Assembly: GCA_048939625.1 (NCBI GenBank)
Contig: JBHLPH010000006.1
Coordinates: 48,650 to 112,649 of the forward strand
DNA from: Promethearchaeota archaeon
GTDB taxonomy: Archaea; Asgardarchaeota; Hermodarchaeia; Hermodarchaeales; Hermodarchaeaceae
Reading direction: 5' to 3'
Length of the DNA stretch: 64,000 nt
Shown here: positions 1 to 64,000 of the stretch, piece by piece
How positions within the stretch are numbered: position 1 is the stretch's first letter
Layout: each line of letters opens with the position of its first letter
Notes under the pieces: generated by a model
Database searches by the model: none
What the model was told of the DNA's origin: nothing
What the model saw: only the letters and a program-made list of their open reading frames with translations
Made by a program: the position numbers and the translations under genes

Positions 1-276
1 ACGGACCGTTGTATCCGGCTCTTGTAGAATAGTCTTCAGCTGGTCAACATTGTATATTCCAGAATCTACTTGAAATAAAGCAACTATGTAATCACGGACC
101 GTTTCAGTATGACGAGTGAACGCCTGAAGAACAGAAATCATCATTTTTCTCTCTCAATTAGTATGTAAAGGCGTTTCGGAGGTCATGCTAGAGGTTGCAT
201 ATTAGTTAAGAACAGATTATCCACTTTTTTGCTATAAGCTTAGGGGGTTTTTGTGCCTAATTGACACTCATTTAGT

Positions 277-1614
277 GTGAAAACCATACCCAGCCAAGCA
301 CCAAACCTACTCTCAAGAAAAGAAAAAACACCCTTCCCACGACCAAGTCCGGATGATATTTTTCACCACATCGAAACTAAACGAGCCCGTTTAATCGCAG
401 TATTGGGAGACCTAATTCGCATACCGACGGTTGTTCCACCCGGAAGCAATTACGAAGAAATCGTTACTTACCTTGAAACCCAACTCCAGAAACTAAAATT
501 CCAAACCAAACGCGTTATTGTGCCAACAGAAGAAATCGCAAAAATCCCACTTCCGTTAGAAGGTCCACGAATTAATCTAGTTGCCCGACAAACCCATCAG
601 CGCCAAGAAGTCGTAACGATTTATGCGCACATGGATGTCGTTCCAACCGAAGAGCCTTGGACAAAAGACCCATTCAATCCCGTGGTTGAAGACGGCAAGC
701 TCTTTGGACGTGGCGCTATTGATATGAAAGGCAGCATCGCAGTCATTCTGTTAGCTATGGAAGTCATTCACGAGCTTAAGCTTCGACCCCATTTTAATTT
801 GGTGTGCACCTTCTGTACAGACGAAGAAATTGGCATGTATCCCGGTATCTTCCATCTTGCAAAGGAGGGGTATGTTCAAGGTCATGTTATCAACACTGAA
901 CTTGGTGGTCAGGTCCCAGTTATTGTCGCTGGTGTTGCTGGAAATGTGGATGTGACACTAACAGTAAAGGGTCGAAGCTGTCATTCGGGGATGAACTTCA
1001 TGGGCATCAATGCTATTGAAGCAACGATTCCGATTCTCACCGAGCTCCTGAAACTGAAAAACGAAGTTGAAAAACGCGAATCAGCTATACCACTTATTCC
1101 GCTTTTACGATCACTCGGAGCACCTTCCGATAAGGTCACGCCCATGTTTAATATCGACATTATCCAAGGAGGAACGAAGAGCAACATCGTTCCAGCGGAA
1201 TGTCAGGTTGTCATCAATCGTCGCTACATTCCGGAAGAAACCTATGAACAAGTCGTTGAAGAAATCAAACAAGCCATTACCCGCGGAAAAACGAACAGTA
1301 AAGCCGTCAGTGTTGAGACAGCTATTATTCACACCTATCGTCCATTCAAAGCCGATACAACCAGCCAGCACGCATTGAAGATGCGAGAGGCGCTCAAAGC
1401 CGTTCACAATTATCAAGACAGCGACTTCATCTTCGGGGGTGGAGCTGCTTCAACGGATATGGGCTTCATCACCCAAGGGTGTGGCATTGACAAAATCATT
1501 GGCATCGGTGCAGCATCGCTTGATAATCTTTCAGCCCACAAGCCGGATGAATGGGTGCGCATTGATGATCTCATCAATATGGCTAAGCAGCTAGTCCACT
1601 ACCTTTGCCTTTAG
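277..1614 (+). CDS. M20 family (ArgE/DapE-like) metallopeptidase/deacylase
   Basis: YAHMDVVP, GRGAIDMKG, DEE, GRSCHSG and AHKPDE M20 motifs. Confidence 0.9.
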   Translation: MKTIPSQAPNLLSRKEKTPFPRPSPDDIFHHIETKRARLIAVLGDLIRIPTVVPPGSNYEEIVTYLETQLQKLKFQTKRVIVPTEEIAKIPLPLEGPRINLVARQTHQRQEVVTIYAHMDVVPTEEPWTKDPFNPVVEDGKLFGRGAIDMKGSIAVILLAMEVIHELKLRPHFNLVCTFCTDEEIGMYPGIFHLAKEGYVQGHVINTELGGQVPVIVAGVAGNVDVTLTVKGRSCHSGMNFMGINAIEATIPILTELLKLKNEVEKRESAIPLIPLLRSLGAPSDKVTPMFNIDIIQGGTKSNIVPAECQVVINRRYIPEETYEQVVEEIKQAITRGKTNSKAVSVETAIIHTYRPFKADTTSQHALKMREALKAVHNYQDSDFIFGGGAASTDMGFITQGCGIDKIIGIGAASLDNLSAHKPDEWVRIDDLINMAKQLVHYLCL

Positions 1615-1742
1615 TTCTGGCTTTACCGCGTGTCTATGCCACAACTATTTTAGACCTTCAAAAATGCGCAAAAAACTTAGTTCAGTGATGCCTTATCCAA
1701 CAACTTAATTGATGAAATCCGTTAAGCTTGGAGCGAGATTCA

Positions 1743-2636
1743 ATGGCAAAAGAATTCTTGGAACCCATTACTGACCAGATATTCCTCGTTCAAGGCGAGA
1801 ATGAAGGCCGATTTCCTCGAGCTCACTCAGTCCTTATTTTAGCAGAAGAAACAGTATTAATCGATACTGGCTGTGGGATTGCCCGGTTAGAAGCACTCAA
1901 CCGTGAATTTGAGATTGATTGCGTTATCAATTCACATACACATGTCGATCACTCCGCAGGAAACTGGGTATTCCAAGATCTTCGTATTTTTGTCCCCCAA
2001 GAAGCCTTTAGCACAAGTGGTGATCTCATCGGACTTTCCAAACGATTTGTCGGTGATGTCCTTGCACCAATTTGGCGACGATTTGCCCAAACCCAGATGG
2101 GATTCCAAAACTGTCGGCCCACGCATAGCTATAATGAAAATACACCCTTCCAATTTGGGCAGATAGTTCTCACACCGCTATATACACCAGGACATACGAT
2201 TGACCATTACTGCCTTTACTATGAACCGAAGCGCATTCTGTTTTCCTTTGATTATGACCTCACCTCGTTTCCTTGGTATGGCCACGAAGAATCTAGCTTG
2301 AAAAAGTTTCGCCAATCGATCGCTCGTCTGAAGCAGATACCCACCAAAATGGTGGTCTCCTCTCACCGAGGAATCATAACTTCAAAAATTTCTTCCGAAT
2401 GGAAGACATATTCCGGTCGACTCGATGAGCGGAATGTTAGAATCCTCGATTTACTCGATTCGCCTAAAACATTAGACCAGCTAGTTGAATCTAAACCAAT
2501 CTATGGACGATTTCCATATCAAGAACCCCTTTTGCGATACTGGGAGCGAATTATGATTCGGCTTCACCTAGAAGAACTCCAAGAAGTTGGTAAAATTCAA
2601 CTCCAAAATGATAGATTCAGTCTTCAAAAAAAGTGA
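1743..2636 (+). CDS. MBL-fold metallo-hydrolase with C-terminal winged-helix-like domain
   Basis: LIDTG, SHTHVDHSAG (HxHxDH), TPGHT and SSH motifs; start set at ATG 1743 after GGAG. Confidence 0.85.
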   Translation: MAKEFLEPITDQIFLVQGENEGRFPRAHSVLILAEETVLIDTGCGIARLEALNREFEIDCVINSHTHVDHSAGNWVFQDLRIFVPQEAFSTSGDLIGLSKRFVGDVLAPIWRRFAQTQMGFQNCRPTHSYNENTPFQFGQIVLTPLYTPGHTIDHYCLYYEPKRILFSFDYDLTSFPWYGHEESSLKKFRQSIARLKQIPTKMVVSSHRGIITSKISSEWKTYSGRLDERNVRILDLLDSPKTLDQLVESKPIYGRFPYQEPLLRYWERIMIRLHLEELQEVGKIQLQNDRFSLQKK

Positions 2637-2638
2637 GC

Positions 2639-2661
2639 GAGGGGAGATGAGCTCTCCCCTC
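2639..2661. terminator. Hairpin between convergent genes
   Basis: GAGGGGAGA-tgagc-TCTCCCCTC, a perfect 9-bp inverted repeat between the stops at 2636 and 2709. Confidence 0.55.
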
Positions 2662-2708
2662 CAATTGTGTCGGATAGGCGGAACATTCCCTTTGCCATTC
2701 TAACGATG

Positions 2709-2951
2709 TCACTTTGGTAATATTGTATACTCAGCATTGCTTGCATAAGTGCCATCCCAACCAAGGAAGCCCCAGTCAAATCCGTTAAAAGGTTCACTTT
2801 CAACAATTCCAGGGATTCCCGGTCCTGGCCCAATGCGGGGTAGAAGCGTTGGTCGAATTGCGATCGCTACACCCATAGGAACGATAACCATGGCAAAAAG
2901 GAAGATAAACCCGATTCCGAGCAAGAGGATTTTCTTTGTTTTCAGTTTCAT
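2709..2951 (-). CDS. Small secreted peptide (80 aa; signal peptide plus ~50 aa Gly/Pro/aromatic-rich mature part)
   Basis: GGAGGG RBS before ATG; KLKTKK n-region, hydrophobic h-region, VAIA c-region. Confidence 0.7.
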   Translation of the reverse strand: MKLKTKKILLLGIGFIFLFAMVIVPMGVAIAIRPTLLPRIGPGPGIPGIVESEPFNGFDWGFLGWDGTYASNAEYTILPK

Positions 2952-3144
2952 TTACAAATCCCTCCTGAGGATTGCCACCTTAATGAGGAAGCAACCCAGT
3001 TGGTTGGTGACTAATCTTACCTCAGAATCGCATATCAATCGACGGGAGCTAATTTGTGCAAAAAAACGCAGAAATCAGTTTCAGAGAGACGATTTTTGCA
3101 CCGGTCGGTATAAATCCTGGTTTTTGACCAAAAAGGAGCAGGAG

Positions 3145-4098
3145 CTAAGTCTCAAGTAGAGAGTTAAGCTGATTTTGACCCAGTCCCGGAAATTTTCGAT
3201 GAGGGAACATAACCATGGTGTGAACTACGGTACTATATGGAGACTCCTTGAGTTCCAGATCAATTGCTTCCACATGATGTAAGGTATCGACGGCAAAATC
3301 AAGGAGCAGAGTGGGTTCATCACTTAGAAGATATGAGGTCCAATATTCTAGCGGGTATCGCTGCTCAAGCCAAGCAACCAACTTTCTGGGACTAGTATTC
3401 TCTGCATTATAACGGATACGACTTCGAAACTCGATTTGATTACCAGCGCTGCGAAGCCATTCAAGTGTAAAACGTAAAGTGCCCGAATTTTGTAATTGGC
3501 GAAGCACCATGCGAACACGCTTGGCGCTCATCTCTGTTCTTCGAGCCATATCTACGACTGGCATCCGTGGATTTTCTCGCAGACACCTTAATACATTCAA
3601 TTTAATTTTCGTGAAATCAAAGTTTAAGGCCTGAGGTTTTGAATGCACTTCTTTTGTGATATGGGGATGCATTTCGATGACATCATGAATTTCGACATCA
3701 GACACACGATCAAGACCACGGAGAAATTGTCCAAAGTTCACGGTTCCCATGTTACCTCGAACTTCCGCTTCCACATCATAGGTGCCATCCGCCAAACGTG
3801 AGACTAACCGAACGACCGGACTTTGCCCAATTTGGTGAATGAATTCATGTGCATCTTCGGATCCGAGGGTTGATACCTCAGCTATGACCAAGTGGGCCCC
3901 AAGAGCCTCTGAGTTGAGTTCAACGAGAAACCGCTGAATTACTCCTAACTCAATCAGCTTTTCAATGCGGCTTCGAATCGTTTTACTCGACACTTCTAAT
4001 TTTCGTGCTAGTGCTCGAAAGGACTGCCGACAATTGCCTTCTAATTCGGCTATAATACCTTTATCAACCAGGTCCACGGGGGTCACCGAACCCTCCAA
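3145..4098 (-). CDS. Tandem-duplicated Lrp/AsnC-type transcriptional regulator (HTH-RAM-HTH-RAM)
   Basis: DLVDKGIIAELEGNCRQSFRALARKL and a second HTH, VLRCLRENPRMPVVDMARRT; true start probably GTG 4086 (TTGGAGGG reads as an RBS). Confidence 0.85.
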   Translation of the reverse strand: MEGSVTPVDLVDKGIIAELEGNCRQSFRALARKLEVSSKTIRSRIEKLIELGVIQRFLVELNSEALGAHLVIAEVSTLGSEDAHEFIHQIGQSPVVRLVSRLADGTYDVEAEVRGNMGTVNFGQFLRGLDRVSDVEIHDVIEMHPHITKEVHSKPQALNFDFTKIKLNVLRCLRENPRMPVVDMARRTEMSAKRVRMVLRQLQNSGTLRFTLEWLRSAGNQIEFRSRIRYNAENTSPRKLVAWLEQRYPLEYWTSYLLSDEPTLLLDFAVDTLHHVEAIDLELKESPYSTVVHTMVMFPHRKFPGLGQNQLNSLLET

Positions 4099-4321
4099 CT
4101 AACTGTACATTCAGGTTAAAGAGGTATATATCCATTCATGTTCACGGTTTCTAGCCATGTAAGCCCCGAAAACAGGATTTTACACCGGATTGTTCAAAAA
4201 TGGGTAAAAAATTGGTTAGCAAAGTTCATTCTTGAACCTCTAAGCTCCCCTTGATTGATATGTGATGCCGCCTTTGGGTTACATGTTCTCAAGAACCTCA
4301 TAATTGGATGGTGATGGAAAA

Positions 4322-4585
4322 ATGGCAACCAAAGATTTGGGACATGAACCGCAGCAACTTACTCAAATTCCTCAGGACGAGAAAGAGCAAATCGTTTACA
4401 ATTGGGTGTACGTAACAGAGAAAGGCTATGATATTGATGTGCAAGTGACTGTAGTAGGTCAAGAATTGTTCACGATTGATACGCCCTGGTATCGCGCACA
4501 AGTAAGAACCTACGATTTAGTTGACACTGTTGTTCGCTTCTGTCAATCCATGTATGGATTAGGTGTTCTGACTGTAATTATCTAA
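4322..4585 (+). CDS. Hypothetical protein, divergent from the Lrp regulator
   Basis: ORF with GGTGA RBS filling the intergenic gap; no recognised motif. Confidence 0.5.
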   Translation: MATKDLGHEPQQLTQIPQDEKEQIVYNWVYVTEKGYDIDVQVTVVGQELFTIDTPWYRAQVRTYDLVDTVVRFCQSMYGLGVLTVII

Positions 4586-4618
4586 TAACGGCAACAGACA
4601 TAAGTTTCTGAGAACTCT

Positions 4619-4652
4619 AAAAAAAGAAACAGGAGGAGGCAAGGCCTCCCAT
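4619..4652 (-). terminator. GGAGGC/GCCTCC hairpin plus T-tract
   Basis: Minus strand reads atgggaggccttgcctcctcctgtttcttttttt, just after the stop at 4679. Confidence 0.55.
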
Positions 4653-4678
4653 GAATTGTTAGTTTGTTTTAATTAGCT

Positions 4679-5127
4679 CTAAAGAATGATGATTTTGTTC
4701 GCATCGGGTGGTGCAAAGTCCCAGACATCATTTGTATTTCCGCAGTGAACAACAAAATTATCACTGGAGTATGGACCAAGTCAGATTCCTGCAACTGTTT
4801 CAGGATCAATGAAGAAAGGCCAATCATAATAGTAAGGCACCACTTCAAGAGTTTGTTCATTGACATCGTTGAAGAAGATCTTATTGCCACTGCCACCATC
4901 AGTAAGTGTTCCCCAAAATGGAGTCCAAGCTTCACCCCAGAGTCCGAAATAAATGCCCATAAAGCCATGACCAGAAATTGTATTACCAGCTATCCGGAAT
5001 CATAGAGCCAGGCATCAAAGATCCCGCCACCTGTTGCGTCATCCAGATAAATATCGTTGCAGAGAATGTAGGACCTAAGGGAATGGATTCCTGTAAAACC
5101 ATAAGTCCAATCGACTAATACAAACAT
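4679..5127 (-). pseudogene. Decayed parallel beta-helix (NosD/CASH-like) protein fragment
   Basis: Reconstructed reading: ...SYILCNDIYLDDATGGGIFDAWLYDS/[frameshift ~4993]IAGNTISGHGFMGIYFG...AGI*LGPYSSDNFVVH...; in-frame TGA at 4781-4783. Confidence 0.6.
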
Positions 5128-5141
5128 GTCAGATTCGAAAG

Positions 5142-5576
5142 CTAATTCGCCTTCAATTTTGGTGGTTTACATTGAGTGAATAAGGTCTTGCTAGGTTCTT
5201 TGTCAAAATAATATGAAGCAACCCAGACACCCTCATCGCTAAAGAGATCTAGATTAAACCCGATTGTTTGGAGATTTAGAAGATATTGAAACAGCAGAAT
5301 TGTTTCTTCAAGGGTTAGACGAAGTTCAGGTTGATTGAGTGTGGTCATCTCATTGGATGATAAGTTGGCATCTAGCCCCCACATCTTTTCAGGAAGAATC
5401 ACCTCGATATCCATCCGGATTCGCTCTGGTTCATCTGATTGTCGGACGAGGAGGATTCGGATTCGATTGGTTTCTTGTACAGTGACAGCCATTTCAGAGA
5501 TTTGATTAAACACGAGTTCATCTTCATGAATGGAACGCAGTCGCCTGTATTCTTTAATCAAATCCGAAAACCTCAT
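5142..5576 (-). CDS. Hypothetical protein
   Basis: 144-aa ORF with AGGAG RBS and normal composition. Confidence 0.7.
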   Translation of the reverse strand: MRFSDLIKEYRRLRSIHEDELVFNQISEMAVTVQETNRIRILLVRQSDEPERIRMDIEVILPEKMWGLDANLSSNEMTTLNQPELRLTLEETILLFQYLLNLQTIGFNLDLFSDEGVWVASYYFDKEPSKTLFTQCKPPKLKAN

Positions 5577-5922
5577 GTCATCCTAGCTCCTTGTGGGGTC
5601 GCCCCTCCAATTGCGTGGATAATAAGCGTAAAGAATGACTGGTGAGGGTGGGTTTTCTATTGACCGGTACTAGGGAGGGTCAAAAAAGTCTGCAAACAGA
5701 AGAAACATGGCTGTTCTGGAACGTGAACCCGTGCTAAATGGAACCCCACTGATTCTGGTAAAGAAATCGCTCAGAGGCAAGGCTTTTTATAGGGGTGAAC
5801 GTTTGGCAGGTGTATCAGCACCCAATGGCGAATTGTGTTTGGGAAAAAATCCAGGTATGGTAGAGTCCCGAGTTACGTTCTCTTTTTGGATCCTGATTTG
5901 ATATAGACACGTGGTACCGAAA

Positions 5923-6420
5923 ATGAGCTACGATAGAGAGCCTGTTGAGGCAACAGTCGCAGACCTGCGACCCAGTATGAAAAGTTTGAACATCACCTTC
6001 AAAGTCGTCGAAAAAGGCGAAGAACGCGAAGTCACCTCCCGCAAAGACGGGGAAACCCATCGTGTTCTTGATGCTGTCGCCGGTGACTCCACTGGCACCG
6101 TTATTCTTAGTTTGTGGGACGATATGATCGACACCGTCGAACAAGACAAAAGTTACCGCTTAGAAAACGGTTACACCAGCTTGTTCCAAGGCCACCTCCG
6201 ATTGAACATCGGACGCTATGGTGAACTAAAAGACACAGACAGTGAAATCGAAGAAATCGACATGGACAACGATCTCTCCGCTGCCGAACACGAACGCCCC
6301 CCACGCCGCTATGGCGGCTATAGTCGGGGTTATAGTGGCGGTGGTGGTGGTTATCGTCGTGGTGGCGGCGGTTCACGCCGTGGCGGACGAGACCGAGATC
6401 GCGGTCGTGGTCGATACTAA
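5923..6420 (+). CDS. ssb: Single-stranded DNA-binding protein (crenarchaeal-type single OB fold) with Gly/Arg/Tyr-rich tail
   Basis: VADLRP...GDSTGTVILSLWD...ENGYTSLFQGHLRLNIGRYG; RGG-rich C-terminus. Confidence 0.9.
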   Translation: MSYDREPVEATVADLRPSMKSLNITFKVVEKGEEREVTSRKDGETHRVLDAVAGDSTGTVILSLWDDMIDTVEQDKSYRLENGYTSLFQGHLRLNIGRYGELKDTDSEIEEIDMDNDLSAAEHERPPRRYGGYSRGYSGGGGGYRRGGGGSRRGGRDRDRGRGRY

Positions 6421-6518
6421 TCTACGAACACACACGGAGGCACAGCCACAAAATATTCTGGCATGACCTCCCGTTTTCTTTTTTTAAAAAAGCCTGCAAA
6501 AATCCTAGGAAAAAGGTG

Positions 6519-6989
6519 TTAGTTCGATTCACGATCAATTCGTGACCATTTGAAGCCACGAGACCGGCGAACAGGTGGATTGCGACGGTTTGGGATTCGT
6601 TTGTTTCCCTTTGAATCTTGTGATGATGAGCGAGACTTTGAGGATAAATTCCGTTCGGTATTTACTTCAGAGATTGGGTTGACTGCTGGTTCGAGTTTTC
6701 CGTTTCGTCCCAGACTGACTTGTAATCGTCCTTGAAATAGACCTGATTGCCCCCCAATGATCCGAAACGCCTTCCCATCTTCAATTTGGGTAATCTCTTC
6801 ATCCCATAATGTTAAGAGCATAACACCGGTTTCATCGCCGATAAGCACATCGGCAACTTGATGGTTGGAGCCATCACTGCGGCTTTTGACCTTCCGGATG
6901 GCTTGGGTTTTTAGAACTTGAAATTTAATCGTGATTCCTCGTTGATAGGGCTGGAGATGGACGAGTTTCTGTGCTTGCTTACTTGACAC
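6519..6989 (-). CDS. ssb: Second single-OB SSB paralog with a basic tail
   Basis: VADVLIGDETGVMLLTLWD...LFQGRLQVSLGRNG; start inferred at GTG 6989. Confidence 0.8.
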   Translation of the reverse strand: MSSKQAQKLVHLQPYQRGITIKFQVLKTQAIRKVKSRSDGSNHQVADVLIGDETGVMLLTLWDEEITQIEDGKAFRIIGGQSGLFQGRLQVSLGRNGKLEPAVNPISEVNTERNLSSKSRSSSQDSKGNKRIPNRRNPPVRRSRGFKWSRIDRESN

Positions 6990-7169
6990 AACAATGACCT
7001 TTCGTGAGGTTGCTGATCTGCGAGTCCAAAAAGCCGCCGTGACCCACAGATACACCACACGCGAGTAAGTAGCTAAGAGCCGCGAAACTTTCGAATAACA
7101 GACCGAAAGACTGATTCTCGAAGCCCCTTAAATATCTACCCCGTTATTCAGATGCTGAATCCTTGCTGT

Positions 7170-8006
7170 TCATTCTGAGTCCTTTATTTCCTCACCCGGT
7201 GTGATGATCACCTTTTTCTGACGCCGTCGCCAGACAAGGAAACCGCCAACCACCAAACATAACCCGATAGCCCACGGGGTGACTAACAAGACCATCGGCA
7301 GCTCATCATCATATGGTGGTGGGGGTGGTCCATTATCGGGATTATTGTCAACGCGAATGTTGTCAATCCATTGGTGAGAGGTCGTGTAATTGTGCCAGAA
7401 TGAGATAAAGAAAAATGCGGAGGCACTGAAAGTGTTTTCGTGAACGGGCCAATTATCGATAAAGATCTCGTTGGTCGTCCGATTCAGCCAGACATAGAGG
7501 TACCCGTCGTAGCGGCGGACGATTTCAACGTGCATCATCTCATAAATCGATCGTGAATCATCTCCCAGTGTTGTGTTTTTGTAGCCATCCATGATTCGAC
7601 GAACATTGTTCTCCATGAGCACGAGTTGATATTCACCCCTTTCTGTTCGCAAGTAATATCCATTGCTGGGATAATCGAGATTGGCCACATCGAGTGCGAT
7701 GAAGAAGACCTCCCAACCACCGTGCAAGTACGTGTCCCACGAATAGATGTCAAAACTCCAGAAACCATAGGCATTGGTACTGGCACGAGATGCGTAATTT
7801 TGATAATCACCTGTGGCGTAGAGCCGATCTTGTGGATACCCCTCCGGCACCATTGTGAACCCTCCAATGTATACAGTCCAGTCCTCGAGAGTTCCATCGA
7901 ACTCCTCAATCCATTGGAGAATCGCGATGCGGGAATCAGGGATTGTAAATCTCACAAAAAGCAATGTAGCTAGAAACAAAACCGGGAAAAGCAGCCTTTT
8001 CTTCAC
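7170..8006 (-). CDS. Single-pass surface protein, paralog 1 (ConA/LamG-like beta-sandwich ectodomain, Pro linker, conserved TM and tail)
   Basis: Signal peptide; WIEEFDGTLEDWT, YGFWSFDIY, WIDNIRVDNNP; C-terminal VLLVTPWAIGLC...WRRRQKKVIITPGEE; fold call is inference. Confidence 0.75.
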   Translation of the reverse strand: MKKRLLFPVLFLATLLFVRFTIPDSRIAILQWIEEFDGTLEDWTVYIGGFTMVPEGYPQDRLYATGDYQNYASRASTNAYGFWSFDIYSWDTYLHGGWEVFFIALDVANLDYPSNGYYLRTERGEYQLVLMENNVRRIMDGYKNTTLGDDSRSIYEMMHVEIVRRYDGYLYVWLNRTTNEIFIDNWPVHENTFSASAFFFISFWHNYTTSHQWIDNIRVDNNPDNGPPPPPYDDELPMVLLVTPWAIGLCLVVGGFLVWRRRQKKVIITPGEEIKDSE

Positions 8007-8143
8007 GTACAAGCCCTCCAACCTGACAGGAAATATGTTATCGTCTCTTTTGTGTTGGTTTGATTTAAGTGGCTGTGAGTTATTGGGGTCATAAAAGTGC
8101 CGAAAAAAAGTAAAAATCGTCTTATTTGTAACCCTGCCCCGTA

Positions 8144-9127
8144 TTATTCAGGTAGTTGGAGGGTGTCCCAGAACGCTTCGTTAAGTCCGGGATAGAATCG
8201 ATGCTGATAATGGATGATTTGTTTGACGGAAACAACCCCGGGAGCCGCTCTGACGGCTCTGATGAGTTCAGGGGTCTGGCTCATGTATTCAAGCAGAAAC
8301 AAGGTAAAAATCACCGGCTCTGAGGCACTAGCAAAAGTGTACCAGATTTCCAAGGGATATCGCTGTTGCAACCACTCCACAAGCGCCCATCTCGCATCCG
8401 AGCCCCCCTGATACCCTATACGGACTAAAAACCGAGTATACCCCGTTGCCGCCACATCTGAATCAATGCGCGCATGAAAACACGCCAGGTTGGACAGCCG
8501 ATCGCCTACGCCTTTGGCTTTCACCCAAAACTCAGAAGTGGATCCCTCACGAAGAAGTAACTTATCGAGAATCCGCCGTACCCGTCGAGGGCTAAATCCC
8601 GAACGTTGACTGATTTCCTTGATTTGCATCCGCAAATCATGCCTGAGGCACGCCAAGACATGCACATCTTCAGGTTTGAGTTCGCATTTTTGGCCCCGTT
8701 GAACGACGAGCGTATGAAACTCAACTTCCGATATTTCTGGTTGTTCATGAAGAAAGTTGGTGAGTTCATCCAAGCCCTTAGACCCCTTATACATTCCCCA
8801 ACAGAGAAGATCCCCATCAGCAAGAATGGTTATTATGTCAATCATAGGACACGCGCCAAGCCGGTTCAGAAGGGCTTCGTTAGTCGTTGAGTCTGTGGTG
8901 GTGAGAAACGCCCAGAAGTATTCAGCATCCAGCATGGCCAGCGACGGATAAATCGTGAACCGAAGAATCACCTTGTTTTCAAGGAGGCGATCATAGCGTT
9001 TTTTCACCGAGGTAACCGACAGATTCAGCCTCCGAGCCAAAGCATGGAACGAAATCCGACCGTTTTCTATCAATGCCATGACAATATCCTTATCGATTTG
9101 GTCCACACATACCACCAAGAAACCCAA
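8144..9127 (-). CDS. Tandem Lrp/AsnC-type regulator
   Basis: DQIDKDIVMALIENGRISFHALARRL plus second HTH VLACLRHDLRMQIKEISQRSG. Confidence 0.85.
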   Translation of the reverse strand: MGFLVVCVDQIDKDIVMALIENGRISFHALARRLNLSVTSVKKRYDRLLENKVILRFTIYPSLAMLDAEYFWAFLTTTDSTTNEALLNRLGACPMIDIITILADGDLLCWGMYKGSKGLDELTNFLHEQPEISEVEFHTLVVQRGQKCELKPEDVHVLACLRHDLRMQIKEISQRSGFSPRRVRRILDKLLLREGSTSEFWVKAKGVGDRLSNLACFHARIDSDVAATGYTRFLVRIGYQGGSDARWALVEWLQQRYPLEIWYTFASASEPVIFTLFLLEYMSQTPELIRAVRAAPGVVSVKQIIHYQHRFYPGLNEAFWDTLQLPE

Positions 9128-9218
9128 GCATCACTCCTACACGCTAATAGGGTAAATAGTCAGCGGTGTAATTCTCTTTGAAAGATCAAATAAGACCAAA
9201 AAATAGTTCTATAGTCGA

Positions 9219-10088
9219 CTACGCTGACTCCTCGAGTTCCTCTCCAGGCGTAATCTCCACCTTCTTTTGGCGGCGCCGCCACACCACCAAAGCACCCACG
9301 ACCACACATAAGCCAATCGCCCAAGGGGTTACCAACAGGACAATTTCAAGACCGGACCCACCAATAAGAGGGGGTGGAGGAGGAGGTGGTCCATTTTCGG
9401 GATTATTGTCCACTTGAATGTTGTCAATCCATTGAGTATAATTGTGGCGCATTCTGATACCAAAATAAGAACAAGTCGTAGGGCAAGGGCCCGGATGAAG
9501 GGTTTCGTTGGTTTGGAAGGAAATTCCCGTTTCGGGCTCATCTCCTGTATAGTTGAGCCACACATACAAATGTCCCTGAGGTGTTCGGACGATGTCTACA
9601 TGAACCATCTCAATAATGTGAGGCCCATATAAGGGCTCTACAAACCCACCATGGTAGGAGATGATACCATTCATGACTTTTTGGAGTTCGTACTTGTGCG
9701 GTTTTGCTACATCACCCCCATACCAAGTCTCCTTGTATTCTATTTGGTAGGAATTGAGTGGATCTCCTGAAGATGCGAAGCCGTCAGCGAGGAAAAAAAT
9801 AGTATAACGCCTATGGTTATCATTTTTAACATAATATATGTCGAACCGCCACCAGCCATAGGCGACGTCACTTTCATGGAAGATGAAACTTTCAAAGCGG
9901 TTTGTTGCAGTGAGCCGACCGTTATCAATGGCAAAACCTCCACGTAAGGTTGTCCAGTTATCGAGAGCATCGTCACCAGTGAAGGTTTCACCCCATCTAG
10001 GTGTCGCAGTGCTTGAATCGGGAACTGTAAATGTGACGCAAAGCAATGCCATGAACAGCATTGCTGCGAAGCACAGCCTTCTTCTCAT
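9219..10088 (-). CDS. Single-pass surface protein, paralog 2
   Basis: Signal peptide; WGETF...LDNWT, YGWWRFDIY, WIDNIQVDNNPENGP; poly-Pro linker; same C-terminal motif. Confidence 0.75.
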   Translation of the reverse strand: MRRRLCFAAMLFMALLCVTFTVPDSSTATPRWGETFTGDDALDNWTTLRGGFAIDNGRLTATNRFESFIFHESDVAYGWWRFDIYYVKNDNHRRYTIFFLADGFASSGDPLNSYQIEYKETWYGGDVAKPHKYELQKVMNGIISYHGGFVEPLYGPHIIEMVHVDIVRTPQGHLYVWLNYTGDEPETGISFQTNETLHPGPCPTTCSYFGIRMRHNYTQWIDNIQVDNNPENGPPPPPPPLIGGSGLEIVLLVTPWAIGLCVVVGALVVWRRRQKKVEITPGEELEESA

Positions 10089-10316
10089 TCAGAGACCCTC
10101 CAACCTGAGCCATATTGACTAGTATTGTATATATCTGTTCGGATTTCATCGGCAGCTATGGTAGCTTGTGACCTGAGATATTCGGTACTTCCTGGCATTT
10201 AAGCCACGTTCACCGGTTCAGGGCAGAAACAGGACAAACTGCATGGAATTTAGAATATTTTGTTTCCTAAGGAGGAACCAAAAGAGCCAGGATTGACTTG
10301 CACTTGAAGAAAATGG

Positions 10317-10350
10317 GAATACCAGGGACGTGGATGCCGCCCTGGTATTC
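10317..10350. terminator. 11-bp-stem hairpin downstream of paralog 3
   Basis: GAATACCAGGG-N12-CCCTGGTATTC, followed on the minus strand by ccattttctt. Confidence 0.5.
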
Positions 10351-10457
10351 GTGTCCTATGCGGATGGAGTGTGTATTTTTGAAAACATTCGACTCGGGTA
10401 ACTATTCTTCGTGAAGGCTCAGTGTGAGAATCTGGATCGATAATCAACCTGATGACA

Positions 10458-11270
10458 TTATTCTTTGAGTTCTTCTCCTGGTGTTATGTCCACTTTCTTT
10501 TGGCGGTGTCGCCAAACTACTAATCCTCCTACTACTAAGCATAAACCAATAGCCCAGGGCGTTACGAGCAGAACTTCCGGCGGAATTTTATTAATTGTTT
10601 CAGTGTTTAAAGCGGGGTCAATGGGATCTGGTCCGTTCTCTGGATTGTTATCAACGCAAATGTTGTCAATCCATACCTGCTGATGGTGGTCAAGAACGAT
10701 GTCAAAATAGGCAGAGGTGGTATGACTGACATCATAAGTGTCAAAGAAGATATGGTTCGTTGAGTAATTCGCCCAGACATACATGTACCCATCATATCTT
10801 CGAACGATGTCAAAATGCATCATGATATGAATTTGATCGTACAAAGTGCCATTACGAAACCCATCCAAGTAATGTGGTTCATAATCCATCGTTTTCATTA
10901 TTTGATAGAAAAAGGCCCAGCCCTCAAGACAATATCCATTTTGTGGGCGATCCCAGAGTATATCCTCAGAAGCAATAAAGAATACGTGCCAGCTCAGATG
11001 GTAGTCAGTTCTGATGAAATACACATCGAAGCTCCAATACCCATAGGAGTTCGTACTCTCATGGCGCATGACGTTTATTTCACGGTTTGTTCCCGAGACT
11101 CGGCCGTCCTCAATAACAAATCCGCCTTCAACTATCGTCCAGCCATCTAAGACGCCATCATCAAAGTCGTCCGTCCATTGGATGCTCGCGGAGCTTGATA
11201 GTGAGAATTTACCGATGCTCAAAAGCAGAAGCAGCATCAGGACTGGAATTATTACGAAGCGTTTTCGCAT
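10458..11270 (-). CDS. Single-pass surface protein, paralog 3
   Basis: MRKRFVIIPV signal peptide; WTDDFDDGVLDGWT, YGYWSFDVY, WIDNICVDNNPENGP; same C-terminal motif. Confidence 0.75.
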   Translation of the reverse strand: MRKRFVIIPVLMLLLLLSIGKFSLSSSASIQWTDDFDDGVLDGWTIVEGGFVIEDGRVSGTNREINVMRHESTNSYGYWSFDVYFIRTDYHLSWHVFFIASEDILWDRPQNGYCLEGWAFFYQIMKTMDYEPHYLDGFRNGTLYDQIHIMMHFDIVRRYDGYMYVWANYSTNHIFFDTYDVSHTTSAYFDIVLDHHQQVWIDNICVDNNPENGPDPIDPALNTETINKIPPEVLLVTPWAIGLCLVVGGLVVWRHRQKKVDITPGEELKE

Positions 11271-11408
11271 GACATACACACTCCAGAAGTGGCTTCCAAA
11301 AACTGAGGTCACTCCACTAAGGAGAAGTGTGTCTTCGTGGCATATTAACCCGTGTTTGGTGATCGGTTTACAAAGTGAACGCTACTTATAAGGCGCTTGG
11401 ACGGTTTG

Positions 11409-12371
11409 TCAACCGAGGAGGTGTTGCCAGAACCGTTCGTTTAATCCTGGGTAGTAATGGTGGGCAAAATAGACGATGGGTCGAACGGATACCACATCTT
11501 CGAGTTCTTTGATTCGTTTGATGATTTCAGGTGAATAATTGGCGATGTCGACAAGGAACATCGAAAAGAGGACTGGCGCCGAAGCACTGGCGTGGGTAAA
11601 CCAGTATTCCATGGGATATGTTCGTTTTAGAAGGGCGACGATGGATCGGCGTGTTTCATCGCCACCCTGAAACTCGGTGCGGGCATAGAATCGGGTTGCC
11701 CCACCTTCGGCGACGTCACCATCGGTGCGGGTATGAAAACATTGTTGGGCGGTCCGATAGTCGCCAACGCCGTTTTCGTGGAACATTTGTTCGTCAGCAG
11801 AACCTTCGGTGCCAATTAATTCGGTGAGCAGTTTTCGGACCCGTCGTTGGGTCATCCCAGTGTTTTGGGCAATGTCTTTGATGGGCATGCGCACGTTTTC
11901 GCGCAGGCAGCGAAGGACTTGGAGTTGCATGGATGTGAGGGGGCAGCGCTTTCCTCTTTCGATTAAAATCGTATGAAATTCAACCTCACGGATATCGTCG
12001 AGCTCATGGAGGAACAAGGTGAGTTCGTCGAGTTCTTTGGGTCCGACGTATTTTCCCCAGACCATCACGTTGCCATCTGCTAGCAGATTGACATTGTTGA
12101 TCATGGGGTAGGCACCCAGGAAATCGCGGAAGGTTTCGCTGGGTGGATGATGTTTCAATGTTAGGATAGCTGTGAAGAAGGAGGCGTCAAGCATGGCGTA
12201 GCTGGGGATGATGAAATAGCGGCGAATGACCTTCGCTTTTTCCATCTTGAGAATCCGGTTACGCACAGCTGTAACAGAGAGCCCCAGTTTTCGCCCGATA
12301 GCCCGGTAAGAAATCCGTGCGTCCTCTAATAATGTGTAAAGAATCTGTTTGTCAATTAGGTCCACGGGCAT
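11409..12371 (-). CDS. Tandem Lrp/AsnC-type regulator, closest paralog of 8144..9127
   Basis: DLIDKQILYTLLEDARISYRAIGRKL plus VLRCLRENVRMPIKDIAQNTG; shared GVGD...CFH and YPGLNExFW blocks. Confidence 0.85.
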   Translation of the reverse strand: MPVDLIDKQILYTLLEDARISYRAIGRKLGLSVTAVRNRILKMEKAKVIRRYFIIPSYAMLDASFFTAILTLKHHPPSETFRDFLGAYPMINNVNLLADGNVMVWGKYVGPKELDELTLFLHELDDIREVEFHTILIERGKRCPLTSMQLQVLRCLRENVRMPIKDIAQNTGMTQRRVRKLLTELIGTEGSADEQMFHENGVGDYRTAQQCFHTRTDGDVAEGGATRFYARTEFQGGDETRRSIVALLKRTYPMEYWFTHASASAPVLFSMFLVDIANYSPEIIKRIKELEDVVSVRPIVYFAHHYYPGLNERFWQHLLG

Positions 12372-12506
12372 CCTTTGACCTCCCAAGCGCTACACTCTTT
12401 CACCTTATAGCGTAAATATGCAACCCTTCTCACCATTCAATAGGCTTTAGTGAATGACCCAGGCAAACGGAGAGAAAAACGTGTTGATGAGCCTCAAAGG
12501 TCTTAG

Positions 12507-13301
12507 TTATTTGGTGCCAATGGCAAAGACAATGGAGGCGTTAGCTATACCGGTTTCTTTTACTCGAACCTTCAACGCCTCTGCCTCTGTTAGGAGTTCA
12601 GGGGTTCGTTTGTGGGGCTCTAGGGACTGCAAGGTTTTGTCAACTCCCTTAATGAAAGACGCAATCATTGATGCGGATTTGGGGTTTTCACAGCCAAACC
12701 GGTCTTCACAGAACAAGCACTTCACATACCGTGAGGAATCTAGCAAAACAAGATCAGTGAAATGGAGGGCTTCCAGCTCAGCGACTATGGATCGTCGAAA
12801 TAGGGTCTCGTGATGAGTAAGTCCTTTTAGCCGATCGATTTTGGCGGTCCAATGGTGCTCCAGAATATCAGTGTGTTGGGCTTCGCTCTGCGCGCCATCC
12901 TGATACATTTCCGAGACAATGAAATGTCCACCAGGCGTTAAGACCCGCTTAATCTCCGCCAATACAGCGGGGACATTTTCCAGATGGTGTAACGAATTCG
13001 CAATCGACACCGTGTCAAAGAATTCATCTTCAAAGTCCAGTTGTGTGGCATTCATTTCCAAAAAGCTAATTGTTTGATTTTGGAACCTTTTTCTGGCGTG
13101 AGCTAAGTCGTCTTGGTCTATATCAACGCCGACAAAGCTGTCGTAAGTCTTCAATGTCTTCATGAGTGTCTCAATGAAATTGCCTTTTCCAGTAGCCACA
13201 TCCAAGACGGTTCCTCCCGTAATTGTCTTTAGATGGTCGGCAATTTCTCTAGCGCCCGAGGTTTCCAAGCCAGGTAATTCCGCCATGGTTAATTTCTGCA
13301 C
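12507..13301 (-). CDS. Class I SAM-dependent methyltransferase
   Basis: VLDVATGKG, FDTV...LHH, EIKRVLTPGG. Confidence 0.9.
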   Translation of the reverse strand: MQKLTMAELPGLETSGAREIADHLKTITGGTVLDVATGKGNFIETLMKTLKTYDSFVGVDIDQDDLAHARKRFQNQTISFLEMNATQLDFEDEFFDTVSIANSLHHLENVPAVLAEIKRVLTPGGHFIVSEMYQDGAQSEAQHTDILEHHWTAKIDRLKGLTHHETLFRRSIVAELEALHFTDLVLLDSSRYVKCLFCEDRFGCENPKSASMIASFIKGVDKTLQSLEPHKRTPELLTEAEALKVRVKETGIANASIVFAIGTK

Positions 13302-13319
13302 CTACTTAGCTTTGAATGT

Positions 13320-14162
13320 TCAGGATTTGAACTGAATGTGGACAAAGGATACCACCTTTAACCAGTCACTGAATCGCATCAGCATTCGAGTTTTAAATTT
13401 CCACTTCGGATTCTTGGAGATTTGACTAAACATGGGAAACCAGTCAATTACTTGAAGACGCGAGGACCACCTAGGGATTTCTTTCCAGGCATTCCCAAGC
13501 CCGAAATGCAGTTCAACCCCTTCGATGCCAAATGACCGAAACCGCCGTTTCAAGAGTCGAAGCCCGAACCGTGATGGCATGTCGAAGAGGAGTTCCCCTT
13601 CCGGTAGTTGTGTAGCCATGGTATCAAGAAGTGTGGCTACTTCTGATTCGGGGAAATAGTGAAAGAATCCACCTGCGAAGCAGAAAACCCCCTTTTCAGG
13701 AGACACTAAAATTTCTTTCAGCCAAGAGGGGGTGAAGGCGGATGTTCCTAAGTACCGATTGCGATCAGTTTGGGGGACTAACTTTTGACGATAAGCGATG
13801 GCGTCAGGTAAATCCAAATCATACCAAAGAAGCCGCCCATTATCTACTCGTGAAAAGGTCGTGTCCAACCCACACCCAATGTTTACGATTGTAGCGTCAG
13901 GATGTGAGCTGAGAAACGCTCTTATGGCATCATCAAAGATGCGAGCACGGATCAAAAAATTTAGCCCGTAAAATTCATCGATGAACGCTTCCATGGCTGC
14001 AAACTCAGCTTCTGACTCCGGATGCATGGCTCGTACTTGCTCTATTAATTGGACTGATTGCTCATCTATCAAAAGCTCTGGATAAAGGCGACTATACATG
14101 GCTCTCGCCCACAACGGGCCCACCATCGTCGATTCGAGGGTTACAGCAATGGAATCAGACAT
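13320..14162 (-). CDS. Class I SAM-dependent methyltransferase, TcmP/leucine-carboxyl-methyltransferase-like
   Basis: TMVGPLWARA, IVNIGCGLDT, WYDLDLPD. Confidence 0.85.
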   Translation of the reverse strand: MSDSIAVTLESTMVGPLWARAMYSRLYPELLIDEQSVQLIEQVRAMHPESEAEFAAMEAFIDEFYGLNFLIRARIFDDAIRAFLSSHPDATIVNIGCGLDTTFSRVDNGRLLWYDLDLPDAIAYRQKLVPQTDRNRYLGTSAFTPSWLKEILVSPEKGVFCFAGGFFHYFPESEVATLLDTMATQLPEGELLFDMPSRFGLRLLKRRFRSFGIEGVELHFGLGNAWKEIPRWSSRLQVIDWFPMFSQISKNPKWKFKTRMLMRFSDWLKVVSFVHIQFKS

Positions 14163-14313
14163 AGCGAAGCCAACTCTACACCTACGAACCTAGCCGCGAT
14201 ACAAATACCTATACCATAACGCTGCAATTTATCCAAAATGCGATCTTTAAACTTGAAATGCGTCATCTCGAAGCAGTGGCATTTGAGTGTAATTCGAGTT
14301 CAGCGTTAGATGT

Positions 14314-14514
14314 TTATGTTGAAGGCTTTGATTCGAGTATAAAGGACAGCCCGATGCCCGCAAAGAAAAACGCTAAAAATCCCAGTAGCGCTCCATAGGT
14401 GAACCCGGCGCTGATATATCCGTCCAGCGTCAGATCGCCTATGGCAAGGGCAAGTCCAACCACCAACAATGCTCCACCAACACCTAACAACAAACTACCG
14501 ATATATTGGCGCAA
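14314..14514 (-). CDS. Small two-TM membrane protein
   Basis: GGTGAGGGAG RBS before TTG; two Gly-rich hydrophobic segments. Confidence 0.65.
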   Translation of the reverse strand: MRQYIGSLLLGVGGALLVVGLALAIGDLTLDGYISAGFTYGALLGFLAFFFAGIGLSFILESKPST

Positions 14515-14709
14515 AGTACTCCCTCACCTGCGAATTCACCAAACCCGTATATAAAATTCCTTTTTTTAGCGACCAAGGGAAAACTCCCAAAAAAACAGCC
14601 ACCCTAGACGCAGCGATGGACAACTCTAGCACTCTACGCCATGCTCTCAATACTCTTCATCACCAATATACACGTGAGTCAGAGTTAAAGAGGAAAGTTG
14701 CAATATTAG

Positions 14710-15693
14710 ATGCTTATGTTGGTATTATTAACTGGAGCCTTTGGAAATATCGGAGAAAGTACATTGTTAGCTCTGTTCGAACAGAACCATACGATACGAT
14801 GCTTTGATTTGCCCACAAAAAGAAACGAGCAAACCGCAAAGAGATTGCAAAAGTATGGCGAATTTGAAACTGTTTGGGGTGATATTCGAGATACTGAAAC
14901 AACACAGAACATTGTCAAGGACATCGAGTGCATCATTCATTTAGCCGCCATCATTCCCCCTCAAAGCGAAAGGAACCCCGAGTTCACCACTGCCGTAAAT
15001 GTAGGCGGAACAGTGAGTCTAATAGAAGCTGCCGAAGCCTTACCGGTCAAACCGAAATTCATCTTAGCCAGTTCAATCTCTGTATTTGGACCTACCATGC
15101 ATCTCCCTCCACCACGAAACGCCGACGATTCCCTGAACCCCACTGACACCTATACCACCACAAAAGTCAAATGCGAAACGGCTCTCCGAGCCAGTGCACT
15201 TCCCTGGACAATCCTCCGTCTAGTAGCTGTCCCCCCCTTACATATCGGTGGTGAAATGGATCCGATGTTATTCGAAATACCACTCGACCAACGCATCGAA
15301 TTCGTCCATACCCGCGATGTTGGCACTGCCTTTGCCAACGCGGTAACCACTGAGACCCTGAACAAAGTCTTACTCATCGGTGGCGGAAAATCCAGCCAAA
15401 TGCTCCAACGCGATTTCATTACTAAAATGCTCACTGCCATGGGAGTCGGCATGCTCCCCGAATCTGCCTTTCGTGTCGCCACAAAACCTGAAGACTGGTT
15501 CTACACCGACTGGGTAGATACTACTGAATCCCAACACCTCCTCCACTACCAAAACCACACCTACGAAGAATACATCGACGACCTCAAACACATGATCGGC
15601 TTCAAACGCCACCTCGCACGCCTTCTCCGAGGCCAAGCCCAAAAACGCCTCCTCGCCCAATCCCCCTACTACAAAGAACCGAAGAATCCCTAA
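14710..15693 (+). CDS. Extended SDR, NAD-dependent epimerase/dehydratase family
   Basis: TGAFGNIG, HLAA, ASS, YTTTK (YxxxK). Confidence 0.9.
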   Translation: MLMLVLLTGAFGNIGESTLLALFEQNHTIRCFDLPTKRNEQTAKRLQKYGEFETVWGDIRDTETTQNIVKDIECIIHLAAIIPPQSERNPEFTTAVNVGGTVSLIEAAEALPVKPKFILASSISVFGPTMHLPPPRNADDSLNPTDTYTTTKVKCETALRASALPWTILRLVAVPPLHIGGEMDPMLFEIPLDQRIEFVHTRDVGTAFANAVTTETLNKVLLIGGGKSSQMLQRDFITKMLTAMGVGMLPESAFRVATKPEDWFYTDWVDTTESQHLLHYQNHTYEEYIDDLKHMIGFKRHLARLLRGQAQKRLLAQSPYYKEPKNP

Positions 15694-15774
15694 GCTCTAC
15701 TGACCTAATTAAAAAAATAAGAGAAGAAAGGAAGACGATGCCTCCCATGACAAAAATGTTAAGCAATGCTGCTG

Positions 15775-15891
15775 TTAGGTCCCTGTTCTTCTTCGGCGTA
15801 GAATGAAAACAACGACGACAAGGATGACGATAACCGCTTTTACGCCTCCTGCAATCGCTATCACTTCAAGGAGGAGAGGTGGTGGTGTCAC
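15775..15891 (-). other. Orphan C-terminal anchor (38-aa micro-ORF or relic): Pro linker, TM, RRRR
   Basis: Hand translation VTPPPLLLEVIAIAGGVKAVIVILVVVVFILRRRRTGT*; in-frame stops ~30 nt upstream; terminator-like element follows. Confidence 0.55.
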
Positions 15892-15990
15892 TCTACCCTT
15901 TTCACCAAGGTGAAAGCTGCTTGGTTATCACGAGTCACTAAGCCTTAAGTATATAAAGTCCAAACTCAGATAGGCTCCTCGGTGCTTACA

Positions 15991-17013
15991 ATGAAAGCAG
16001 CAGTTTTTTATGGAGCTGGAAAACCCCTTAAAATTGAAGAGGTGCCAACACCAGAAGTTAGACCCAATGATGTTCTAATTAAAGTAGCAGCTTGTGGTGT
16101 ATGCAGGACCGACTTACATTATCTGCACGGAACTCCGACATTCAAAAAGCCCCCGTTAATCCTTGGACATGAGGCCTCAGGGACCATAATTGAAATGGGT
16201 TCAGCTGTTGAAAAGTGGACTAAAGGAGATCGCGTTCTAATTCCGGCTGTTCTAAGCTGTGGATTTTGCGATAATTGTCGTTTAGGGCGTGAAAATATAT
16301 GTCAACGACAGGAAATGGTGGGAAATAACATTGATGGCGCCTACGCTGAATACATCCGTGTTCCTGCCAAGGATGTGTTTCGTGTTCCCCAGTCTTTATC
16401 TTTGGAAGAAACGAGCATTGTTGCCGATGCGATTTCTACCCCATATCATGCTGTAAAGAACCGTGGAGAAGTTCGACCAGGTGATTTAGTAGCTGTGTTT
16501 GGGTGTGGTGGTGTTGGCATCAATGTGGTCCAAATCGCTGCTGCAGCAGGGGGCATCGTTTATGCTGTCGATATTGATGATAAGAAATTAAAACTGGCTG
16601 AAAAACTCGGTGCGTCTGTGACTATTAACTCGAAGGAAGAAAATCCTGTCAAACAGATTCGGTCGATAACAAAGAAGCGTGGTGTCGATGTCTCCTTTGA
16701 GGCAATTGGTATTCCTGATGTGATGAGCCAGGCACTAGCGGTTGTGAGATGGGGTGGTCGAATGGTTGTTGTTGGATACGCTGAATCCGACTGGACTGTT
16801 TCAGCTTCGCGGATTATGTTCCGAGAAGTTGAAATCCGCGGTTCTCTTGGTTGTCGTCCTGTTGATTATCCTCCCCTTCTGCAGATGGTTGAAAATGGCA
16901 CCATTCAGCTTAAACCAATAATTGATAGCAAACGGCCACTTGAAGAAATCAATGAGGCATTCAAACTTCTTGAAGAAGGAAAGGTTTTGGGTCGGATTAT
17001 CGTGATTCCCTAA
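15991..17013 (+). CDS. had: 6-hydroxycyclohex-1-ene-1-carbonyl-CoA dehydrogenase (Zn-ADH family)
   Basis: GVCRTD, GHE, CGFCDNC; IVADAISTPYHAV and GSLGCRPVDYP; next to dch and the bzd genes. Confidence 0.8.
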   Translation: MKAAVFYGAGKPLKIEEVPTPEVRPNDVLIKVAACGVCRTDLHYLHGTPTFKKPPLILGHEASGTIIEMGSAVEKWTKGDRVLIPAVLSCGFCDNCRLGRENICQRQEMVGNNIDGAYAEYIRVPAKDVFRVPQSLSLEETSIVADAISTPYHAVKNRGEVRPGDLVAVFGCGGVGINVVQIAAAAGGIVYAVDIDDKKLKLAEKLGASVTINSKEENPVKQIRSITKKRGVDVSFEAIGIPDVMSQALAVVRWGGRMVVVGYAESDWTVSASRIMFREVEIRGSLGCRPVDYPPLLQMVENGTIQLKPIIDSKRPLEEINEAFKLLEEGKVLGRIIVIP

Positions 17014-17028
17014 GACACTCTCGCGAGT

Positions 17029-17805
17029 CTATTTTCCTTTCCATTTAGGTTTCCGCTTCTCTAAGAACGCTTTGAGCCCCTCTGAAGCATCTTCTGTATT
17101 CTTTAATGAATCTAGGTAGATCTCAGTGGATTTTTCAACAGCTTGCATGAAGGTAAGAGGTAAGCTCTCGTAAATTGCCCGACGAACGTAGCGGAGCATA
17201 ACTGGGCTATGCGCTTTGAGTTTAGTAATAAATTCATTGACTGTGGTCTCTAACTGGTCAGCAGGTACAGCGTAGTTGATGAGACCAATCTGCATAGCTT
17301 TTTCAGCTGAAATACTATCTCCAGAATAAAGCAGTTCAAAGGTTCGTTTTTGACCAACCAAATGATGCATCGCCGCTGCGGCAATCGTGGGCACTGCACC
17401 AACTTGGATTTCCGGTTGACCAAACTTAGCTGAATCCGCTGCAAATACCACATCACAAGCGAAGGCTAGTTCACACCCTCCACCCAATGCGGATCCTTGA
17501 ACTACAGTGATAACAGGTTTACCGACATCGATTAGGGCTTCAAAGACCTTGTTGAATGCTGCCAACGTTTTCGGTGCATGGTTCGGGAGGTGCTGTTCCA
17601 CATCCACTCCGACTGAATAGAACCGATCACCAGCTGTTTTCAACAGAATGAAATTGACATCTTCGTTGTTCTTCATCTCCTGAAGAGCCTTTTGAAGTTC
17701 TACAAGTGTTTTCTTATCAAGAATATTCAGGGGCGGTCGATTCACCAAAATGGTCCCCACCCCATCAGACACTTCAATCCTGATATTAGAATAGCTAGAA
17801 TTCAT
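17029..17805 (-). CDS. dch: Cyclohexa-1,5-diene-1-carbonyl-CoA hydratase (crotonase family)
   Basis: NRPPLNILD, SVGVDVEQHLP, GGGCEL, GQPEI, YLDSL..TEDASEG; genomic context. Confidence 0.75.
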   Translation of the reverse strand: MNSSYSNIRIEVSDGVGTILVNRPPLNILDKKTLVELQKALQEMKNNEDVNFILLKTAGDRFYSVGVDVEQHLPNHAPKTLAAFNKVFEALIDVGKPVITVVQGSALGGGCELAFACDVVFAADSAKFGQPEIQVGAVPTIAAAAMHHLVGQKRTFELLYSGDSISAEKAMQIGLINYAVPADQLETTVNEFITKLKAHSPVMLRYVRRAIYESLPLTFMQAVEKSTEIYLDSLKNTEDASEGLKAFLEKRKPKWKGK

Positions 17806-17859
17806 GGTGTTTCTCCTTTCACGCCTGAGTTCATCAGTGTCTGCAATATGACAAGAAAG

Positions 17860-17871
17860 AGACTTAAGTCT
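17860..17871. promoter_or_regulatory. Palindromic TATA-like element between divergent dch and the LeuA-family gene
   Basis: Perfect 12-bp palindrome AGACTTAAGTCT in a 104-bp divergent spacer. Confidence 0.45.
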
Positions 17872-17909
17872 ATTCAATCCCTATTAGTTAATCAGGTTGG
17901 CTGAGAACA

Positions 17910-19202
17910 ATGTTGCTTGACGAATTAGAGAAAGATGGCTTAATTATAAACTTTAACAAGGTTCCTCAAACAAAACCCAAGCATCTGCCCAAAAAAGTTC
18001 TTATCTGGGATGAAACTCTCCGAGATGGTGAACAAACACCGGGAACAAGCCTTTTGATTGATGAAAAAATCGAAATTGCCAAGCTAATGGATGAAATGGG
18101 AATCCCTATTATCGCCGCCGGTTTTCCAGCAGTTTCAAAAGATGAGCAAGAGGTCGTTCGAAAACTTGCTGCAGAGGGCTTCAAACAAGCCAAACTTTGT
18201 GCTCCAGCTCGTGCAATCAAATCAGATATCGATATTGCCATTCAATCTGGAGCAGAAGAAGTTCCTATCTTCATTGCATTCAGTAATCTCCACTTGAAAT
18301 ACAAATTAAAAAAAACCCCAGAAGAGGTTCTCAACATCGTAACAGAATCTATTGAATATGCAAAAAAACATGGAGTCATTGTCGACTTTGTTAGCGAAGA
18401 CACTTCGCGTACTAGCATTGATAACACAGTAAAGATTTTTAAAACTGCAGTAGAGGCTGGTGCTGACCGCGTTGTAATTACCGATACTGTGGGCTTCCTT
18501 AGACCTGAATCGATGAGATATTTGATCTCCCAAATCAGGGACCGCCTCTATGAAGAGGTTAAACGGAACATTCCCCTCTCAATTCATAACCACAATGACT
18601 TTGGATTGGCTACCGCCAACACACTAGCTGCAATCGAAGAAGGCGTCACTATTCCCCACGTCTGTGTAGCAGGGTTTGGAGAACGTGCAGGCAACGCTCC
18701 TCTCGAGGAAGTCGTCATGGCATTAGAATTCCTCTATGGCGTGCAAACAGGCATCAAAACCGAAAAAATTCAAGAACTTGCTGATTTAGTTGCGCAATCG
18801 TTTGCTATCCTTCTTCCTGTTCATAAAGCAATCACTGGCGAAAACGCTTTTTCACATGAAGCTGGCATCCATGTTCATGGCATCCTCGCTCACCGGCTCA
18901 CATATGAGCCTATCCCCGCTGAAACGGTTGGACGCAAAACTGATTTTTACATGGGCAAACATACTGGGAGCCAGATTGTGAAAAAGAAACTCAAAGAGAA
19001 ACATATCAAAGCAACCGATGAGCAGATTAATCAAATTGTTTCCCGAGTTAAAGAAACACACAAACTTCGAGACAAAGTCGAAATGCTTCGACAAGTACAT
19101 AAAGCTGCAGAACTTCTCCGGGAAACCCGTCTGGGTTTGAAAGAAGACGAATTCTGGGATATCGTAAAAACGATTACTGGGAAAAATCCAAGAAGCAATT
19201 AA
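17910..19202 (+). CDS. DRE-TIM acetyl-CoA condensing enzyme (homocitrate/isopropylmalate/Re-citrate synthase family), lacking the LeuA regulatory domain
   Basis: DETLRDGEQTPG, HNHNDFG, GERAGNA, HEAGIH, MGKHTG. Confidence 0.85.
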   Translation: MLLDELEKDGLIINFNKVPQTKPKHLPKKVLIWDETLRDGEQTPGTSLLIDEKIEIAKLMDEMGIPIIAAGFPAVSKDEQEVVRKLAAEGFKQAKLCAPARAIKSDIDIAIQSGAEEVPIFIAFSNLHLKYKLKKTPEEVLNIVTESIEYAKKHGVIVDFVSEDTSRTSIDNTVKIFKTAVEAGADRVVITDTVGFLRPESMRYLISQIRDRLYEEVKRNIPLSIHNHNDFGLATANTLAAIEEGVTIPHVCVAGFGERAGNAPLEEVVMALEFLYGVQTGIKTEKIQELADLVAQSFAILLPVHKAITGENAFSHEAGIHVHGILAHRLTYEPIPAETVGRKTDFYMGKHTGSQIVKKKLKEKHIKATDEQINQIVSRVKETHKLRDKVEMLRQVHKAAELLRETRLGLKEDEFWDIVKTITGKNPRSN

Positions 19203-19243
19203 TCACAAATATCGTAGGTAAAGTAAAGAAACTCTCGAAAAAG

Positions 19244-19888
19244 GTGAATGAAATCCCATCAAAAAGAGAGAAACTCACCGGTGAGGCAGTCAAAAGCGTT
19301 GCGAATTTAATGGCAGCTGCTGCAACAACGGCACCCAAATCAAAAGGGTTCGATGATCTTACCATTGAAATTGTATCTGGAGTAACAATCGAACAAATAG
19401 CAAAAGAAATCCAAAAAATGCGACAAGAAGATCTCACAAGCCAAACATTTTGGTTTCTGGAACCTGACGCTGAAGCCGTTTTAGAAAGTGCTGCTATCTT
19501 CCTAATTGGTATTCGGGCTAGGCGTCCTCCACTAACCCTGGATTGCCAAGCCTGTGGCTTCGAAACCTGCGCTGATTATGAAGAAGCCATTCGTCAAAAC
19601 AAAACCACTGCTCTCTGTGCCTTTAAAATCCTAGATTTAGGCATCGCTCTCTCTTCTGCAATAACAGTAGCAGCCCAACACTTCATAGATAACCGGATGA
19701 TGTGGTCCGTTGGGATGGCTGCACAACGATTAGATCTAATAAAAGGCGACTTAGTCCTTGGAATTCCCTTAGCTGCAAAGGGTAGTAATCCCTTCTTTGA
19801 TCGTTACCTGCGATTTTTCCTTCAACGCGCCCGAGACCAAGGAAAAAATCTCACTCAAGTGCTTCGTGATCAAGGATTCAATGTTTAG
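19244..19888 (+). CDS. DUF2148-type ferredoxin-domain protein
   Basis: AAATTAPKSKGFD, DCQACGFETC, C...DLGIAL, DNRMMWSVG, NPFFDR. Confidence 0.75.
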   Translation: MNEIPSKREKLTGEAVKSVANLMAAAATTAPKSKGFDDLTIEIVSGVTIEQIAKEIQKMRQEDLTSQTFWFLEPDAEAVLESAAIFLIGIRARRPPLTLDCQACGFETCADYEEAIRQNKTTALCAFKILDLGIALSSAITVAAQHFIDNRMMWSVGMAAQRLDLIKGDLVLGIPLAAKGSNPFFDRYLRFFLQRARDQGKNLTQVLRDQGFNV

Positions 19889-20220
19889 AGCGAGCGGTCC
19901 CAAGATTCATCAAAGTTAGAATTTGTAACCAGCTGCTTAAGCATTCGAGAAATTCGACGACCTAGGACCGTTGCTGTAATAACACGTGCATCATCTTCTG
20001 AATGTTTGACTAGCTCGTTCTTCTCAAGCAACGAGACATGATGGGTTATCACAGCTGGTGAATCACCACCTGCCTGAGGCTGTAAAGATTTCAAATATTG
20101 TCGTAGCGCTTTATTCGTACCAAAATCACGATCAGATAAGAATTCTAATATTGCCACACGTGAAGGGTGAGTAATCGCTGAAAGTAAACCTCGAACCCTT
20201 TCAGAATACCAATTTGTCAT
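19885..20220 (-). CDS. ArsR-family winged-helix regulator, divergent from bzdN
   Basis: SAITHPSRVAILEFL, ITHHVSLLEKNELV, TVLG. Confidence 0.75.
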   Translation of the reverse strand: MTNWYSERVRGLLSAITHPSRVAILEFLSDRDFGTNKALRQYLKSLQPQAGGDSPAVITHHVSLLEKNELVKHSEDDARVITATVLGRRISRMLKQLVTNSNFDESWDRSL

Positions 20221-20278
20221 TAGATGAACTCCCTAATTATTTTGTGCATACATATAGCAGTTCTTTCCATTGAAGTTA

Positions 20279-20323
20279 AATGATATACCATCATTATAAA
20301 ACATTTTTGCAAAAACTCTTAAG
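20279..20323. promoter_or_regulatory. Candidate operator and promoter of the bzd operon
   Basis: AATGAT-N5-ATCATT (20279-20295), palindrome TTTTTGCAAAAA (20304-20315), then CTTAAG (20318-20323). Confidence 0.4.
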
Positions 20324-20387
20324 GAAATTATTCCCAGTACCGACCGAAGAAAAAACTCCTATCCAGTGCTTTGGCAGGAAGATCCCT

Positions 20388-21512
20388 ATGTTTGATAAAT
20401 TCAAAGAGTGGTACGAAAACCGTCACGACTATGCAAAGGCATGGAAAAAACAAACGGGCGGAAAAGTACTCGGTTATTTTTGCACTTATGTTCCAGAAGA
20501 GCTCATTATTGCAGCCGATATCCTTCCCGTTCGCATTTTAGGTAGCCACGAGGCACAAGATGTAACCGAGCCCCATATCTTTGGAATGTTTTGTCCCTTT
20601 TGCCGTGACTGTTTAGCTCAAGGTTTGAAAGGTCGATTTGATTACCTCAATGGCATCATGATTGCTCAATCGTGTCTTCATATACGCCAAACGTACAATA
20701 GCTGGGTCAAACACGTTCCACAAGAGTTCAGCTATTACATGTATATGCCCCATGGAATCCAAACCCCCCATGCCTATCCTTATTTGCGGGGTGAATTGGA
20801 AGAAGTCAAGAAAGCTTTGGAAAAATGGATAGGACGCTCCATTTCAGACAAAGACATAGATCGGGGCATTGAGGTGATGAACAAAAATCGACAATTAATG
20901 AAACAAATCTATGAGTTTCGGAAACAGGACAATCCACCGCTGACCGGGCTCGAAGCGATGTACATGGTTGTTTCCAGTCAAATGGTCGATAAAGAGGAGC
21001 ACAATCAAGCACTAGAAGCCGTGCTCAAAGAACTACCCAATCGAAAACTTGACAGAAACACAGGAACCCGCCTTATGATTATCGGTAGTGAAGACGACGA
21101 TACAGAATTCGTGAAAATGGTTGAGTCGTTAGATTCTACACTGGTCGTTGATGAACACTGTACAGGCACCCGATACTTCTGGAACAAGGTTGAACCCCAA
21201 GAAGATCGATTAGCTGCCTTAGCTATACGATACATTGATCGACCTCCTTGTCCCAGTAAGGATTGGCCTGATCGAAGACGATTCCCACACATTTTGCAAA
21301 TGGCTAAAGATTACAACGTTCAGGGAGCTCTTGTTATTCAACAGAAATTCTGTGATCCCCATGAATTAGACATGCCATCATTGAGAGCAATGCTCGAAGA
21401 AAATGGTATTCCAACCTATTTCTTAGAATTTGATGTAACCGTGCCAATTGGACAGTTTAAGACACGCGTTGAAGCGTTTCTGGAAACGTTTGCACTCCCC
21501 GATCTGTTTTAG
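20388..21512 (+). CDS. bzdN: Benzoyl-CoA reductase, Bzd type, subunit N
   Basis: GYFCTYVPEE, HIFGMFCPFCRDCLAQGL, RPPCPSKDWP, QQKFCDPHE, FDVTVPIGQFKTRVEAFLE. Confidence 0.9.
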   Translation: MFDKFKEWYENRHDYAKAWKKQTGGKVLGYFCTYVPEELIIAADILPVRILGSHEAQDVTEPHIFGMFCPFCRDCLAQGLKGRFDYLNGIMIAQSCLHIRQTYNSWVKHVPQEFSYYMYMPHGIQTPHAYPYLRGELEEVKKALEKWIGRSISDKDIDRGIEVMNKNRQLMKQIYEFRKQDNPPLTGLEAMYMVVSSQMVDKEEHNQALEAVLKELPNRKLDRNTGTRLMIIGSEDDDTEFVKMVESLDSTLVVDEHCTGTRYFWNKVEPQEDRLAALAIRYIDRPPCPSKDWPDRRRFPHILQMAKDYNVQGALVIQQKFCDPHELDMPSLRAMLEENGIPTYFLEFDVTVPIGQFKTRVEAFLETFALPDLF

Positions 21513-22820
21513 GTGATGAAAATGACTGAGAATAAATATCAAACGAAACCTTTGGATATCTGGAATGAAGGGAAAGCTCTACGACAGCAATACTATGAGA
21601 ATTATGCAAAAGCTCATGAAAAAAGGGGAATCCGGTGGGCAGGTGGGGCCTGGGCTTATAGTGCGGTTCCCGCTGGTCTAGGTGACGATGTGTGGAGCCT
21701 CACTGGTGAACCATATGGGGCATCAGTTGCGTTCAACAAAGAATTCGCAGCTAAATGCCAAGAAGCGATAGAAGCGAAAGGATTTGCTCGAGATTTATGT
21801 GCGTATTTGAGAAATTATCTTGGTTCAGTTGTATTAGATAAATACGTTTTCGGTGGCAAATTTCCCAAACCAGATTTCATGTGGACAACTCATATTTGTT
21901 GTAGTCACGCGAAATGGTACCAAATCGCTAGCGACCTAGAAGGCGGTATACCCTTCTTCTGCATTGATGTAAGCACAGGATTATTTCAGGATTTCAACGA
22001 ACGGCGTCGAGAGTACGTGGTTAATCAATTGCTGGATGGCATCGATTGGCTCGAAAAGACCACTGGTCGAGACTATGATGATGAAAAACTAATCCAAGCA
22101 GTCTACAACGAATGTGAGGCAACCGCTCTTTGGGCAGAGATTTGCGTATTGAACAAAACCATTCCAGCACCTCTCGATGAGAAGACAATGTATTCACTCT
22201 ATGTGTTTGGAACCATTATGAAACATCGCCCCGAAGTTGTTGCATTCTATAAAAAGCTTCGTGACGAAGTTCAAGATCGAGTCGATAACAAAATCGCAGC
22301 AGTAGGTAATGAACAACGCCGGGTCATTACGGACACCCAACCCCCTTGGGGCTTCCTCGAGGTTTTTCGATACCTTGAATCATATGGTGTGGTGTCAGTA
22401 GGATCGCTTTACACTTTTGCATTGATTGGGGCATGGGAAGTGAAAGACGATGGAACTTGGGGCCCCAGAACAACCCCTCAGGAGCAAGGAATTGACATTA
22501 CAACCAGAAAGCAAGCACTTGAGGTTTTAGCTGATTGGACCCATTCTCGACCTGAATGGCAGCATTTCTATTCCGCCCATGAAAAAAGCGACATGATGCT
22601 CCGCATTGTACGAGAATGGAACGTTGATGGCGTTATGTTGCATTACAATCGTGGATGTGAAGGTTTATCATTGAATATCGCAGAGAACCGCCTCGCTTTC
22701 AAAGAAGCAGGCATCCCTGTTCTTCCCTTCGAAGGTAACATGGGTGATGAACGAGAGTTCGACTTAGAACGCACCAAGAAGGCCGTGGATTCCTTCTTGG
22801 AATTATTAGGAGTCAAATAG
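21513..22820 (+). CDS. bzdO: Benzoyl-CoA reductase, Bzd type, subunit O
   Basis: [56 protein letters not shown]. Confidence 0.9.
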
Positions 22821-22833
22821 GAGGTAGACAAAA

Positions 22834-23610
22834 ATGATTACTGCAGGAATTGACTTTGGCGCAAAGAACGTGAAAGTCGTCATCCTCAATGATGGTAAGA
22901 TAGTTGGAAAGGGAACTGCACTAACAGGCTTTGATTTGAAAATTGCAGCTAAAGATGCCTCAGAGATGGCTCTCAAGGCAGCAGGATTAAAACTCGAAGA
23001 CATTGCACACATCACAGAAACCGGAATTGGTCAAGGATCAGTTGAGTTTGCTAAGGATAGTATCAGCGAAGTCGGAGCAAATGCAAAAGCAGGCATCAAA
23101 TTGTTATCATCAGCCCGGACCATTATTGATGTAGGAGCAGAGGAAGCTCGGGCAGTCAAATGTAATGAATCCGGTGCTATGGAAGACTTTGTCGTGAATG
23201 AACGATGTGCTGCGGGAGCAGGTGCATTCGTTGAAGCTATGTCACGTGCACTCGAAGTTGAACTAGAGAAAATAGGTCCAATGTCTTTAGAAGCCACTGA
23301 AGCAGTTCCTATGAATGCTCAATGTACTGTTTTCGCTGAATCAGAGGTGGTATCATTAATTCATGCTAAGACACCAAAGGCGAACATCGCCCGTGCAATA
23401 CACGATGCGATTGCTGAACGCGTAGTCTCGATGGTGCGAAGGTTGGGGATAACAGAAGACGTCCTCTTGGTTGGAGGATTAGCCTATGATGTTGGCTTCG
23501 TCGATTCAATGAAACGAGGATTAGGCACGGAGGTTCACGTACCCGAGTCTCCCGAATATGTGAGTGCCTATGGCGCTGCCCTAGTGGCCCAAGAAAGAGC
23601 AAAGAAGTGA
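22834..23610 (+). CDS. bzdP: Benzoyl-CoA reductase ATPase/activase subunit P (ASKHA)
   Basis: ITAGIDFG, DVGAEEARA, NERCAAGAG, MNAQCTVFAESE. Confidence 0.85.
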   Translation: MITAGIDFGAKNVKVVILNDGKIVGKGTALTGFDLKIAAKDASEMALKAAGLKLEDIAHITETGIGQGSVEFAKDSISEVGANAKAGIKLLSSARTIIDVGAEEARAVKCNESGAMEDFVVNERCAAGAGAFVEAMSRALEVELEKIGPMSLEATEAVPMNAQCTVFAESEVVSLIHAKTPKANIARAIHDAIAERVVSMVRRLGITEDVLLVGGLAYDVGFVDSMKRGLGTEVHVPESPEYVSAYGAALVAQERAKK

Positions 23611-24506
23611 TGAAAATGACAAAAAAGGAATTTTGGAGATGGCCTGAATATCGTCATACCGTTGAGGGCATCGACCCTAAGAAAGGGAAGGTGATTAGTG
23701 GAGGAGTTGATATTGGGTCTGTTAGTTCAAAGACGGTGATCATGGTTGATGGAGAAGTCTTTGCACAAAGCGTCATGCGAACCGGGTCCAGTAGTCCTGA
23801 TAGTGCTGAACGGACGATGAACTGGGCTCTGGAGGATACCGGACTTACCCTCAAAGACGTTCAATATGTTGTGGGAACGGGTTATGGTCGGGTCAATATT
23901 CCCTTTGCACAAAAAGCCATAACAGAAATCGCATGCCATGGACGAGGAGCAACCTTCATGTGGGGACCCACGGTCCGAACTGTTCTGGATATGGGAGGTC
24001 AGGATTGCAAAGCCATTCGCGTTGATGAAAAAGGAAAGGTTCAAAACTTTCTCATGAATGATAAATGCGCAGCAGGAACTGGTCGCGGCATGGAAGTATT
24101 TGCTGATTTATTATCGGTTCCCATTCAAGAAGTCGGAGATCGGTCCTTTGCGGTAAAAGAAGAACCCCAATCCGTGAGTAGCACTTGTGTAGTATTTGCC
24201 AAGTCAGAAGCTGTTGGACTGCTTCGCAGTGGATGGTCTAAAGACGAGGTTCTCGCCGCTTATTGCCAAGCCATGGCTCATCGAGTTGTTGACCTGCTAA
24301 ATCGAGTAGGCGTTGAGAAAGAATTTGTCATTACTGGTGGGATTGCCAAAAATATCGGAATAGTTAAACGCGTTGAAAAAGAGCTAGGAATTCAAGCTCT
24401 CAAACCAGACCAATGGCGCGATGACCCACGATTTGACCCTATGCTAGCAGGGGCTGCAGGAGCAGCGCTATTTGCCAGAGTACTCTATGAACGCTCCCAA
24501 GGGTAA
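23607..24506 (+). CDS. bzdQ: Benzoyl-CoA reductase ATPase subunit Q
   Basis: N-terminal EFWRWPE, GVDIGSVSS, TGYGR, DMGGQD, MNDKCAAGTGRG, SSTCVVFAKSE. Confidence 0.9.
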   Translation: MMKMTKKEFWRWPEYRHTVEGIDPKKGKVISGGVDIGSVSSKTVIMVDGEVFAQSVMRTGSSSPDSAERTMNWALEDTGLTLKDVQYVVGTGYGRVNIPFAQKAITEIACHGRGATFMWGPTVRTVLDMGGQDCKAIRVDEKGKVQNFLMNDKCAAGTGRGMEVFADLLSVPIQEVGDRSFAVKEEPQSVSSTCVVFAKSEAVGLLRSGWSKDEVLAAYCQAMAHRVVDLLNRVGVEKEFVITGGIAKNIGIVKRVEKELGIQALKPDQWRDDPRFDPMLAGAAGAALFARVLYERSQG

Positions 24507-24521
24507 AGCTAGATCATCTAG

Positions 24522-24839
24522 GTGAAAGTGTTGATTGCAAATTACGGGTATAAGGATGGTTCCGGGGAATATTTCATAACGCTGGATACGGACAAATGTG
24601 ATGGGTGCGGGAAATGCGTGGATATTTGTCCCGAATTTGTACTAGAAGTAATTCCAAACGAGTTTGATATCGAAGATGGCAACATTATGGGTGTCCGAGA
24701 GGAACATCGACACAAACTCAAATACAGTTGTGCCCCATGTAAATCAACAAGCGCAGACGTCCAACCACCTTGTGCTAATGTTTGCCCAACCCAAGCAATC
24801 ACTCATTTCCTTAGTAACGCAAAAGGACAGGTCCTCTAG
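24522..24839 (+). CDS. 2[4Fe-4S] ferredoxin (BzdM-like), likely electron donor to BCR
   Basis: IANYGYKDGSGEYFITLDTDKCDGCGKCVDICP ... CAPCK...PPCANVCP. Confidence 0.8.
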   Translation: MKVLIANYGYKDGSGEYFITLDTDKCDGCGKCVDICPEFVLEVIPNEFDIEDGNIMGVREEHRHKLKYSCAPCKSTSADVQPPCANVCPTQAITHFLSNAKGQVL

Positions 24840-24905
24840 TCACGATACAATCGTTATTAATTCCATATTTCCTGTTCCCGAGAACCACCAAGAAGGTAGA
24901 ACCCG

Positions 24906-27416
24906 ATGGTTAAACTGACAATAAATGGAATTGAAGCGGAGGTTGATGAAGGGTCAAATATCCTTACTGCCGCGGAATCTGTGGATGTGTACATTCCTCG
25001 CTTGTGTTATCACCCGGATTTAGCATCAGGTGTAGGAACGAAGACCACAGATAGCATCTTCCGAGGTAGTCAAGAAATCAAGCACATTGGAGGGGAGATA
25101 GAATATGAGGGGTGTGGTCTATGTGCAGTTGAAATCGAAGGACGAGATGGGATTTACCAAGCTTGTGATACCCAAGTTGAGGAAGGAATGGTTGTACTCA
25201 TTGATACGCCAGAAATAATAGCTCACCGTCAAGAGAAGTTGTCATCAATACTAGCCTCTCACCCACATGCCTGTTTAACCTGTGCACAACGAGAAGGTTG
25301 TGCTCGTGAACCATGCCCACCTAATGTGCCAGTTGATGAAAGGTGTTGTGAGAAGTTTGGACGATGTGAGCTTCAGAAAGTTGCAGAATTCGTTGGGATC
25401 AAAGGAGATACGCCTCGTTACATTCCCCAGAAACTTCCTAAACTCGAAAATGAACCTTTGATCATCCGAGATTACAATTTGTGTATAGGTTGCACTCGCT
25501 GTATCAGAGCTTGTAGTGACCTTCGTGGTGTTGATGCATTAGGGATGGTTTTTGATGGTGAGAAGTTAATCGTTGGATCGATTGCTCAAAGCCTAGGCGA
25601 ATCTGGCTGCAAATTCTGTGGGGCCTGTATTGAAGTTTGTCCCACTGGTGCTCTATTAGATCAGGAAGTTATCTGGGCTAATCGAGAATTAGCCTTGTTA
25701 CCCTGCGTCAATAACTGCCCATTAGAGATTGATATTCCGCGGTACCTCAGATTGGTAGTTGCAGGCGATTACACGCAAGCTACAGCTGTAATTAGAGAAA
25801 AGGCAGCTCTTCCATCCGTGTTAGCCCATGTTTGCCATCATCCTTGTGAAGAGAAATGCCGTCGAACTGACCTTAATGGTGCTTTGTGTATTTTGAGTCT
25901 CAAACGTACAGCCGTTGAGAATGATACAGGCCAGTGGCAATCTAATTTATCGAATCTATCTTCAACAGGAAAACAGGTTGCAATTGTTGGCTCGGGACCC
26001 ACTGGATTAAGCGCTGCTTTCTACCTCGCGCGATTGGGGTATGATGTCACCATCTTTGAAGAACATCCGGAGCCAGGAGGAATGCTTCGTTTTGGAATAC
26101 CAACCTATCGACTCCCTCGCACGGTGTTGGATGCTGACATTCAAGTTCTAACCAAGATGGGTGTGAAAATTAAAACTAAAACTCCTATCGGTGATGACAT
26201 TTCAGTTACTCAACTAAAAAACAACTTTGATGCTGTTTTACTTGCCATCGGAATGCAAGCTGGTAAAAGCTTAATGATCGATGGTCATGATCTTCTCGGA
26301 GTACATGGGGGATTGGAATTCCTGAAAAAAGTGAATTCAGGAGAAAAGCCAGATCTTGGTAAAGAAGTTATTGTAGTGGGTGGTGGAAGCGTGGCAGTTG
26401 ATGTTGCGCGGACATCCATTCGATTGGGTGCTGAGAAAGTTATGCTTACCTGTCTAGAGACAGATGAGGAAATGCCTGCGCATGAATGGGAAATCTCTGA
26501 GGCCGCGGAAGAAGGTGTAGTGTTTCATACTGCGTGGGGACCTCAGAGAATTCTTGGTGAAAAGGGCAGGGTCGTTGGTGTGGAATTGGTCAGGTGTACT
26601 TGTGTATTCGATGAGGAAGGTTGTTTCAATCCCAGTTTTGATGAAGAAACTACGCAGACTATCACAGCGGATACCGTGTTCTTTGCAATTGGTCAGTCAG
26701 TTGATTTATCGAAAATCAGTCTAGGGAGTGATTTGAAACAAACAGAAGTTGGAACCTTATGGACTAAGGAAAACAGTTGGGAAACACAAGTGAGCGGGAT
26801 ATTTGCTGCTGGAGATGTAGCAACAGGACCAAGCTCCGTAGTTGAAGCGATGGCAACCGGTCGTCAAGCCGCTTCACAGATTGATACATTCTTGGGCGGA
26901 AGTGGCATGCTTCATGAGGAATTAGCAGGCGATTTGAAAATCACCCACCATTTAGGACGTGATGAGGATTTCTACAAATGGAATCGAGCTGAATTACCAT
27001 TACTGGCTTTAGAAAACCGAAAGTCGTCCTTTGAGGAGGTTGAGCTAGCCGTTCCGCTAGAAACTGCACAAAAAGAAGCTCTGCGCTGTCTTCAATGTGA
27101 CCTACGCCTGTTATTGACTCCACCATCTTTGCCTCCTGAAGCATGGCTTATCTTTGACGAGGCACACATTGAACAAGTGCCATCAGGGCCCGGCGTATTT
27201 ATGTTAGCCGACTCAGAAAAGACGGTCCTAATTATCAAGGGTACTGAGGAACTTCAAACGGCATTGAAAGAAAAGTTAACCCACCAACCTGCTGCTAAAT
27301 TCTTCCAATTTGAAGAAGACCCCATGTACACAAAGCGAGAAACCGAACTGCTCCAACAGTATGTTCAAGATCATGGTAAAATGCCAGGAGAAGATGAGCT
27401 TGATGACTTATTTTAA
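24906..27416 (+). CDS. bzdV: BzdV-like Fe-S/FAD NAD(P)H:ferredoxin oxidoreductase
   Basis: NuoG-like N-terminus (IPRLCYHP, CIGCTRC, CKFCGAC), GltD-like core (VGSGPTG, GGGSVA, GDVATGP, RCLQCD), C-terminal PSGPGVF domain. Confidence 0.75.
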   Translation: MVKLTINGIEAEVDEGSNILTAAESVDVYIPRLCYHPDLASGVGTKTTDSIFRGSQEIKHIGGEIEYEGCGLCAVEIEGRDGIYQACDTQVEEGMVVLIDTPEIIAHRQEKLSSILASHPHACLTCAQREGCAREPCPPNVPVDERCCEKFGRCELQKVAEFVGIKGDTPRYIPQKLPKLENEPLIIRDYNLCIGCTRCIRACSDLRGVDALGMVFDGEKLIVGSIAQSLGESGCKFCGACIEVCPTGALLDQEVIWANRELALLPCVNNCPLEIDIPRYLRLVVAGDYTQATAVIREKAALPSVLAHVCHHPCEEKCRRTDLNGALCILSLKRTAVENDTGQWQSNLSNLSSTGKQVAIVGSGPTGLSAAFYLARLGYDVTIFEEHPEPGGMLRFGIPTYRLPRTVLDADIQVLTKMGVKIKTKTPIGDDISVTQLKNNFDAVLLAIGMQAGKSLMIDGHDLLGVHGGLEFLKKVNSGEKPDLGKEVIVVGGGSVAVDVARTSIRLGAEKVMLTCLETDEEMPAHEWEISEAAEEGVVFHTAWGPQRILGEKGRVVGVELVRCTCVFDEEGCFNPSFDEETTQTITADTVFFAIGQSVDLSKISLGSDLKQTEVGTLWTKENSWETQVSGIFAAGDVATGPSSVVEAMATGRQAASQIDTFLGGSGMLHEELAGDLKITHHLGRDEDFYKWNRAELPLLALENRKSSFEEVELAVPLETAQKEALRCLQCDLRLLLTPPSLPPEAWLIFDEAHIEQVPSGPGVFMLADSEKTVLIIKGTEELQTALKEKLTHQPAAKFFQFEEDPMYTKRETELLQQYVQDHGKMPGEDELDDLF

Positions 27417-27436
27417 TTGCTCTGAAAATAACTGGG

Positions 27437-27664
27437 GTGCTTTCAATGATGAATCTATCAGATAAAGAGCTAGAACAACAAGGGTGGGAGAAACGGTTCA
27501 GTGTCGAAGAACATCGTGCTGAAGAATACAAAGCGCATTATGAAGAATTAGGCTTCGAAGTTCTGATCTTACCAACTGCGGAGGTTGAGACAGACAGAAT
27601 CTGTAATGAGTGTATTCAGTCTGAAACATGTTCCCTTGTAACAATCTTCACAAGACCCAAATGA
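27437..27664 (+). CDS. Small conserved-type protein with CxxC
   Basis: GWEKRF...YEELGFEV...CNEC...TIFTRPK; directly downstream of bzdV. Confidence 0.7.
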   Translation: MLSMMNLSDKELEQQGWEKRFSVEEHRAEEYKAHYEELGFEVLILPTAEVETDRICNECIQSETCSLVTIFTRPK

Positions 27665-27683
27665 ATGGCGTATCTTGTTACTT

Positions 27684-28556
27684 CTAAGAGTTTAGTTTAA
27701 GTAATTTGATAGCGTTCTTGCCAAGAATTTGTGTCTTTGCTCTTTCACCAATATCCAGGTTTCTAATTGCTTCGATATTTTCAGCAATACTAAGAATTCC
27801 AGGCCAGTCGCTACCAAAAAGCACCTTGTCAGCAATTATTTCAAGTTGTGGAAAGTATCGTAGTAAATTCTTTGGTGGCAAACCAGAAATTTCAAGATAA
27901 ACATTAGGATGGAGTCGTGTAACAAAAAACGCCATATCAAACCAAGGACCTCTCCCACCGTGTACAACAATCACAGGCAGTTTAGGAAAGTCTGAAGCTA
28001 TATCATCTAAGAACAGTGGATTTCCATACTTCAACCGAGCACCAGGGAAAACACTGGTCCCAGTGTGAAACATAACAGGAATGCCGAGAGTCTCCGCTGT
28101 TTCATATAACATTCTCAATTTCTCCCATCCTTGGGAGGTTGCATATGCGTTTGGATAGAAATGCTGGTATGTTGGATAAAGCTTCAATCCGCGCATCCCT
28201 AGAGTTCCAACAGCGTTTTCAAGGGTTTTAGTAGGGTTGGGATCTTCGGTGGGATCAACAGAACAGAAAGGGATGAGACGGTCCAAATGATTTTCACAAA
28301 ACTCAGCAACGAATTCATTGGTTACCACGCCAGTAACTTCGGGTGAAAGTTCTGCTAATACTACTGCCCAATCTATTCCGCATTCATCGAGCATACTTAT
28401 GATATTCTCTGGTGTCATGATTTCATCTTGAATTTCATAAAGCCCCGGATTTAATTCCTTGAAAAGCGCATGAATTGCCGGATTCCAGTGATCCCGTTTT
28501 CCAACGTGTAAATGAAAATCAACCACTTTCATCTTTTTGACGGAGTTGGAGGTCAT
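27684..28556 (-). CDS. Amidohydrolase_2 family TIM-barrel hydrolase (BzdU/BamU-like)
   Basis: DFHLH, GLKLYPTYQ, FHTGTS, VHGGRG, FGSDWP. Confidence 0.85.
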   Translation of the reverse strand: MTSNSVKKMKVVDFHLHVGKRDHWNPAIHALFKELNPGLYEIQDEIMTPENIISMLDECGIDWAVVLAELSPEVTGVVTNEFVAEFCENHLDRLIPFCSVDPTEDPNPTKTLENAVGTLGMRGLKLYPTYQHFYPNAYATSQGWEKLRMLYETAETLGIPVMFHTGTSVFPGARLKYGNPLFLDDIASDFPKLPVIVVHGGRGPWFDMAFFVTRLHPNVYLEISGLPPKNLLRYFPQLEIIADKVLFGSDWPGILSIAENIEAIRNLDIGERAKTQILGKNAIKLLKLNS

Positions 28557-28706
28557 CTATCATCATCCATCTTAAATTCGAAGTGATATAACTGTTGATA
28601 TGAGTTCTACTTAGAATAGTGGTTGTGGCTAAAAGGTTTTATTTTGGTAAACTCTCTCATAGTCACTTCCATTATACTTTTGCCCATTATGATGGTGTAA
28701 TTAGCA

Positions 28707-30614
28707 ATGAGTAATTCTCCCATGACCGGTAAACCTGGTGAAACGGTTATTGGATTAGGCAATGACGCTATTGCTCGCGGAGCCCTCGAAGCAGGTGTCC
28801 AATTTGCCACAGCGTATCCTGGTACACCCTCTTCAGAGATACTAGGAAATTTAGCCACGATTTCCAAAGAATCTGGTATCTATGTAGAATGGAGTGTCAA
28901 TGAGAAAGTCGCTTTTGAAGCCGCAACCGCAGCAGCTTGGACTGGTCTCCGTGCCATGGCATCTATGAAAGTCAATGGGCTTTTTGTTATCCTCGACTCA
29001 CTTGTTAATATCGCCTATACTGGTCATGGACCGGGTGGACTGATTCTGGTAGTAGCTGATGATCCCTTTGCTCACAGCTCCACAACTGAGGGAGATGCGC
29101 GACCTCTAGGCTTCTATTCAGATATCGTTGTACTCGAACCCTCCACGCATCAAGAAGCCAAAGATATCATTCCTTACGCCTTTGAATTATCCGAAAAACA
29201 AGGCGTCATTGTCATGGTTCGAGAAACAACAAGACTAGCCCATAGTCGTGCTCCTTTCAAACTAGGAAAAATCAATCGGACTCCAAGAATTGCCAAATTT
29301 GATTATAATCTTCCATTACATAATCTCCCTCGCCCCCATTTACGACATAAAGAGCTACATACACAATTAGAAAAAATTCGTGACGAATTCGAGCAGTCAA
29401 CCTGGAATCAGTATGATGGACCAAGTAAACCCTCCTTATTGATAATTACCTCCGGTGTTGCTTGGAAATACGTGCGAGAAGCTGTAGAAATTCTTCAATT
29501 ACAGGACGTTGGCATTCTTCGAATTGCCACAATTTCTCCATTACCGAGAAGAATGATTCTTGAAAAATTAAAAACATCCACTAATGTGCTCTTTTTCGAA
29601 GAAGTTAATCCATATTTAGAACTACAAATAACCGGTCTCGCCTCAGAACTGCCTTCGAAGCGCATTCCTAACTTTTTCGGTAAGTTTTCTGGTCATATTC
29701 CAAGTTATGGTGAAGTTGATATCAATCTAGCAATCAAATCAATAGCCGCCATTAAGAAACTCAAGTATACTCCTGTTCAGGAAGAGTACATCAACATCGC
29801 AACAGATGCGGCTAGTATCCTTCCGAGACGGATACTCACCTTCTGCCCTGGCTGTCCACATCGACCTGCCTACTATAGTATTTACAGAGCTATCAAACGC
29901 AACAAAGGAAAAGGTATTGTCACAGGAGATATCGGGTGCTATTCATTAGGCGTGTTTTACCATAACATAATGCGTAATCAGCATTCAATGGGTGCCGGTG
30001 TAGGAATTGCTAGCGGTCTTGGTAAGTTAGAACAATTTGGATTAAAGGACCCGGTCATTACAGTGATAGGTGATTCAACTTTCTACCACGCCTGTCTCCC
30101 TGCGTTAGTCAACATCATCTATAATCAATCAAAGGCCATCGTATGTGTGTTAGATAATAATGCTACGGCAATGACGGGATTTCAACCACATCCTGGTACA
30201 GGCTTGACCGCAACAGGTGATATGACTTCAACGGTTCCTATAGAGGAAGTGCTTCAGGGCATTGGGTTTCAATCGATTTCCATAGTTGATCCCTTCAACA
30301 TCAAGGAATCAATTGATACGGTTTACAATGCATTAATATCAACAGAAAGTCAAGCTCTTGTTTTTCGGAGAGAGTGTGCATTAATTACCAATCGACGAAG
30401 GCGACAAAAACAAGAGCCTACGCCGCAGTTTGTAGTTGATACAGATAAGTGCTTAGGAGAAAAATGTAAGACCTGTTCAGTGGAATTTAATTGTCCTGCT
30501 TGCGTCTGGGACAACGACTCTAACAAAGCCCAAATCGAGATTACCCTCTGTAATGGGTGTGGTGTGTGTGTCGACATATGTCCACACAATGCCATCCATG
30601 AATATAGGGAGTGA
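28707..30614 (+). CDS. iorA: Indolepyruvate/arylpyruvate:ferredoxin oxidoreductase alpha subunit
   Basis: GNDAIARG, YPGTPSSE, NEKVA, FCPGCPH, GDIGCY, GDSTF, AMTGFQ, C-terminal ferredoxin. Confidence 0.9.
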   Translation: MSNSPMTGKPGETVIGLGNDAIARGALEAGVQFATAYPGTPSSEILGNLATISKESGIYVEWSVNEKVAFEAATAAAWTGLRAMASMKVNGLFVILDSLVNIAYTGHGPGGLILVVADDPFAHSSTTEGDARPLGFYSDIVVLEPSTHQEAKDIIPYAFELSEKQGVIVMVRETTRLAHSRAPFKLGKINRTPRIAKFDYNLPLHNLPRPHLRHKELHTQLEKIRDEFEQSTWNQYDGPSKPSLLIITSGVAWKYVREAVEILQLQDVGILRIATISPLPRRMILEKLKTSTNVLFFEEVNPYLELQITGLASELPSKRIPNFFGKFSGHIPSYGEVDINLAIKSIAAIKKLKYTPVQEEYINIATDAASILPRRILTFCPGCPHRPAYYSIYRAIKRNKGKGIVTGDIGCYSLGVFYHNIMRNQHSMGAGVGIASGLGKLEQFGLKDPVITVIGDSTFYHACLPALVNIIYNQSKAIVCVLDNNATAMTGFQPHPGTGLTATGDMTSTVPIEEVLQGIGFQSISIVDPFNIKESIDTVYNALISTESQALVFRRECALITNRRRRQKQEPTPQFVVDTDKCLGEKCKTCSVEFNCPACVWDNDSNKAQIEITLCNGCGVCVDICPHNAIHEYRE

Positions 30615-31225
30615 ATGGTTTGAATTTTGATGATCCGTTCAACATTGTGATTGCAGGTGTGGGAGGTCAAGGAAACGTTCTCTCATCCCGTCTTATTGCA
30701 GATGCTGCAATTACTAAAGGATATTTTGCCACAATTGGCGAGACCTATGGAGCGGCTCAGCGAGGTGGGTCAGTGATGTCTCATATTCGGATAAGTAAAG
30801 AGGATATTGGACCCCTTATTCCACATCATTCTGCTCACCTGCTCCTTGGCTTTGAACCCATCGAAGCACTACGCGTTGGTGCCCGCTACCTTAATCCATC
30901 AAGCACCGCTATCGTGAATATGCACCCTGTATATCCCGTTGAAGTACTGACAGGTCAACTTGAGTATCCCCCTATTAATGAAGTTAAAAAGCGGCTCAAT
31001 CAGCTTTGTTCACAACTATTTACCCTCGATGCAGTAGATTTAGCTCGAAAGGCTGGAGATCCATTAGTAATGAATACTGTGATGGTCGGGGCATTTGCAG
31101 GAGCTAACCTTGCACCTGTTAATGCGTCTCCACTCGAGAAAGAAATCGCGAAGCTTCGACGACTGAAAGAGGTTAATTTGAAGGCTTTCAAGCTTGGCGT
31201 TGATGCTATTAAGAAAAAGGCGTAA
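30611..31225 (+). CDS. iorB: Indolepyruvate:ferredoxin oxidoreductase beta subunit
   Basis: AGVGGQG, GAAQRGGSV, FEPIEALR. Confidence 0.9.
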   Translation: MNGLNFDDPFNIVIAGVGGQGNVLSSRLIADAAITKGYFATIGETYGAAQRGGSVMSHIRISKEDIGPLIPHHSAHLLLGFEPIEALRVGARYLNPSSTAIVNMHPVYPVEVLTGQLEYPPINEVKKRLNQLCSQLFTLDAVDLARKAGDPLVMNTVMVGAFAGANLAPVNASPLEKEIAKLRRLKEVNLKAFKLGVDAIKKKA

Positions 31226-31348
31226 CAATTTGTACAAATTTGATACTGGGCGGCTCTTCCGTTGGGTCTAACTAAAATCCTAATTACAACAAACTGTATA
31301 AGGGACATCAAAGTCTTATGAGATGACTCTCTAGAAGCTAATAGGACC

Positions 31349-32122
31349 ATGAAAAGGATGCCATTGGTAGAACTTGAGAAGAAGAATCAGATTGCGTTAG
31401 TGACCATCAATAATCCGCCTGCAAATGCTCTGAATCCTGAGATCATCACACTTTTACGTAAACTGCTAACCGAATTAGATCAGGATGATACTAAAGCAAT
31501 AATCCTCACCGGAGCAGGTGACAAGTTCTTCGTTGGTGGCGCTGATATCAAACAATTCAAAGAACAAAATGCTGAAGTCATAAAGAAATTTACTCGATTA
31601 GGCCAACAATTCACCCTATTTTTGGAAAAACATAACAAGCCAATCATTGTAGCAGTAAACGGATTCTGTCTTGGTGGTGGCATGGAAATCACCATGGCTT
31701 GTGATTTCGTCATCGCCTCCGAAAATGCCCGATTCGGGCAGCCTGAAATTAAATTAGGAGTCATTCCTGGCTGGGGAGGCACCCAACGCCTCCAACGCTG
31801 GATGGACCCTCAACGCGCCCGAGAACTCATCCTCACCGGAGATATTGTCCCTGCCTCTGAAATGGGACAATTCGTCTATAAATTGGTTCCACCAAATCAA
31901 CTTCTCCCAACTGCTAAAGAATTAGCACAACGCATCGCTCGACATGGCCTTAATGCAGTAAAACTAGCTAAGCGTGCACTCAAGGAAGCAATCTCCCGCC
32001 CCATTGGAGAAGGACTTAAACTCGAAGCGCAATACTTCGGGCAAGCCTTCGAAACCGAAGATGCTAAAGAGGGCATCAAAGCCTTCTTCGAAAAACGCGA
32101 GCCGAAAGTGGTAGATAAATAG
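31349..32122 (+). CDS. Enoyl-CoA hydratase (crotonase)
   Basis: GADIK, GGGME, GQPEIKLGVIPGWGGTQRL. Confidence 0.9.
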   Translation: MKRMPLVELEKKNQIALVTINNPPANALNPEIITLLRKLLTELDQDDTKAIILTGAGDKFFVGGADIKQFKEQNAEVIKKFTRLGQQFTLFLEKHNKPIIVAVNGFCLGGGMEITMACDFVIASENARFGQPEIKLGVIPGWGGTQRLQRWMDPQRARELILTGDIVPASEMGQFVYKLVPPNQLLPTAKELAQRIARHGLNAVKLAKRALKEAISRPIGEGLKLEAQYFGQAFETEDAKEGIKAFFEKREPKVVDK

Positions 32123-32134
32123 GAGACAGATAAA

Positions 32135-33184
32135 TTGACAGACACATTAAAATTTGGAGTTGTCAGCACCCCCTCGGCATGGGACCGGATTCTTGACACA
32201 GCAACATATATTGAAAAAATGGGTTTCGACTCATTTTGGATGCCTGATCACACAGTTGGGTTTGGTATTCGTCGCTGGGATGCCTTAGAAGCCTGGTCAG
32301 CACTCTCTGCCGTTGCCACTCAAACAAAGAAAGTGAAATTAGGCACCTGTGTGGGTGATACTTATCGTCACCACCCTTCAGCGTTGGCACAAATGGTTAC
32401 TACCTGTGATCATATCTCGAATGGACGAGCAATTGTTGGCGTCGGACTTGGCGAGGCAATGAATCTCTTTCCTTTTGGGATAGACCTTAAGAAACCTCTT
32501 GGACGAACAGAAGAAGCGGTAAAGGTCATGAGACTGTTATGGACTCAAGAGCTTTCTAATTTTGATGGTAAATACTACAAATTAGATAACGCGTTTCTCC
32601 AACCACGACCAATTCAAGAACCGAACCCACCAGTTTGGATAGCAGCTAATTCACCTAAAACCATGAAGATGGCAGGAGAATTAGGTGATGGTTGGGTTCC
32701 CGCAAGCATGTTTCCTGACGAATATGCGAAAAAATTGAAAATCGTACGAGATCATGCAAAACAGTCGGGGCGAGACCCTAATGCTATTGAGCCAGCGGCA
32801 TTTGTCTTCACTGTTGTAGCAGAAGAATATGAAACAGCTCGAAAAAATGTGGGACTTGGAGCTAAAATCTATTTCTTAACACGTCCCCGTATTCTTCGTC
32901 GATTAGGGTATGACGATGTTACAGACGAGTTTGATATGACTTGGCATCTAGTAATGAACTCAGAGGTTACCGAAAAATTACTCGCGATGGCAAAAGAGAT
33001 TCCAGACGATGTTCTTGACAAGGCCCCAGTGTTCTTTGGTACCCCCGATGATGTCATAAAAGGTATCAAAGAGTATCAGAAAGCTGGTGTCCGGCATATG
33101 GTTGTCAACTTCTTTGTTCCTCCAAAGATGCTAAAAGACACCCTGAAGCTCTTTGCCACTGAGGTTATACCAGAATTCCGATAA
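32135..33184 (+). CDS. Luciferase-like (LLM) oxidoreductase, probably F420-dependent
   Basis: GFDSFWMPDH, DHISNGRAIVGVGLG, PVWIAA, GDGW. Confidence 0.85.
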   Translation: MTDTLKFGVVSTPSAWDRILDTATYIEKMGFDSFWMPDHTVGFGIRRWDALEAWSALSAVATQTKKVKLGTCVGDTYRHHPSALAQMVTTCDHISNGRAIVGVGLGEAMNLFPFGIDLKKPLGRTEEAVKVMRLLWTQELSNFDGKYYKLDNAFLQPRPIQEPNPPVWIAANSPKTMKMAGELGDGWVPASMFPDEYAKKLKIVRDHAKQSGRDPNAIEPAAFVFTVVAEEYETARKNVGLGAKIYFLTRPRILRRLGYDDVTDEFDMTWHLVMNSEVTEKLLAMAKEIPDDVLDKAPVFFGTPDDVIKGIKEYQKAGVRHMVVNFFVPPKMLKDTLKLFATEVIPEFR

Positions 33185-33190
33185 ACGCCT

Positions 33191-33613
33191 TTAGGGTACT
33201 TGGAACTCGTACGTCACTCGGTTCTCATCGAGTTTTCTAGGCACTAGTTGTACAGCCATTCCAATTTGTAACTGTTCTAATGATACATCCTTAGAAAATC
33301 GTGCAAACACCTGTTGACCACTGTTTAACAACCCAAGTGCTAGAATATAAGGAACATCTTCTTGGAATCCTGTGGGTGCAAAATTGACCTCGGTGTAAGT
33401 AACAAGTTTGCCATCACCTTTAATTTCAACCCATTCAACTTCGTCTCCCACGCATGATATGCAGTCACCACGGGGCGGGAAATAGATTTTTCCACATTTT
33501 TTACATTGCGTTCCCATTAATTGATTATTTTTTAGAAATTCTGTGAATTCACCGATTTTTGCCTGTGAAACATAACTGATTAAACCAAACTGTTCAAATC
33601 CCATTATTCTCAC
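33191..33613 (-). CDS. DUF35 Zn-ribbon/OB-fold thiolase partner
   Basis: CKKCG..YFPPRGDCISC, GKLVTYT. Confidence 0.9.
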   Translation of the reverse strand: MRIMGFEQFGLISYVSQAKIGEFTEFLKNNQLMGTQCKKCGKIYFPPRGDCISCVGDEVEWVEIKGDGKLVTYTEVNFAPTGFQEDVPYILALGLLNSGQQVFARFSKDVSLEQLQIGMAVQLVPRKLDENRVTYEFQVP

Positions 33614-33627
33614 CTCAAACCTCTAAA

Positions 33628-34788
33628 CTACGCCTCAAGAATAGTCACACTCGTGTACATTCCAATACCACCAACATTATGGCCTAGCGCGATTTTTGCA
33701 CCATCAACCTGCACTTTTCCAGATTCACCACGAAGTTGATAGACTAAGGTTCGTATTTGTGAACCGCCTGTCGCTCCGACTGGGTGACCCTTTGATAAAA
33801 GTCCCCCATCCACATTAACAGGTATTCGTCCACCAAGATGTGTTTCTTCATCACGGATCATTTTCGGGCTATGTTCACGTTTACAGAATCCAAGGTCTCC
33901 ATAAGCAATGAGTTCTGCGATGGTGAAGCAGTCGTGGACTTCTGCAACATCGATATCTTTGGGCTTGACCCTAGCCATAGCGTATGCTTGGCGTGCTGCT
34001 TCTAGTGCACTTTCAAAACCTGTGAATGGAGGTTTACGGCTTGCAAGAGACATAGGTGTCGAACCAAGACCCAGCCCTTTGATCCAGACAGGTCGTTCTG
34101 CAAACTTTTTCGCTTTGGTTTCATTTGCAACAATCAGGCAAGACGCACCATCCGCGTTTGCACAACAGTCAAGACTCTTCAATGGGCTGGCAATTACACG
34201 GGTTGACAATACTTTCTCTAAAGTAAATTCTTTCTGAAACATAGCTTTTGGATTAAATTGACTGTAATAATGATTCTTGACGGAAACCTTCGCGAGATCT
34301 TCCTCAGTTGTACCATACGCATCCATGTGAGCTCGGGCAAACATGGCATAGTATGCAGGCATGCTAGTCCCAAATGGCGACTCAAACATAACATCACCAG
34401 CACGACCCATGACTTCTTGAATTGCCTCTGATGTCATATCTGTCATTTTCTGATAACCGATCACAGCGACAATATCATGAAGACCAGATTTAATAAAAGA
34501 CCAAGCAGTCCGTAAAGCAACAGTACTTGACGCACAAGCGGCCTCAGTTAAAAAAGTCGGTTGAGGAGTCAATTCTAAGTGCTCTGCAATCACCGCTGCT
34601 GGTGACCTCTGTTTATCATAACCAGCTGCAGTAGCAACCAACGAAGCGTCAATATCGGCACCACTCAAATTCTTGGTATCCTCAATGGCTTCATGAAATG
34701 CTTCAAACGCCAAATCACGAATTGACGAGTCCGGACGTTTTCCAAAACTACTTTGACCTACGCCAATAATAGCAACACGATTTGTCAC
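33628..34788 (-). CDS. Thiolase (SCP-x/archaeal type)
   Basis: EAACASS, VKNH, EVHDCFT, KGHPVGATG. Confidence 0.9.
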   Translation of the reverse strand: MTNRVAIIGVGQSSFGKRPDSSIRDLAFEAFHEAIEDTKNLSGADIDASLVATAAGYDKQRSPAAVIAEHLELTPQPTFLTEAACASSTVALRTAWSFIKSGLHDIVAVIGYQKMTDMTSEAIQEVMGRAGDVMFESPFGTSMPAYYAMFARAHMDAYGTTEEDLAKVSVKNHYYSQFNPKAMFQKEFTLEKVLSTRVIASPLKSLDCCANADGASCLIVANETKAKKFAERPVWIKGLGLGSTPMSLASRKPPFTGFESALEAARQAYAMARVKPKDIDVAEVHDCFTIAELIAYGDLGFCKREHSPKMIRDEETHLGGRIPVNVDGGLLSKGHPVGATGGSQIRTLVYQLRGESGKVQVDGAKIALGHNVGGIGMYTSVTILEA

Positions 34789-34934
34789 AATTAACCACCT
34801 TTTCTTCGAATACAGATGTCTCTTGTAAAAAGTGTTTCAGTGTTTCACACTCAAGCTTTCAAATGAAGTAGCCTGTTGAATGCACTTAAAAGAGTGCACG
34901 GTTCATTGGTGATGAGTTGCTATAATTAATGTGA

Positions 34935-36119
34935 ATGGCGGAGATTAGATTGAGACCTGTAGCTATTGTTGGGGTCGGACTCACACAATGGGGTAAACGT
35001 AATGATGTTTCATTAGGTGAACTCATTGTTGAATCAGCAGAACATGCCTTTGAAGATACGAAGGATTTAACGCCAAAAGATATTGACGCTTTGTATGTGG
35101 CGAATGCTCAATCAGAACGATTCACTGAACAAGCGCATCCAGCAAATCTTGCTGCTGAATTTCTGGGTATGTCCCCTAAGGTGACTTCAAGAGTTGAAAT
35201 GGCTTGTGCAAGTGGAAGTGCTGCTATTCGTAATGCCTTTTTCGCTATTACATCTGGACAAGCAGAATCAGCCCTTGTGTCTGGCGTTGAAAAAATGTGT
35301 AATGTACCTTCTCCTGAAGCCATGCGTAATCTCTGCTTAGTAGAGGACCTGACCTTTGAAAGTTTTCATGGCATGATTCCTCCCTCAGGATTTGCCCTTA
35401 TCGCATCGCGATACATGCATGAGTATGGTGTGACCCAAGAACAACTCGCAAAGATTGCTGTGAAAAATCATAAGAATGGCTCAAAAAATCCAATCGCTCA
35501 ATTTCGAAAAGAAATCACAATTGAAACCGTTCTTGAATCACCCATGATTGCACACCCACTGAATCTTTATGACTGCAGTCCGATTTCCGATGGATCCGCA
35601 GCAGTGATCCTCGTCTCTGCTAAAGAAGCCCGAAAGTACAATGATACACCTGTTGATATCATCGGGTCAGGACAATTCATGGAACCTTCCTTCAACTGCT
35701 CGAATATGCAAAGCCTAACAACATGGAGAGCACTCGTAAATGCAGCAAAAAACGCCTATTCCATGGCAAAACTCAAGCCCAAAGATATGGATCTAGCAGA
35801 AACCCACGACTGCTTCACCATCGCAGAACTCATTGAATGTGAAGATCTTGGGTTATGTAAGAAAGGAGAAGGACCACAGCTAATTGATAGTGGTGATACT
35901 GAAATCGGAGGAAGAATTCCTGTTAATCCCTCTGGAGGACTCAAATCGAAAGGGCATCCTGTGGGTGCGACAGGTGTCGCACAAATCGCTGAAGTAACAG
36001 AGCAGTTACGGGGTGAATGTGGTCCGCGGCAAGTCGATGGTGCAACCACAGGGATTACGCAAAACCTGAGTGGGTTCGCGACACATCATGTCGTTCATAT
36101 TCTTCGGAGGCAGAACTAA
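34935..36119 (+). CDS. Thiolase (SCP-x/archaeal type)
   Basis: EMACASG, VKNH, ETHDCFT, KGHPVGATG. Confidence 0.9.
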   Translation: MAEIRLRPVAIVGVGLTQWGKRNDVSLGELIVESAEHAFEDTKDLTPKDIDALYVANAQSERFTEQAHPANLAAEFLGMSPKVTSRVEMACASGSAAIRNAFFAITSGQAESALVSGVEKMCNVPSPEAMRNLCLVEDLTFESFHGMIPPSGFALIASRYMHEYGVTQEQLAKIAVKNHKNGSKNPIAQFRKEITIETVLESPMIAHPLNLYDCSPISDGSAAVILVSAKEARKYNDTPVDIIGSGQFMEPSFNCSNMQSLTTWRALVNAAKNAYSMAKLKPKDMDLAETHDCFTIAELIECEDLGLCKKGEGPQLIDSGDTEIGGRIPVNPSGGLKSKGHPVGATGVAQIAEVTEQLRGECGPRQVDGATTGITQNLSGFATHHVVHILRRQN

Positions 36120-36120
36120 G

Positions 36121-36531
36121 TTGACTGAACAACCGATGGACCTTCCCTATTGTCTTGTTTATCCTGGATCTCAAATCAAACCTTTCTGGGATAACCTCGC
36201 GCAAAATAAATTCACGACTACAAAATGCCCTAATTGCGGGGTTTTGTGGCCTCCCAAATCTACTTGCCCCCAATGTGGAGACAAGATCGCAGAATGGATT
36301 GAGCTAAAGGGAACCGGAGAGATCTACGCGAAAACCTATGTTGGAGCTTCACCTCCTGCATTCAAGGAGATGTTACCTTACATCATCGCCATCGGGAAAC
36401 TCGATGAGGGAATTCTCGTTGTTGCCCGAGTAGAAAATGCAAAATTTGAAGATCTCAAAATTGGTACACCAATAAAAATTGAGATAAAGAAGGCATTTGG
36501 ATTAGATTCCTACGTATTCATTCCTGCCTAA
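36121..36531 (+). CDS. DUF35 Zn-ribbon/OB-fold thiolase partner
   Basis: PFWD, CPNCG.LWPPKSTCPQC; start inferred just after the thiolase stop. Confidence 0.85.
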   Translation: MTEQPMDLPYCLVYPGSQIKPFWDNLAQNKFTTTKCPNCGVLWPPKSTCPQCGDKIAEWIELKGTGEIYAKTYVGASPPAFKEMLPYIIAIGKLDEGILVVARVENAKFEDLKIGTPIKIEIKKAFGLDSYVFIPA

Positions 36532-36688
36532 TTCACTTTGAAGAATAGATAAGATAGATTCTTCGAAGTGTCATTCCTTTCCCTCCATTTTTGTAATAGA
36601 ATATTCTATGTTCATCGAAAATTGTAGTATCAAGTAGAAACTTCAAATAAGAGAAACTGATACTTACTCACCAACTTTGGTGGTTAAG

Positions 36689-37624
36689 ATGGCTAAACCC
36701 AAATACAAAGAAATTCTTTATGAGAAGAAAGATTGGGTCGCTACTATCACAATCAACCGTGCGGACAAATACAATGCGTATACACTTCTGACACTCAACG
36801 AAATGTGTGATGCCCTTCATACAGCCTCATGGGATGACGAAGTTGGTGTAATTGTCGTTACTGGTGCAGGCAAGAAAGCTTTCTGCACCGGAGGGGACGT
36901 TAAAGAATATGCAACCAAGTACACTAAGAAACCTCGTGACTTTTGGAAATGGTGTGAAATTTTCGAACGTGCCTTACATCTGTTACGACATTGTGGAAAA
37001 CCAGTGATAGCTCGATTAAACGGTATCGTTGCTGGTGGTGGAAATGAAATCCAAATGGCATGCGACCTAGCAATTGCTGCAGACCATGTCGAAATATTTC
37101 AAGTCGGAACGAGGGTCGGAAGCGTAGCTTCCGGAGGCGCTACTCAGTGGCTGCCAATCATTATCGGCGACCGACGGGCCCGGGAAATGCTATTCACCTG
37201 TGATCGAATTAGTGCTGAAAAAGCTAAAGATTGGGGGCTCGTCAACGAAGTTGTTCCCTATGATAAACTCGATGACACCATTGCAGAATGGTCAAAGAAA
37301 ATCCTTGAAAAATTCCCCGAATGTCTACGCTTTACCAAAGCGCAAGTGAACTTCTGGAAAGACTTAGTCTGGTCACTCACATGGCCAAGTGTACGAGACT
37401 GGCTCAGCGTCCACTTCAGTTCCCAAGAACCCCATGAAGGAATGTGGGCTTTCGTCGAGAAACGACCTCCAGCATACATGAAATTACGACAGGAAGCCGC
37501 AGATGGGAAATCACCTGAATTCAAATGGGGACCATGGGAGAAGACCTGTCCAAGCTGCAACACAACATACTTACCTAGTGAGTTTACTCACTGCGGAAAA
37601 TGTGGCGCAAAGCTAGACAAGTAA
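36689..37624 (+). CDS. oah: 6-oxocyclohex-1-ene-1-carbonyl-CoA hydrolase (ring opening; Oah/BamA/BzdY-like)
   Basis: YNAYT, AFCTGGDVKEYA..Y, GGGNEI.MACD, K...NFWK, C-terminal CPSC..LPSEF..CGKCG. Confidence 0.75.
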   Translation: MAKPKYKEILYEKKDWVATITINRADKYNAYTLLTLNEMCDALHTASWDDEVGVIVVTGAGKKAFCTGGDVKEYATKYTKKPRDFWKWCEIFERALHLLRHCGKPVIARLNGIVAGGGNEIQMACDLAIAADHVEIFQVGTRVGSVASGGATQWLPIIIGDRRAREMLFTCDRISAEKAKDWGLVNEVVPYDKLDDTIAEWSKKILEKFPECLRFTKAQVNFWKDLVWSLTWPSVRDWLSVHFSSQEPHEGMWAFVEKRPPAYMKLRQEAADGKSPEFKWGPWEKTCPSCNTTYLPSEFTHCGKCGAKLDK

Positions 37625-37708
37625 CCCTGAATCCGAGTCTCAAATAACCCTCAATTGTCCTCAATTCGAGGTCTTGAGCTTATGACAGGTTCAAGATAAG
37701 GTCAGGGT

Positions 37709-38572
37709 TTATTTGTTCCAATCATAGAATCCTTGCTTAGTCTTTCTACCTAACTTGCCTTCTTTAACCATCTTTCCCAGTAGAGGAGCTGCAGCGTACT
37801 TGTGTTTATCCATCTCTTTTTGGAACACATGGGTGATGGAAAGGGTAGTATCAAGCCCTACATAATCTAAGAGGGTGATTGGGCCCATTGGCCAGTTTAA
37901 CCCTAACTTAATTGCCTTATCGATATCTTCTGGTTCTGCAACATCCTCTTGGAGTAGCCAGATAGCTTCGTTGAGCGCAGGAACTAGTATCCGGTTAACA
38001 ATAAAGCCTGGTGAGTCTTTCTTACACAGTACGGTTTCCTTGCCCATTTTCTGTGATACTTGTTCAACAACTGAAACGGTGTTATCAGAAGTCTTATCTC
38101 CTCGGATAATTTCAACGAGTTTCATTATTTGCACGGGGTTAAAGAAGTGCATACCCACGACTTTATCGGGACGTTTAGTAGCTGCGGCAATACGACTAAT
38201 ACTGATTGAGGAAGTGTTCGATGAAAGTATTGCATGCAGTGGTGCAAGTTCATCCATTTCAGCAAAGATTTTTTTCTTGAGATCTAGGTTTTCAGGAACC
38301 GCCTCAATAACGAAATCAGTGTTACTCATTGCTTCCTTCATATCAAGAGTAGGGTGAATGCGTTTGAGCGTTGCATCAGCATCAGATTGGGTTAGTTTCT
38401 CTTTTTCAACAAGTTTGCCAAGGCTCCATTCAATTCGACCCATACCCGTGTCGATGAATTCTTGTTTAATATCTTTCAAATAGACCTCATACCCAGCGAT
38501 TTGGGCTAGAACTTGTGTTACGCCATGACCCATGAGTCCAGCGCCAATAACTGCGACTTTTTTGATTTCCAA
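37709..38572 (-). CDS. 3-hydroxyacyl-CoA dehydrogenase
   Basis: GAGLMG, EAVPE, SNTSS, GMHFFNP, GFIVNR, PMGP; start TTG 38572 after GAGGTGA. Confidence 0.9.
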   Translation of the reverse strand: MEIKKVAVIGAGLMGHGVTQVLAQIAGYEVYLKDIKQEFIDTGMGRIEWSLGKLVEKEKLTQSDADATLKRIHPTLDMKEAMSNTDFVIEAVPENLDLKKKIFAEMDELAPLHAILSSNTSSISISRIAAATKRPDKVVGMHFFNPVQIMKLVEIIRGDKTSDNTVSVVEQVSQKMGKETVLCKKDSPGFIVNRILVPALNEAIWLLQEDVAEPEDIDKAIKLGLNWPMGPITLLDYVGLDTTLSITHVFQKEMDKHKYAAAPLLGKMVKEGKLGRKTKQGFYDWNK

Positions 38573-38697
38573 AAGCGTCACCTCGCAGAGGCTATGCAAG
38601 ATGTTATTAAAAAACCTGTTATTCGTAAAAAATACAGAACACAACCAAGCGGATTTTTATGCGAAATATGCCCTCTTTGGGTATTGAGTGGATTCGT

Positions 38698-39933
38698 GTG
38701 CGCCTGGTAATTATTGGAAGCGGAGCTGCTGGGCTGAGTGCAGTGCAAACACTAATCGAACATCAGCATACCGCTGATGTCGTATTAATCACAAAGGAGA
38801 CTCGATTCTATGCGCTGTTCTCACTTCCTTCATTTGTCGCCGGAGAAATCGATGAAAAATCTCTCGATCGGTTTGATCGTCAGTATTTCGAAGACGCTGG
38901 AATCAAAATGAAACTGGATACAAATGTCACAGCTGTGAATGTTGATTCAAACTCAGTCCTCCTCGAAACCGGGGATGAGCTTCCTTATGATCGGCTTCTC
39001 ATTGCTACAGGTGCTTCTGCAATTAAACCTCCAATAGAAGGACTTGACAAAGATGGTGTAGTAACTCTGGTTAATTTACGAGATAGTGAAGCTATCTTAG
39101 CAAGAGCGGAACGCAAGATCAAACATGCAGTTATAATTGGTGGAGGGTTTGTTGGGCTTGAAAGTGCTACTGCACTCCATCGGCTAGGTGCTAAAGTCAC
39201 AATCATTGAAAGAGAAAAGCATCTTCTCCCACGAATGCTAGATGAAGATACTGCAGAAATTGTGACTCAACTCCTACAAAAGCAGAACGTAGAAGTTCAG
39301 ACTTCAACAAGCGTTAGCAAGATTCTAGGTGATAAGACGGTCACTGGAGCCCAAGTTGGTCGAAAACAGCTTCATTGTGATCTGGTTGTCGTTGCGGTGG
39401 GTGTTCGTCCAAATCTTGACATCATCAAGGGAACCCGAATTAAAACAAATGAAGGAATTCTTGTTAACGAATACATGCAAACCAACGTGGAGCACATATA
39501 CGCGGCAGGAGACGTTGCGGAGGCATTAGATCGCGCGACGAACGAATTAAAAATCAATGCAATATGGCCAAACGCCATTTCTCAAGGCCGAATTGCTGCA
39601 CAAAATATGCTCGGTCAGCAGATTTCATATCAGGGATCTGATGCCATCAACCTAATCAACATCTTTGAGACACCCGTGCTTAGCATTGGTCGGACTTTAA
39701 GCGAGATAGGGACTTGTGAAGTTATCCGTATATATCGAAATGAAGTATACAGGAAGCTCTTTCTTTGTGATGGCAAAGTCATGGGGTACCAATCAGTAGG
39801 TGATCTTCGAAATGCAGGATTTCTCCTGCATGCCCATCGAACTGGAGCCGATATATCAGATGTCGTTGAGTCTCTAAAGAAAGATCTGCTTATAGGTCAG
39901 TATTATTGGCGTTCTCAAGAAAAACAAACCTAG
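38698..39933 (+). CDS. FAD-dependent NAD(P)H oxidoreductase (AorC/NirB-N-like)
   Basis: GSGAAG, ATG, GGGFVGLE, YAAGDVAE, WPNA..QG. Confidence 0.85.
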   Translation: MRLVIIGSGAAGLSAVQTLIEHQHTADVVLITKETRFYALFSLPSFVAGEIDEKSLDRFDRQYFEDAGIKMKLDTNVTAVNVDSNSVLLETGDELPYDRLLIATGASAIKPPIEGLDKDGVVTLVNLRDSEAILARAERKIKHAVIIGGGFVGLESATALHRLGAKVTIIEREKHLLPRMLDEDTAEIVTQLLQKQNVEVQTSTSVSKILGDKTVTGAQVGRKQLHCDLVVVAVGVRPNLDIIKGTRIKTNEGILVNEYMQTNVEHIYAAGDVAEALDRATNELKINAIWPNAISQGRIAAQNMLGQQISYQGSDAINLINIFETPVLSIGRTLSEIGTCEVIRIYRNEVYRKLFLCDGKVMGYQSVGDLRNAGFLLHAHRTGADISDVVESLKKDLLIGQYYWRSQEKQT

Positions 39934-39952
39934 CCAATAAGAATCTCAGGAA

Positions 39953-40408
39953 TTATTTCTCTGTAATGAGAACACGGGCTAATTGCTCTTTTCGTCGTTG
40001 CATGGCTTCCTGAGTTTCTTCCGCATATTCGATGGCATTTGTGGAACAATATTTCACGCATTGTGGATCACCGCCACAAAGATCGCATTGAATTAGTTCC
40101 TTACCATGGGTTGTTATTGCAGAGAAAGGGCACACAACTGCACATAGTCGACAGCCAATGCACCGGTCATCGTCGCGTGTTACATGTCCTTCGTCTTTTG
40201 TGATAGCGTTTTGTGGGCAGGCTGTGATGCAAGGCGCGTCCTGGCATTGAAAGCATACAACTGGAAACTCAAATCGTTCAAACTCATCTCGGACAACGCT
40301 GATTGCGGCTTTTCTTGGGTTGCATTCTCCGAATTTGGTTAATGAACACGCTAGTGAACATAATCGGCAACCAGTACACCGTTCTGGATAAACGAAAATA
40401 TACTTCAT
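39953..40408 (-). CDS. 4x[4Fe-4S] electron-transfer subunit (AorA-like)
   Basis: CTGCRLC, CFQCQDAPC, CIGCRLC, CDLCGGDPQC. Confidence 0.9.
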   Translation of the reverse strand: MKYIFVYPERCTGCRLCSLACSLTKFGECNPRKAAISVVRDEFERFEFPVVCFQCQDAPCITACPQNAITKDEGHVTRDDDRCIGCRLCAVVCPFSAITTHGKELIQCDLCGGDPQCVKYCSTNAIEYAEETQEAMQRRKEQLARVLITEK

Positions 40409-42237
40409 TCAATCGCCTCCAATTCGTTCACACGTTCTTCTGATAACATTCCTTCATTGTTCCACCCACGAAGAGCATAGTATCGGTCTAACATGGTCTG
40501 AAACTGTTTTCGGTCAATATGATGCCCCTTCGCGGTCTTTAGAGGAGCGGGGTCATCGAAGTAGCGTTTAGGTAGCGAATCATCTGCGCGGGTGAGTCCA
40601 AATCGAAGATTGAGGATTCGTTCAGTGTCGATTATTCGTTGCCCTATCTTCTTCAATTCGTGATTTTCAAATTTGAGGTCAACAGCCGCATGTAGGAATT
40701 TCTTTACCTGTTCATATCCAATGAGATGTGGGCTGTTAAAGCCATGACAGATGAATTTGCAGATTCCCACAGCATCGATTACTGCATACATGTTATCCGA
40801 CCAAAAGACGGTTTTTTCCTTTCCCTCATATGATGTGGGATCAGGTGAGATGCCGGTCCCATAGATGTTTTCCTTTACTTCCGAGGGCAATCTGAGAAAG
40901 ATTTCGAGGGTGGGTCGACTACGCAAGTGGTCCGCACCTCTTGAAGCGGTTGCGATGCCTAGCGCGAACGCTTTGATATACCGAACATCATGTGGATCGC
41001 TTTGAGGGAGGTTCTTTACAGCGATGAGATATTCTGCTGATTTTGGTCCAAAATGCTGTACAGCTTGACTACTTTCCGCCAAGACATCTCCCAGCCCTTC
41101 ACGGCGGGAAGTTTTTTCTAGAAGTGATTTGACGAGTTCAAAGTTTTCGAATTCCAGCTTCTCGCCAAGGAATTTTGATTTATCAACCAACCCTTTTTCA
41201 TACAGCTCAAAAACCCAAGCCAGAATTCCCCCTGCTGACGCAGTATCTAACCCAAGTCGGTTGCATAGGTTATTCAACTCTATAACCTGTTTGGGATCAG
41301 AGAGTCCAACATTTGCTCCCAGCAATCCGATTGTTGTATATTCAGGACCTTCCCCATTCAAGGTGTTTCGATGCCGACAATGTACTATGCATGAGGCGCA
41401 GGATACCATTTTTTCGGCATATTCTTCGAAAAATTCAGCGTTCAATGAATCGGACCAAGCGTTCAGCTGACTATTCTTGGTGCGAATCGCTCCCAGTGCA
41501 TTACTAACATCATACAAATATGGGGAGCCCAATTTACCCATGACTGAGATAACCTTTGAATTCAGGATATACTCGTTTGTATTCTTGGTGAGCTCCAGAA
41601 GCTGCTCTGGATGAGCGACCTTAAGACCTTGGGTGCCATAAGCAACTAAAGCTTTCAAGTTTTTTGATCCCATGACGGCACCAAGGCCACCCCGCCCTCC
41701 AGCGTTCTTCACACCATTGCGTATGTTTGCAAATCGGACGAGTTTTTCACCAGCTTCTCCAGTGACAGCAGCCTGTACATCACCTAGATCTTTCCGTAAC
41801 TCGATTTGAACATCATAGGTATCAAGACCCCAATAATCAGAGGCGTCGCGAATTTCAACGGAACCATCCTGAAGGAAAATATAACTTGGCTTCTTCGCTT
41901 TTCCAAATATGATAATCTGGTCAAAGCCAGCATAGCGCATCTCCGGACCAAAATAACCTCCACAGTTAGTGTCACCCAAGAACCCTGATTCTGGGGATTT
42001 TGCTGTTACATTGAAGCGTGACGCGTTTGGAATAAGATACCCAGTAAGTAAACCAGCACCAAATATCAACACGTTTTCCGGAGAAAGAGGATCCACATTC
42101 TTCCTTAACAATTTGTTAAGATGATAGACGTTCGTACCTCGACCGCCTAAATAGCTTCTTAGTACATTTGCGGGCATTTCACTGATTTTCACTGAGCCTG
42201 TACTAAGATTGACAATAACATAGTGGTTTGTTGTCAT
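40405..42237 (-). CDS. aor: Tungsten aldehyde:ferredoxin oxidoreductase family protein
   Basis: YLGGRG, KSP, GRGGLGAVMGSKNLKA, CASCIVHC, GPEY, RGADH, GICKF. Confidence 0.9.
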   Translation of the reverse strand: MTTNHYVIVNLSTGSVKISEMPANVLRSYLGGRGTNVYHLNKLLRKNVDPLSPENVLIFGAGLLTGYLIPNASRFNVTAKSPESGFLGDTNCGGYFGPEMRYAGFDQIIIFGKAKKPSYIFLQDGSVEIRDASDYWGLDTYDVQIELRKDLGDVQAAVTGEAGEKLVRFANIRNGVKNAGGRGGLGAVMGSKNLKALVAYGTQGLKVAHPEQLLELTKNTNEYILNSKVISVMGKLGSPYLYDVSNALGAIRTKNSQLNAWSDSLNAEFFEEYAEKMVSCASCIVHCRHRNTLNGEGPEYTTIGLLGANVGLSDPKQVIELNNLCNRLGLDTASAGGILAWVFELYEKGLVDKSKFLGEKLEFENFELVKSLLEKTSRREGLGDVLAESSQAVQHFGPKSAEYLIAVKNLPQSDPHDVRYIKAFALGIATASRGADHLRSRPTLEIFLRLPSEVKENIYGTGISPDPTSYEGKEKTVFWSDNMYAVIDAVGICKFICHGFNSPHLIGYEQVKKFLHAAVDLKFENHELKKIGQRIIDTERILNLRFGLTRADDSLPKRYFDDPAPLKTAKGHHIDRKQFQTMLDRYYALRGWNNEGMLSEERVNELEAIE

Positions 42238-42260
42238 TTTGGGTTATTCCAGAGTGTTTG

Positions 42261-42557
42261 TTATCCGCCACCAACTGCCATTACTAGTGTTAATGTTGCA
42301 GACTTCTGAATCGAGATATCATTAAGATTTTTCTCAAGAACAGGTTTGTTGTCAAGAAAAATATTAAGATACTTGTGGATTTCGCCAGTCTTGGTATACA
42401 ATTCTGGGCGGAGAGTAGGGTACATTTCTACTAGCCTGCCAAGTATGGTTTCAATGGTGTCATTTTCTTCTGAATCTAGCTTTATCTCTTCAATTCCGGT
42501 TGTAATCTTCAATACGCCTACCAACCGAATTGTGACACCCATATCTACACTTTCCAT
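42261..42557 (-). CDS. MoaD/ThiS-family ubiquitin-like protein
   Basis: Beta-grasp pattern ending MAVGGG; directly upstream of aor. Confidence 0.8.
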   Translation of the reverse strand: MESVDMGVTIRLVGVLKITTGIEEIKLDSEENDTIETILGRLVEMYPTLRPELYTKTGEIHKYLNIFLDNKPVLEKNLNDISIQKSATLTLVMAVGGG

Positions 42558-42790
42558 CGATTCTCTCCCCAACCTCCAGCTACAGAAATCAAAAATCTTT
42601 ACTTTTCTCCAGTTCACCAACCCTCGTACCCACAAACGTGTCTATGACGTGGATATTTTACTCTTCAATTTTCACCGCCTTGAGAAATGCTCAACTCACT
42701 ACCAAAGCAGTATTTAGACATCTCATCAAGGGAGGTACGAAGTCCTTTTTCTCTGTAGTTACTAGGTTATACTTTCAACCCATTGAGTGG

Positions 42791-44143
42791 CTATTTGTAT
42801 ATGCCATATTCCTTGGTGAAGTCTGCCATGGCCTTCAGATTCTCTGGCTTGATTTGATCAAAGAAAGCCCCATTGGACATGATATAACCACCGCCTTTAC
42901 CAGCGGTATCAATGAGTTCTTTTGCACAGTCTTTCACTTGTTGAGGTGTGCCTACAGCCAACAAATCGGTGGGGATATTACCGCCTATGCAGGCAACGGT
43001 ACCAATCGTTTTCTTGGCTTTTGTCATGTCAGTCGTGTCGAACACCCATAGTGTCTTACCTTTAGGTAGGTCTTTGATAACTTCCAGACGGGAAGTAAAG
43101 CCCCCTTCAGCCACAGGAAATGGGATGCATCCCTCTTCAATCAAGCCCATCATGACTTTTCTAAAGGTAGGCCAGTAGAATTTTTTGAATTGTTCATCGG
43201 AGAGGAACCCATCAGCACCTTTGTGGAGGGGCATAAAGACCAATGGCTTTTGGTTCACCATTGCTGCTCCTACGCCCATTCGAATCATGAGTGGTGTTAG
43301 AGTCTCCATGGCTTCAAGTAGCTTCTCCGGTCGACGGTACATGTCCACCATTATCCCTTTGGTTCCTCTAAGTGTGTCACCAAGCACATCAAAAGGAGCC
43401 TTTGTAAATCCGGCGAGGAGCGGTGGATATCCTAAAGTGGCCATCTCACCGTCGAACCCTCCTACCATTTCTACCCATTTCAGGGTTTCAGCCCCAGCAT
43501 CAAAAAGTGCCTTATAAGTTTCTTGGACTGGAGGTAGACCAAACGGTATGAAGTTAAAAGCAACGCCATACATTTCGAGTATACCAGTCAGAGCGGGGAG
43601 CATCTTGAATCCCTCCAGCTTGCCAAATACACGTGGTAAATAGTTATTACTGAAGAAATTCGACGGGTCCTGAATCAAGTTGTCATACTCTGCGGCTTCC
43701 ATGTATACTCCTTCGTTAGCTTGGTAGGAATGTTCAGGTGCGACCCCATGTCCAGGCCAAGAATATAATTGGTAGTCGAGGATTTCGAAGAACTTACCTG
43801 GACCGGGTCCAGCACAGCCCATATGGGCATCCGGTTCAAAGTCTAAGACAAATTTTTTCCACGCTGCAGCACACTTGTCGTAGTCGTACATTGCATCTTG
43901 AGTGGTTATTCCGTAATAAAACGTGGGAAACATGTTGGGCAATATAAGGAGTGGTACCCTGTCGGGCACTTTCTTCATTTGAATCGCGTCTTTGATTCTT
44001 GTAATTCTTTCTTGGTACAACTTCTTGGCTTCTGGACTTTGAAATTTTAGATCATTCCCTTCAGGGTCTTTCGGTGAAAGCCACTTTTCAAACAACGCTT
44101 CCTGTTTTTCATCCGATGATAAATCTTCCCATTGTTTTTCCAT
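42791..44143 (-). CDS. Substrate:corrinoid methyltransferase, UroD fold (MtvB/MtoB-like aryl O-demethylase candidate)
   Basis: PDRVP, APFDVLGDTLRG, MPLHKGADGF, FYWP, CIGGNIP, GGGYI; adjacent to a corrinoid protein. Confidence 0.75.
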   Translation of the reverse strand: MEKQWEDLSSDEKQEALFEKWLSPKDPEGNDLKFQSPEAKKLYQERITRIKDAIQMKKVPDRVPLLILPNMFPTFYYGITTQDAMYDYDKCAAAWKKFVLDFEPDAHMGCAGPGPGKFFEILDYQLYSWPGHGVAPEHSYQANEGVYMEAAEYDNLIQDPSNFFSNNYLPRVFGKLEGFKMLPALTGILEMYGVAFNFIPFGLPPVQETYKALFDAGAETLKWVEMVGGFDGEMATLGYPPLLAGFTKAPFDVLGDTLRGTKGIMVDMYRRPEKLLEAMETLTPLMIRMGVGAAMVNQKPLVFMPLHKGADGFLSDEQFKKFYWPTFRKVMMGLIEEGCIPFPVAEGGFTSRLEVIKDLPKGKTLWVFDTTDMTKAKKTIGTVACIGGNIPTDLLAVGTPQQVKDCAKELIDTAGKGGGYIMSNGAFFDQIKPENLKAMADFTKEYGIYK

Positions 44144-44171
44144 TTTTATCACACTCTTCTTTCTTCTCAGC

Positions 44172-44819
44172 TTAGAGTTCTTTCTTAGCGCCAATCCATT
44201 TCTTGGCGAGGGTTACGGCTGCCATGGCATCTTCACCATAGGCGTCAGCCCCAGTGAACTTCCTGATTTCCTCGGTAATCTGACCACCGCCTATCATGAC
44301 CTTTACTTTGTCCCTTAGGCCCGCCTGTGAAATAGCTTCTATTGTTTCTTTCATGGCATCAAACGCAAGAGTTAGAAATCCACTTAAGCCAACAATAGGG
44401 GCATCAGTTTCCTTTATCTTGTCGACAAACTTCTGTACTGGAACATCCACACCCAAATCGTAGACCTCAAAGCCATTGATGTCGAGCATAAAGACTACGA
44501 TATCTTTTCCAATATCATGAATATCTCCAGCAACGGTGCCAAATACGATCTTACCCAAACGTTCAGTTTTTGCTTCCTGGGTTATCTTGGGTTTGACCAG
44601 TTCGGTTATTGCTGACAATATCTCCCCGGAATAAATCAGGTCGGAGATGAAATATTCCTTATTCGCAAAGCGATGACCCACGATTTCAAGGCCTCGCCGT
44701 GCATCTTCTAAGATTTTGAGTGGGTCGTCACCAGCGTTCAACCTATCTTTAACAATCTTGAGTGCTTCTTCTTCCTTCAAATCTGCCAAAACACTGACTA
44801 ACTTCTCGGATTTTCCCAT
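44172..44819 (-). CDS. Corrinoid-binding protein (MtoC/MtvC/MtaC-like)
   Basis: GTVAGDIHDIGK (DxHxxG), LGVDV, GLSG, IGGG; N-terminal B12 cap domain. Confidence 0.92.
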   Translation of the reverse strand: MGKSEKLVSVLADLKEEEALKIVKDRLNAGDDPLKILEDARRGLEIVGHRFANKEYFISDLIYSGEILSAITELVKPKITQEAKTERLGKIVFGTVAGDIHDIGKDIVVFMLDINGFEVYDLGVDVPVQKFVDKIKETDAPIVGLSGFLTLAFDAMKETIEAISQAGLRDKVKVMIGGGQITEEIRKFTGADAYGEDAMAAVTLAKKWIGAKKEL

Positions 44820-45124
44820 GAAATAACCTCACGACTATTTTTTTCCTCACTCAACCTTCCAAATTTGGTAACAAGCTTTTGATTTCATCTTTGATAAAAA
44901 GCTTATGACAGATAATCAATGGAGGAAAATCATTCACCTTAATGGACCTTATTGAGCGGCTTCCTGATGTCGCTAAAACATTATTTGTTTGGAGCCAGCA
45001 AGATTCACAGAACTTTGTTGAAACTCACGAATTGGCATATTAGTGCTTCAGTCATTTCATAACGCTCTTTTAGCTTGGTGGACATCTCGTAAAAGTTATT
45101 TAATTACTTAGTCAGAGTTCTATC

Positions 45125-47041
45125 ATGCGCCGGATAAAGGAAAGAAATATTACGGTCACATTTGAGCCCGAGGGACGAAAAGTAAGAACTGTATTAGGAG
45201 CAAGCATATTTGATGCAGCCGGTACTGTGGGTGTGGATATTCGATCTGAGTGTGGTGGAAAGGGGACTTGTGGAAAATGTAGGATTATCATCCGAGAGAA
45301 AAACGCTGTATCCAAGGTCACAAAGACTGAAATGAGCCACTTATCCGCATCAGAAATCGATGCAGGCTATAGGTTAGCTTGTTGTACTAAGCTGAAACGA
45401 GATATCACCATAATGGTTCCCCAAGAAAGCAGAGTTGGCGAACGTAAAATTCAAGTCACAGGTTTAGAAAGGGCTGTACCGTTAGCACCTTCTGTAACAA
45501 AATTTTTCATCACCTTACAGAAACCGTCATTGGGTGATGCCAGACCAGACTGTGATAGGATCCTTGATTGCTTGAAAAAAGAATACAGTCTCGAAAAAAT
45601 AGAAATCGGGTCTGAACTTTTGAAGAACTTGCCCAACATCCTACGTCAAGCAAATTGGGCGATCACCGTCACTTTATGGAATAATCAGAAGATCATAGCG
45701 GTTGAAAAGGGTGACACGTCCAATAAGCTCCTGGGATTAGCAATTGACATCGGTACATCGAAAATTGTCGGTTGCGTCGTGGATTTGGCAAATGGTAGAA
45801 CCATAGGCGTAGGTTCTGTTGAAAACCCCCAGATGATCCATGGTGAGGACGTTGTTTCAAGGATCGCCTTTGTGAAGGATAATGAAGAAGGACTAGACAC
45901 CCTACAAAGATTAGCGTTCGAAGGAATAAATCGGGTGTTGCAGGAAGCGTGCACCCAAGCTGGTGTTGATTCTCACTATATCTATGAGGTAACAGTCGCA
46001 GGCAACACTGCGATGCACCATTTATTCTTAGGCGTTCAACCCAAATTCTTAGCCCTCTCGCCTTTTATACCGTCCATAAGAAAATCAATAGATCTTACAG
46101 CGAGAGAGGTGAAACTCAATATACACCCAGAGGCTAACGTACATGTGTTACCGATTATTGCTGGTTTCGTCGGTGCGGACGCTATTGCAAATGTCTTATC
46201 AACCGGGATCTACGAATCAAAAGAACGCTCCTTACTTCTGGACATCGGAACAAACACAGAGGTTTTTGTTGGCAACTCTGAGGACATCGTTTCATGCTCG
46301 TGTGCCTCAGGACCTGCTTTTGAGGGAGTCCATATCAAACACGGAATGAAAGCCGTCACCGGTGCGATTGAAAGAGTGCATATCAACCCAGATTCAGATT
46401 ATCACGTTGAGTTTGAAACAATAGGGGATGTAAAACCAAGAGGGTTATGCGGGTCCGGCATGGTTGATGTCGTAGCTGAAATGGCTAAATGTGGAATTAT
46501 TGATCAACGAGGACGCTATGACCGGAAGATGAAAACACCTCGATTAAGAACCACTGGCAATAGCGTAGAATTTGTACTAGTACGGAAAAATGAAAGCGCA
46601 ACTGGAAGAGAAATAACAGTTACACAAAAGGACATCACTGAAATTCAACTGGCAAAGGCTGCAATATACACTGGATGCTGGATTTTAATGAAGGAGACTA
46701 ACCTGAAGACTGATGATCTCGATCAAGTCCTTCTTGCAGGCGCCTTTGGAAGTTACATTAATCCTGAAAGCGCGAGATTGATAGGATTAGTACCTGAAGT
46801 CTCGACGGAGAAAATCAAGTTTGTAGGCAACACCGCGTTAAGTGGTGCTAAAATGGCGTTGCTCTCACAAGAGGCAAGAAAAACTGCTGAGAGACTGTCG
46901 AGCAAAATCCGCTATCTTGAACTCACACGCACTTCCAACTTTAATTCAGAGTTTGCCAATGCCATGTTTATCCCGCATAAAGACTTAAACAGATTCCCAG
47001 TGGTTAGCAAACAATTCAGGAGATTTGGAAAAGATGTTTAA
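45125..47041 (+). CDS. ATP-dependent reductive activator of corrinoid proteins (RACo/MtoD-like; 2Fe-2S plus ASKHA)
   Basis: CGGKGTCGKC, RLAC, DIGTS, GFVGAD, DIGTNTE, GPAFEG, CGSG, AGAFG. Confidence 0.9.
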   Translation: MRRIKERNITVTFEPEGRKVRTVLGASIFDAAGTVGVDIRSECGGKGTCGKCRIIIREKNAVSKVTKTEMSHLSASEIDAGYRLACCTKLKRDITIMVPQESRVGERKIQVTGLERAVPLAPSVTKFFITLQKPSLGDARPDCDRILDCLKKEYSLEKIEIGSELLKNLPNILRQANWAITVTLWNNQKIIAVEKGDTSNKLLGLAIDIGTSKIVGCVVDLANGRTIGVGSVENPQMIHGEDVVSRIAFVKDNEEGLDTLQRLAFEGINRVLQEACTQAGVDSHYIYEVTVAGNTAMHHLFLGVQPKFLALSPFIPSIRKSIDLTAREVKLNIHPEANVHVLPIIAGFVGADAIANVLSTGIYESKERSLLLDIGTNTEVFVGNSEDIVSCSCASGPAFEGVHIKHGMKAVTGAIERVHINPDSDYHVEFETIGDVKPRGLCGSGMVDVVAEMAKCGIIDQRGRYDRKMKTPRLRTTGNSVEFVLVRKNESATGREITVTQKDITEIQLAKAAIYTGCWILMKETNLKTDDLDQVLLAGAFGSYINPESARLIGLVPEVSTEKIKFVGNTALSGAKMALLSQEARKTAERLSSKIRYLELTRTSNFNSEFANAMFIPHKDLNRFPVVSKQFRRFGKDV

Positions 47042-47954
47042 ATTTGAACAGGAACAAAAAGTCTTCGACATCGCTGGAGTGAAAGTAGGGGGCCAACCCG
47101 GGGAGTATCCAACTGTCTTGATAGGTAGCATATTCTATGATGGACACAAAATCGTCACGGACATAATGAAGGGTGAATTCGACAAATCTCAAGCTGAAAC
47201 CTTGCTTAAGAAGCAAGAAGAAATGTCAGAAATAACTGGAAACCCAGTGATTATAGATGTGGTGGGTCCATCAGCCGAGGCCCTAAAACGATGTGTTGAT
47301 TTTGTGTCTGAAAAAACTGACGCCCCATTTCTTGTCGATGGTCCATCGGCGGAAGTAAGGATTCCGGTGATGCGATACCTCGCAGAAACTGGGCTCATAA
47401 AAAGAGCGATCTACAATTCGATTGATTACGCTGTAACCTCAGATGAAATAACCACACTCAAAGAAATCGGAGCAGAGTCGTCTGTTCTCATGTGTTATAA
47501 TCCGAGGAATGTGTGGGCAGAGGGAAGAAAGGAGATTTTAGAAGGCAGCGAGGGACAAAAAGGCCTCTTGGAAGCTGCTAAGGAAGCCGGTATACACAAC
47601 ATTCTCATTGACACAGCGGTTTTAGATGTGCCAAGCATTGGCATCTCAGCAAGAGCAGTGTACATCATCAAAAGTGAATATGGGTTTCCTGTAGGATGTG
47701 GACCACCGAATGCCATAACAACCTGGAAAAAAGTGAAAAAAGAAATGGGTCCCTATGCCTACAATACGTGTCTGGCAGGTTCAGGTTTAATCACTCAGTC
47801 ACTAGGTGCCAATTTTATCTTATATGGACCAATCGAAGATGCTGAAGCCGTTTTTCCAGCATGTGCGATGGCTGATGCCATAATCGCCTATAACGCAAGA
47901 AGATTTGGAATCCGTCAACAAACTAAGAACCATCCGCTTCTCAAAATTTTTTAG
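47034..47954 (+). CDS. mtrH: MtrH/MtgA/MtoA-family methylcorrinoid:tetrahydropterin methyltransferase
   Basis: MFKFEQEQKV, GGQPGEYPTVLIGSIFY, IYNS, GANFILYGPIE, HPLLKIF; no other mtr subunits nearby. Confidence 0.85.
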   Translation: MFKFEQEQKVFDIAGVKVGGQPGEYPTVLIGSIFYDGHKIVTDIMKGEFDKSQAETLLKKQEEMSEITGNPVIIDVVGPSAEALKRCVDFVSEKTDAPFLVDGPSAEVRIPVMRYLAETGLIKRAIYNSIDYAVTSDEITTLKEIGAESSVLMCYNPRNVWAEGRKEILEGSEGQKGLLEAAKEAGIHNILIDTAVLDVPSIGISARAVYIIKSEYGFPVGCGPPNAITTWKKVKKEMGPYAYNTCLAGSGLITQSLGANFILYGPIEDAEAVFPACAMADAIIAYNARRFGIRQQTKNHPLLKIF

Positions 47955-48254
47955 TTATCCACCGCCAACAGGGGTGAATATTCCCAGATAAGTATCCTCT
48001 TCAAATGTAATCTTCTTTACATCGTTAGAGATTCTTTTTGCATTTAACGATATGATTATGCGTTGATTCACTTGATTTCCTTCATAATTTGAGAAAACAT
48101 AATCCTTGAAGACAACCCCATATTTTGTTACGAGTTTTTGCAGGAGGGATAATACGGTTGCTCCTTTCTTGACATTAACTTCTTCCTTAGCTTTACCAGT
48201 GATTTCTGTTAGAGGATAGCCATAATGTAAAATTACCTTAACCAATGTGCTCAC
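47955..48254 (-). CDS. MoaD/ThiS-family ubiquitin-like protein
   Basis: Ends FTPVGGG; downstream of the second aor. Confidence 0.8.
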   Translation of the reverse strand: MSTLVKVILHYGYPLTEITGKAKEEVNVKKGATVLSLLQKLVTKYGVVFKDYVFSNYEGNQVNQRIIISLNAKRISNDVKKITFEEDTYLGIFTPVGGG

Positions 48255-48317
48255 ACAACTGGATAACGAAAAAGCCTCGAAAAAAGATAACTCCTCTGGT
48301 GAGTCTTGCTTTTTTGT

Positions 48318-50228
48318 TTATACTGTTAACTGATCTGCTACGTCTTTAAGTCCAAGTTCTTCGAGTTTTTTCCGTGTTGGGATACTAGTCTTTTTGTCCC
48401 ATCCACAAGCATCATAGAATTCGTCGAGCATTCCGTCAAGGTCCTTGATAGCTTGTCCTTTTGCTGGACCTGTTGCAACGGGTTCTCTGATTTTTTGAGG
48501 AAGTGTATCATCTTTTCTTGTAAGACCTTCTCTAACGTTGAAGCATTTTTCGAGGTTCAATATTCTTTCTGAAATTTTCATTAATTCAAATTGGTCAATC
48601 TTACGACCAGTAAGCGCTGAGAGTATCCATGCAAATCTCTTCGGAGTTAAACAATTTTCTTCAGTTCCATAGGCTGTAAATCTGCAAACACCAGTAGTGT
48701 CTTGGATAATCCCAAGATGCATTAGCAGTTTTACAGCTAAGCCTTTTTCTACACCTGTTTCATCAAATCTATCGGGAGGTGGAAATGGAAGACCCAACTC
48801 TATGAGCCCACCTGTCCACCTATTAAATTCCCATAATCCTGTCAAGAAAGGATGTTTGTGACAGGCACCTCTCGGAGAGGTGGCATACAATATGGCTACT
48901 GACTTAGCCTCAGCTCTCGGATCATGTGCAGGGATTTCTAAACCCTTGACATGTAATGCTAATTCCTCGGCCCCCTTCCCTATTTTTGCAGCAGCACGTT
49001 TAACGCCTTCAGCTAACAAGTCTCCTATGCCTTCCCGTGCAACAATGTTCTCTATCAAATTAATTATGGTTTCACTATCTCCCCATTTAAGCTCAAGGCC
49101 ATTTGTATCGGCGGTCGTAAGTAAACCCTTTTCAAAGCATTCCATCGCAAATCCAATCACATTGCCTGCTGAAATAGTGTCTATCCCGTAGTTATTACAG
49201 AGATGATTCGCTTTTACAATTGCTTCAAGATTATCGTGCGAGCACCATGAACCAAGCATGGCTGCGGTTTCATATTCCGGACCTTGATGAGGTGGTGTTG
49301 CCCAGGGACCAGCTTTCACTTCGGAATATCGATCGCATGCCATTGGGCAACTATAGCAACCGCGTCTTTTTAGGAAGAAGGTGTGTGCTAATGCTTCTCC
49401 GGAGATTTTATGAGCATTTTCAAAATAAGCGGTATAGCCTTGTTTCGTTGGTAAAGCACCTTGGCTATTGTACACATTGACTAATCCAAGTGTTCCGAGG
49501 GGAATAATCAAATGCTTATTAGGCATATTCTTGTTAAGTGCTTCTTCAGCATCTGTTATGGCTTTTCCAAATTCCTCAGGCTGGGCGATAGAAATTTCTT
49601 GAGTACCATTCACTGCTATTGCTTTAACGTTCTTAGAACCCATAACTGCACCAGGTCCGCATCTGGCTGCTGCATTGTCCCTGTCGTTCATGACAGCAGC
49701 AAATCTTACCAACTTTTCACCCGCTGGTCCAATGCATGCCACAGACGCTTCTGGATCATCAATCATTTCCAAAACAAGATCTGTGGTGTCATAAACGGGT
49801 TTGCCCCACAGGTGCTTTGCATCTCTGATTTCAGCTTCCCCGTCGTGAACCCATAAGTAGACTGGTTCCTTTGCTTTTCCTTCCAAGATTACAAAGTCAA
49901 ATCCAGCGAATTTTAATTTAGGACCAAAATAGCCGCCAGCCCGCGATTCTGCCCAGCCTCCTGTTAATGGCGACTTTGTACAAATTTCGTAGCTACCTGA
50001 ACCGGGACAAAGGGTTCCTGTAAGTGGACCGGTCGCAAAAATCAGCTTGTTTTGGGGACCTAGTGGATCGATGCCTGGTTTGAGCTCTTCCCAAAGAACT
50101 CCTGCAGCGTAACCCGTGCATCCGAGGTATTTGTCAATGAGGTCCTCCCTTACTTTTTCAATCAAAATCTTGTTTTTGCTCAAGTTGACACGCAAAACCT
50201 TACCAGCATAACCGAATAATTGTTTCAT
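48318..50228 (-). CDS. aor: Tungsten aldehyde:ferredoxin oxidoreductase family protein (second copy)
   Basis: GYAGKVLRVNLS, KSPLTG, MGSKNVKA, CYSCPMAC, GPEYET, RGACH, GVCRF. Confidence 0.9.
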   Translation of the reverse strand: MKQLFGYAGKVLRVNLSKNKILIEKVREDLIDKYLGCTGYAAGVLWEELKPGIDPLGPQNKLIFATGPLTGTLCPGSGSYEICTKSPLTGGWAESRAGGYFGPKLKFAGFDFVILEGKAKEPVYLWVHDGEAEIRDAKHLWGKPVYDTTDLVLEMIDDPEASVACIGPAGEKLVRFAAVMNDRDNAAARCGPGAVMGSKNVKAIAVNGTQEISIAQPEEFGKAITDAEEALNKNMPNKHLIIPLGTLGLVNVYNSQGALPTKQGYTAYFENAHKISGEALAHTFFLKRRGCYSCPMACDRYSEVKAGPWATPPHQGPEYETAAMLGSWCSHDNLEAIVKANHLCNNYGIDTISAGNVIGFAMECFEKGLLTTADTNGLELKWGDSETIINLIENIVAREGIGDLLAEGVKRAAAKIGKGAEELALHVKGLEIPAHDPRAEAKSVAILYATSPRGACHKHPFLTGLWEFNRWTGGLIELGLPFPPPDRFDETGVEKGLAVKLLMHLGIIQDTTGVCRFTAYGTEENCLTPKRFAWILSALTGRKIDQFELMKISERILNLEKCFNVREGLTRKDDTLPQKIREPVATGPAKGQAIKDLDGMLDEFYDACGWDKKTSIPTRKKLEELGLKDVADQLTV

Positions 50229-50238
50229 GATTTTCACC

Positions 50239-50733
50239 TCATTTTTGTGCAGGGGTTGGGTCCTGTGTAGGATTCTCGTAAAGTTTGGCAAATGCTCTTT
50301 GCTTGTAATAGGCTGCTTTGTCAGCGTCAATGTATAGCAAGGCTTTTTCTGGACATCGTTTTACGCATTCAGGATCTCCACCACAGAGATCGCACTTAAT
50401 GGCAATCTTCGTAACGGGATCTGTCTTTATCATTCCAATCGGGCAGGTAGGTATGCAAAGGCCGCATTTATTGCATTTCTTAGCATCAATCTCTATCGCA
50501 CCCGTTTTCTTGTTTCTACTTATCGCGTCCTGGGGACATGAGTCAATGCATAAGCCACATTGCCAGCAGATAATAGGTGTATCAATATATGGTTCACTTC
50601 GAATAACGTGGATCCGGGCTCTTGCTGGATTATGCGTTTGATGAAATTTGAAGCTACAATAAAGTTCACAACGCATACACCCAACACACCGATTTGGTAC
50701 AACAACTAGAGTTTTCATTTTTTTACAACTCAC
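50239..50733 (-). CDS. 4x[4Fe-4S] electron-transfer subunit
   Basis: CVGCMRC, CWQCGLC, CNKCGLC, CDLCGGDPEC. Confidence 0.9.
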   Translation of the reverse strand: MSCKKMKTLVVVPNRCVGCMRCELYCSFKFHQTHNPARARIHVIRSEPYIDTPIICWQCGLCIDSCPQDAISRNKKTGAIEIDAKKCNKCGLCIPTCPIGMIKTDPVTKIAIKCDLCGGDPECVKRCPEKALLYIDADKAAYYKQRAFAKLYENPTQDPTPAQK

Positions 50734-51761
50734 TTAGAGGGAGTTAGTACAGATCTCCCCAATATTTTCCCTTGCGTTAGTTGCTCAAGGGCTTCGTTCG
50801 CTTCTTCGAGCTTGAAGGACTTTGTGGTTATTGATTTGACTATGCCTTTCTTCGCTAAGTTTACTAGATCAACAAGCTCTTTGTGGGTTCCAACTTTTAC
50901 GCCCATTATAGTGAATTCAAAATTGACTGCATCATCTGGTACAATTTTCAAGGGACCAGGTCCAACCCCGATTACAAGCAGTCGTCCAAGGTTGGTCAAC
51001 ATCTTCAGCCCATTTTCATAGGTTTGTTCAAAGCCAACAAAATCCAGGACCACGTTGACACCGTTCTCGCCCGTAATTTTTAAGACATCGCTGACGGGGT
51101 CCTTGTTACCATCAACAACGTAATGGGCTCCAAGCTTCTTTGCCATCTCTAGCTTTTCTTCGATTAGGTCTATGGCGATGACGGTTGCGCCCATAGCTTT
51201 GGCGATTTGGATGGCATATGACCCAGTGCCTCCTGCTCCATAAGCAACAACGGTATCACTTGGTGTAACCTTTGCTTTTCTCAACGCTCTATATGATGTG
51301 ACCCCACAGCATGAGAGTGTTGCAGCGTCTTCTGGTTTTAAATTCCCAATACCAATTAGCGCCTTTTCAGGGACTGCTATATATTCAGCATACCCTCCAT
51401 CCCTTGCAAATCCAATTGGACTATTAAGTTTACAGGAGTTTTCATTTCCAGTTCGACACAGTATACACGAACCACACGCGTACGCGGCCCAAGCATCGAT
51501 TAAGACGGAATCACCTACTTTGAACGCGGTGACTTCAGACCCGATTTCTTGTACTTTCCCAGCAACTTCATGACCCAAACTCCATGGGCGTTTTCCACCA
51601 AACTTCTCAGTCGTCAAATTTCCATGTGATAGATGGACGTCCGTATGACACACTCCACAAGCTTGAATTTTGATTAAGGCATCTTTTGGCCCTGTCTTTG
51701 GTACATCAACCTCTTCAAGCTTGAGAGGCTTCTTATATTCATGTAATCTCATTGCTTTCAA
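50730..51761 (-). CDS. Zn-dependent alcohol dehydrogenase
   Basis: GVCHTD, GHE, CGSCILC...C, GAGGTG; heads the adh-FeS-aor-moaD operon. Confidence 0.9.
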   Translation of the reverse strand: MKAMRLHEYKKPLKLEEVDVPKTGPKDALIKIQACGVCHTDVHLSHGNLTTEKFGGKRPWSLGHEVAGKVQEIGSEVTAFKVGDSVLIDAWAAYACGSCILCRTGNENSCKLNSPIGFARDGGYAEYIAVPEKALIGIGNLKPEDAATLSCCGVTSYRALRKAKVTPSDTVVAYGAGGTGSYAIQIAKAMGATVIAIDLIEEKLEMAKKLGAHYVVDGNKDPVSDVLKITGENGVNVVLDFVGFEQTYENGLKMLTNLGRLLVIGVGPGPLKIVPDDAVNFEFTIMGVKVGTHKELVDLVNLAKKGIVKSITTKSFKLEEANEALEQLTQGKILGRSVLTPSK

Positions 51762-51845
51762 CAAAACTCCCTCACAAAACAGAAAGAAAGTGACCATAAG
51801 TCTTATATAAATCGTGCAGTGGATATTGACGGCTGAGGGAAAGCA

Positions 51846-53288
51846 ATGGCTCTCTCTAGAAATCAAATTTTAGGAATAGTTGCTATAGTTATCATTGTTG
51901 CTGCTACTGGCGGCGGTGCGTACTACTACTTCTTCATTTATCAACCAGCGCCACCTACTCCACCACTAAAAACTAGTGTTACGATCGGGTGCGCCCTCTC
52001 ACTTACCGGACCCTATGGCGGTGGTGCAGAACTGCATCTTATCCCCTATTATAACTGGATTGTCGACACATACAATGATATGGGTGGGCTTTACCTACCG
52101 GAATATGGTGAGCGATTACCCATTGTATTGACTATCGAAGATGATGAAGGCAGCGTTGAGAATTTGCTTACAATAACTGAACGTATGATTACTGTAGATC
52201 AAGTTGATTTTCTCTTTCCCCCATGGGGAACAGCTTTGAATTTCGCAGCATTTCCATTGTATCAGCAATATGGATATCCAGTAGTTGCCTTAACAGTTGG
52301 AGCAAATGAGGCTTCAGCGCGAATTAAGACTGGCGAATGGAACTATGTCTTCTTAACGCTGGGTCAACCAGCTCATGTTGGCAATACAATTACAAGCTAC
52401 CTCTCACACATAGATGAAAACATTACCTCTCTGGATTCAATAGGTATAGTGTTTATCGCTGACCAACACGGTGTAGAGTATGGTGGATCAATGTTTAGCG
52501 CGTTACAACTCGCAGGCTTCAATATAACAGTATACCAGAGCTATCCAATTGGTGTTGCCGACTTTACCCCAATCATAAATGAACTTAAGTTATGGGATTG
52601 TGATGTGATGATTGCATCAAGCTATCCTGCTGATGGAATGTTTCTTCTAGGTTCGTGCATAGCACAAGGGTATAGCCCTGATGTTATGTTCTTTGGTCCT
52701 GGAGTAGAAGTCCCATTCATAATCCATAGCGCGTTTACTCCAACACAAACAATGGGAATCCACTTCTATGATGGATACCCTGCCACAGCTTACGACACAC
52801 CAGATTTAGCAGCATGGGCTGATCTGCATAATGCCACCTTCGGTTTCTACCCATTCCCCGCATCAGCTCTGTTCTACTCTGCCCTTGAAGCCTTTTTCCA
52901 AGCAATAGAACAAGTTGGTCTCAATCGAGCCCTAGTAAGGGATACACTCGCTACTGAAACCTTCGACACCGTAATCGGAGACTTGACGTTTGTACCTGGC
53001 GAACATCCTGAGATTCCTGGTACAGGATATCTTACTCAATGGCAAGGCGGAGACATGATGGAAGTTGTGTGGCCACTAGATGTTGCTTCCGCGAGCATAA
53101 TTGCTCCGAAGCCTGTATGGCCACCGGGGCCACCGGGACCAACGGAGTCCCTCGTGCTTCCTAAACCGATTGACCTTTCTAATCGGGAAGAGCGACGCTT
53201 GGTAGAAGTAGGAGATGGAGCTGTTAGGCTGCTGGAATTTGCCACAATGGACATATCATGTCCAAAGGTTTCATGGCGATTAAACTGA
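51846..53288 (+). CDS. Liv-type (PBP1) ABC substrate-binding protein, N-terminally anchored; aromatic-acid-binding candidate
   Basis: N-terminal TM, IGCALSLTGP, DQVDFLFPPWGT, SYPAD, TFDTVIG, QWQ. Confidence 0.8.
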   Translation: MALSRNQILGIVAIVIIVAATGGGAYYYFFIYQPAPPTPPLKTSVTIGCALSLTGPYGGGAELHLIPYYNWIVDTYNDMGGLYLPEYGERLPIVLTIEDDEGSVENLLTITERMITVDQVDFLFPPWGTALNFAAFPLYQQYGYPVVALTVGANEASARIKTGEWNYVFLTLGQPAHVGNTITSYLSHIDENITSLDSIGIVFIADQHGVEYGGSMFSALQLAGFNITVYQSYPIGVADFTPIINELKLWDCDVMIASSYPADGMFLLGSCIAQGYSPDVMFFGPGVEVPFIIHSAFTPTQTMGIHFYDGYPATAYDTPDLAAWADLHNATFGFYPFPASALFYSALEAFFQAIEQVGLNRALVRDTLATETFDTVIGDLTFVPGEHPEIPGTGYLTQWQGGDMMEVVWPLDVASASIIAPKPVWPPGPPGPTESLVLPKPIDLSNREERRLVEVGDGAVRLLEFATMDISCPKVSWRLN

Positions 53289-53346
53289 AAGGATTAGTAG
53301 TCATGAAATCCTCCCCTTTTTTTAAAAAGGCACTGAGGTTTAATTC

Positions 53347-54204
53347 ATGATAGACATACTCATCGGTGGTGCAATATTAGGAGCTATCTTTTCTTTGATA
53401 GCGGCTGGTCTTAACCTTCAATACGGTGTAACCCGAATACTAAATATCGCCCATGGCGAATTCCTAATGCTCGGTGCTTACACTACCTACATATGTTTCA
53501 CATTTTATTTCATCACCCCACTTTTTTCCCTTCCAATTAGTGGAGTCATAATTTTTCTTTTAGGCATTCTAATTCAGATACTCGTTTTTCGCAGGTTGGT
53601 GTACTTATCAAAAACGAGTGAGGAGCTGGAATTTCGGTCACTCTTAGCTTCCTTCGGTCTTGTATTCATTCTTCAGAACGCAGCTCTATTGATATTTGGT
53701 GCCACTCCCCTTGGATACTCGTGGGCTACTTTACCAGTCATTATCTTTGGATACTACTTTCAATTAAACATGATAATAGCAGCTGTCACAGGTATGATTA
53801 TTATCATCGGCGTTTTTCTTTTCTTGCGTTTCACAAGGTTTGGTCTAGCTATGCGGGCTACCGCAGAAGAGCCTACAGGTGCAAAGCTCGTTGGAATCAA
53901 CATCGATAGGATGCACGCACTTTCCTTTGGCTTAGGCGTTTGTTTAGCTGCTTTAGCAGGCTCACTGCTGAGCATGATTTACTTCTCACATCCTTTCATG
54001 GGTACGTCTTACACGTTTATCGCCTTAGTAATAATCATCATGGGCGGTATTGGCAGTTTTCTTGGCAGCGTTGTGGGAGGATTTGTAATGGGTTACATTT
54101 ACTACATCACGTTAACGGTGGATGCCCTCTTGGCTATGGCAGTAGTTTACATTTTTCTCATTATAATTCTTCTAATCAGACCTAAAGGATTTTTCGGGCG
54201 GTAA
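53347..54204 (+). CDS. livH: Liv-type ABC permease
   Basis: GLNLQYGV..ILNIAHGEF, TRFGLAMRA, IRPKGFFG. Confidence 0.85.
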   Translation: MIDILIGGAILGAIFSLIAAGLNLQYGVTRILNIAHGEFLMLGAYTTYICFTFYFITPLFSLPISGVIIFLLGILIQILVFRRLVYLSKTSEELEFRSLLASFGLVFILQNAALLIFGATPLGYSWATLPVIIFGYYFQLNMIIAAVTGMIIIIGVFLFLRFTRFGLAMRATAEEPTGAKLVGINIDRMHALSFGLGVCLAALAGSLLSMIYFSHPFMGTSYTFIALVIIIMGGIGSFLGSVVGGFVMGYIYYITLTVDALLAMAVVYIFLIIILLIRPKGFFGR

Positions 54205-54206
54205 CA

Positions 54207-55280
54207 ATGGTTCAAATTAAACTTCCAGACCTACAAAAAATTACAACTACAGACATACTAAAGATCGTTCCGTTCGTGATAATCATTGTAATCCTGCTTA
54301 TAGCTCCTCTCTTCTTGGGGCTCTATCATTTGTCAATGTTGAGAAGGCTCCTCTTATTTTCAGCGCTAGCTATGAGCTGGTGGTTCTTCTCTGGCGTTAC
54401 AAGGTATGTTTCACTGGGATCTGCCGCCTTTTTTGGAATAAGTTTATACATTGTAGCTATTTTTGGTGACATCCTTCCATTCCCTGTAGTTATACTCCTT
54501 GCGGGTTTATTTTGTTTTGTTATCGCGCTTGGAATCGGGTTAGTGACCTTGCGACTAAAAGGAATATACTTTGCTGTCTTTACCTTCGGGTTGGCAGAGC
54601 TTTTTCACAACCTGGTTCAATGGTATGAAATAACAATCACTCGTACACGTTTTCGATTCATTTTTTATCTTCCCGCTCAATACATCTACTGGTCCGTGCT
54701 AATAGGCGCACTAGCAATTTTTGGATTGATACTTCTATTAAGAAGGACTAAACTTGGTCTAGCTTTGAGATTGATAGGTGAAAACGAGGAAGCTGCGGCT
54801 CATATGGGTGTAAATGTCAGTCTGTATAAAACCCTCGGTTTCGCGATTAGCTCGATGTTTATGGGTTTAATTGCAGCTTGCTATGCGCCAAGATTTCCGT
54901 TTATTGATCCGGCAATTGCTTTTAGTGCAGAATATTCTTTGCAGCCTGCAATAATGGCGATGTTAGGCGGAGTTGCATTCCTTCATGGACCTATCTTGGG
55001 AGCAGTTACCGTTATATTGTTGAATGAGTATCTACGCACAATAGCTACAGAAATCTTCATGATTCTACTCGGGATAATTGTTATCTTTATTGTTCTGTTC
55101 ATGCCTGATGGAATAGCGGGAATCATTGAGAAAACCAGGATAATAATAAAGAAAGAAGGAATGGCGGGAATCATTGAACGGATAAAGGACGGAATTACTG
55201 GATTTATTGAGCGGATGAAGAACATATTACGGTTAGATGGAAAAAAAGAACAGATTAAAGGCCCAGAAACGCCTCCTTAA
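54207..55280 (+). CDS. livM: Liv-type ABC permease with repeated C-terminal extension
   Basis: VSLGSAAFFG, LRLKGIYFA, ENEEAA..MGVN, GPILGA. Confidence 0.85.
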   Translation: MVQIKLPDLQKITTTDILKIVPFVIIIVILLIAPLFLGLYHLSMLRRLLLFSALAMSWWFFSGVTRYVSLGSAAFFGISLYIVAIFGDILPFPVVILLAGLFCFVIALGIGLVTLRLKGIYFAVFTFGLAELFHNLVQWYEITITRTRFRFIFYLPAQYIYWSVLIGALAIFGLILLLRRTKLGLALRLIGENEEAAAHMGVNVSLYKTLGFAISSMFMGLIAACYAPRFPFIDPAIAFSAEYSLQPAIMAMLGGVAFLHGPILGAVTVILLNEYLRTIATEIFMILLGIIVIFIVLFMPDGIAGIIEKTRIIIKKEGMAGIIERIKDGITGFIERMKNILRLDGKKEQIKGPETPP

Positions 55281-55959
55281 CCAGCTTGTTCTCTAGAAGC
55301 TCTGTGCAGTTTCCCTCTAAAGTTACTTTACCTGTTTCCATTACGTATCCTCGATCTGCAAATTTCAAAGCATAATGAACGTTCTGTTCAGCTACCAGGA
55401 TGCTAATCCCGTAATCTTTAAGCTGTTCTATGGTTTTGAAGATCTCCATCGTTAATTTTGGTGAAAGCCCTTGAGAGGGTTCATCTAACATTAAAAACTC
55501 TGGACTTGACATTAGACCTCGTGCTATTGTCAACATTTTCTGTTCTCCGCCACTGAGCGTCCTAGCAAGCTGGTTTTTCCTTTCCTTCAATACTGGAAGG
55601 AGTTGATAAATAAAGTCAAACATCTCCTCTCGCTTTGCCCTTGCCCTTGAACTATAAGCGCCTAGGGTTAGGTTTTCACTCACCTTCATGTGTGCGAAGA
55701 GCTTTCTATCCTCTGGCACATATGATATTCCAAGACCAACAATCTTGTTTGGGGGGAAACCATGAATTTCTCTCCCATTGAAGTGTATAGTGCCAGAGCT
55801 TGGTTGAAGTAGACCTGCCATTGTGCTCAAGAGTGTGGTTTTACCCGCGCCATTTGCACCAATTAGCGCGATAACCTCTCCCTTCACTACATTCATTGAG
55901 ACATCCCAGAGAGTTTGCGATTTTCCACGAAATACGTTTACACGCTGAACCTCAAGCAT
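55255..55959 (-). CDS. livF: Liv-type ABC ATPase
   Basis: GANGAGKTT, VPEDR, LSGGEQKM, LDEPSQGL. Confidence 0.9.
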   Translation of the reverse strand: MLEVQRVNVFRGKSQTLWDVSMNVVKGEVIALIGANGAGKTTLLSTMAGLLQPSSGTIHFNGREIHGFPPNKIVGLGISYVPEDRKLFAHMKVSENLTLGAYSSRARAKREEMFDFIYQLLPVLKERKNQLARTLSGGEQKMLTIARGLMSSPEFLMLDEPSQGLSPKLTMEIFKTIEQLKDYGISILVAEQNVHYALKFADRGYVMETGKVTLEGNCTELLENKLVKEAFLGL

Positions 55960-56683
55960 AATCCTCACCAAGATAGGCTTCAATGACGTGGGTGTTCTCA
56001 GCTACCTCTTTTGGTGTCCCCTCAGCAATCTTCACGCCATGATCAAGTGCCATGATGCGATCTGCAGCTTCCATCATGACCCGCATGTTGTGCTCTATCA
56101 TGAAGATGGTTGTCCCGCCACTATCACGAAGGTCCCGGACAACTCCAAGCATTTGTGTTAATTCTGTGGGATTTAAGCCAGCCATTGCCTCATCTAATAG
56201 TAAGAGCCGAGGTTTCGTGGAGAGCCCCCTCACAATTTCGAGGAGGCGCTGCTCAAACGCCGTTAATTGGGAAGCAGGTATATTGCCTTTCTCAGCCAGT
56301 CCAAACTTTTCTAATATTTGTGTGAGCTCAGGTTCAATCTCGGAAAACCCCTGATCCTTATTGCACCCGAAGCAAGCAGCGGCTAGCACATTCTCAAACA
56401 CGGTCATGTTAGGAAACGGTTTAGGGATCTGAAAAGTCCTTGCCAGTCCTAACTTACAAATTTTATGAGGTTTAAGACCTGAAATGACCTTTCCATCAAA
56501 CTTTATCATACCAGATGTCGCAGGGAGCGCACCAGACACCAGATTAAACAGTGTGGTCTTACCCGCACCGTTAGGCCCTATCAATCCAAGTATCTCGCCC
56601 TCATTGACAACAAAGTCCACGTCGCGTAGAGCAACAAGCCCGCCGAAGCGCTTACTTATTCCTTCCCCTTCAAGCAATCGCAT
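55952..56683 (-). CDS. livG: Liv-type ABC ATPase
   Basis: KRFGGL, GPNGAGKTT, ARTFQ, LLDE.MAGLN, IEH, EAYLG. Confidence 0.9.
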   Translation of the reverse strand: MRLLEGEGISKRFGGLVALRDVDFVVNEGEILGLIGPNGAGKTTLFNLVSGALPATSGMIKFDGKVISGLKPHKICKLGLARTFQIPKPFPNMTVFENVLAAACFGCNKDQGFSEIEPELTQILEKFGLAEKGNIPASQLTAFEQRLLEIVRGLSTKPRLLLLDEAMAGLNPTELTQMLGVVRDLRDSGGTTIFMIEHNMRVMMEAADRIMALDHGVKIAEGTPKEVAENTHVIEAYLGEDYA

Positions 56684-56898
56684 AGATGCTCCTTTCTGAT
56701 TATCATCTATAAATAATTTCATTGCATCCCTGATTCTTATCACCCTGCCATCCCCTTCACCGTTTTAGACTTGAAATAATACAGCAGACCAAAATTCACA
56801 CGCTACCTAAACCAGAACTTTGCTGGTAGACATGTCCACTTGTGTTGAAATACCGAGATAAGCCATATCGACGACGATAGCTTGCGCTCAAGTGAAAT

Positions 56899-56982
56899 AA
56901 AAAAAAGGTGGGAGCCAGTTTAACTGGGATTAGAGATTATGATAGCGATAATCTCTAATCGAATAGCCTGAGCTTCTCCCAC
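56899..56982 (-). terminator. Branched stem-loop plus T8 tract after the sulfurtransferase gene
   Basis: Outer GTGGGAG/CTCCCAC stem enclosing a 13-bp inverted repeat (GATTAGAGATTAT/ATAATCTCTAATC) and CCAGTT/AACTGG. Confidence 0.55.
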
Positions 56983-56987
56983 GTCTG

Positions 56988-58007
56988 TCATTCTATAGGT
57001 AGTTCACCTGAAGCTGTCCACGCTTGCCACGAGCCGTCATATACCTTGACATTGTAGTATCCAAGTACCTCACTGAGTACAAAGAACACTGTACTGGCAT
57101 AACCACCTACGCCACAATAGACAATGATTTCTTTGCGGCACCACCGAGTATACCAGCGGCTGCCAACAACATCTAATGCCATTTCCCTAAGGGTAGAAAT
57201 ATCTTTGTAAGTGGCGTATTCTAACATGGTTCCTGTAGCATCAAGGTAATGAACCCAGAGCGTAGGAGTTGGTAAATTCCTTGCCCCTGGAATATGACCG
57301 CCTGTCGGGTTTGGAGGCCAAGGCTCAACTACTATGCCGGAGTAAACGACTTCGTCTCTGGCATCGACGATTATGGCTTTACCAAGTCTACTTTCGACAT
57401 AGGCAGTATCAACAATCATCGATGCTTTCACTCGTCCATTGTACGTTACCGGGTTTATCTCAGGTACTTCCGTGGTTACAGGATATCCATCATTTACCCA
57501 TACCTCGAATCCGCCATCTAGGACGCCAACTGTATTGACACCAGCATAAACTAACGTCATAGCCACTCTAGTGATATCAGCGGTGTTATAGAGACCGAGT
57601 GGAGGTACCCCAGGTATATCATATATACCGCTTGTCGAACCAACCACAACTACTTTGGATCTCTTTGTTATACCTGCAGAGCCAAGAAGATCAAATAGAT
57701 ACTCATCGTCAGGCAATTCCATCCATGGTAAATCTTCCCCAAAGGGAGGATTCGTGATCCAGAGGCCCCCTGGGAGATTTATCGCTCCAGGAATATGATT
57801 TGCTGCGTAATCGTCAGCAACTCTGATATCGATGATGACAAGTTCTGGATGATTAAGGTGTTTGTTTAGCCAGTAGGTGGAAACAATAGGTTTCATATGT
57901 AGATGCTGAGAAAACCAAGGTCGGTAACAAGCTTGTGTAACCACTGGCGCTACCAACATTATGGCTAAAGCAAGTGTGAACAAGACTAGTATCGGTTTTC
58001 TTTTCAT
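56988..58007 (-). CDS. Tandem rhodanese sulfurtransferase with N-terminal signal peptide
   Basis: HIPGA twice, VLDGG, VDAR, YCGVGGYAS active-site loop, YDGSWQAW; MKRK plus hydrophobic leader. Confidence 0.85.
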   Translation of the reverse strand: MKRKPILVLFTLALAIMLVAPVVTQACYRPWFSQHLHMKPIVSTYWLNKHLNHPELVIIDIRVADDYAANHIPGAINLPGGLWITNPPFGEDLPWMELPDDEYLFDLLGSAGITKRSKVVVVGSTSGIYDIPGVPPLGLYNTADITRVAMTLVYAGVNTVGVLDGGFEVWVNDGYPVTTEVPEINPVTYNGRVKASMIVDTAYVESRLGKAIIVDARDEVVYSGIVVEPWPPNPTGGHIPGARNLPTPTLWVHYLDATGTMLEYATYKDISTLREMALDVVGSRWYTRWCRKEIIVYCGVGGYASTVFFVLSEVLGYYNVKVYDGSWQAWTASGELPIE

Positions 58008-58305
58008 TTTTGCTTCTCCTTTTGCTGAATGATGAATGAAAGTGTTCTTCGTTCTCTCTTTCAGCCTTTCATTCCATTAGTTCCGTCTAGCCCATCCCGC
58101 TTTTATCCACTCATCCATCAACCCCGCTTATGGCTGCTTATTGTTTATAATCATTATGGGTTGTTTTTTTCATTTTTAGAATCATTTTTGTCATTTCTTT
58201 TCAATTTTCATTATCATCTAATCAAAGAAATCGAAAAAGAAATGGAAGCGGGGTTTATGAAAGAGGAAATGCAAAAACCCCTTTTATCTAGAATTCTACG
58301 AAATT

Positions 58306-59964
58306 CTAATGGGTTTCATTTGACCCTGTTAGTATCTCCTTCCTAAGAGTCCTTCTTAGGATTTTTCCTGCCGGGCTCTTTGGCAAGTCCTTTCTAAATT
58401 CCACTTCCCTGATAATCTTGTAGGCGGCCATCCTCTCTCTGCAGAACTTGATCAGCTCTTCCTCTGTCACATTCCCCTCGTATCCCTCCCGGAGGATAAC
58501 AAATGCCTTGGGGTGCTCACCCCGATATTGATCTGGAACTCCTATCACAGCCACCTGCTCAACCGCTGGATGCTCGGATAAGACATTCTCAACTTCAAAG
58601 GGCCACACTTGATATCCTGACACTTTTATCACATCCTTTTTACGATCAACAAAGTACACGCGCCCCTCCTCATCCATATAACCAATATCACCAGTGTGAA
58701 GCCAACCATCCCTTAAGGTTTCCTTGGTCATCTCCGATTGGTTCCAGTACCCCTTCATGATTTGTGGACCTTTTGCTGTCAACTCTCCATTCTCTCCAGG
58801 CGGGAGGGTTCGTGTCCTAAGCTCCATATCCACGACTTTAACATCCGTGTCAGGAAGCGGAATCCCGACGAATTGAGGTTTCTGACTACCAATCGGTGTT
58901 AAGACAAGACCAGGGCTTGCCTCAGTTAAACCCCAGCCCTCCATCAAGTTAGGACCAGTGAGCTTTATCCACTTATTCCTAATCTCAGTGGGCATCGCAG
59001 ATGCCGCTGTGTGAAATAACCGGAAGGAGGAGAAATCACACTTCTCGATGTTGGGATGGTTGAGAAGAGCTATGTATACGGTTGGGACAGCGAAGAATAA
59101 TGTCGGCCTATACTCGTTTATCGCATTAATTACCTCATCTGCACGAAATCTCTCTAGCAGCACTATCTTCCAAGCGAAGCTAACAGCTGAGCACATACAC
59201 TCACTAAGACCAAAAATGTGATACATCGGGAGAAAAATCAGGGAGACTTCCTCGCCCTCTTTAAGCCCGCGCCAGGTTGCGTGCTGAAGTTGGTTGACAA
59301 TCAGATTGTAATGGGTTAACATGCACCCCTTTGGGATACCCGTGGTTCCACCAGAGTAGCATAGGATGGCCACATCTTCTTTCGGGTTTATATCAAGCCT
59401 AGGCGGATTCGCATCATATTTTGCGATGATATTCACAAAGTCTATTGTTTCCCGGCGCTTCACGCTCTCCTCAATGTCTCTCATACTGGTAAGGAACGGA
59501 GGAGTACTCTCTCTTAGGCTTGTAACAATGACCCTCGCCAACCCAGTTTCACCCCTAATCTTTTTGACGAGCGGGTATAGCCCCTCCGTAGTTATTATGG
59601 TTTCAGCTCCTGAATCGTTCAGCTGAAACTTCAGCTCCCTCTCCTTGAACTGCGGATTACAAGGAACAATTATCGCCCCAGCTTTCAGAACTCCAAAGAA
59701 GCTGATAACAAACTGAAGGCTGTTCTGAAGAAATAGACCTACCCTGTCACCTGTTCTAATACCCATGTCGTATAATCCAGTTGCCAACTTATCAGATAGC
59801 GTGTCGAGTTCCAGATATGTGAGTTCAACACCCTTAAACACAATCGCTACCTTGTTAGGATATTTCTTGGATACAGCCCTCAAACGATCAGGTACCGAGA
59901 CTTCTGGGTAATCAATCGTGGTGGGGACACCTTCAGGCCAAATTCCTAGCCAAGGTCTTTCCAT
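58306..59964 (-). CDS. AMP-forming acyl/aryl-CoA ligase (FadD/4CL-like)
   Basis: YSGGTTGIPKG, GWGLTE, GWLHTGD, DRKKD, LPKSPAGKILRR. Confidence 0.9.
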   Translation of the reverse strand: MERPWLGIWPEGVPTTIDYPEVSVPDRLRAVSKKYPNKVAIVFKGVELTYLELDTLSDKLATGLYDMGIRTGDRVGLFLQNSLQFVISFFGVLKAGAIIVPCNPQFKERELKFQLNDSGAETIITTEGLYPLVKKIRGETGLARVIVTSLRESTPPFLTSMRDIEESVKRRETIDFVNIIAKYDANPPRLDINPKEDVAILCYSGGTTGIPKGCMLTHYNLIVNQLQHATWRGLKEGEEVSLIFLPMYHIFGLSECMCSAVSFAWKIVLLERFRADEVINAINEYRPTLFFAVPTVYIALLNHPNIEKCDFSSFRLFHTAASAMPTEIRNKWIKLTGPNLMEGWGLTEASPGLVLTPIGSQKPQFVGIPLPDTDVKVVDMELRTRTLPPGENGELTAKGPQIMKGYWNQSEMTKETLRDGWLHTGDIGYMDEEGRVYFVDRKKDVIKVSGYQVWPFEVENVLSEHPAVEQVAVIGVPDQYRGEHPKAFVILREGYEGNVTEEELIKFCRERMAAYKIIREVEFRKDLPKSPAGKILRRTLRKEILTGSNETH

Positions 59965-60114
59965 GAAATTTACCTCGTAACCAGTTATTATTACTTCTTC
60001 CCTATAAAGCTGAAATCAAGTTATTCACTTCCCAATAGTTCATTAAATTCGCAATACATGCCTAAATCAATCACGTCGGCGCATGCAACATGAACGAACT
60101 ATGGTTCGTGTTTT

Positions 60115-60618
60115 CTAAGTCTTTTTGACATGGTAGACGGCGTACTCTTTGCGGAGCTGTTGGGCTATTTCGGTTGGGTCGCCGAAGTAAATGGCTTCCA
60201 CTGGACAATGTGCGGCACAATTGGGTTGAAGTCCCTTCTCAACGCGGTGGACACAAAGTGTACATTTTTCCACCACGTTTTGTTCTTCATTAAATTGAGG
60301 TGCTTTAAAGGGACAAGCCTCGATACAAGCCTTGCAGCCAATGCATAACTCGGTATCTATGAGGACTATACCATCATCCCGCTTTGATATAGCGTCTTCT
60401 GGACATGCCTCAATGCAAGGAGGATTGGCACAATGCTTACACACGGTTGGTACGAAGTGCAAGGTCAACTCATCGCCCACTAACCTTGGTCCCACTTGGA
60501 CGACTTGAATCCATGAAGGGCTCCCAGGAGGTATGTTATTTTCTTGCTTGCAAGCGACTTCGCAAGCGTAACACCCCACACAGCGCTCTATGTCGATTAT
60601 TAAGGCATATTGAGTCAT
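60115..60618 (-). CDS. DmsB-like 4x[4Fe-4S] subunit
   Basis: CVGCYACEVACK, CKHCANPPC, CIGCKAC, KCTLC. Confidence 0.9.
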   Translation of the reverse strand: MTQYALIIDIERCVGCYACEVACKQENNIPPGSPSWIQVVQVGPRLVGDELTLHFVPTVCKHCANPPCIEACPEDAISKRDDGIVLIDTELCIGCKACIEACPFKAPQFNEEQNVVEKCTLCVHRVEKGLQPNCAAHCPVEAIYFGDPTEIAQQLRKEYAVYHVKKT

Positions 60619-62729
60619 GCTTTACCCTCCTTTGCTTTCGAAATTTTACATAGTAAACCCACTAGGTTTGATGCGCCGATGCAAGGATCAAAGGGTGGAT
60701 TGCTGTCCGTTAAGATGTTTGCATTGGATTCCGACCACCCAAAGCCTGGTTCTTCCCTTTCTGGGAACCACCATGCATGTTGGGTGTGAACCACCTTCGG
60801 GTGTATACCTAAGGTGAGTTTCGTTATTTGCCTTATTGTCCCCCGGGGTGTTTCTATGTTGATCCATTCGCCATCCTGAATTCCATGTTTTTCAGCAGTT
60901 TCGGGATGGATTTCTACTATGGGGTTTGGGTGTACCTCGCGTAACCATGATAGTTGTCGATGTTCAGTGTGGAAGAAGACTGGGCTTCTTGCTCCCGTTG
61001 TTAGTATTAATGGATACTTTGCTGCGAGATCGGGGTTGCTTATTGGGCTTTCTGGCGGTTCTGCGTAGAAAGGTAATGGATCATAACCCCATTTTTCGAG
61101 AATCGTAGAGTACAATTCAACTTTTCGTGTAGGTGTTGAAAACCCTTTTTCTTTGTACTGCTTGGGTTCCACCTGAATTATGCCTTTTTCTTTAAACTCG
61201 TTCCAAGTCATCCCAGAGGGTTCTAGAATATAGTCGAGGTATTGATCTATGTCATCCCAGAAGTACTCTTTGTAGCCAAGTTTTTTCCCTAGCTCATTGA
61301 TGATTTTATGGTCAGACCAAGATTCGCCGACTTGTACGGCTTTGACTCTGGCTTGCACATGACCCGCACGGAAGAAGTAAGCGGCGACATCGTTGTATTC
61401 GAGCCATGATGCGACTGGTAAGACGATGTCGGCTAGTTGGGCGGTGGGTGTCATGAAGAGATCGGCGACCATGATGAAATCGAGCTTCATGAGGGCTTCG
61501 CGAACTCTTTTCGAATTGGGCCAGGTTAAGAGGGGATTACTTCCAAAGACGACCAAGGCTTTGACTGGGTATGGATCTTCCTCTAATATGGCTTTACAAA
61601 CGAGCATTGGTGGAACTATGGACATCATGTTGGCTAGTTTATATTGCTCTCCGCCAATCCTTTTCGCTCTCTGTTCTGCAGAGAGCTTGTCGGTGAGCAT
61701 AAACTCAGGGTAGCGAACCACGGGCGGCGAGGGATAGAGGAGGTGACCTCCTGGAGTACCGAGGTTTCCGGTGATGGCCATTAGTGCGATTAGTGCACTG
61801 TGATTGGCTGAACAGTTTAGATTTTGTTCGAGCTTCACGCCATAGTGGAGAGTTGCTGGCTTTGTTTGAGCATATAGCCTAGCAGCTTCTTCGATTTTGG
61901 ACATGGGAACCCACGTTATCTCTTCAACTTTGTCGAGTGGGTATTCTTCAACTCGTTTAGCCAACTCATCGAAGCCGTGGGTCCATTTCTTCACGAATTT
62001 CTTATCGTAGAGTTTTTCGCGTATGATGACGTTGAGCATCCCCAGGGCTAACGCGGTATCGGTAGCCGGTCTGAGCTGCAACCATATATCGGCGCGTGAT
62101 GCTAATGGAGTAAACCGCGGATCGATGACGATTAAGCTAGCCCCGCGATTCAACACCTTTGCCAACTTGATCGCTTTGTACTCGTCTGGGTTGGTGAGAA
62201 CAGGATTGCAGCCCCAAACCATTACACAGTTTGGGTTGTTATCATAATCGCATATCGGTAAGCCCCCACAGATAATGATGGAGGAACCAACGCGTGGAAT
62301 GTAGCACACGTAGCCGGGTGAGGTTACGTTAGGAGCGCCAAAGAGGTTGACTAGCCTGTGCACGAAATGGAGGTAAGCTCTATCGGTGCCGTGGGCAAAC
62401 ACCACGGATTCCGCACCGTTCTCTTGCTTAATCTTTGTGATTTTACTTGCTACGATATCTAAGGCTTCACTCCACGTAATCTTTTGAAACTTCCCCTCAC
62501 CTCTCCCACCGACGCTCTTCAATGGGTGGAGTAGTCGCTTGGGATTGTCGACGAGTTGCATCGACGCTAATCCCTTGGCACATAGGGTTCCATGGCTTAT
62601 CGGGCTGTCAGGGTCTCCCTCAACCTTTACGACTTTTCCATCCTTAACATGTATCAGTACATCGCAACCACCATGGCAACTTCGACAAACACTTTTGACT
62701 ATCCTAACTCCGGATTGCAATCTGTACAC
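60615..62729 (-). CDS. Bis-MGD Mo/W enzyme of the DMSO-reductase family, acetylene-hydratase-like clade, cytoplasmic
   Basis: CRSCHGGC...LCAKG, VCYIPR (Cys ligand), ADIVLP, TPTRKVEL, FHTEHRQ, HAWWFPE; no Tat leader. Confidence 0.85.
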   Translation of the reverse strand: MYRLQSGVRIVKSVCRSCHGGCDVLIHVKDGKVVKVEGDPDSPISHGTLCAKGLASMQLVDNPKRLLHPLKSVGGRGEGKFQKITWSEALDIVASKITKIKQENGAESVVFAHGTDRAYLHFVHRLVNLFGAPNVTSPGYVCYIPRVGSSIIICGGLPICDYDNNPNCVMVWGCNPVLTNPDEYKAIKLAKVLNRGASLIVIDPRFTPLASRADIWLQLRPATDTALALGMLNVIIREKLYDKKFVKKWTHGFDELAKRVEEYPLDKVEEITWVPMSKIEEAARLYAQTKPATLHYGVKLEQNLNCSANHSALIALMAITGNLGTPGGHLLYPSPPVVRYPEFMLTDKLSAEQRAKRIGGEQYKLANMMSIVPPMLVCKAILEEDPYPVKALVVFGSNPLLTWPNSKRVREALMKLDFIMVADLFMTPTAQLADIVLPVASWLEYNDVAAYFFRAGHVQARVKAVQVGESWSDHKIINELGKKLGYKEYFWDDIDQYLDYILEPSGMTWNEFKEKGIIQVEPKQYKEKGFSTPTRKVELYSTILEKWGYDPLPFYAEPPESPISNPDLAAKYPLILTTGARSPVFFHTEHRQLSWLREVHPNPIVEIHPETAEKHGIQDGEWINIETPRGTIRQITKLTLGIHPKVVHTQHAWWFPEREEPGFGWSESNANILTDSNPPFDPCIGASNLVGLLCKISKAKEGKA

Positions 62730-63016
62730 TCCCTGATTGTTGATTCTCTGCCAGAAGTTCAGGTGAATGGTCTGCTACACTAAGCCATTTATCTATAAAT
62801 ACTTTTGACCAAAGAAACCGTTCTACTAACAAATAGAATTGAAAAGTACATCACACGAATAATGAGAACAGGGAGGACTTGGCTCTCAATAGATGAAGAC
62901 CAAGTAGGTGCACCAGTAAATAACATTAGCACCATGCTCCCCATAGTCCTTCTTGGTTGTAACGGTGTGTATTCATAAGGTAGGATGGAATAATAATGGG
63001 GATAGAGGTTGGATTT

Positions 63017-63277
63017 ATGTCCGAACAAGCGATGAAAACACCGGCTGGAAAAATCACCCACTATTACTCAAAAATCAATGTGGCCGTCATTGAATTATCC
63101 GCTCCTTTGAAGAGAGGTGATAAAATCGCCATTGAAGGCGCAACTACGGAATTCACGCAAACAGTCAAATCTATGCAAATTGAAGGCGAAGACATTGAAT
63201 CCGCGCAATCGGGTCAAGCCATCGGATTAAAAGTCAAGGATCGAGTTCGGATAGGTGATACCATCTATCGCATCTAA
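63017..63277 (+). CDS. Small beta-barrel protein (EF-Tu domain II/U32 C-terminal-like)
   Basis: GKITHYYSKINVAVIEL...GD.I.I.G.TT.F.Q.V.SMQI...G.KV..RVR.GD. Confidence 0.75.
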   Translation: MSEQAMKTPAGKITHYYSKINVAVIELSAPLKRGDKIAIEGATTEFTQTVKSMQIEGEDIESAQSGQAIGLKVKDRVRIGDTIYRI

Positions 63278-63464
63278 TGAAACTACCTTACAGATCACGC
63301 CAGCACCCTGCTCCATATATTCCTGAGATAAGGAGAGTATGTTTCATCGAATGTGAATGCCTAGTCCCCTCTTTAATGCCAATAGTGGCTCAAACCTATT
63401 GGACCTCTGAACTTTCTTGGAGGCGAATGAAGAAGATTAATAATCCACACGCTCAACCCTACCT

Positions 63465-63764
63465 GTGATTGAAATGAATGCTAAAACCACAAAACCCGCA
63501 AGAAAACCGCTGAGCGGCCCTGCCAGCGCCATTATCTTAATTGAAGTCCTCCCCAAAGAACATCTCAACGTCTTACAAATCGTTAAAGGAGACCTTGAAA
63601 AAATTGACGGCGTCAAAGATGTCTGTGGCATTTTTGGCACCTGGGACCTCTCCGCCATCATCGAAGAAGAGTCCTTTGAAGCCCTCAAAACCAAAGTCAT
63701 CGACGAAGTTCGCGCCGTGCCCGGCGTCGGCAAAACTGAAACCCTCCTCCGATTCCCACTTTAA
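63465..63764 (+). CDS. Stand-alone Lrp/AsnC ligand-binding (RAM) domain protein
   Basis: AIILIEV...IFGTWDL...VRAVPGVGKTETL. Confidence 0.8.
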   Translation: MIEMNAKTTKPARKPLSGPASAIILIEVLPKEHLNVLQIVKGDLEKIDGVKDVCGIFGTWDLSAIIEEESFEALKTKVIDEVRAVPGVGKTETLLRFPL

Positions 63765-64000
63765 TGATAAACTAAAAGCCCCAGAGCATTTAGCCATAAG
63801 GACAACTCCCACGTACAAATCCACCACTCACTCTACCAAAAAAAAGAGAAAAGGGAGGACTGGCCTCTCAACAACTGACTACCTAGGAGCAGCGATGGAT
63901 CACGCCAGCTTCATCTTCCATGTATTAATTCACCATATTTTCACCTACACGGCAAATCTTCATTTCAGAATGTGAAACTCATCTCAACCTTGCCTAATAG

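Follow-up and report, generated by a model that had tools for sequence, protein, structure and literature searches.

Divergent CBM66-like ectodomains on a strictly conserved transmembrane-plus-tail module in a clade-restricted family of predicted Asgard surface proteins

Three paralogous genes (A, B and C) in a window of 64,000 nucleotides from a Hermodarchaeales genome are best read as belonging to a family of polymorphic surface-recognition proteins that is restricted to one clade. With moderate confidence, we favour the explanation that their products are interchangeable recognition subunits, docking via a common transmembrane helix and cytoplasmic tail (TM+tail) on a shared partner or on each other, with the neighboring tandem Lrp/AsnC-family regulators providing ordinary transcriptional control. 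The gene order given in the preliminary description holds: regulator (11409–12386), C, B, regulator (8144–9127), A, and all five genes, as well as the features within and between them described below, lie on the minus strand. Paralogue A (7170–8006, 278 aa) comprises a signal peptide, a ConA-like/CBM66-like ectodomain, a Pro-rich linker, a TM helix, a basic cluster and a short cytoplasmic tail. The same architecture is found in B (9219–10088, 289 aa), which has no Lrp gene directly upstream, and in C (10458–11270, 270 aa). Judging from database proteins (P0002/P0012), the likely true start codons are GTG at 8006 and not 8021 for A, and ATG at 11270 and not 11312 for C. The constant TM+tail module occupies positions 7188–7292 in A, 9237–9341 in B and 10470–10574 in C. 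None of the three paralogues has a match in Pfam/NCBIfam, and pattern scans of the genome and metagenome contigs detected no additional loci.

The short motifs noticed earlier are not all that the three ectodomains share: they constitute one homologous domain that can be aligned over its full length, with 37–44% identity. Structure prediction and the Foldseek comparison that had been proposed yielded an all-beta model (pLDDT 88) with a single ConA-like beta-sandwich, whose matches among solved structures are of CBM66/L-lectin type (Z∼16). The best Foldseek match is CBM66 of the Bacillus subtilis levanase SacC (PDB 4B1L/4B1M/4AZZ; E 9e-8, Z 16.3, rmsd 2.6 Å). CBM66 is also the only solved structure matched in sequence, by the family profile (E 1.5e-6); the profile of the 11-member tail clade alone did not reach it. 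Laminin_G_3 was detected in 15 of 68 relatives. The ectodomain is homologous to CBM66 by sequence and a member of the ConA-like lectin/glucanase superfamily by fold. Compared with the SacC module, however, the Asgard domain stands alone on a TM anchor without a hydrolase, is only 15–17% identical and has extra loops. Its ligand-binding residues could not be mapped onto CBM66, and the fructose specificity of the latter cannot be assumed. Some residues of the ectodomains are invariant and specific to the subfamily, and an N-glycosylation sequon is likewise invariant. The probable ligand is a glycan or a glycoprotein, carried by substrates, by other cells or by viruses.

In the TM+tail module, exactly 29 of 35 residues are identical in all three paralogues, as had been counted before. 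Nonsynonymous divergence (pN) is 0.06–0.09 in the module but reaches 0.39–0.44 in the ectodomain; for the two Lrp paralogues it is 0.36. By contrast, synonymous sites of the module are saturated (pS 0.78–0.92, with 13–14 of 17–18 four-fold sites differing), and the codons for ITPGEE do differ between copies. This combination of saturated dS and low dN bears out the suggested protein-level purifying selection; gene conversion was rejected as the cause of the tail identity. Across 10 genes from several assemblies, mean identity is 0.85 in the module and 0.43 in the ectodomain. Among 11 homologues whose ectodomains are 33–50% identical, module identity is 0.82, whereas the matched controls reach 0.44 (relatives anchored by PGF/Loki-CTERM) and 0.37 (plain anchors); since the ∼11 distinct genes come from a handful of related assemblies, these values do not represent independent lineages. 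The constraint is thus special relative to the controls, in agreement with the earlier argument that a passive anchor would not need such conservation, and it is natural to infer that the module binds a common partner. Nearly every TM position is fixed, and the helix is conserved on all faces, with small residues at i, i+4 and i+8 and Gly at i and i+7. The tail core, consisting of a basic cluster of the RRRQKK type and the pattern hydrophobic-x-hydrophobic-x-P-G, is fixed as well, and in 11 of 11 members the basic cluster is followed by a conserved extension of 8–15 residues. The TM Cys, previously thought to be invariant, is replaced by Thr in one member (P0006).

The ectodomain family is present in 98 of 400 Asgard genomes, whereas TM+tail is found in 2 of 400 and is patchy even within the genus (2 of 15 genomes). 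A search of proteomes with the tail profile, as had been recommended, matched only its own ectodomain clade and never an unrelated protein among 1.84 billion (1.84e9) representatives and the 400 Asgard genomes. Most ectodomain relatives end in a PGF-P motif, a TM helix and an Arg cluster, and one of them exceeds the Loki-CTERM cut-off. The second half of the window TM is in register with these PGF-type anchors (hhalign, 93%). Tree and profile comparison show a single origin of the subfamily from Loki-CTERM/PGF-anchored or plainly anchored relatives, with loss of the PGF motif and gain of a fully conserved TM helix and 14-residue tail, so that the proteins probably remain intact transmembrane proteins. 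Literature searches found no description of the ectodomain family or of Loki-CTERM.

We consider it unlikely that TM+tail is instead a derived processing or sorting signal, which an exosortase-family enzyme, a rhomboid or another membrane enzyme would read in order to cleave or lipidate only this subfamily. The tripartite appearance of the module (motif-like helix start, TM helix, basic cluster) and its in-register likeness to the PGF/Loki-CTERM anchors argue for such a signal. So does the check for processing enzymes, which revealed an exosortase/archaeosortase-family gene and a rhomboid in the genome, together with 10 Loki-CTERM proteins over the cut-off. However, known C-terminal sorting signals are located at the extreme C-terminus of otherwise unrelated proteins (PMC3325183), whereas the tail is confined to one ectodomain clade, which speaks against a general sorting signal, and has 12–17 further residues. 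Moreover, Loki-CTERM (NF033507) gives no match over the cut-off, and there is no PGF-like motif, in the three window proteins, whereas relatives do match; genuine PGF-type signals of the relatives are only about half as conserved as the window module. Finally, a TIGR04178 search showed that the two exosortase-family genes occur in tail-less genomes just as in tail-bearing ones; the latter number two, too few for co-occurrence profiling. The same search overturned a patchy exosortase distribution obtained with PF09721 (3 of 19 genomes).

Docking of interchangeable subunits on a shared partner is also consistent with the variation of the heads. The promoter region and signal peptide of B (10006–10261) are common to other strains with a different mature domain. 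Relative to the positional orthologue in one related assembly (L021), this segment is 75–92% identical at the nucleotide level, compared with 40–70% for the ectodomain. The similarity ends at 10006, which corresponds to the signal-peptidase site (residue 28 of B), and the break recurs in another genome (G003) as well as in contigs from one additional sediment study. That the ectodomain diverges so much further than the promoter and signal peptide of the same gene, the change falling at the signal-peptidase site, suggests that ectodomain alleles are exchanged between co-occurring strains; alternatively, fast ectodomain evolution could reflect diversifying or relaxed selection. Separately, the last beta-strand of A and B has 12 of 15 identical synonymous codons versus 8 of 28 (p 0.003) and is possibly a short conversion tract.

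According to the favoured explanation, each gene would encode a CBM66-like beta-sandwich that is N-glycosylated and exposed on the cell exterior, and TM+tail would most likely act as a standard plug packing on a single common partner in the membrane or the cytoplasm, given that the TM and tail core is fixed while the ectodomain alleles exchange or diversify. Alternatively, the module may allow the paralogues to build mixed oligomers. Against this explanation, no partner gene was identified, and the neighbors differ between loci (SSB genes, beta-lactamase-family genes). In Myxococcus, recognition by TraA is allele-specific. TraA (PA14 lectin-like, MYXO-CTERM) likewise exposes a lectin-like outer domain carried by a C-terminal membrane segment that is conserved (PMC3325183), but the window proteins differ from it in fold, lack a repeat stalk and a TraB-like partner, occur as several paralogues per genome, and their signal is absent from unrelated proteins.

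A rather improbable variant, which overlaps with the favoured explanation and differs from it solely in the ligand, is that of an immunity or exclusion array, in which viruses, toxins or mating partners arriving at the cell would be bound by variable heads, with the constant TM+tail blocking or triggering a common membrane machine. Indeed, tandem arrays and deep alleles exchanged between co-occurring strains are expected under frequency-dependent selection, and the patchy distribution within the genus is in line with it. However, none of the loci read is flanked by a mobile element, a toxin or a known defence gene, and Lrp-type control suggests nutrient-linked expression.

Both regulators have two HTH_AsnC/HTH_24 units per chain, scoring over the Pfam cut-off. 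They share the HTH_AsnC-type DNA-binding domain of Lrp/AsnC-family regulators but differ from these in their tandem two-unit architecture and lineage-wide expansion, with up to 9 copies per genome, located beside many kinds of genes; they fall below every named NCBIfam equivalog cut-off. A siroheme decarboxylase identity (fused AhbAB/NirDL) was rejected, the HTH matches being sub-threshold and the paralogues many per genome. The regulator upstream of C has orthologues with 86% and 82% identity (L021 and L095, respectively), and the pairing of the other regulator with A is found in its orthologue in L094. The anticipated genomic association exists elsewhere: a tandem Lrp gene is directly upstream of 5 of 11 tail genes, in at least three assemblies. 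About half of the tail genes lack it, however, and five other genomes show the same Lrp-to-ConA pairing, together with a shared intergenic motif, at sister genes that lack the tail. The intergenic region upstream of C (11271–11408), a candidate promoter/operator, contains three AT-rich blocks which also precede tail-less sister genes. Close Lrp orthologues (66–67%) occur in genomes in which no tail was found, and the tail clade is nested in the tree inside the Lrp-linked ectodomain clade. The linkage predates the tail, and the Lrp proteins are most likely not tail ligands; the regulators would rather exert an inherited, ordinary control over transcription of the cassette.

These results make it very unlikely that, as first proposed, a phospho-Thr/FHA or direct docking tail relays ligand binding to the adjacent tandem Lrp. 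Besides the linkage to Lrp genes, two kinase-like matches in the genome could be cited in its favour. However, the Thr of T-P-G-E gives way to Ser in two members and to Lys in one allele (G003/GCA_016550405.1), the EE is KK in one other allele, a search of the genome, which is 88% complete, found no FHA domain, and the near-identical tails contrast with only 47% identity between the two window Lrp paralogues.

Least probable of all is a lectin cargo receptor of the ERGIC-53/VIP36 kind, with a tail that would bind a coat or trafficking adaptor: type I topology, a lectin-type beta-sandwich and a short basic tail with KK are shared, in an Asgard archaeon, with ERGIC-53/LMAN1, VIP36 and Emp47p (structural matches at Z 14.7–16.2), but such matches tie with CBM66 and GH-associated domains, the sequence match is to CBM66 only, there is no stalk or terminal KKFF-type motif (as defined in PMC9797344), KK lying 9–14 residues from the variable C-terminus with no FF, and the tail is narrowly distributed and recently derived. 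A Sec23/24 trunk search of the genome gave no match, and neither did the controls, which makes the result uninformative.

Asgard cell-surface biology is almost undescribed, and the single-domain CBM66-like surface proteins constitute an unnamed, widespread Asgard family. The subfamily offers a dated case of a sortase-type or plain anchor giving way to a strictly conserved transmembrane-plus-tail module, possibly a step from anchored adhesin to receptor, together with indications that heads are swapped among strains living side by side. Tentatively, it may represent a variable-receptor system, in which a repertoire of lectin-fold heads, exchanged by shuffling where the signal peptide ends, would feed through one TM+tail into a common signalling or uptake adaptor. 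If so, the lineage that is closest to eukaryotes would possess a prokaryotic counterpart of immunoreceptor/adaptor pairs. The narrow range limits the weight of the finding and argues against a link to eukaryotic receptors by descent. The 35-residue module can serve as bait, making the partner directly testable.

Rfam gave no match across positions 4000–13000. Downstream of C (10317–10350), an 11-bp hairpin is conserved and precedes a U-rich run, resembling a terminator or an RNA element.

The five genes of the array have the order and strands originally described. Three, all on the minus strand, encode paralogues A (7170–8006), B (9219–10088) and C (10458–11270), which align end to end at 42–47% identity and share one topology: signal peptide, ectodomain, transmembrane (TM) helix and short cytoplasmic tail. 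The other two, upstream of A and C, encode tandem Lrp/AsnC proteins. The window (G000, contig C61, 48650–112649) belongs to a 2.3-Mb, 88%-complete assembly; a cluster member carries the label Promethearchaeota, and a contig of GCA_016550405.1, which Eme et al. (10.1101/2023.03.07.531504) list under Hermodarchaeia, matches 3.4 kb of the locus at 88% identity. The host is accordingly an Asgard archaeon of Hermodarchaeia type. The paralogues form a genuine and previously undescribed variant of Asgard surface proteins whose membrane module is under unusual constraint; the system is more restricted, and less concerned with signalling, than the preliminary description proposed.

Within the 35-residue module formed by TM helix and tail, 29 of 35 columns are identical in A–C. 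Among their pairs, synonymous sites of the module are saturated (pS 0.78–0.92) and pN is 0.06–0.09; pN reaches 0.39–0.44 in the ectodomains, and the two Lrp paralogues differ by 0.36. A tail recently duplicated or converted is therefore excluded, and protein-level selection, as first suspected, is borne out. Eight further genes from other assemblies agree (mean identity 0.85 in the module and 0.43 in the ectodomain, with pS near 0.7 for each). This is a genuine constraint, above even sorting-signal level and well beyond a passive anchor: among 70 ectodomain-family members, compared in pairs matched at 33–50% ectodomain identity, the 45 pairs from the tail subfamily give a module identity of 0.82, whereas 240 pairs with PGF-type anchors give 0.44 and never exceed 0.73, and 373 with plain anchors give 0.37 and never exceed 0.70. 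Separately, a 60-nt stretch in the last β-strand (7314–7373 in A, 9375–9434 in B) is 88% identical between the two and shares more synonymous codons than expected; it is possibly a conversion tract or crossover point.

The TM helix is conserved on all faces and bears two small-residue stripes. We infer that helix and tail core would together present a single surface that binds a shared partner or other paralogues, so that different heads could be mounted on the same machinery, serving attachment, uptake or recognition. To interchangeable heads on such a surface we give an even chance; a variable-receptor system with a common adaptor seems doubtful.

Members of the ectodomain family occur in 98 of 400 Asgard genomes; every one of the 19 genomes in the host's family has them, commonly in multiple copies. 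Most carry at the C-terminus either a PGF-type signal or a plain TM helix and a few basic residues; one scores above the Loki-CTERM cut-off, and A–C do not match that model. The tail itself is present in 2 of the 400 genomes, and among 1.84 billion representatives its carriers belong to this ectodomain subfamily only. The suggested sorting or processing signal unlike PGF-/PEF-CTERM thus fails as a general one; a subfamily-specific processing signal is unlikely. In an ectodomain-only tree (quick, midpoint-rooted), the genes with the tail group together (SH-aLRT 99) and fall inside a broader clade (97) made up of tail-less genes, and hhalign aligns the second half of the TM helix in register with anchors of the PGF type (93%, a kind of score inflated by hydrophobic segments). 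The module appears to have arisen once, an ordinary anchor having been remodelled or replaced. G000 also carries an exosortase/archaeosortase-family gene (contig C44, 521–1252; L044) over the TIGR04178 cut-off and weakly matching heimdallarchaeosortase; five relatives have two apiece, and such genes likely process the at least ten Loki-CTERM proteins.

Between paralogue and positional orthologue at locus L021, DNA identity is 75–92% in Lrp gene, intergenic region and signal peptide and 40–70% in the ectodomain; pS is 0.27 for the signal peptide and 0.85 for the ectodomain. In the related genome G003, similarity to B spans the promoter and the signal peptide and ends at 10006, the signal-peptidase site, and a block downstream of A extends to the TM start at 7291. 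Two runs of one further sediment study yield contigs that depart from the reference at 10006 and 10009, then continue into a different mature N-terminus, and the 3′ end of C is 96–97% identical in G003 and locus L022 against 82% in the core flank. Because folded domains normally change more slowly than signal peptides, these mosaic alleles, in a small sample of possibly mixed bins, point to heads replaced between fixed flanks, or to strong diversifying selection. They might also be read as an immunity or exclusion role for the array, which we rate marginally below a processing signal. A convergent pair of single-OB SSB-like genes (5911–6420, +; 6519–7058, −), one of which has a Gly/Arg/Tyr-rich tail, marks the array insertion site in several assemblies; because the SSB-adjacent locus is present in GCA_016550405.1 in two differing forms (L022, L094), this bin probably mixes strains or species.

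Tandem Lrp/AsnC genes are expanded in 18 of the 19 family genomes and adjoin many gene kinds. G000 has about ten (3145–4098, 8144–9127 and 11409–12386 in the window; others on contigs C53, C9, C81 and C45) and relatives up to nine detected, often beside genes for secreted or membrane-anchored proteins; a literature search for expanded tandem two-unit regulators found no paper. The Lrp > ConA-gene pairing is kept for tail genes (L021, L094, L095) and equally for tail-less genes (G006, G007, G011, G012, G014) that are sister to the tail clade in the ectodomain tree. AT-rich intergenic blocks are common to the window and two of these five sister loci, and six tail genes have no Lrp directly upstream within the available sequence. 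The linkage therefore predates the tail as an inherited cassette, and its best interpretation is transcriptional control. Adjacency had suggested that the tail couples heads to the regulators; given this history, a relay from head through tail to Lrp is improbable. The envisaged phosphosite or FHA ligand fares no better: two members have Ser and one has Lys in place of its Thr, one has KK instead of the acidic pair, and a search of the 88%-complete G000 turned up no FHA domain. The supposedly invariant TM Cys is Thr in one member. The gene at 5142–5576 (−) and its homologues (alignment A11) encode a 145-aa soluble protein that 18 of the 19 family genomes carry in 1–4 copies and that has no match in Pfam, PDB or Atlas. 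It nearly always adjoins a tandem Lrp gene and lies directly 3′ of the tail-less ConA gene in G006, G007, G012 and G014 (Lrp > ConA > X), not directly behind tail-bearing genes; its product is a candidate Lrp co-regulator.

The ectodomain is modelled as an all-β sandwich (pLDDT 88.5), and the structure search originally advised returned CBM66, a GH43-associated domain, legume-lectin-like domains, ERGIC-53, Emp47p, VIP36 and calreticulin, tied near Z 14–16. Whereas the L-type lectins ERGIC-53, Emp47p and VIP36 resemble it in fold only, CBM66 of Bacillus levanase is also the sole sequence-level match of the 68-sequence family profile (E 1.5e-6). The head is therefore CBM66-like, not demonstrably an L-type lectin, and a cargo receptor, despite the structural hit to ERGIC-53, is very improbable. 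The tail subfamily has its own invariant residues (R61, H95, N115, W173 and W213, numbered as in P0002, the database protein for A) and an invariant N-glycosylation sequon at N175; the head is therefore variable but not free. The full-length model adds one helix running through the basic cluster, then an unstructured tail.

Membrane-anchored PF00144 β-lactamase-family serine hydrolase genes flank tail genes at three loci (L021, 8441–9598; L093, 2–1012; L095, 1397–1699). Behind the paralogue-C-type gene, a single-copy 65-nt element, 87% conserved in four assemblies and without a match in Rfam, contains an 11-bp hairpin and U-rich run (10317–10350, −; z about −4.4 to −5.3), a candidate terminator or RNA element.

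Follow-up and report, generated by a model that had tools for sequence, protein, structure and literature searches.

The 64,000-nucleotide window (the whole stretch of DNA analysed here) carries a 47-kb block that comprises two units: a benzoyl-CoA cluster (unit 1, 15982–42635, blocks B, C and A) and a methyltransferase-bearing module D (unit 2, 42791–62729; Table 1). Its source is a metagenome-assembled genome of the Asgard Hermodarchaeia (88% complete, 6.3% estimated contamination), in keeping with the archaeal locus proposed in an earlier sequence-only reading; this placement follows from the names borne by proteins that fall into the same 90%-identity clusters as those of the window. Gene families were assigned by Pfam and NCBIfam scans, with the NCBIfam equivalog cut-offs as thresholds. 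These scans confirm, at the coordinates given there, all the gene classes listed in that reading within the one stretch—the Liv-type importer, CoA ligase, two AORs, IorAB, demethylase parts, Bzd-type benzoyl-CoA reductase (BCR), ferredoxin and BzdV-like protein, as well as the crotonase, the 3-hydroxyacyl-CoA dehydrogenase and two thiolase/DUF35 pairs. The Dch, Had and Oah genes that it named stand as candidates, i.e., they match the corresponding models, but with scores under the equivalog cut-offs (Dch, TIGR03189, 153 < 292 bits and not its top match; Had, TIGR03201, its best NCBIfam match, 274 < 339; Oah, 174 < 464). Two Zn-dependent alcohol dehydrogenases (ADHs) are present, and each of the two AORs comes with its own 4Fe-4S subunit. 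The block further holds genes absent from the earlier list (the IPMS-like, DUF2148, ArsR-type HTH, Amidohydro_2, F420-type LLM oxidoreductase, two MoaD/ThiS-like and exported rhodanese genes, and an acetylene-hydratase-like Mo/W enzyme with its Fer4_11 subunit).

Table 1. Genes of the 47-kb block (window positions; bit scores are given against NCBIfam cut-offs).
Block	Feature	Position	Strand	Basis
B	Zn-dependent dehydrogenase, Had candidate (6-hydroxycyclohex-1-ene-1-carbonyl-CoA dehydrogenase)	15982–17013	+	Pfam ADH_N, ADH_zinc_N
B	Enoyl-CoA hydratase, Dch candidate	17029–17877	-	Pfam ECH_1
B	Isopropylmalate/homocitrate-synthase-like (IPMS-like)	17910–19202	+	
B	DUF2148 Fe-S protein	19244–19888	+	
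B	ArsR-type HTH, divergent from bzdN	19885–20220	-	
B	BzdN, class I Bzd-type BCR	20280–21512	+	TIGR03190 517 > 454
B	BzdO, class I Bzd-type BCR	21513–22820	+	TIGR03191 617 > 449
B	BzdP, class I Bzd-type BCR	22834–23610	+	Acyl-CoA dehydratase activase domain; second activase-type ATPase
B	BzdQ, class I Bzd-type BCR	23607–24506	+	TIGR03192 403 > 380
B	2x[4Fe-4S] ferredoxin	24522–24839	+	
B	BzdV-like NAD(P)H oxidoreductase, 836 aa	24906–27416	+	2Fe-2S, NuoG-like and GltD-like parts
B	Amidohydro_2 protein	27684–28556	-	
B	IorA-like 2-oxoacid:ferredoxin oxidoreductase subunit	28707–30614	+	TIGR03336 593, just below 651
B	IorB-like 2-oxoacid:ferredoxin oxidoreductase subunit	30611–31225	+	
C	Crotonase (beta-oxidation)	31349–32122	+	
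C	F420-type LLM oxidoreductase	32135–33184	+	
C	DUF35	33191–33613	-	
C	Thiolase	33628–34788	-	
C	Thiolase	34935–36119	+	
C	DUF35	36070–36531	+	
C	MenB/BadI/Oah-like hydrolase, Oah candidate	36677–37624	+	Oah model, below cut-off
C	3-Hydroxyacyl-CoA dehydrogenase	37709–38644	-	
A	FAD subunit, AorABC-like tungsten aldehyde oxidoreductase	38659–39933	+	AorC 8c0z_E, E 3e-45
A	4Fe-4S subunit, AorABC-like enzyme	39953–40408	-	
A	AOR1	40405–42237	-	1aor, E 7e-117; 8c0z_A, E 5e-74
A	MoaD/ThiS-like, C-terminal GGG	42261–42635 (likely start near 42557)	-	
D	URO-D-fold methyltransferase I (MT1), 450 aa	42791–44143 (ORF extends to 44194)	-	
D	Corrinoid protein	44172–44819	-	
D	RACo-type corrinoid reductive activase	45125–47041	+	Pfam RACo domains
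D	MtrH-family methyltransferase II (MT2)	47025–47954	+	Pfam MtrH; TIGR01114 323 > 271
D	MoaD/ThiS-like	47955–48254	-	
D	AOR2	48318–50330	-	9mqx_D, E 1e-154; 1aor, E 4e-135
D	4Fe-4S subunit beside AOR2	50239–50733	-	
D	Zn-ADH (ADH2)	50730–51866	-	
D	Membrane-anchored substrate-binding protein (SBP), Liv-type importer	51846–53288	+	
D	Two Liv-type permeases	53347–54204; 54207–55280	+	
D	Two Liv-type ATPases	55255–55983; 55952–56743	-	
D	Exported tandem-rhodanese protein	56988–58007	-	Signal peptide
D	AMP-forming acyl-CoA ligase	58306–59964	-	
D	Fer4_11 subunit of Mo/W enzyme	60115–60618	-	Pfam
D	Cytoplasmic bis-PGD Mo/W enzyme, acetylene-hydratase clade, candidate catechol dehydroxylase	60615–62729	-	Pfam

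Unit 1 is a vertically inherited benzoyl-CoA catabolic cluster of the Hermodarchaeia lineage, and its bzd core has been described before (Zhang et al., 2021; PMC8163825). BzdN and BzdO are each single-copy in the genome, and 10 of the 18 further genomes of Hermodarchaeia have a BzdO orthologue of >83% identity. Congeners carry the blocks in the order C-A-B, which is syntenic in G010, with the A|B junction (block A adjoining Had) also kept in G014 and G007. Block C is collinear in G010 at 72–95% identity; in block B, the Had candidate is syntenic at 88–92% identity, and the Dch candidate adjoins it in all congeners. Also conserved are the trio of IPMS-like, DUF2148 and ArsR-type genes immediately upstream of bzdN (G010, G014, G001, G007, G006 and G013), the ferredoxin and BzdV-like genes downstream of bzdQ—an arrangement also reported by Zhang et al. 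(2021)—and the Amidohydro_2 and IorAB genes (G014, G001 and G007). The Amidohydro_2 protein has a single relative in the PDB, itself uncharacterised. The LLM oxidoreductase of block C is not Mer, with 148 bits where the cut-off is 349; the real Mer lies on other contigs.

Module D contains the four components of a corrinoid-dependent methyltransferase system, as the sequence-only reading had it, and a corrinoid protein adjoins MT1 in 75 of 80 loci. The assignment of this system to methoxy-aromatics is, however, a proposal: the closest solved relative of MT1 is CdmB (9rui, E 4e-35), a chloromethane methyltransferase that dehalogenates its substrate and does not use methoxy-aromatics (PMC13222342). 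MT2 is of the archaeal MtrH family and scores 335 bits against the bacterial MtgA model (cut-off 550). MtrH-type MT2s were not found in the bacterial loci of MT1 homologues; L041, the one bacterial locus checked for MT2 type, encodes a pterin-binding MT2. For the Wood–Ljungdahl pathway, which the sequence-only reading proposed to check, the genome has H4MPT-type genes outside the block (Mch, CdhC and a fragmented Mer), whose products could accept the methyl group.

The remainder of module D encodes import, oxidation and activation functions, and the combination of ABC importer, ADH and AOR suggests that a carbon skeleton is processed. The Liv-type permeases and SBP are the only ones in the genome, and comparison of the SBP with known aromatic-acid binders found no similarity. 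The ligase is generic, falling under every NCBIfam cut-off (272 against 375 bits for the benzoate-CoA ligase family). For the Mo/W enzyme, the best PDB match is acetylene hydratase (2e7z, 415 bits; pyrogallol transhydroxylase reaches only 62); the alignment places a His at the catalytic Asp position of acetylene hydratase and retains the metal-ligand Cys. A search for a Tat motif in this protein found none. The lack of a Tat signal, the small FeS partner and the kinship to acetylene hydratase liken it to soluble catechol dehydroxylases of the Gordonibacter type, themselves closest to acetylene hydratase (PMC7028382), making it a plausible bridge from a demethylated ring to the BCR. The exported rhodanese could hint at a sulfur compound; several Desulfobacterota loci likewise have a rhodanese gene, placed between livF and the gene for the corrinoid protein.

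The history of module D differs from that of unit 1. Of 19 Hermodarchaeia genomes, three carry it as a single module and a fourth retains a decayed remnant. It is collinear over its full length with G006 (contigs C95 and C62), where the MoaD/ThiS-like, AOR2, 4Fe-4S and Zn-ADH genes are 72–77% identical. MT1 and the Mo/W enzyme have the same distribution: both are confined to G000, G006 and G013, apart from fragments of the two genes on one G014 contig. Among congeners, the Mo/W enzyme has orthologues only in the two that also have MT1. MT1 and the corrinoid protein are 65–83% identical to proteins of Chloroflexota, Desulfobacterota and Spirochaetota, and the Hermodarchaeia MT1 clade nests among Chloroflexota in the tree. 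Both proteins are of bacterial descent, and the module as a whole is an acquired accessory cassette, largely bacterial in origin. The gene order AOR-ADH-SBP-LivHMGF-rhodanese-CP-MT1-(RACo)-(Mo/W enzyme-FeS) recurs in bacterial loci. Of 79 MT1 loci from outside Hermodarchaeia, almost all of them bacterial, 48 have Liv genes, 25 an AOR, 21 an ADH, nine the Mo/W enzyme (at ~53% identity) and eight a ligase. In one locus from Spirochaetota, glycolate-oxidase-like FAD and CCG genes lie next to those for the corrinoid protein and MT1.

The sequence-only reading had treated the block as one supercluster. As a conserved unit this does not hold: congeners have C-A-B without the demethylase module, module D has other neighbors in G006, GCA_048883345.1 and G014, and the surroundings of MT1 change from each MT1-bearing genome to the next. 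The adjacency of unit 1 and module D is found in the source species only, after rearrangement, and all 79 loci outside Hermodarchaeia lack bzd genes within 10 kb of MT1. We favor the explanation that two units with different histories truly lie side by side, though in this species alone; taken as a whole, together with the metabolic scheme below, we consider it evenly poised between right and wrong.

In this scheme, module D would most likely act on aromatic alcohols, aldehydes and acids that bear methoxy groups (guaiacyl type). A polar methylated compound would be taken up by the Liv-type ABC system, and an alcohol or aldehyde side chain oxidised by ADH2 and AOR2. MT1 would pass the methyl group to the corrinoid protein, kept active by RACo, from which the archaeal-type MtrH would hand it to H4MPT (or a folate) and thus to the Wood–Ljungdahl pathway. 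O-demethylation would leave a catechol, from which the acetylene-hydratase-like Mo/W enzyme may reductively remove a hydroxyl, and the ligase may form a CoA ester reducible by BCR, e.g., 3-hydroxybenzoyl-CoA, which the Thauera BCR reduces. ATP-dependent BzdNOPQ would then dearomatise the aryl-CoA with electrons from the adjacent ferredoxin, itself probably recharged by the IorAB-like 2-oxoacid oxidoreductase, the BzdV-like NAD(P)H enzyme or both. Judging from family membership, the Dch-, Had- and Oah-like enzymes, thiolases, dehydrogenase and crotonase would open the ring and shorten the chain, and the AorABC-like tungsten enzyme of block A would convert aldehydes to acids. The proposal that one archaeon uses both the methoxy carbon and the ring thus gains from the linkage, the Wood–Ljungdahl genes and a plausible bridging enzyme, but is weakened by the species-specific adjacency and an MT1 substrate assigned by inference; any flow from unit 2 to unit 1 is likewise conjectural.

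Three other explanations bear on this picture. A chimeric join near 42.6 kb, anticipated by the sequence-only reading as a possible refutation, or a contaminant contig would bring together module D and bzd genes of different organisms. The estimated contamination of the bin, the identity of up to 83% between MT1 and a Dehalococcoidia gene and the occurrence of the junction in one species only lend this some weight. Yet every suspect junction is spanned by a second, separately deposited assembly (GCA_016550425.1), whose contig JABXGS010000240.1 is collinear with window positions 5982–45750 at 99.88–99.97% identity (24 SNPs, gaps 0), making a chimera at 42.6 kb unlikely and reproducing the physical linkage. 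G+C content is level on both sides of the junction, three further assemblies of Hermodarchaeia carry module D while a 162-kb G014 contig holds a remnant of it, the MT2 of the module is of archaeal type, and many congeners keep blocks A, B and C in synteny. An artefact is thus largely refuted and, in our estimate, very improbable. On the right, the border of the block is open because the window ends with the contig, 1.27 kb beyond 62729.

The other two explanations accept the juxtaposition and dispute the metabolic connection. Module D might serve methoxydotrophy as in Archaeoglobus fulgidus or Methermicoccus, using the methyl group alone (by way of H4MPT and the Wood–Ljungdahl pathway) and excreting the phenolic product, while the bzd genes serve benzoate and, via IorAB and AOR, aryl acids that stem from aromatic amino acids, with adjacency a by-product of rearrangement. 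The hydroxylated ring is released by every methoxydotrophic archaeon in culture (PMC8359953), at least eight Hermodarchaeia genomes have the bzd cluster without module D, and the variable flanks of the module and the lack of bzd genes near MT1 elsewhere point the same way, as does a search of the 88%-complete genome in which no xanthine-dehydrogenase-type 4-hydroxybenzoyl-CoA reductase was found. However, excretion of the ring would leave no need for the CoA ligase or for the Mo/W enzyme, whose clade includes catechol dehydroxylases, and both co-vary with MT1; the importer, ADH and AOR also speak for processing of the skeleton; we regard methyl-only use as unlikely, though a serious contender. 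The substrate might instead be non-aromatic or not an O-methyl compound (a methylthio compound, e.g., methylmercaptopropionate or DMSP; a haloalkane; an aliphatic alcohol or acid with a methoxy group; or a methylated derivative of an amino acid), unconnected to the benzoyl-CoA cluster. Besides the kinship of MT1 to CdmB, UroD-superfamily MT1s also use thiols and halides (PMC13222342), the importer belongs to the branched-chain amino-acid type and has an SBP unlike known aromatic binders, and the rhodanese (here and in Desulfobacterota) and the Spirochaetota FAD and CCG genes fit such compounds. A gas such as chloromethane, though, would make the ABC importer, ADH, AOR and CoA ligase needless, the Mo/W partner belongs to a clade related to catechol dehydroxylases, and in the source genome the module landed beside aromatic genes, leaving this reading improbable.

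Homologues of mto genes in other Asgard archaea have already been published (PMC8359953). Orthologues of MT1 and BzdO occur together in 7 of 400 Asgard genomes, among them four Loki-type genomes in which the two genes lie on separate contigs.

All of the gene classes that a sequence-only reading had assigned to one contiguous aromatic-degradation block are present in the span it named, as established by open reading frame (ORF) listing together with Pfam and NCBIfam scans; we divide the span into blocks B, C, A and D (see table). The window is the final 64 kb of a 112,649-bp contig, and the source metagenome-assembled genome (MAG; 2.31 Mb, 83 contigs, 87.6% completeness, 6.3% contamination) contains no 16S rRNA gene, but members of the 90%-identity clusters to which window proteins belong are named Candidatus Hermodarchaeota, Hermodarchaeia or Promethearchaeota. 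Exact sequence look-ups of AOR1 (the AOR-family enzyme of block A) and of Had led to a second assembly, and the same look-up with MT1 (methyltransferase I of block D) returned no record. One contig of that assembly (JABXGS010000240.1, GCA_016550425.1; 39,950 bp) is collinear with positions 5982–45750 of the window at 99.88–99.97% identity (24 mismatches, 0 gaps) and covers the junctions epimerase/Had, IorB/crotonase, HBD/AorC-like and MoaD-like/MT1. The chimera that had been feared near 42.6 kb is thus unlikely, as a separately deposited assembly reads through this junction without a gap. G+C content is even across the window, and the locus is real.

Positions of the blocks, genes and compared intervals in the window
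Feature	Position	Content
Span of the sequence-only reading	15982-62729	blocks B, C, A and D
Span collinear with JABXGS010000240.1	5982-45750	
Block B	15982-31225	Had to IorB
Block C	31349-38644	beta-oxidation
Block A	38659-42635	AorABC-like AOR1
Block D (module D)	42791-62729	corrinoid system, AOR2, ADH2, Liv importer, rhodanese, ligase, Mo/W enzyme
Trio upstream of bzdN	17910-20220	IPMS/homocitrate-synthase-like gene, DUF2148 Fe-S protein, ArsR-type HTH
Ferredoxin	24522-24839	2x[4Fe-4S]
Fe-S/flavin NAD(P)H enzyme	24906-27416	836 aa
LLM oxidoreductase	32135-33184	F420-type
MoaD/ThiS-like protein after AOR1	42261-42635	beta-grasp
MoaD/ThiS-like protein after AOR2	47955-48254	beta-grasp
Corrinoid system	42791-47954	MT1, B12-binding protein, RACo, MtrH
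Tandem-rhodanese protein	56988-58007	N-terminal signal peptide
Mo/W enzyme	60615-62729	acetylene-hydratase-like
Interval compared with G010:C27	15700-16000	
Interval compared with G010:C27	31225-31350	
Interval compared with G010:C27	42635-42790	

By its gene content, the ring reductase is predicted to be a class I benzoyl-CoA reductase (BCR) of the Bzd type. BzdN (517 bits on TIGR03190, cut-off 454) and BzdO (617 bits on TIGR03191, cut-off 449) pass their NCBIfam equivalogs, BzdQ reaches 403 bits on TIGR03192 (cut-off 380), and BzdP is the second ATPase, with an activase domain (TIGR00241; 195 bits, cut-off 125) and no BzdP-specific model among its NCBIfam hits; two different BcrAD/BadFG-type ATPase subunits are therefore encoded. 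The ferredoxin and the Fe-S/flavin enzyme beside the bzd operon are both kept in congeners. The candidates for the next steps score below their equivalog cut-offs: Dch at 153 against 292 (TIGR03189), Had at 274 against 339 (TIGR03201, which is nonetheless that protein's top match), and Oah at 174 against 464 (TIGR03200, with the MenB and BadI models scoring higher). IorA is only slightly under its own cut-off, at 593 against 651.

In the bzd cluster of Azoarcus/Aromatoleum and with the class I BCR of Ferroglobus placidus, BzdN-O-P-Q, a ferredoxin, a BzdV-like reductase and modified beta-oxidation genes lie close together. The window follows the Azoarcus/Aromatoleum order (BzdN-O-P-Q, then ferredoxin and BzdV-like reductase, with beta-oxidation genes close by), but differs from these clusters in its Asgard host, in its divergent Dch, Had and Oah homologues and in the IPMS-like and DUF2148 genes upstream of bzdN; an IorAB-like enzyme also stands in place of the KorAB that Thauera uses. 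BCR has been published for Hermodarchaeota and Lokiarchaeota (PMC8163825, which cites the Azoarcus cluster), and the bzd core of blocks B, C and A is already described for this lineage: Zhang et al. (2021; PMC8163825) reported a single contig carrying BcrABCD/BzdNOPQ together with ferredoxin, BzdV, Dch and Had, and also noted mtrH beside corrinoid genes, AORs, Ior and an H4MPT Wood–Ljungdahl pathway. Their paper contains 0 occurrences of methoxy groups or demethylation, and it reports neither MT1 nor a Liv importer nor a Mo/W module in linkage with bzd, as seen in the window, where the block order (B-C-A-D) is also rearranged relative to C-A-B.

Several further genes accompany the benzoyl-CoA cluster. 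The trio immediately upstream of bzdN recurs there in every congener examined, and we know of no role for IPMS-like, DUF2148 or ArsR-type HTH genes in the benzoyl-CoA pathway. An Amidohydro_2 protein and an F420-type LLM oxidoreductase also lie within the block; the sequence-only reading had listed neither these two nor the trio, the MoaD/ThiS-like genes, the rhodanese or the Mo/W enzyme with its Fer4_11 subunit. The oxidoreductase is not Mer (148 bits against a cut-off of 349; the real Mer is on contigs C24 and C17), and assignment of the Amidohydro_2 protein as a LigW-type decarboxylase was rejected, the sole PDB relative found being uncharacterized. AOR1 combines an AOR-family catalytic subunit (matching 1aor and 8c0z_A), a 4Fe-4S subunit and an FAD subunit that matches AorC (8c0z_E, E 3e-45)—i.e., the catalytic, poly-ferredoxin and FAD subunits of an AorABC-type enzyme—and so resembles the Aromatoleum AorABC enzyme. 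A small MoaD/ThiS-like protein with a GGG or GG C-terminus is encoded after each of the two AOR genes and may serve in sulfur transfer for the tungsten cofactor. The genome encodes ten AOR-family paralogues.

Block D opens with the corrinoid methyltransferase system, in which a URO-D-fold MT1, a B12-binding corrinoid protein, a reductive activase (RACo) and an MtrH-family methyltransferase II (MT2) occur together, as in Mto/Mtv-type systems. MT1 most likely starts at Met18 of its ORF, giving 450 aa. MT2 is of the archaeal type (323 bits on TIGR01114, cut-off 271), but the bacterial MtgA model scores it about equally, yet under its own cut-off, and given this closeness its acceptor may be H4MPT or folate. 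Mch, Mer (split across two contigs) and CdhC are encoded in the genome, so the methyl group could be disposed of through Wood–Ljungdahl genes, for which the earlier reading had proposed a check. MtoABCD of Methermicoccus shengliensis and Archaeoglobus fulgidus (PMC8630106, PMC8359953) has the same UroD-fold MT1, corrinoid protein, RACo-type activase and MtrH-type MT2, and its hosts share with the window genome an H4MPT Wood–Ljungdahl pathway as methyl sink. The likeness to MtoB is drawn at the level of architecture, with the window MT1 in a separate, mostly bacterial 450-aa clade, and the window module adds an ABC importer, AOR, ADH, ligase and Mo/W enzyme. In the Mto hosts the ring is released, and neither of the two papers mentions BCR.

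The MT1 family (~450 aa) is very large, with >6000 matches at E ≤ 0.001 among 8000 candidates scored, and ranges over Chloroflexota, Desulfobacterota, Spirochaetota, Bacillota, Actinomycetota, Bathyarchaeia and Asgard archaea. Identity is 70–90% for the best 120 matches and 64–87% for the matches examined on genome contigs (loci L042–L121; 64–83% for the 79 outside Hermodarchaeia), the relatives being mainly Dehalococcoidia, Anaerolineae, Desulfobacterota and Spirochaetota, with one from Bathyarchaeia. Such conservation between phyla is unusual, and the URO-D model matches only the C-terminal half; to our knowledge, no member of the 450-aa family has been characterized. In a FastTree phylogeny, the three Hermodarchaeia MT1s form a small clade next to a Dehalococcoidia sequence, nested in an 82-member, Chloroflexota-dominated group that a long branch parts from the other Asgard homologues. 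The simplest reading is that MT1 was transferred from bacteria.

The gene neighborhoods of MT1 outside Hermodarchaeia (79 loci, nearly all bacterial) hold much of the rest of block D. Beside MT1 stand a corrinoid protein (75 of all 80 loci), Liv-type ABC genes (48/79), AOR (25/79), Zn-ADH (21/79), a Mo/W enzyme about 53% identical to the window's (9/79) and a CoA ligase (8/79), in the recurrent bacterial order AOR-ADH-SBP-LivHMGF-rhodanese-CP-MT1-(RACo)-(Mo/W enzyme-FeS), where SBP is the substrate-binding protein and CP the corrinoid protein. None of the 79 has bzd genes within 10 kb of MT1. No MtrH-type MT2 was found near MT1 in the bacterial loci, and the single bacterial locus for which Pfam calls were made (L041) encodes a folate-type, pterin-binding MT2; the Hermodarchaeia cassette, with its MtrH, is therefore a hybrid. 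In Desulfobacteraceae, Dehalococcoidia, Anaerolineae and Spirochaetota, the core of this operon runs from SBP-LivHMGF, through a rhodanese in some loci, to the corrinoid protein and the 450-aa MT1, and AOR/ADH, RACo and the Mo/W enzyme may be added to it. It shares the window's accessory genes and part of its gene order (MT1 65–83%, corrinoid protein 55–81% identical), and we know of no characterized member.

No module D gene has a second copy in the window's genome, whose only Liv-type SBP and permeases are those of the module. Among solved structures, the SBP has only weak matches, to Leu/Ile/Val binders, and none to aromatic-acid binders; the CoA ligase is generic, and AOR2, the second AOR-family enzyme, comes with an Fe-S subunit of its own and no FAD subunit. 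A tandem-rhodanese protein also belongs to the module; it starts with a clear signal peptide, and several Desulfobacterota loci have a homologue (40–49% identity) placed between livF and the corrinoid gene.

What the module acts on has to be weighed against its relatives. The best solved match to MT1 is CdmB (PDB 9rui; E 4e-35, over the C-terminal barrel), the chloromethane:corrinoid methyltransferase of Acetobacterium dehalogenans, which is nearest to archaeal MtoB (31% identity), does not use methoxy-aromatics and has homologues in the Asgard Sigynarchaeales (PMC13222342). As the best solved relative is a chloromethane enzyme, family membership does not fix the substrate. CdmBCA shares with the window an MT1, a corrinoid protein and an MT2, but its MT1 aligns well only in the C-terminal half, its MT2 is folate-type, and importer, AOR, ADH, ligase and Mo/W partner are all missing. 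The ABC importer, ADH, AOR and ligase of module D favor a polar organic substrate with an oxidizable side chain and a carboxylate as predicted end product, and methoxylated aromatic alcohols, aldehydes and acids would fit the module better than gases.

The Mo/W enzyme raises a similar choice. Its PDB matches are led by acetylene hydratase (2e7z, 415 bits), followed by thiosulfate reductase (2vpw, 271) and pyrogallol transhydroxylase (62), a spread on which we rejected a pyrogallol–phloroglucinol transhydroxylase. Nor is it a true acetylene hydratase: aligned with 2e7z it retains the metal-ligand Cys, but in the N-terminal Fe-S motif the C-x-x-C-D signature is lost, His replacing the catalytic Asp after the second Cys (CRSCHGGC vs. 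CQSCDINC in 2e7z). Catechol dehydroxylases are likewise bis-MGD enzymes closest to acetylene hydratase, and those of the Gordonibacter type are smaller, lack a Tat signal and pair with a 4Fe-4S protein of small size (Maini Rekdal et al., 2020; PMC7028382). The window enzyme lacks a Tat RR motif and has an adjacent Fer4_11 subunit, so that in sequence features it agrees with the Gordonibacter type—bis-PGD, closest to acetylene hydratase, Tat-less, small 4Fe-4S partner—although the comparison with the Gordonibacter/Eggerthella enzymes (Dodh, Cldh, Dadh, Hcdh; PMC7028382) is by description only. Gut lignan metabolism, in which O-demethylation precedes catechol dehydroxylation, follows the same logic as that proposed here, but the window's host is archaeal and sediment-dwelling, and the putative dehydroxylase would feed a catabolic CoA pathway where the known ones serve as a respiratory electron sink.

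A catechol dehydroxylase could bridge the demethylase and the BCR. In Thauera, the CoA ester of a 3-hydroxyaryl acid is a BCR substrate. The corrinoid O-demethylase would convert a guaiacyl unit to a catechol and pass the methyl group to H4MPT; the soluble, acetylene-hydratase-like Mo/W enzyme would remove the para-hydroxyl group to leave a 3-hydroxyaryl acid; and the CoA ligase and class I BCR would then process the ring, the CoA ester entering the BCR. Such a route would also account for our finding no xanthine-dehydrogenase-family hit (4-hydroxybenzoyl-CoA reductase type) in the 88%-complete MAG. We infer this chain because MT1 and the Mo/W enzyme co-vary among the genomes and lie together in bacteria.

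Physical linkage of the two units had been taken to suggest their joint use, and here relatives are informative. Blocks B, C and A are evidently inherited vertically, with BzdO orthologues at 92–96% identity in 8 of 14 congeners and at 83–84% in 2 of 4 sister-genus genomes. Blocks run C-A-B in the congener G010 (contig C27), and the A/B junction also occurs in G014 and G007; as the window has B-C-A-D with all orientations kept, block B has changed its place without inversion. Judged from the three intervals compared with G010:C27 (see table), the window order is a cyclic permutation, which could have arisen by tandem duplication and subsequent loss or by transposition.

Module D has a different history. 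Within Hermodarchaeia, MT1 orthologues occur only in G006 (87%), G013 (64%, a partial gene) and assembly GCA_048883345.1 (90%), and the Mo/W enzyme has the same distribution (G013 92%, G006 85%). The contigs C95 and C62 of G006 together hold the whole module in window order, minus the rhodanese. Past the MT1 stop codon, however, each genome differs: AOR1 follows in the window, a [NiFe]-hydrogenase-like gene in G006 and a penicillin amidase in GCA_048883345.1. A decayed and rearranged remnant lies on a 162-kb contig of G014 (C5, about 112,000–115,300; loci L126 and L127), comprising Mo/W enzyme residues 1–186, an intact RACo (77% identity), MtrH residues 2–116 and MT1 residues 429–467, which implies that the module was formerly present in that lineage and is now being lost.

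Across 400 Asgard species genomes, an MT1 orthologue (at least 59% identity) is present in 18 and a BzdO orthologue (at least 63%) in 58. Both occur in seven: the window's genome, G006, G013 and four Loki-type genomes (G195, G218, G219 and G227) in which they lie on separate contigs; dual capacity is thus not unique to the window's genome, but contiguity is. The other Asgard MT1 orthologues (59–65% identity) are bare corrinoid-MT1 pairs in the eight loci inspected. The search for mto-like and bzd genes as a shared block yielded no second case, conserved synteny being absent from 18 Hermodarchaeia genomes and from the four Loki-type genomes holding both genes. Recent in origin, confined to one species and made by rearrangement, the linkage speaks only weakly for co-function.

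In anoxic sediments, methoxy-aromatics from lignin make up a large pool of carbon, of which cultivated methoxydotrophic archaea, as far as we know, use only the methyl group. The proposal that one archaeon uses both methoxy carbon and ring keeps its genetic basis (genes for both, plus a candidate bridging enzyme) but loses much of the weight given to linkage, which is confined to one species; the demethylase module is, on sequence grounds, an acquired bacterial-type cassette, and the methoxy-aromatic substrate is a candidate. We regard as possible, though rather unlikely, that this Hermodarchaeia archaeon fully mineralizes guaiacyl-type lignin monomers by corrinoid demethylation, Mo/W dehydroxylation, ligase and BCR, an undescribed route. 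If it does, it would be the first archaeon shown to use both methoxy carbon and ring, its Mo/W enzyme the first catechol dehydroxylase channeling lignin monomers into the benzoyl-CoA pathway, and the importer-MT1-Mo/W module a widespread uncharacterized sediment pathway in Chloroflexota and Desulfobacterota.

The sequence-only reading knew of no characterized archaeal locus that combines these functions. In the full text of open-access papers and preprints, we found no single proposal that brings together Asgard archaea, methoxylated aromatics and benzoyl-CoA, but the bzd core and Asgard mto homologues have each been published, the latter in Lokiarchaeota and Helarchaeota (Welte et al., 2021; PMC8359953). 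In Bathyarchaeum tardum, an O-demethylase is present, Bcr is incomplete and benzoate is inhibitory (PMC10477458). With the ring-reduction half published and the linkage in one species, we rate the locus as a variant of known systems, promising as a lead but no system of a new kind. The importer, demethylase, candidate catechol dehydroxylase, ligase and ring-reduction pathway in one genome nevertheless make whole-monomer lignin degradation by some Asgard archaea a concrete hypothesis.

The analysis also singles out a very large and conserved uncharacterized corrinoid methyltransferase family whose operon context includes an ABC importer, AOR, ADH and Mo/W enzyme. At one spirochaetal locus (L040, Spirochaetota CP070841, about 3.462–3.471 Mb), the corrinoid-MT1 pair lies by TetR, two FAD_binding_4 genes, a CCG Fe-S gene, Zn-ADH and AOR; the FAD_binding_4/CCG genes are glycolate-oxidase-like or vanillyl-alcohol-oxidase-like, and the locus is a further variant of the module's side-chain-oxidizing partners.
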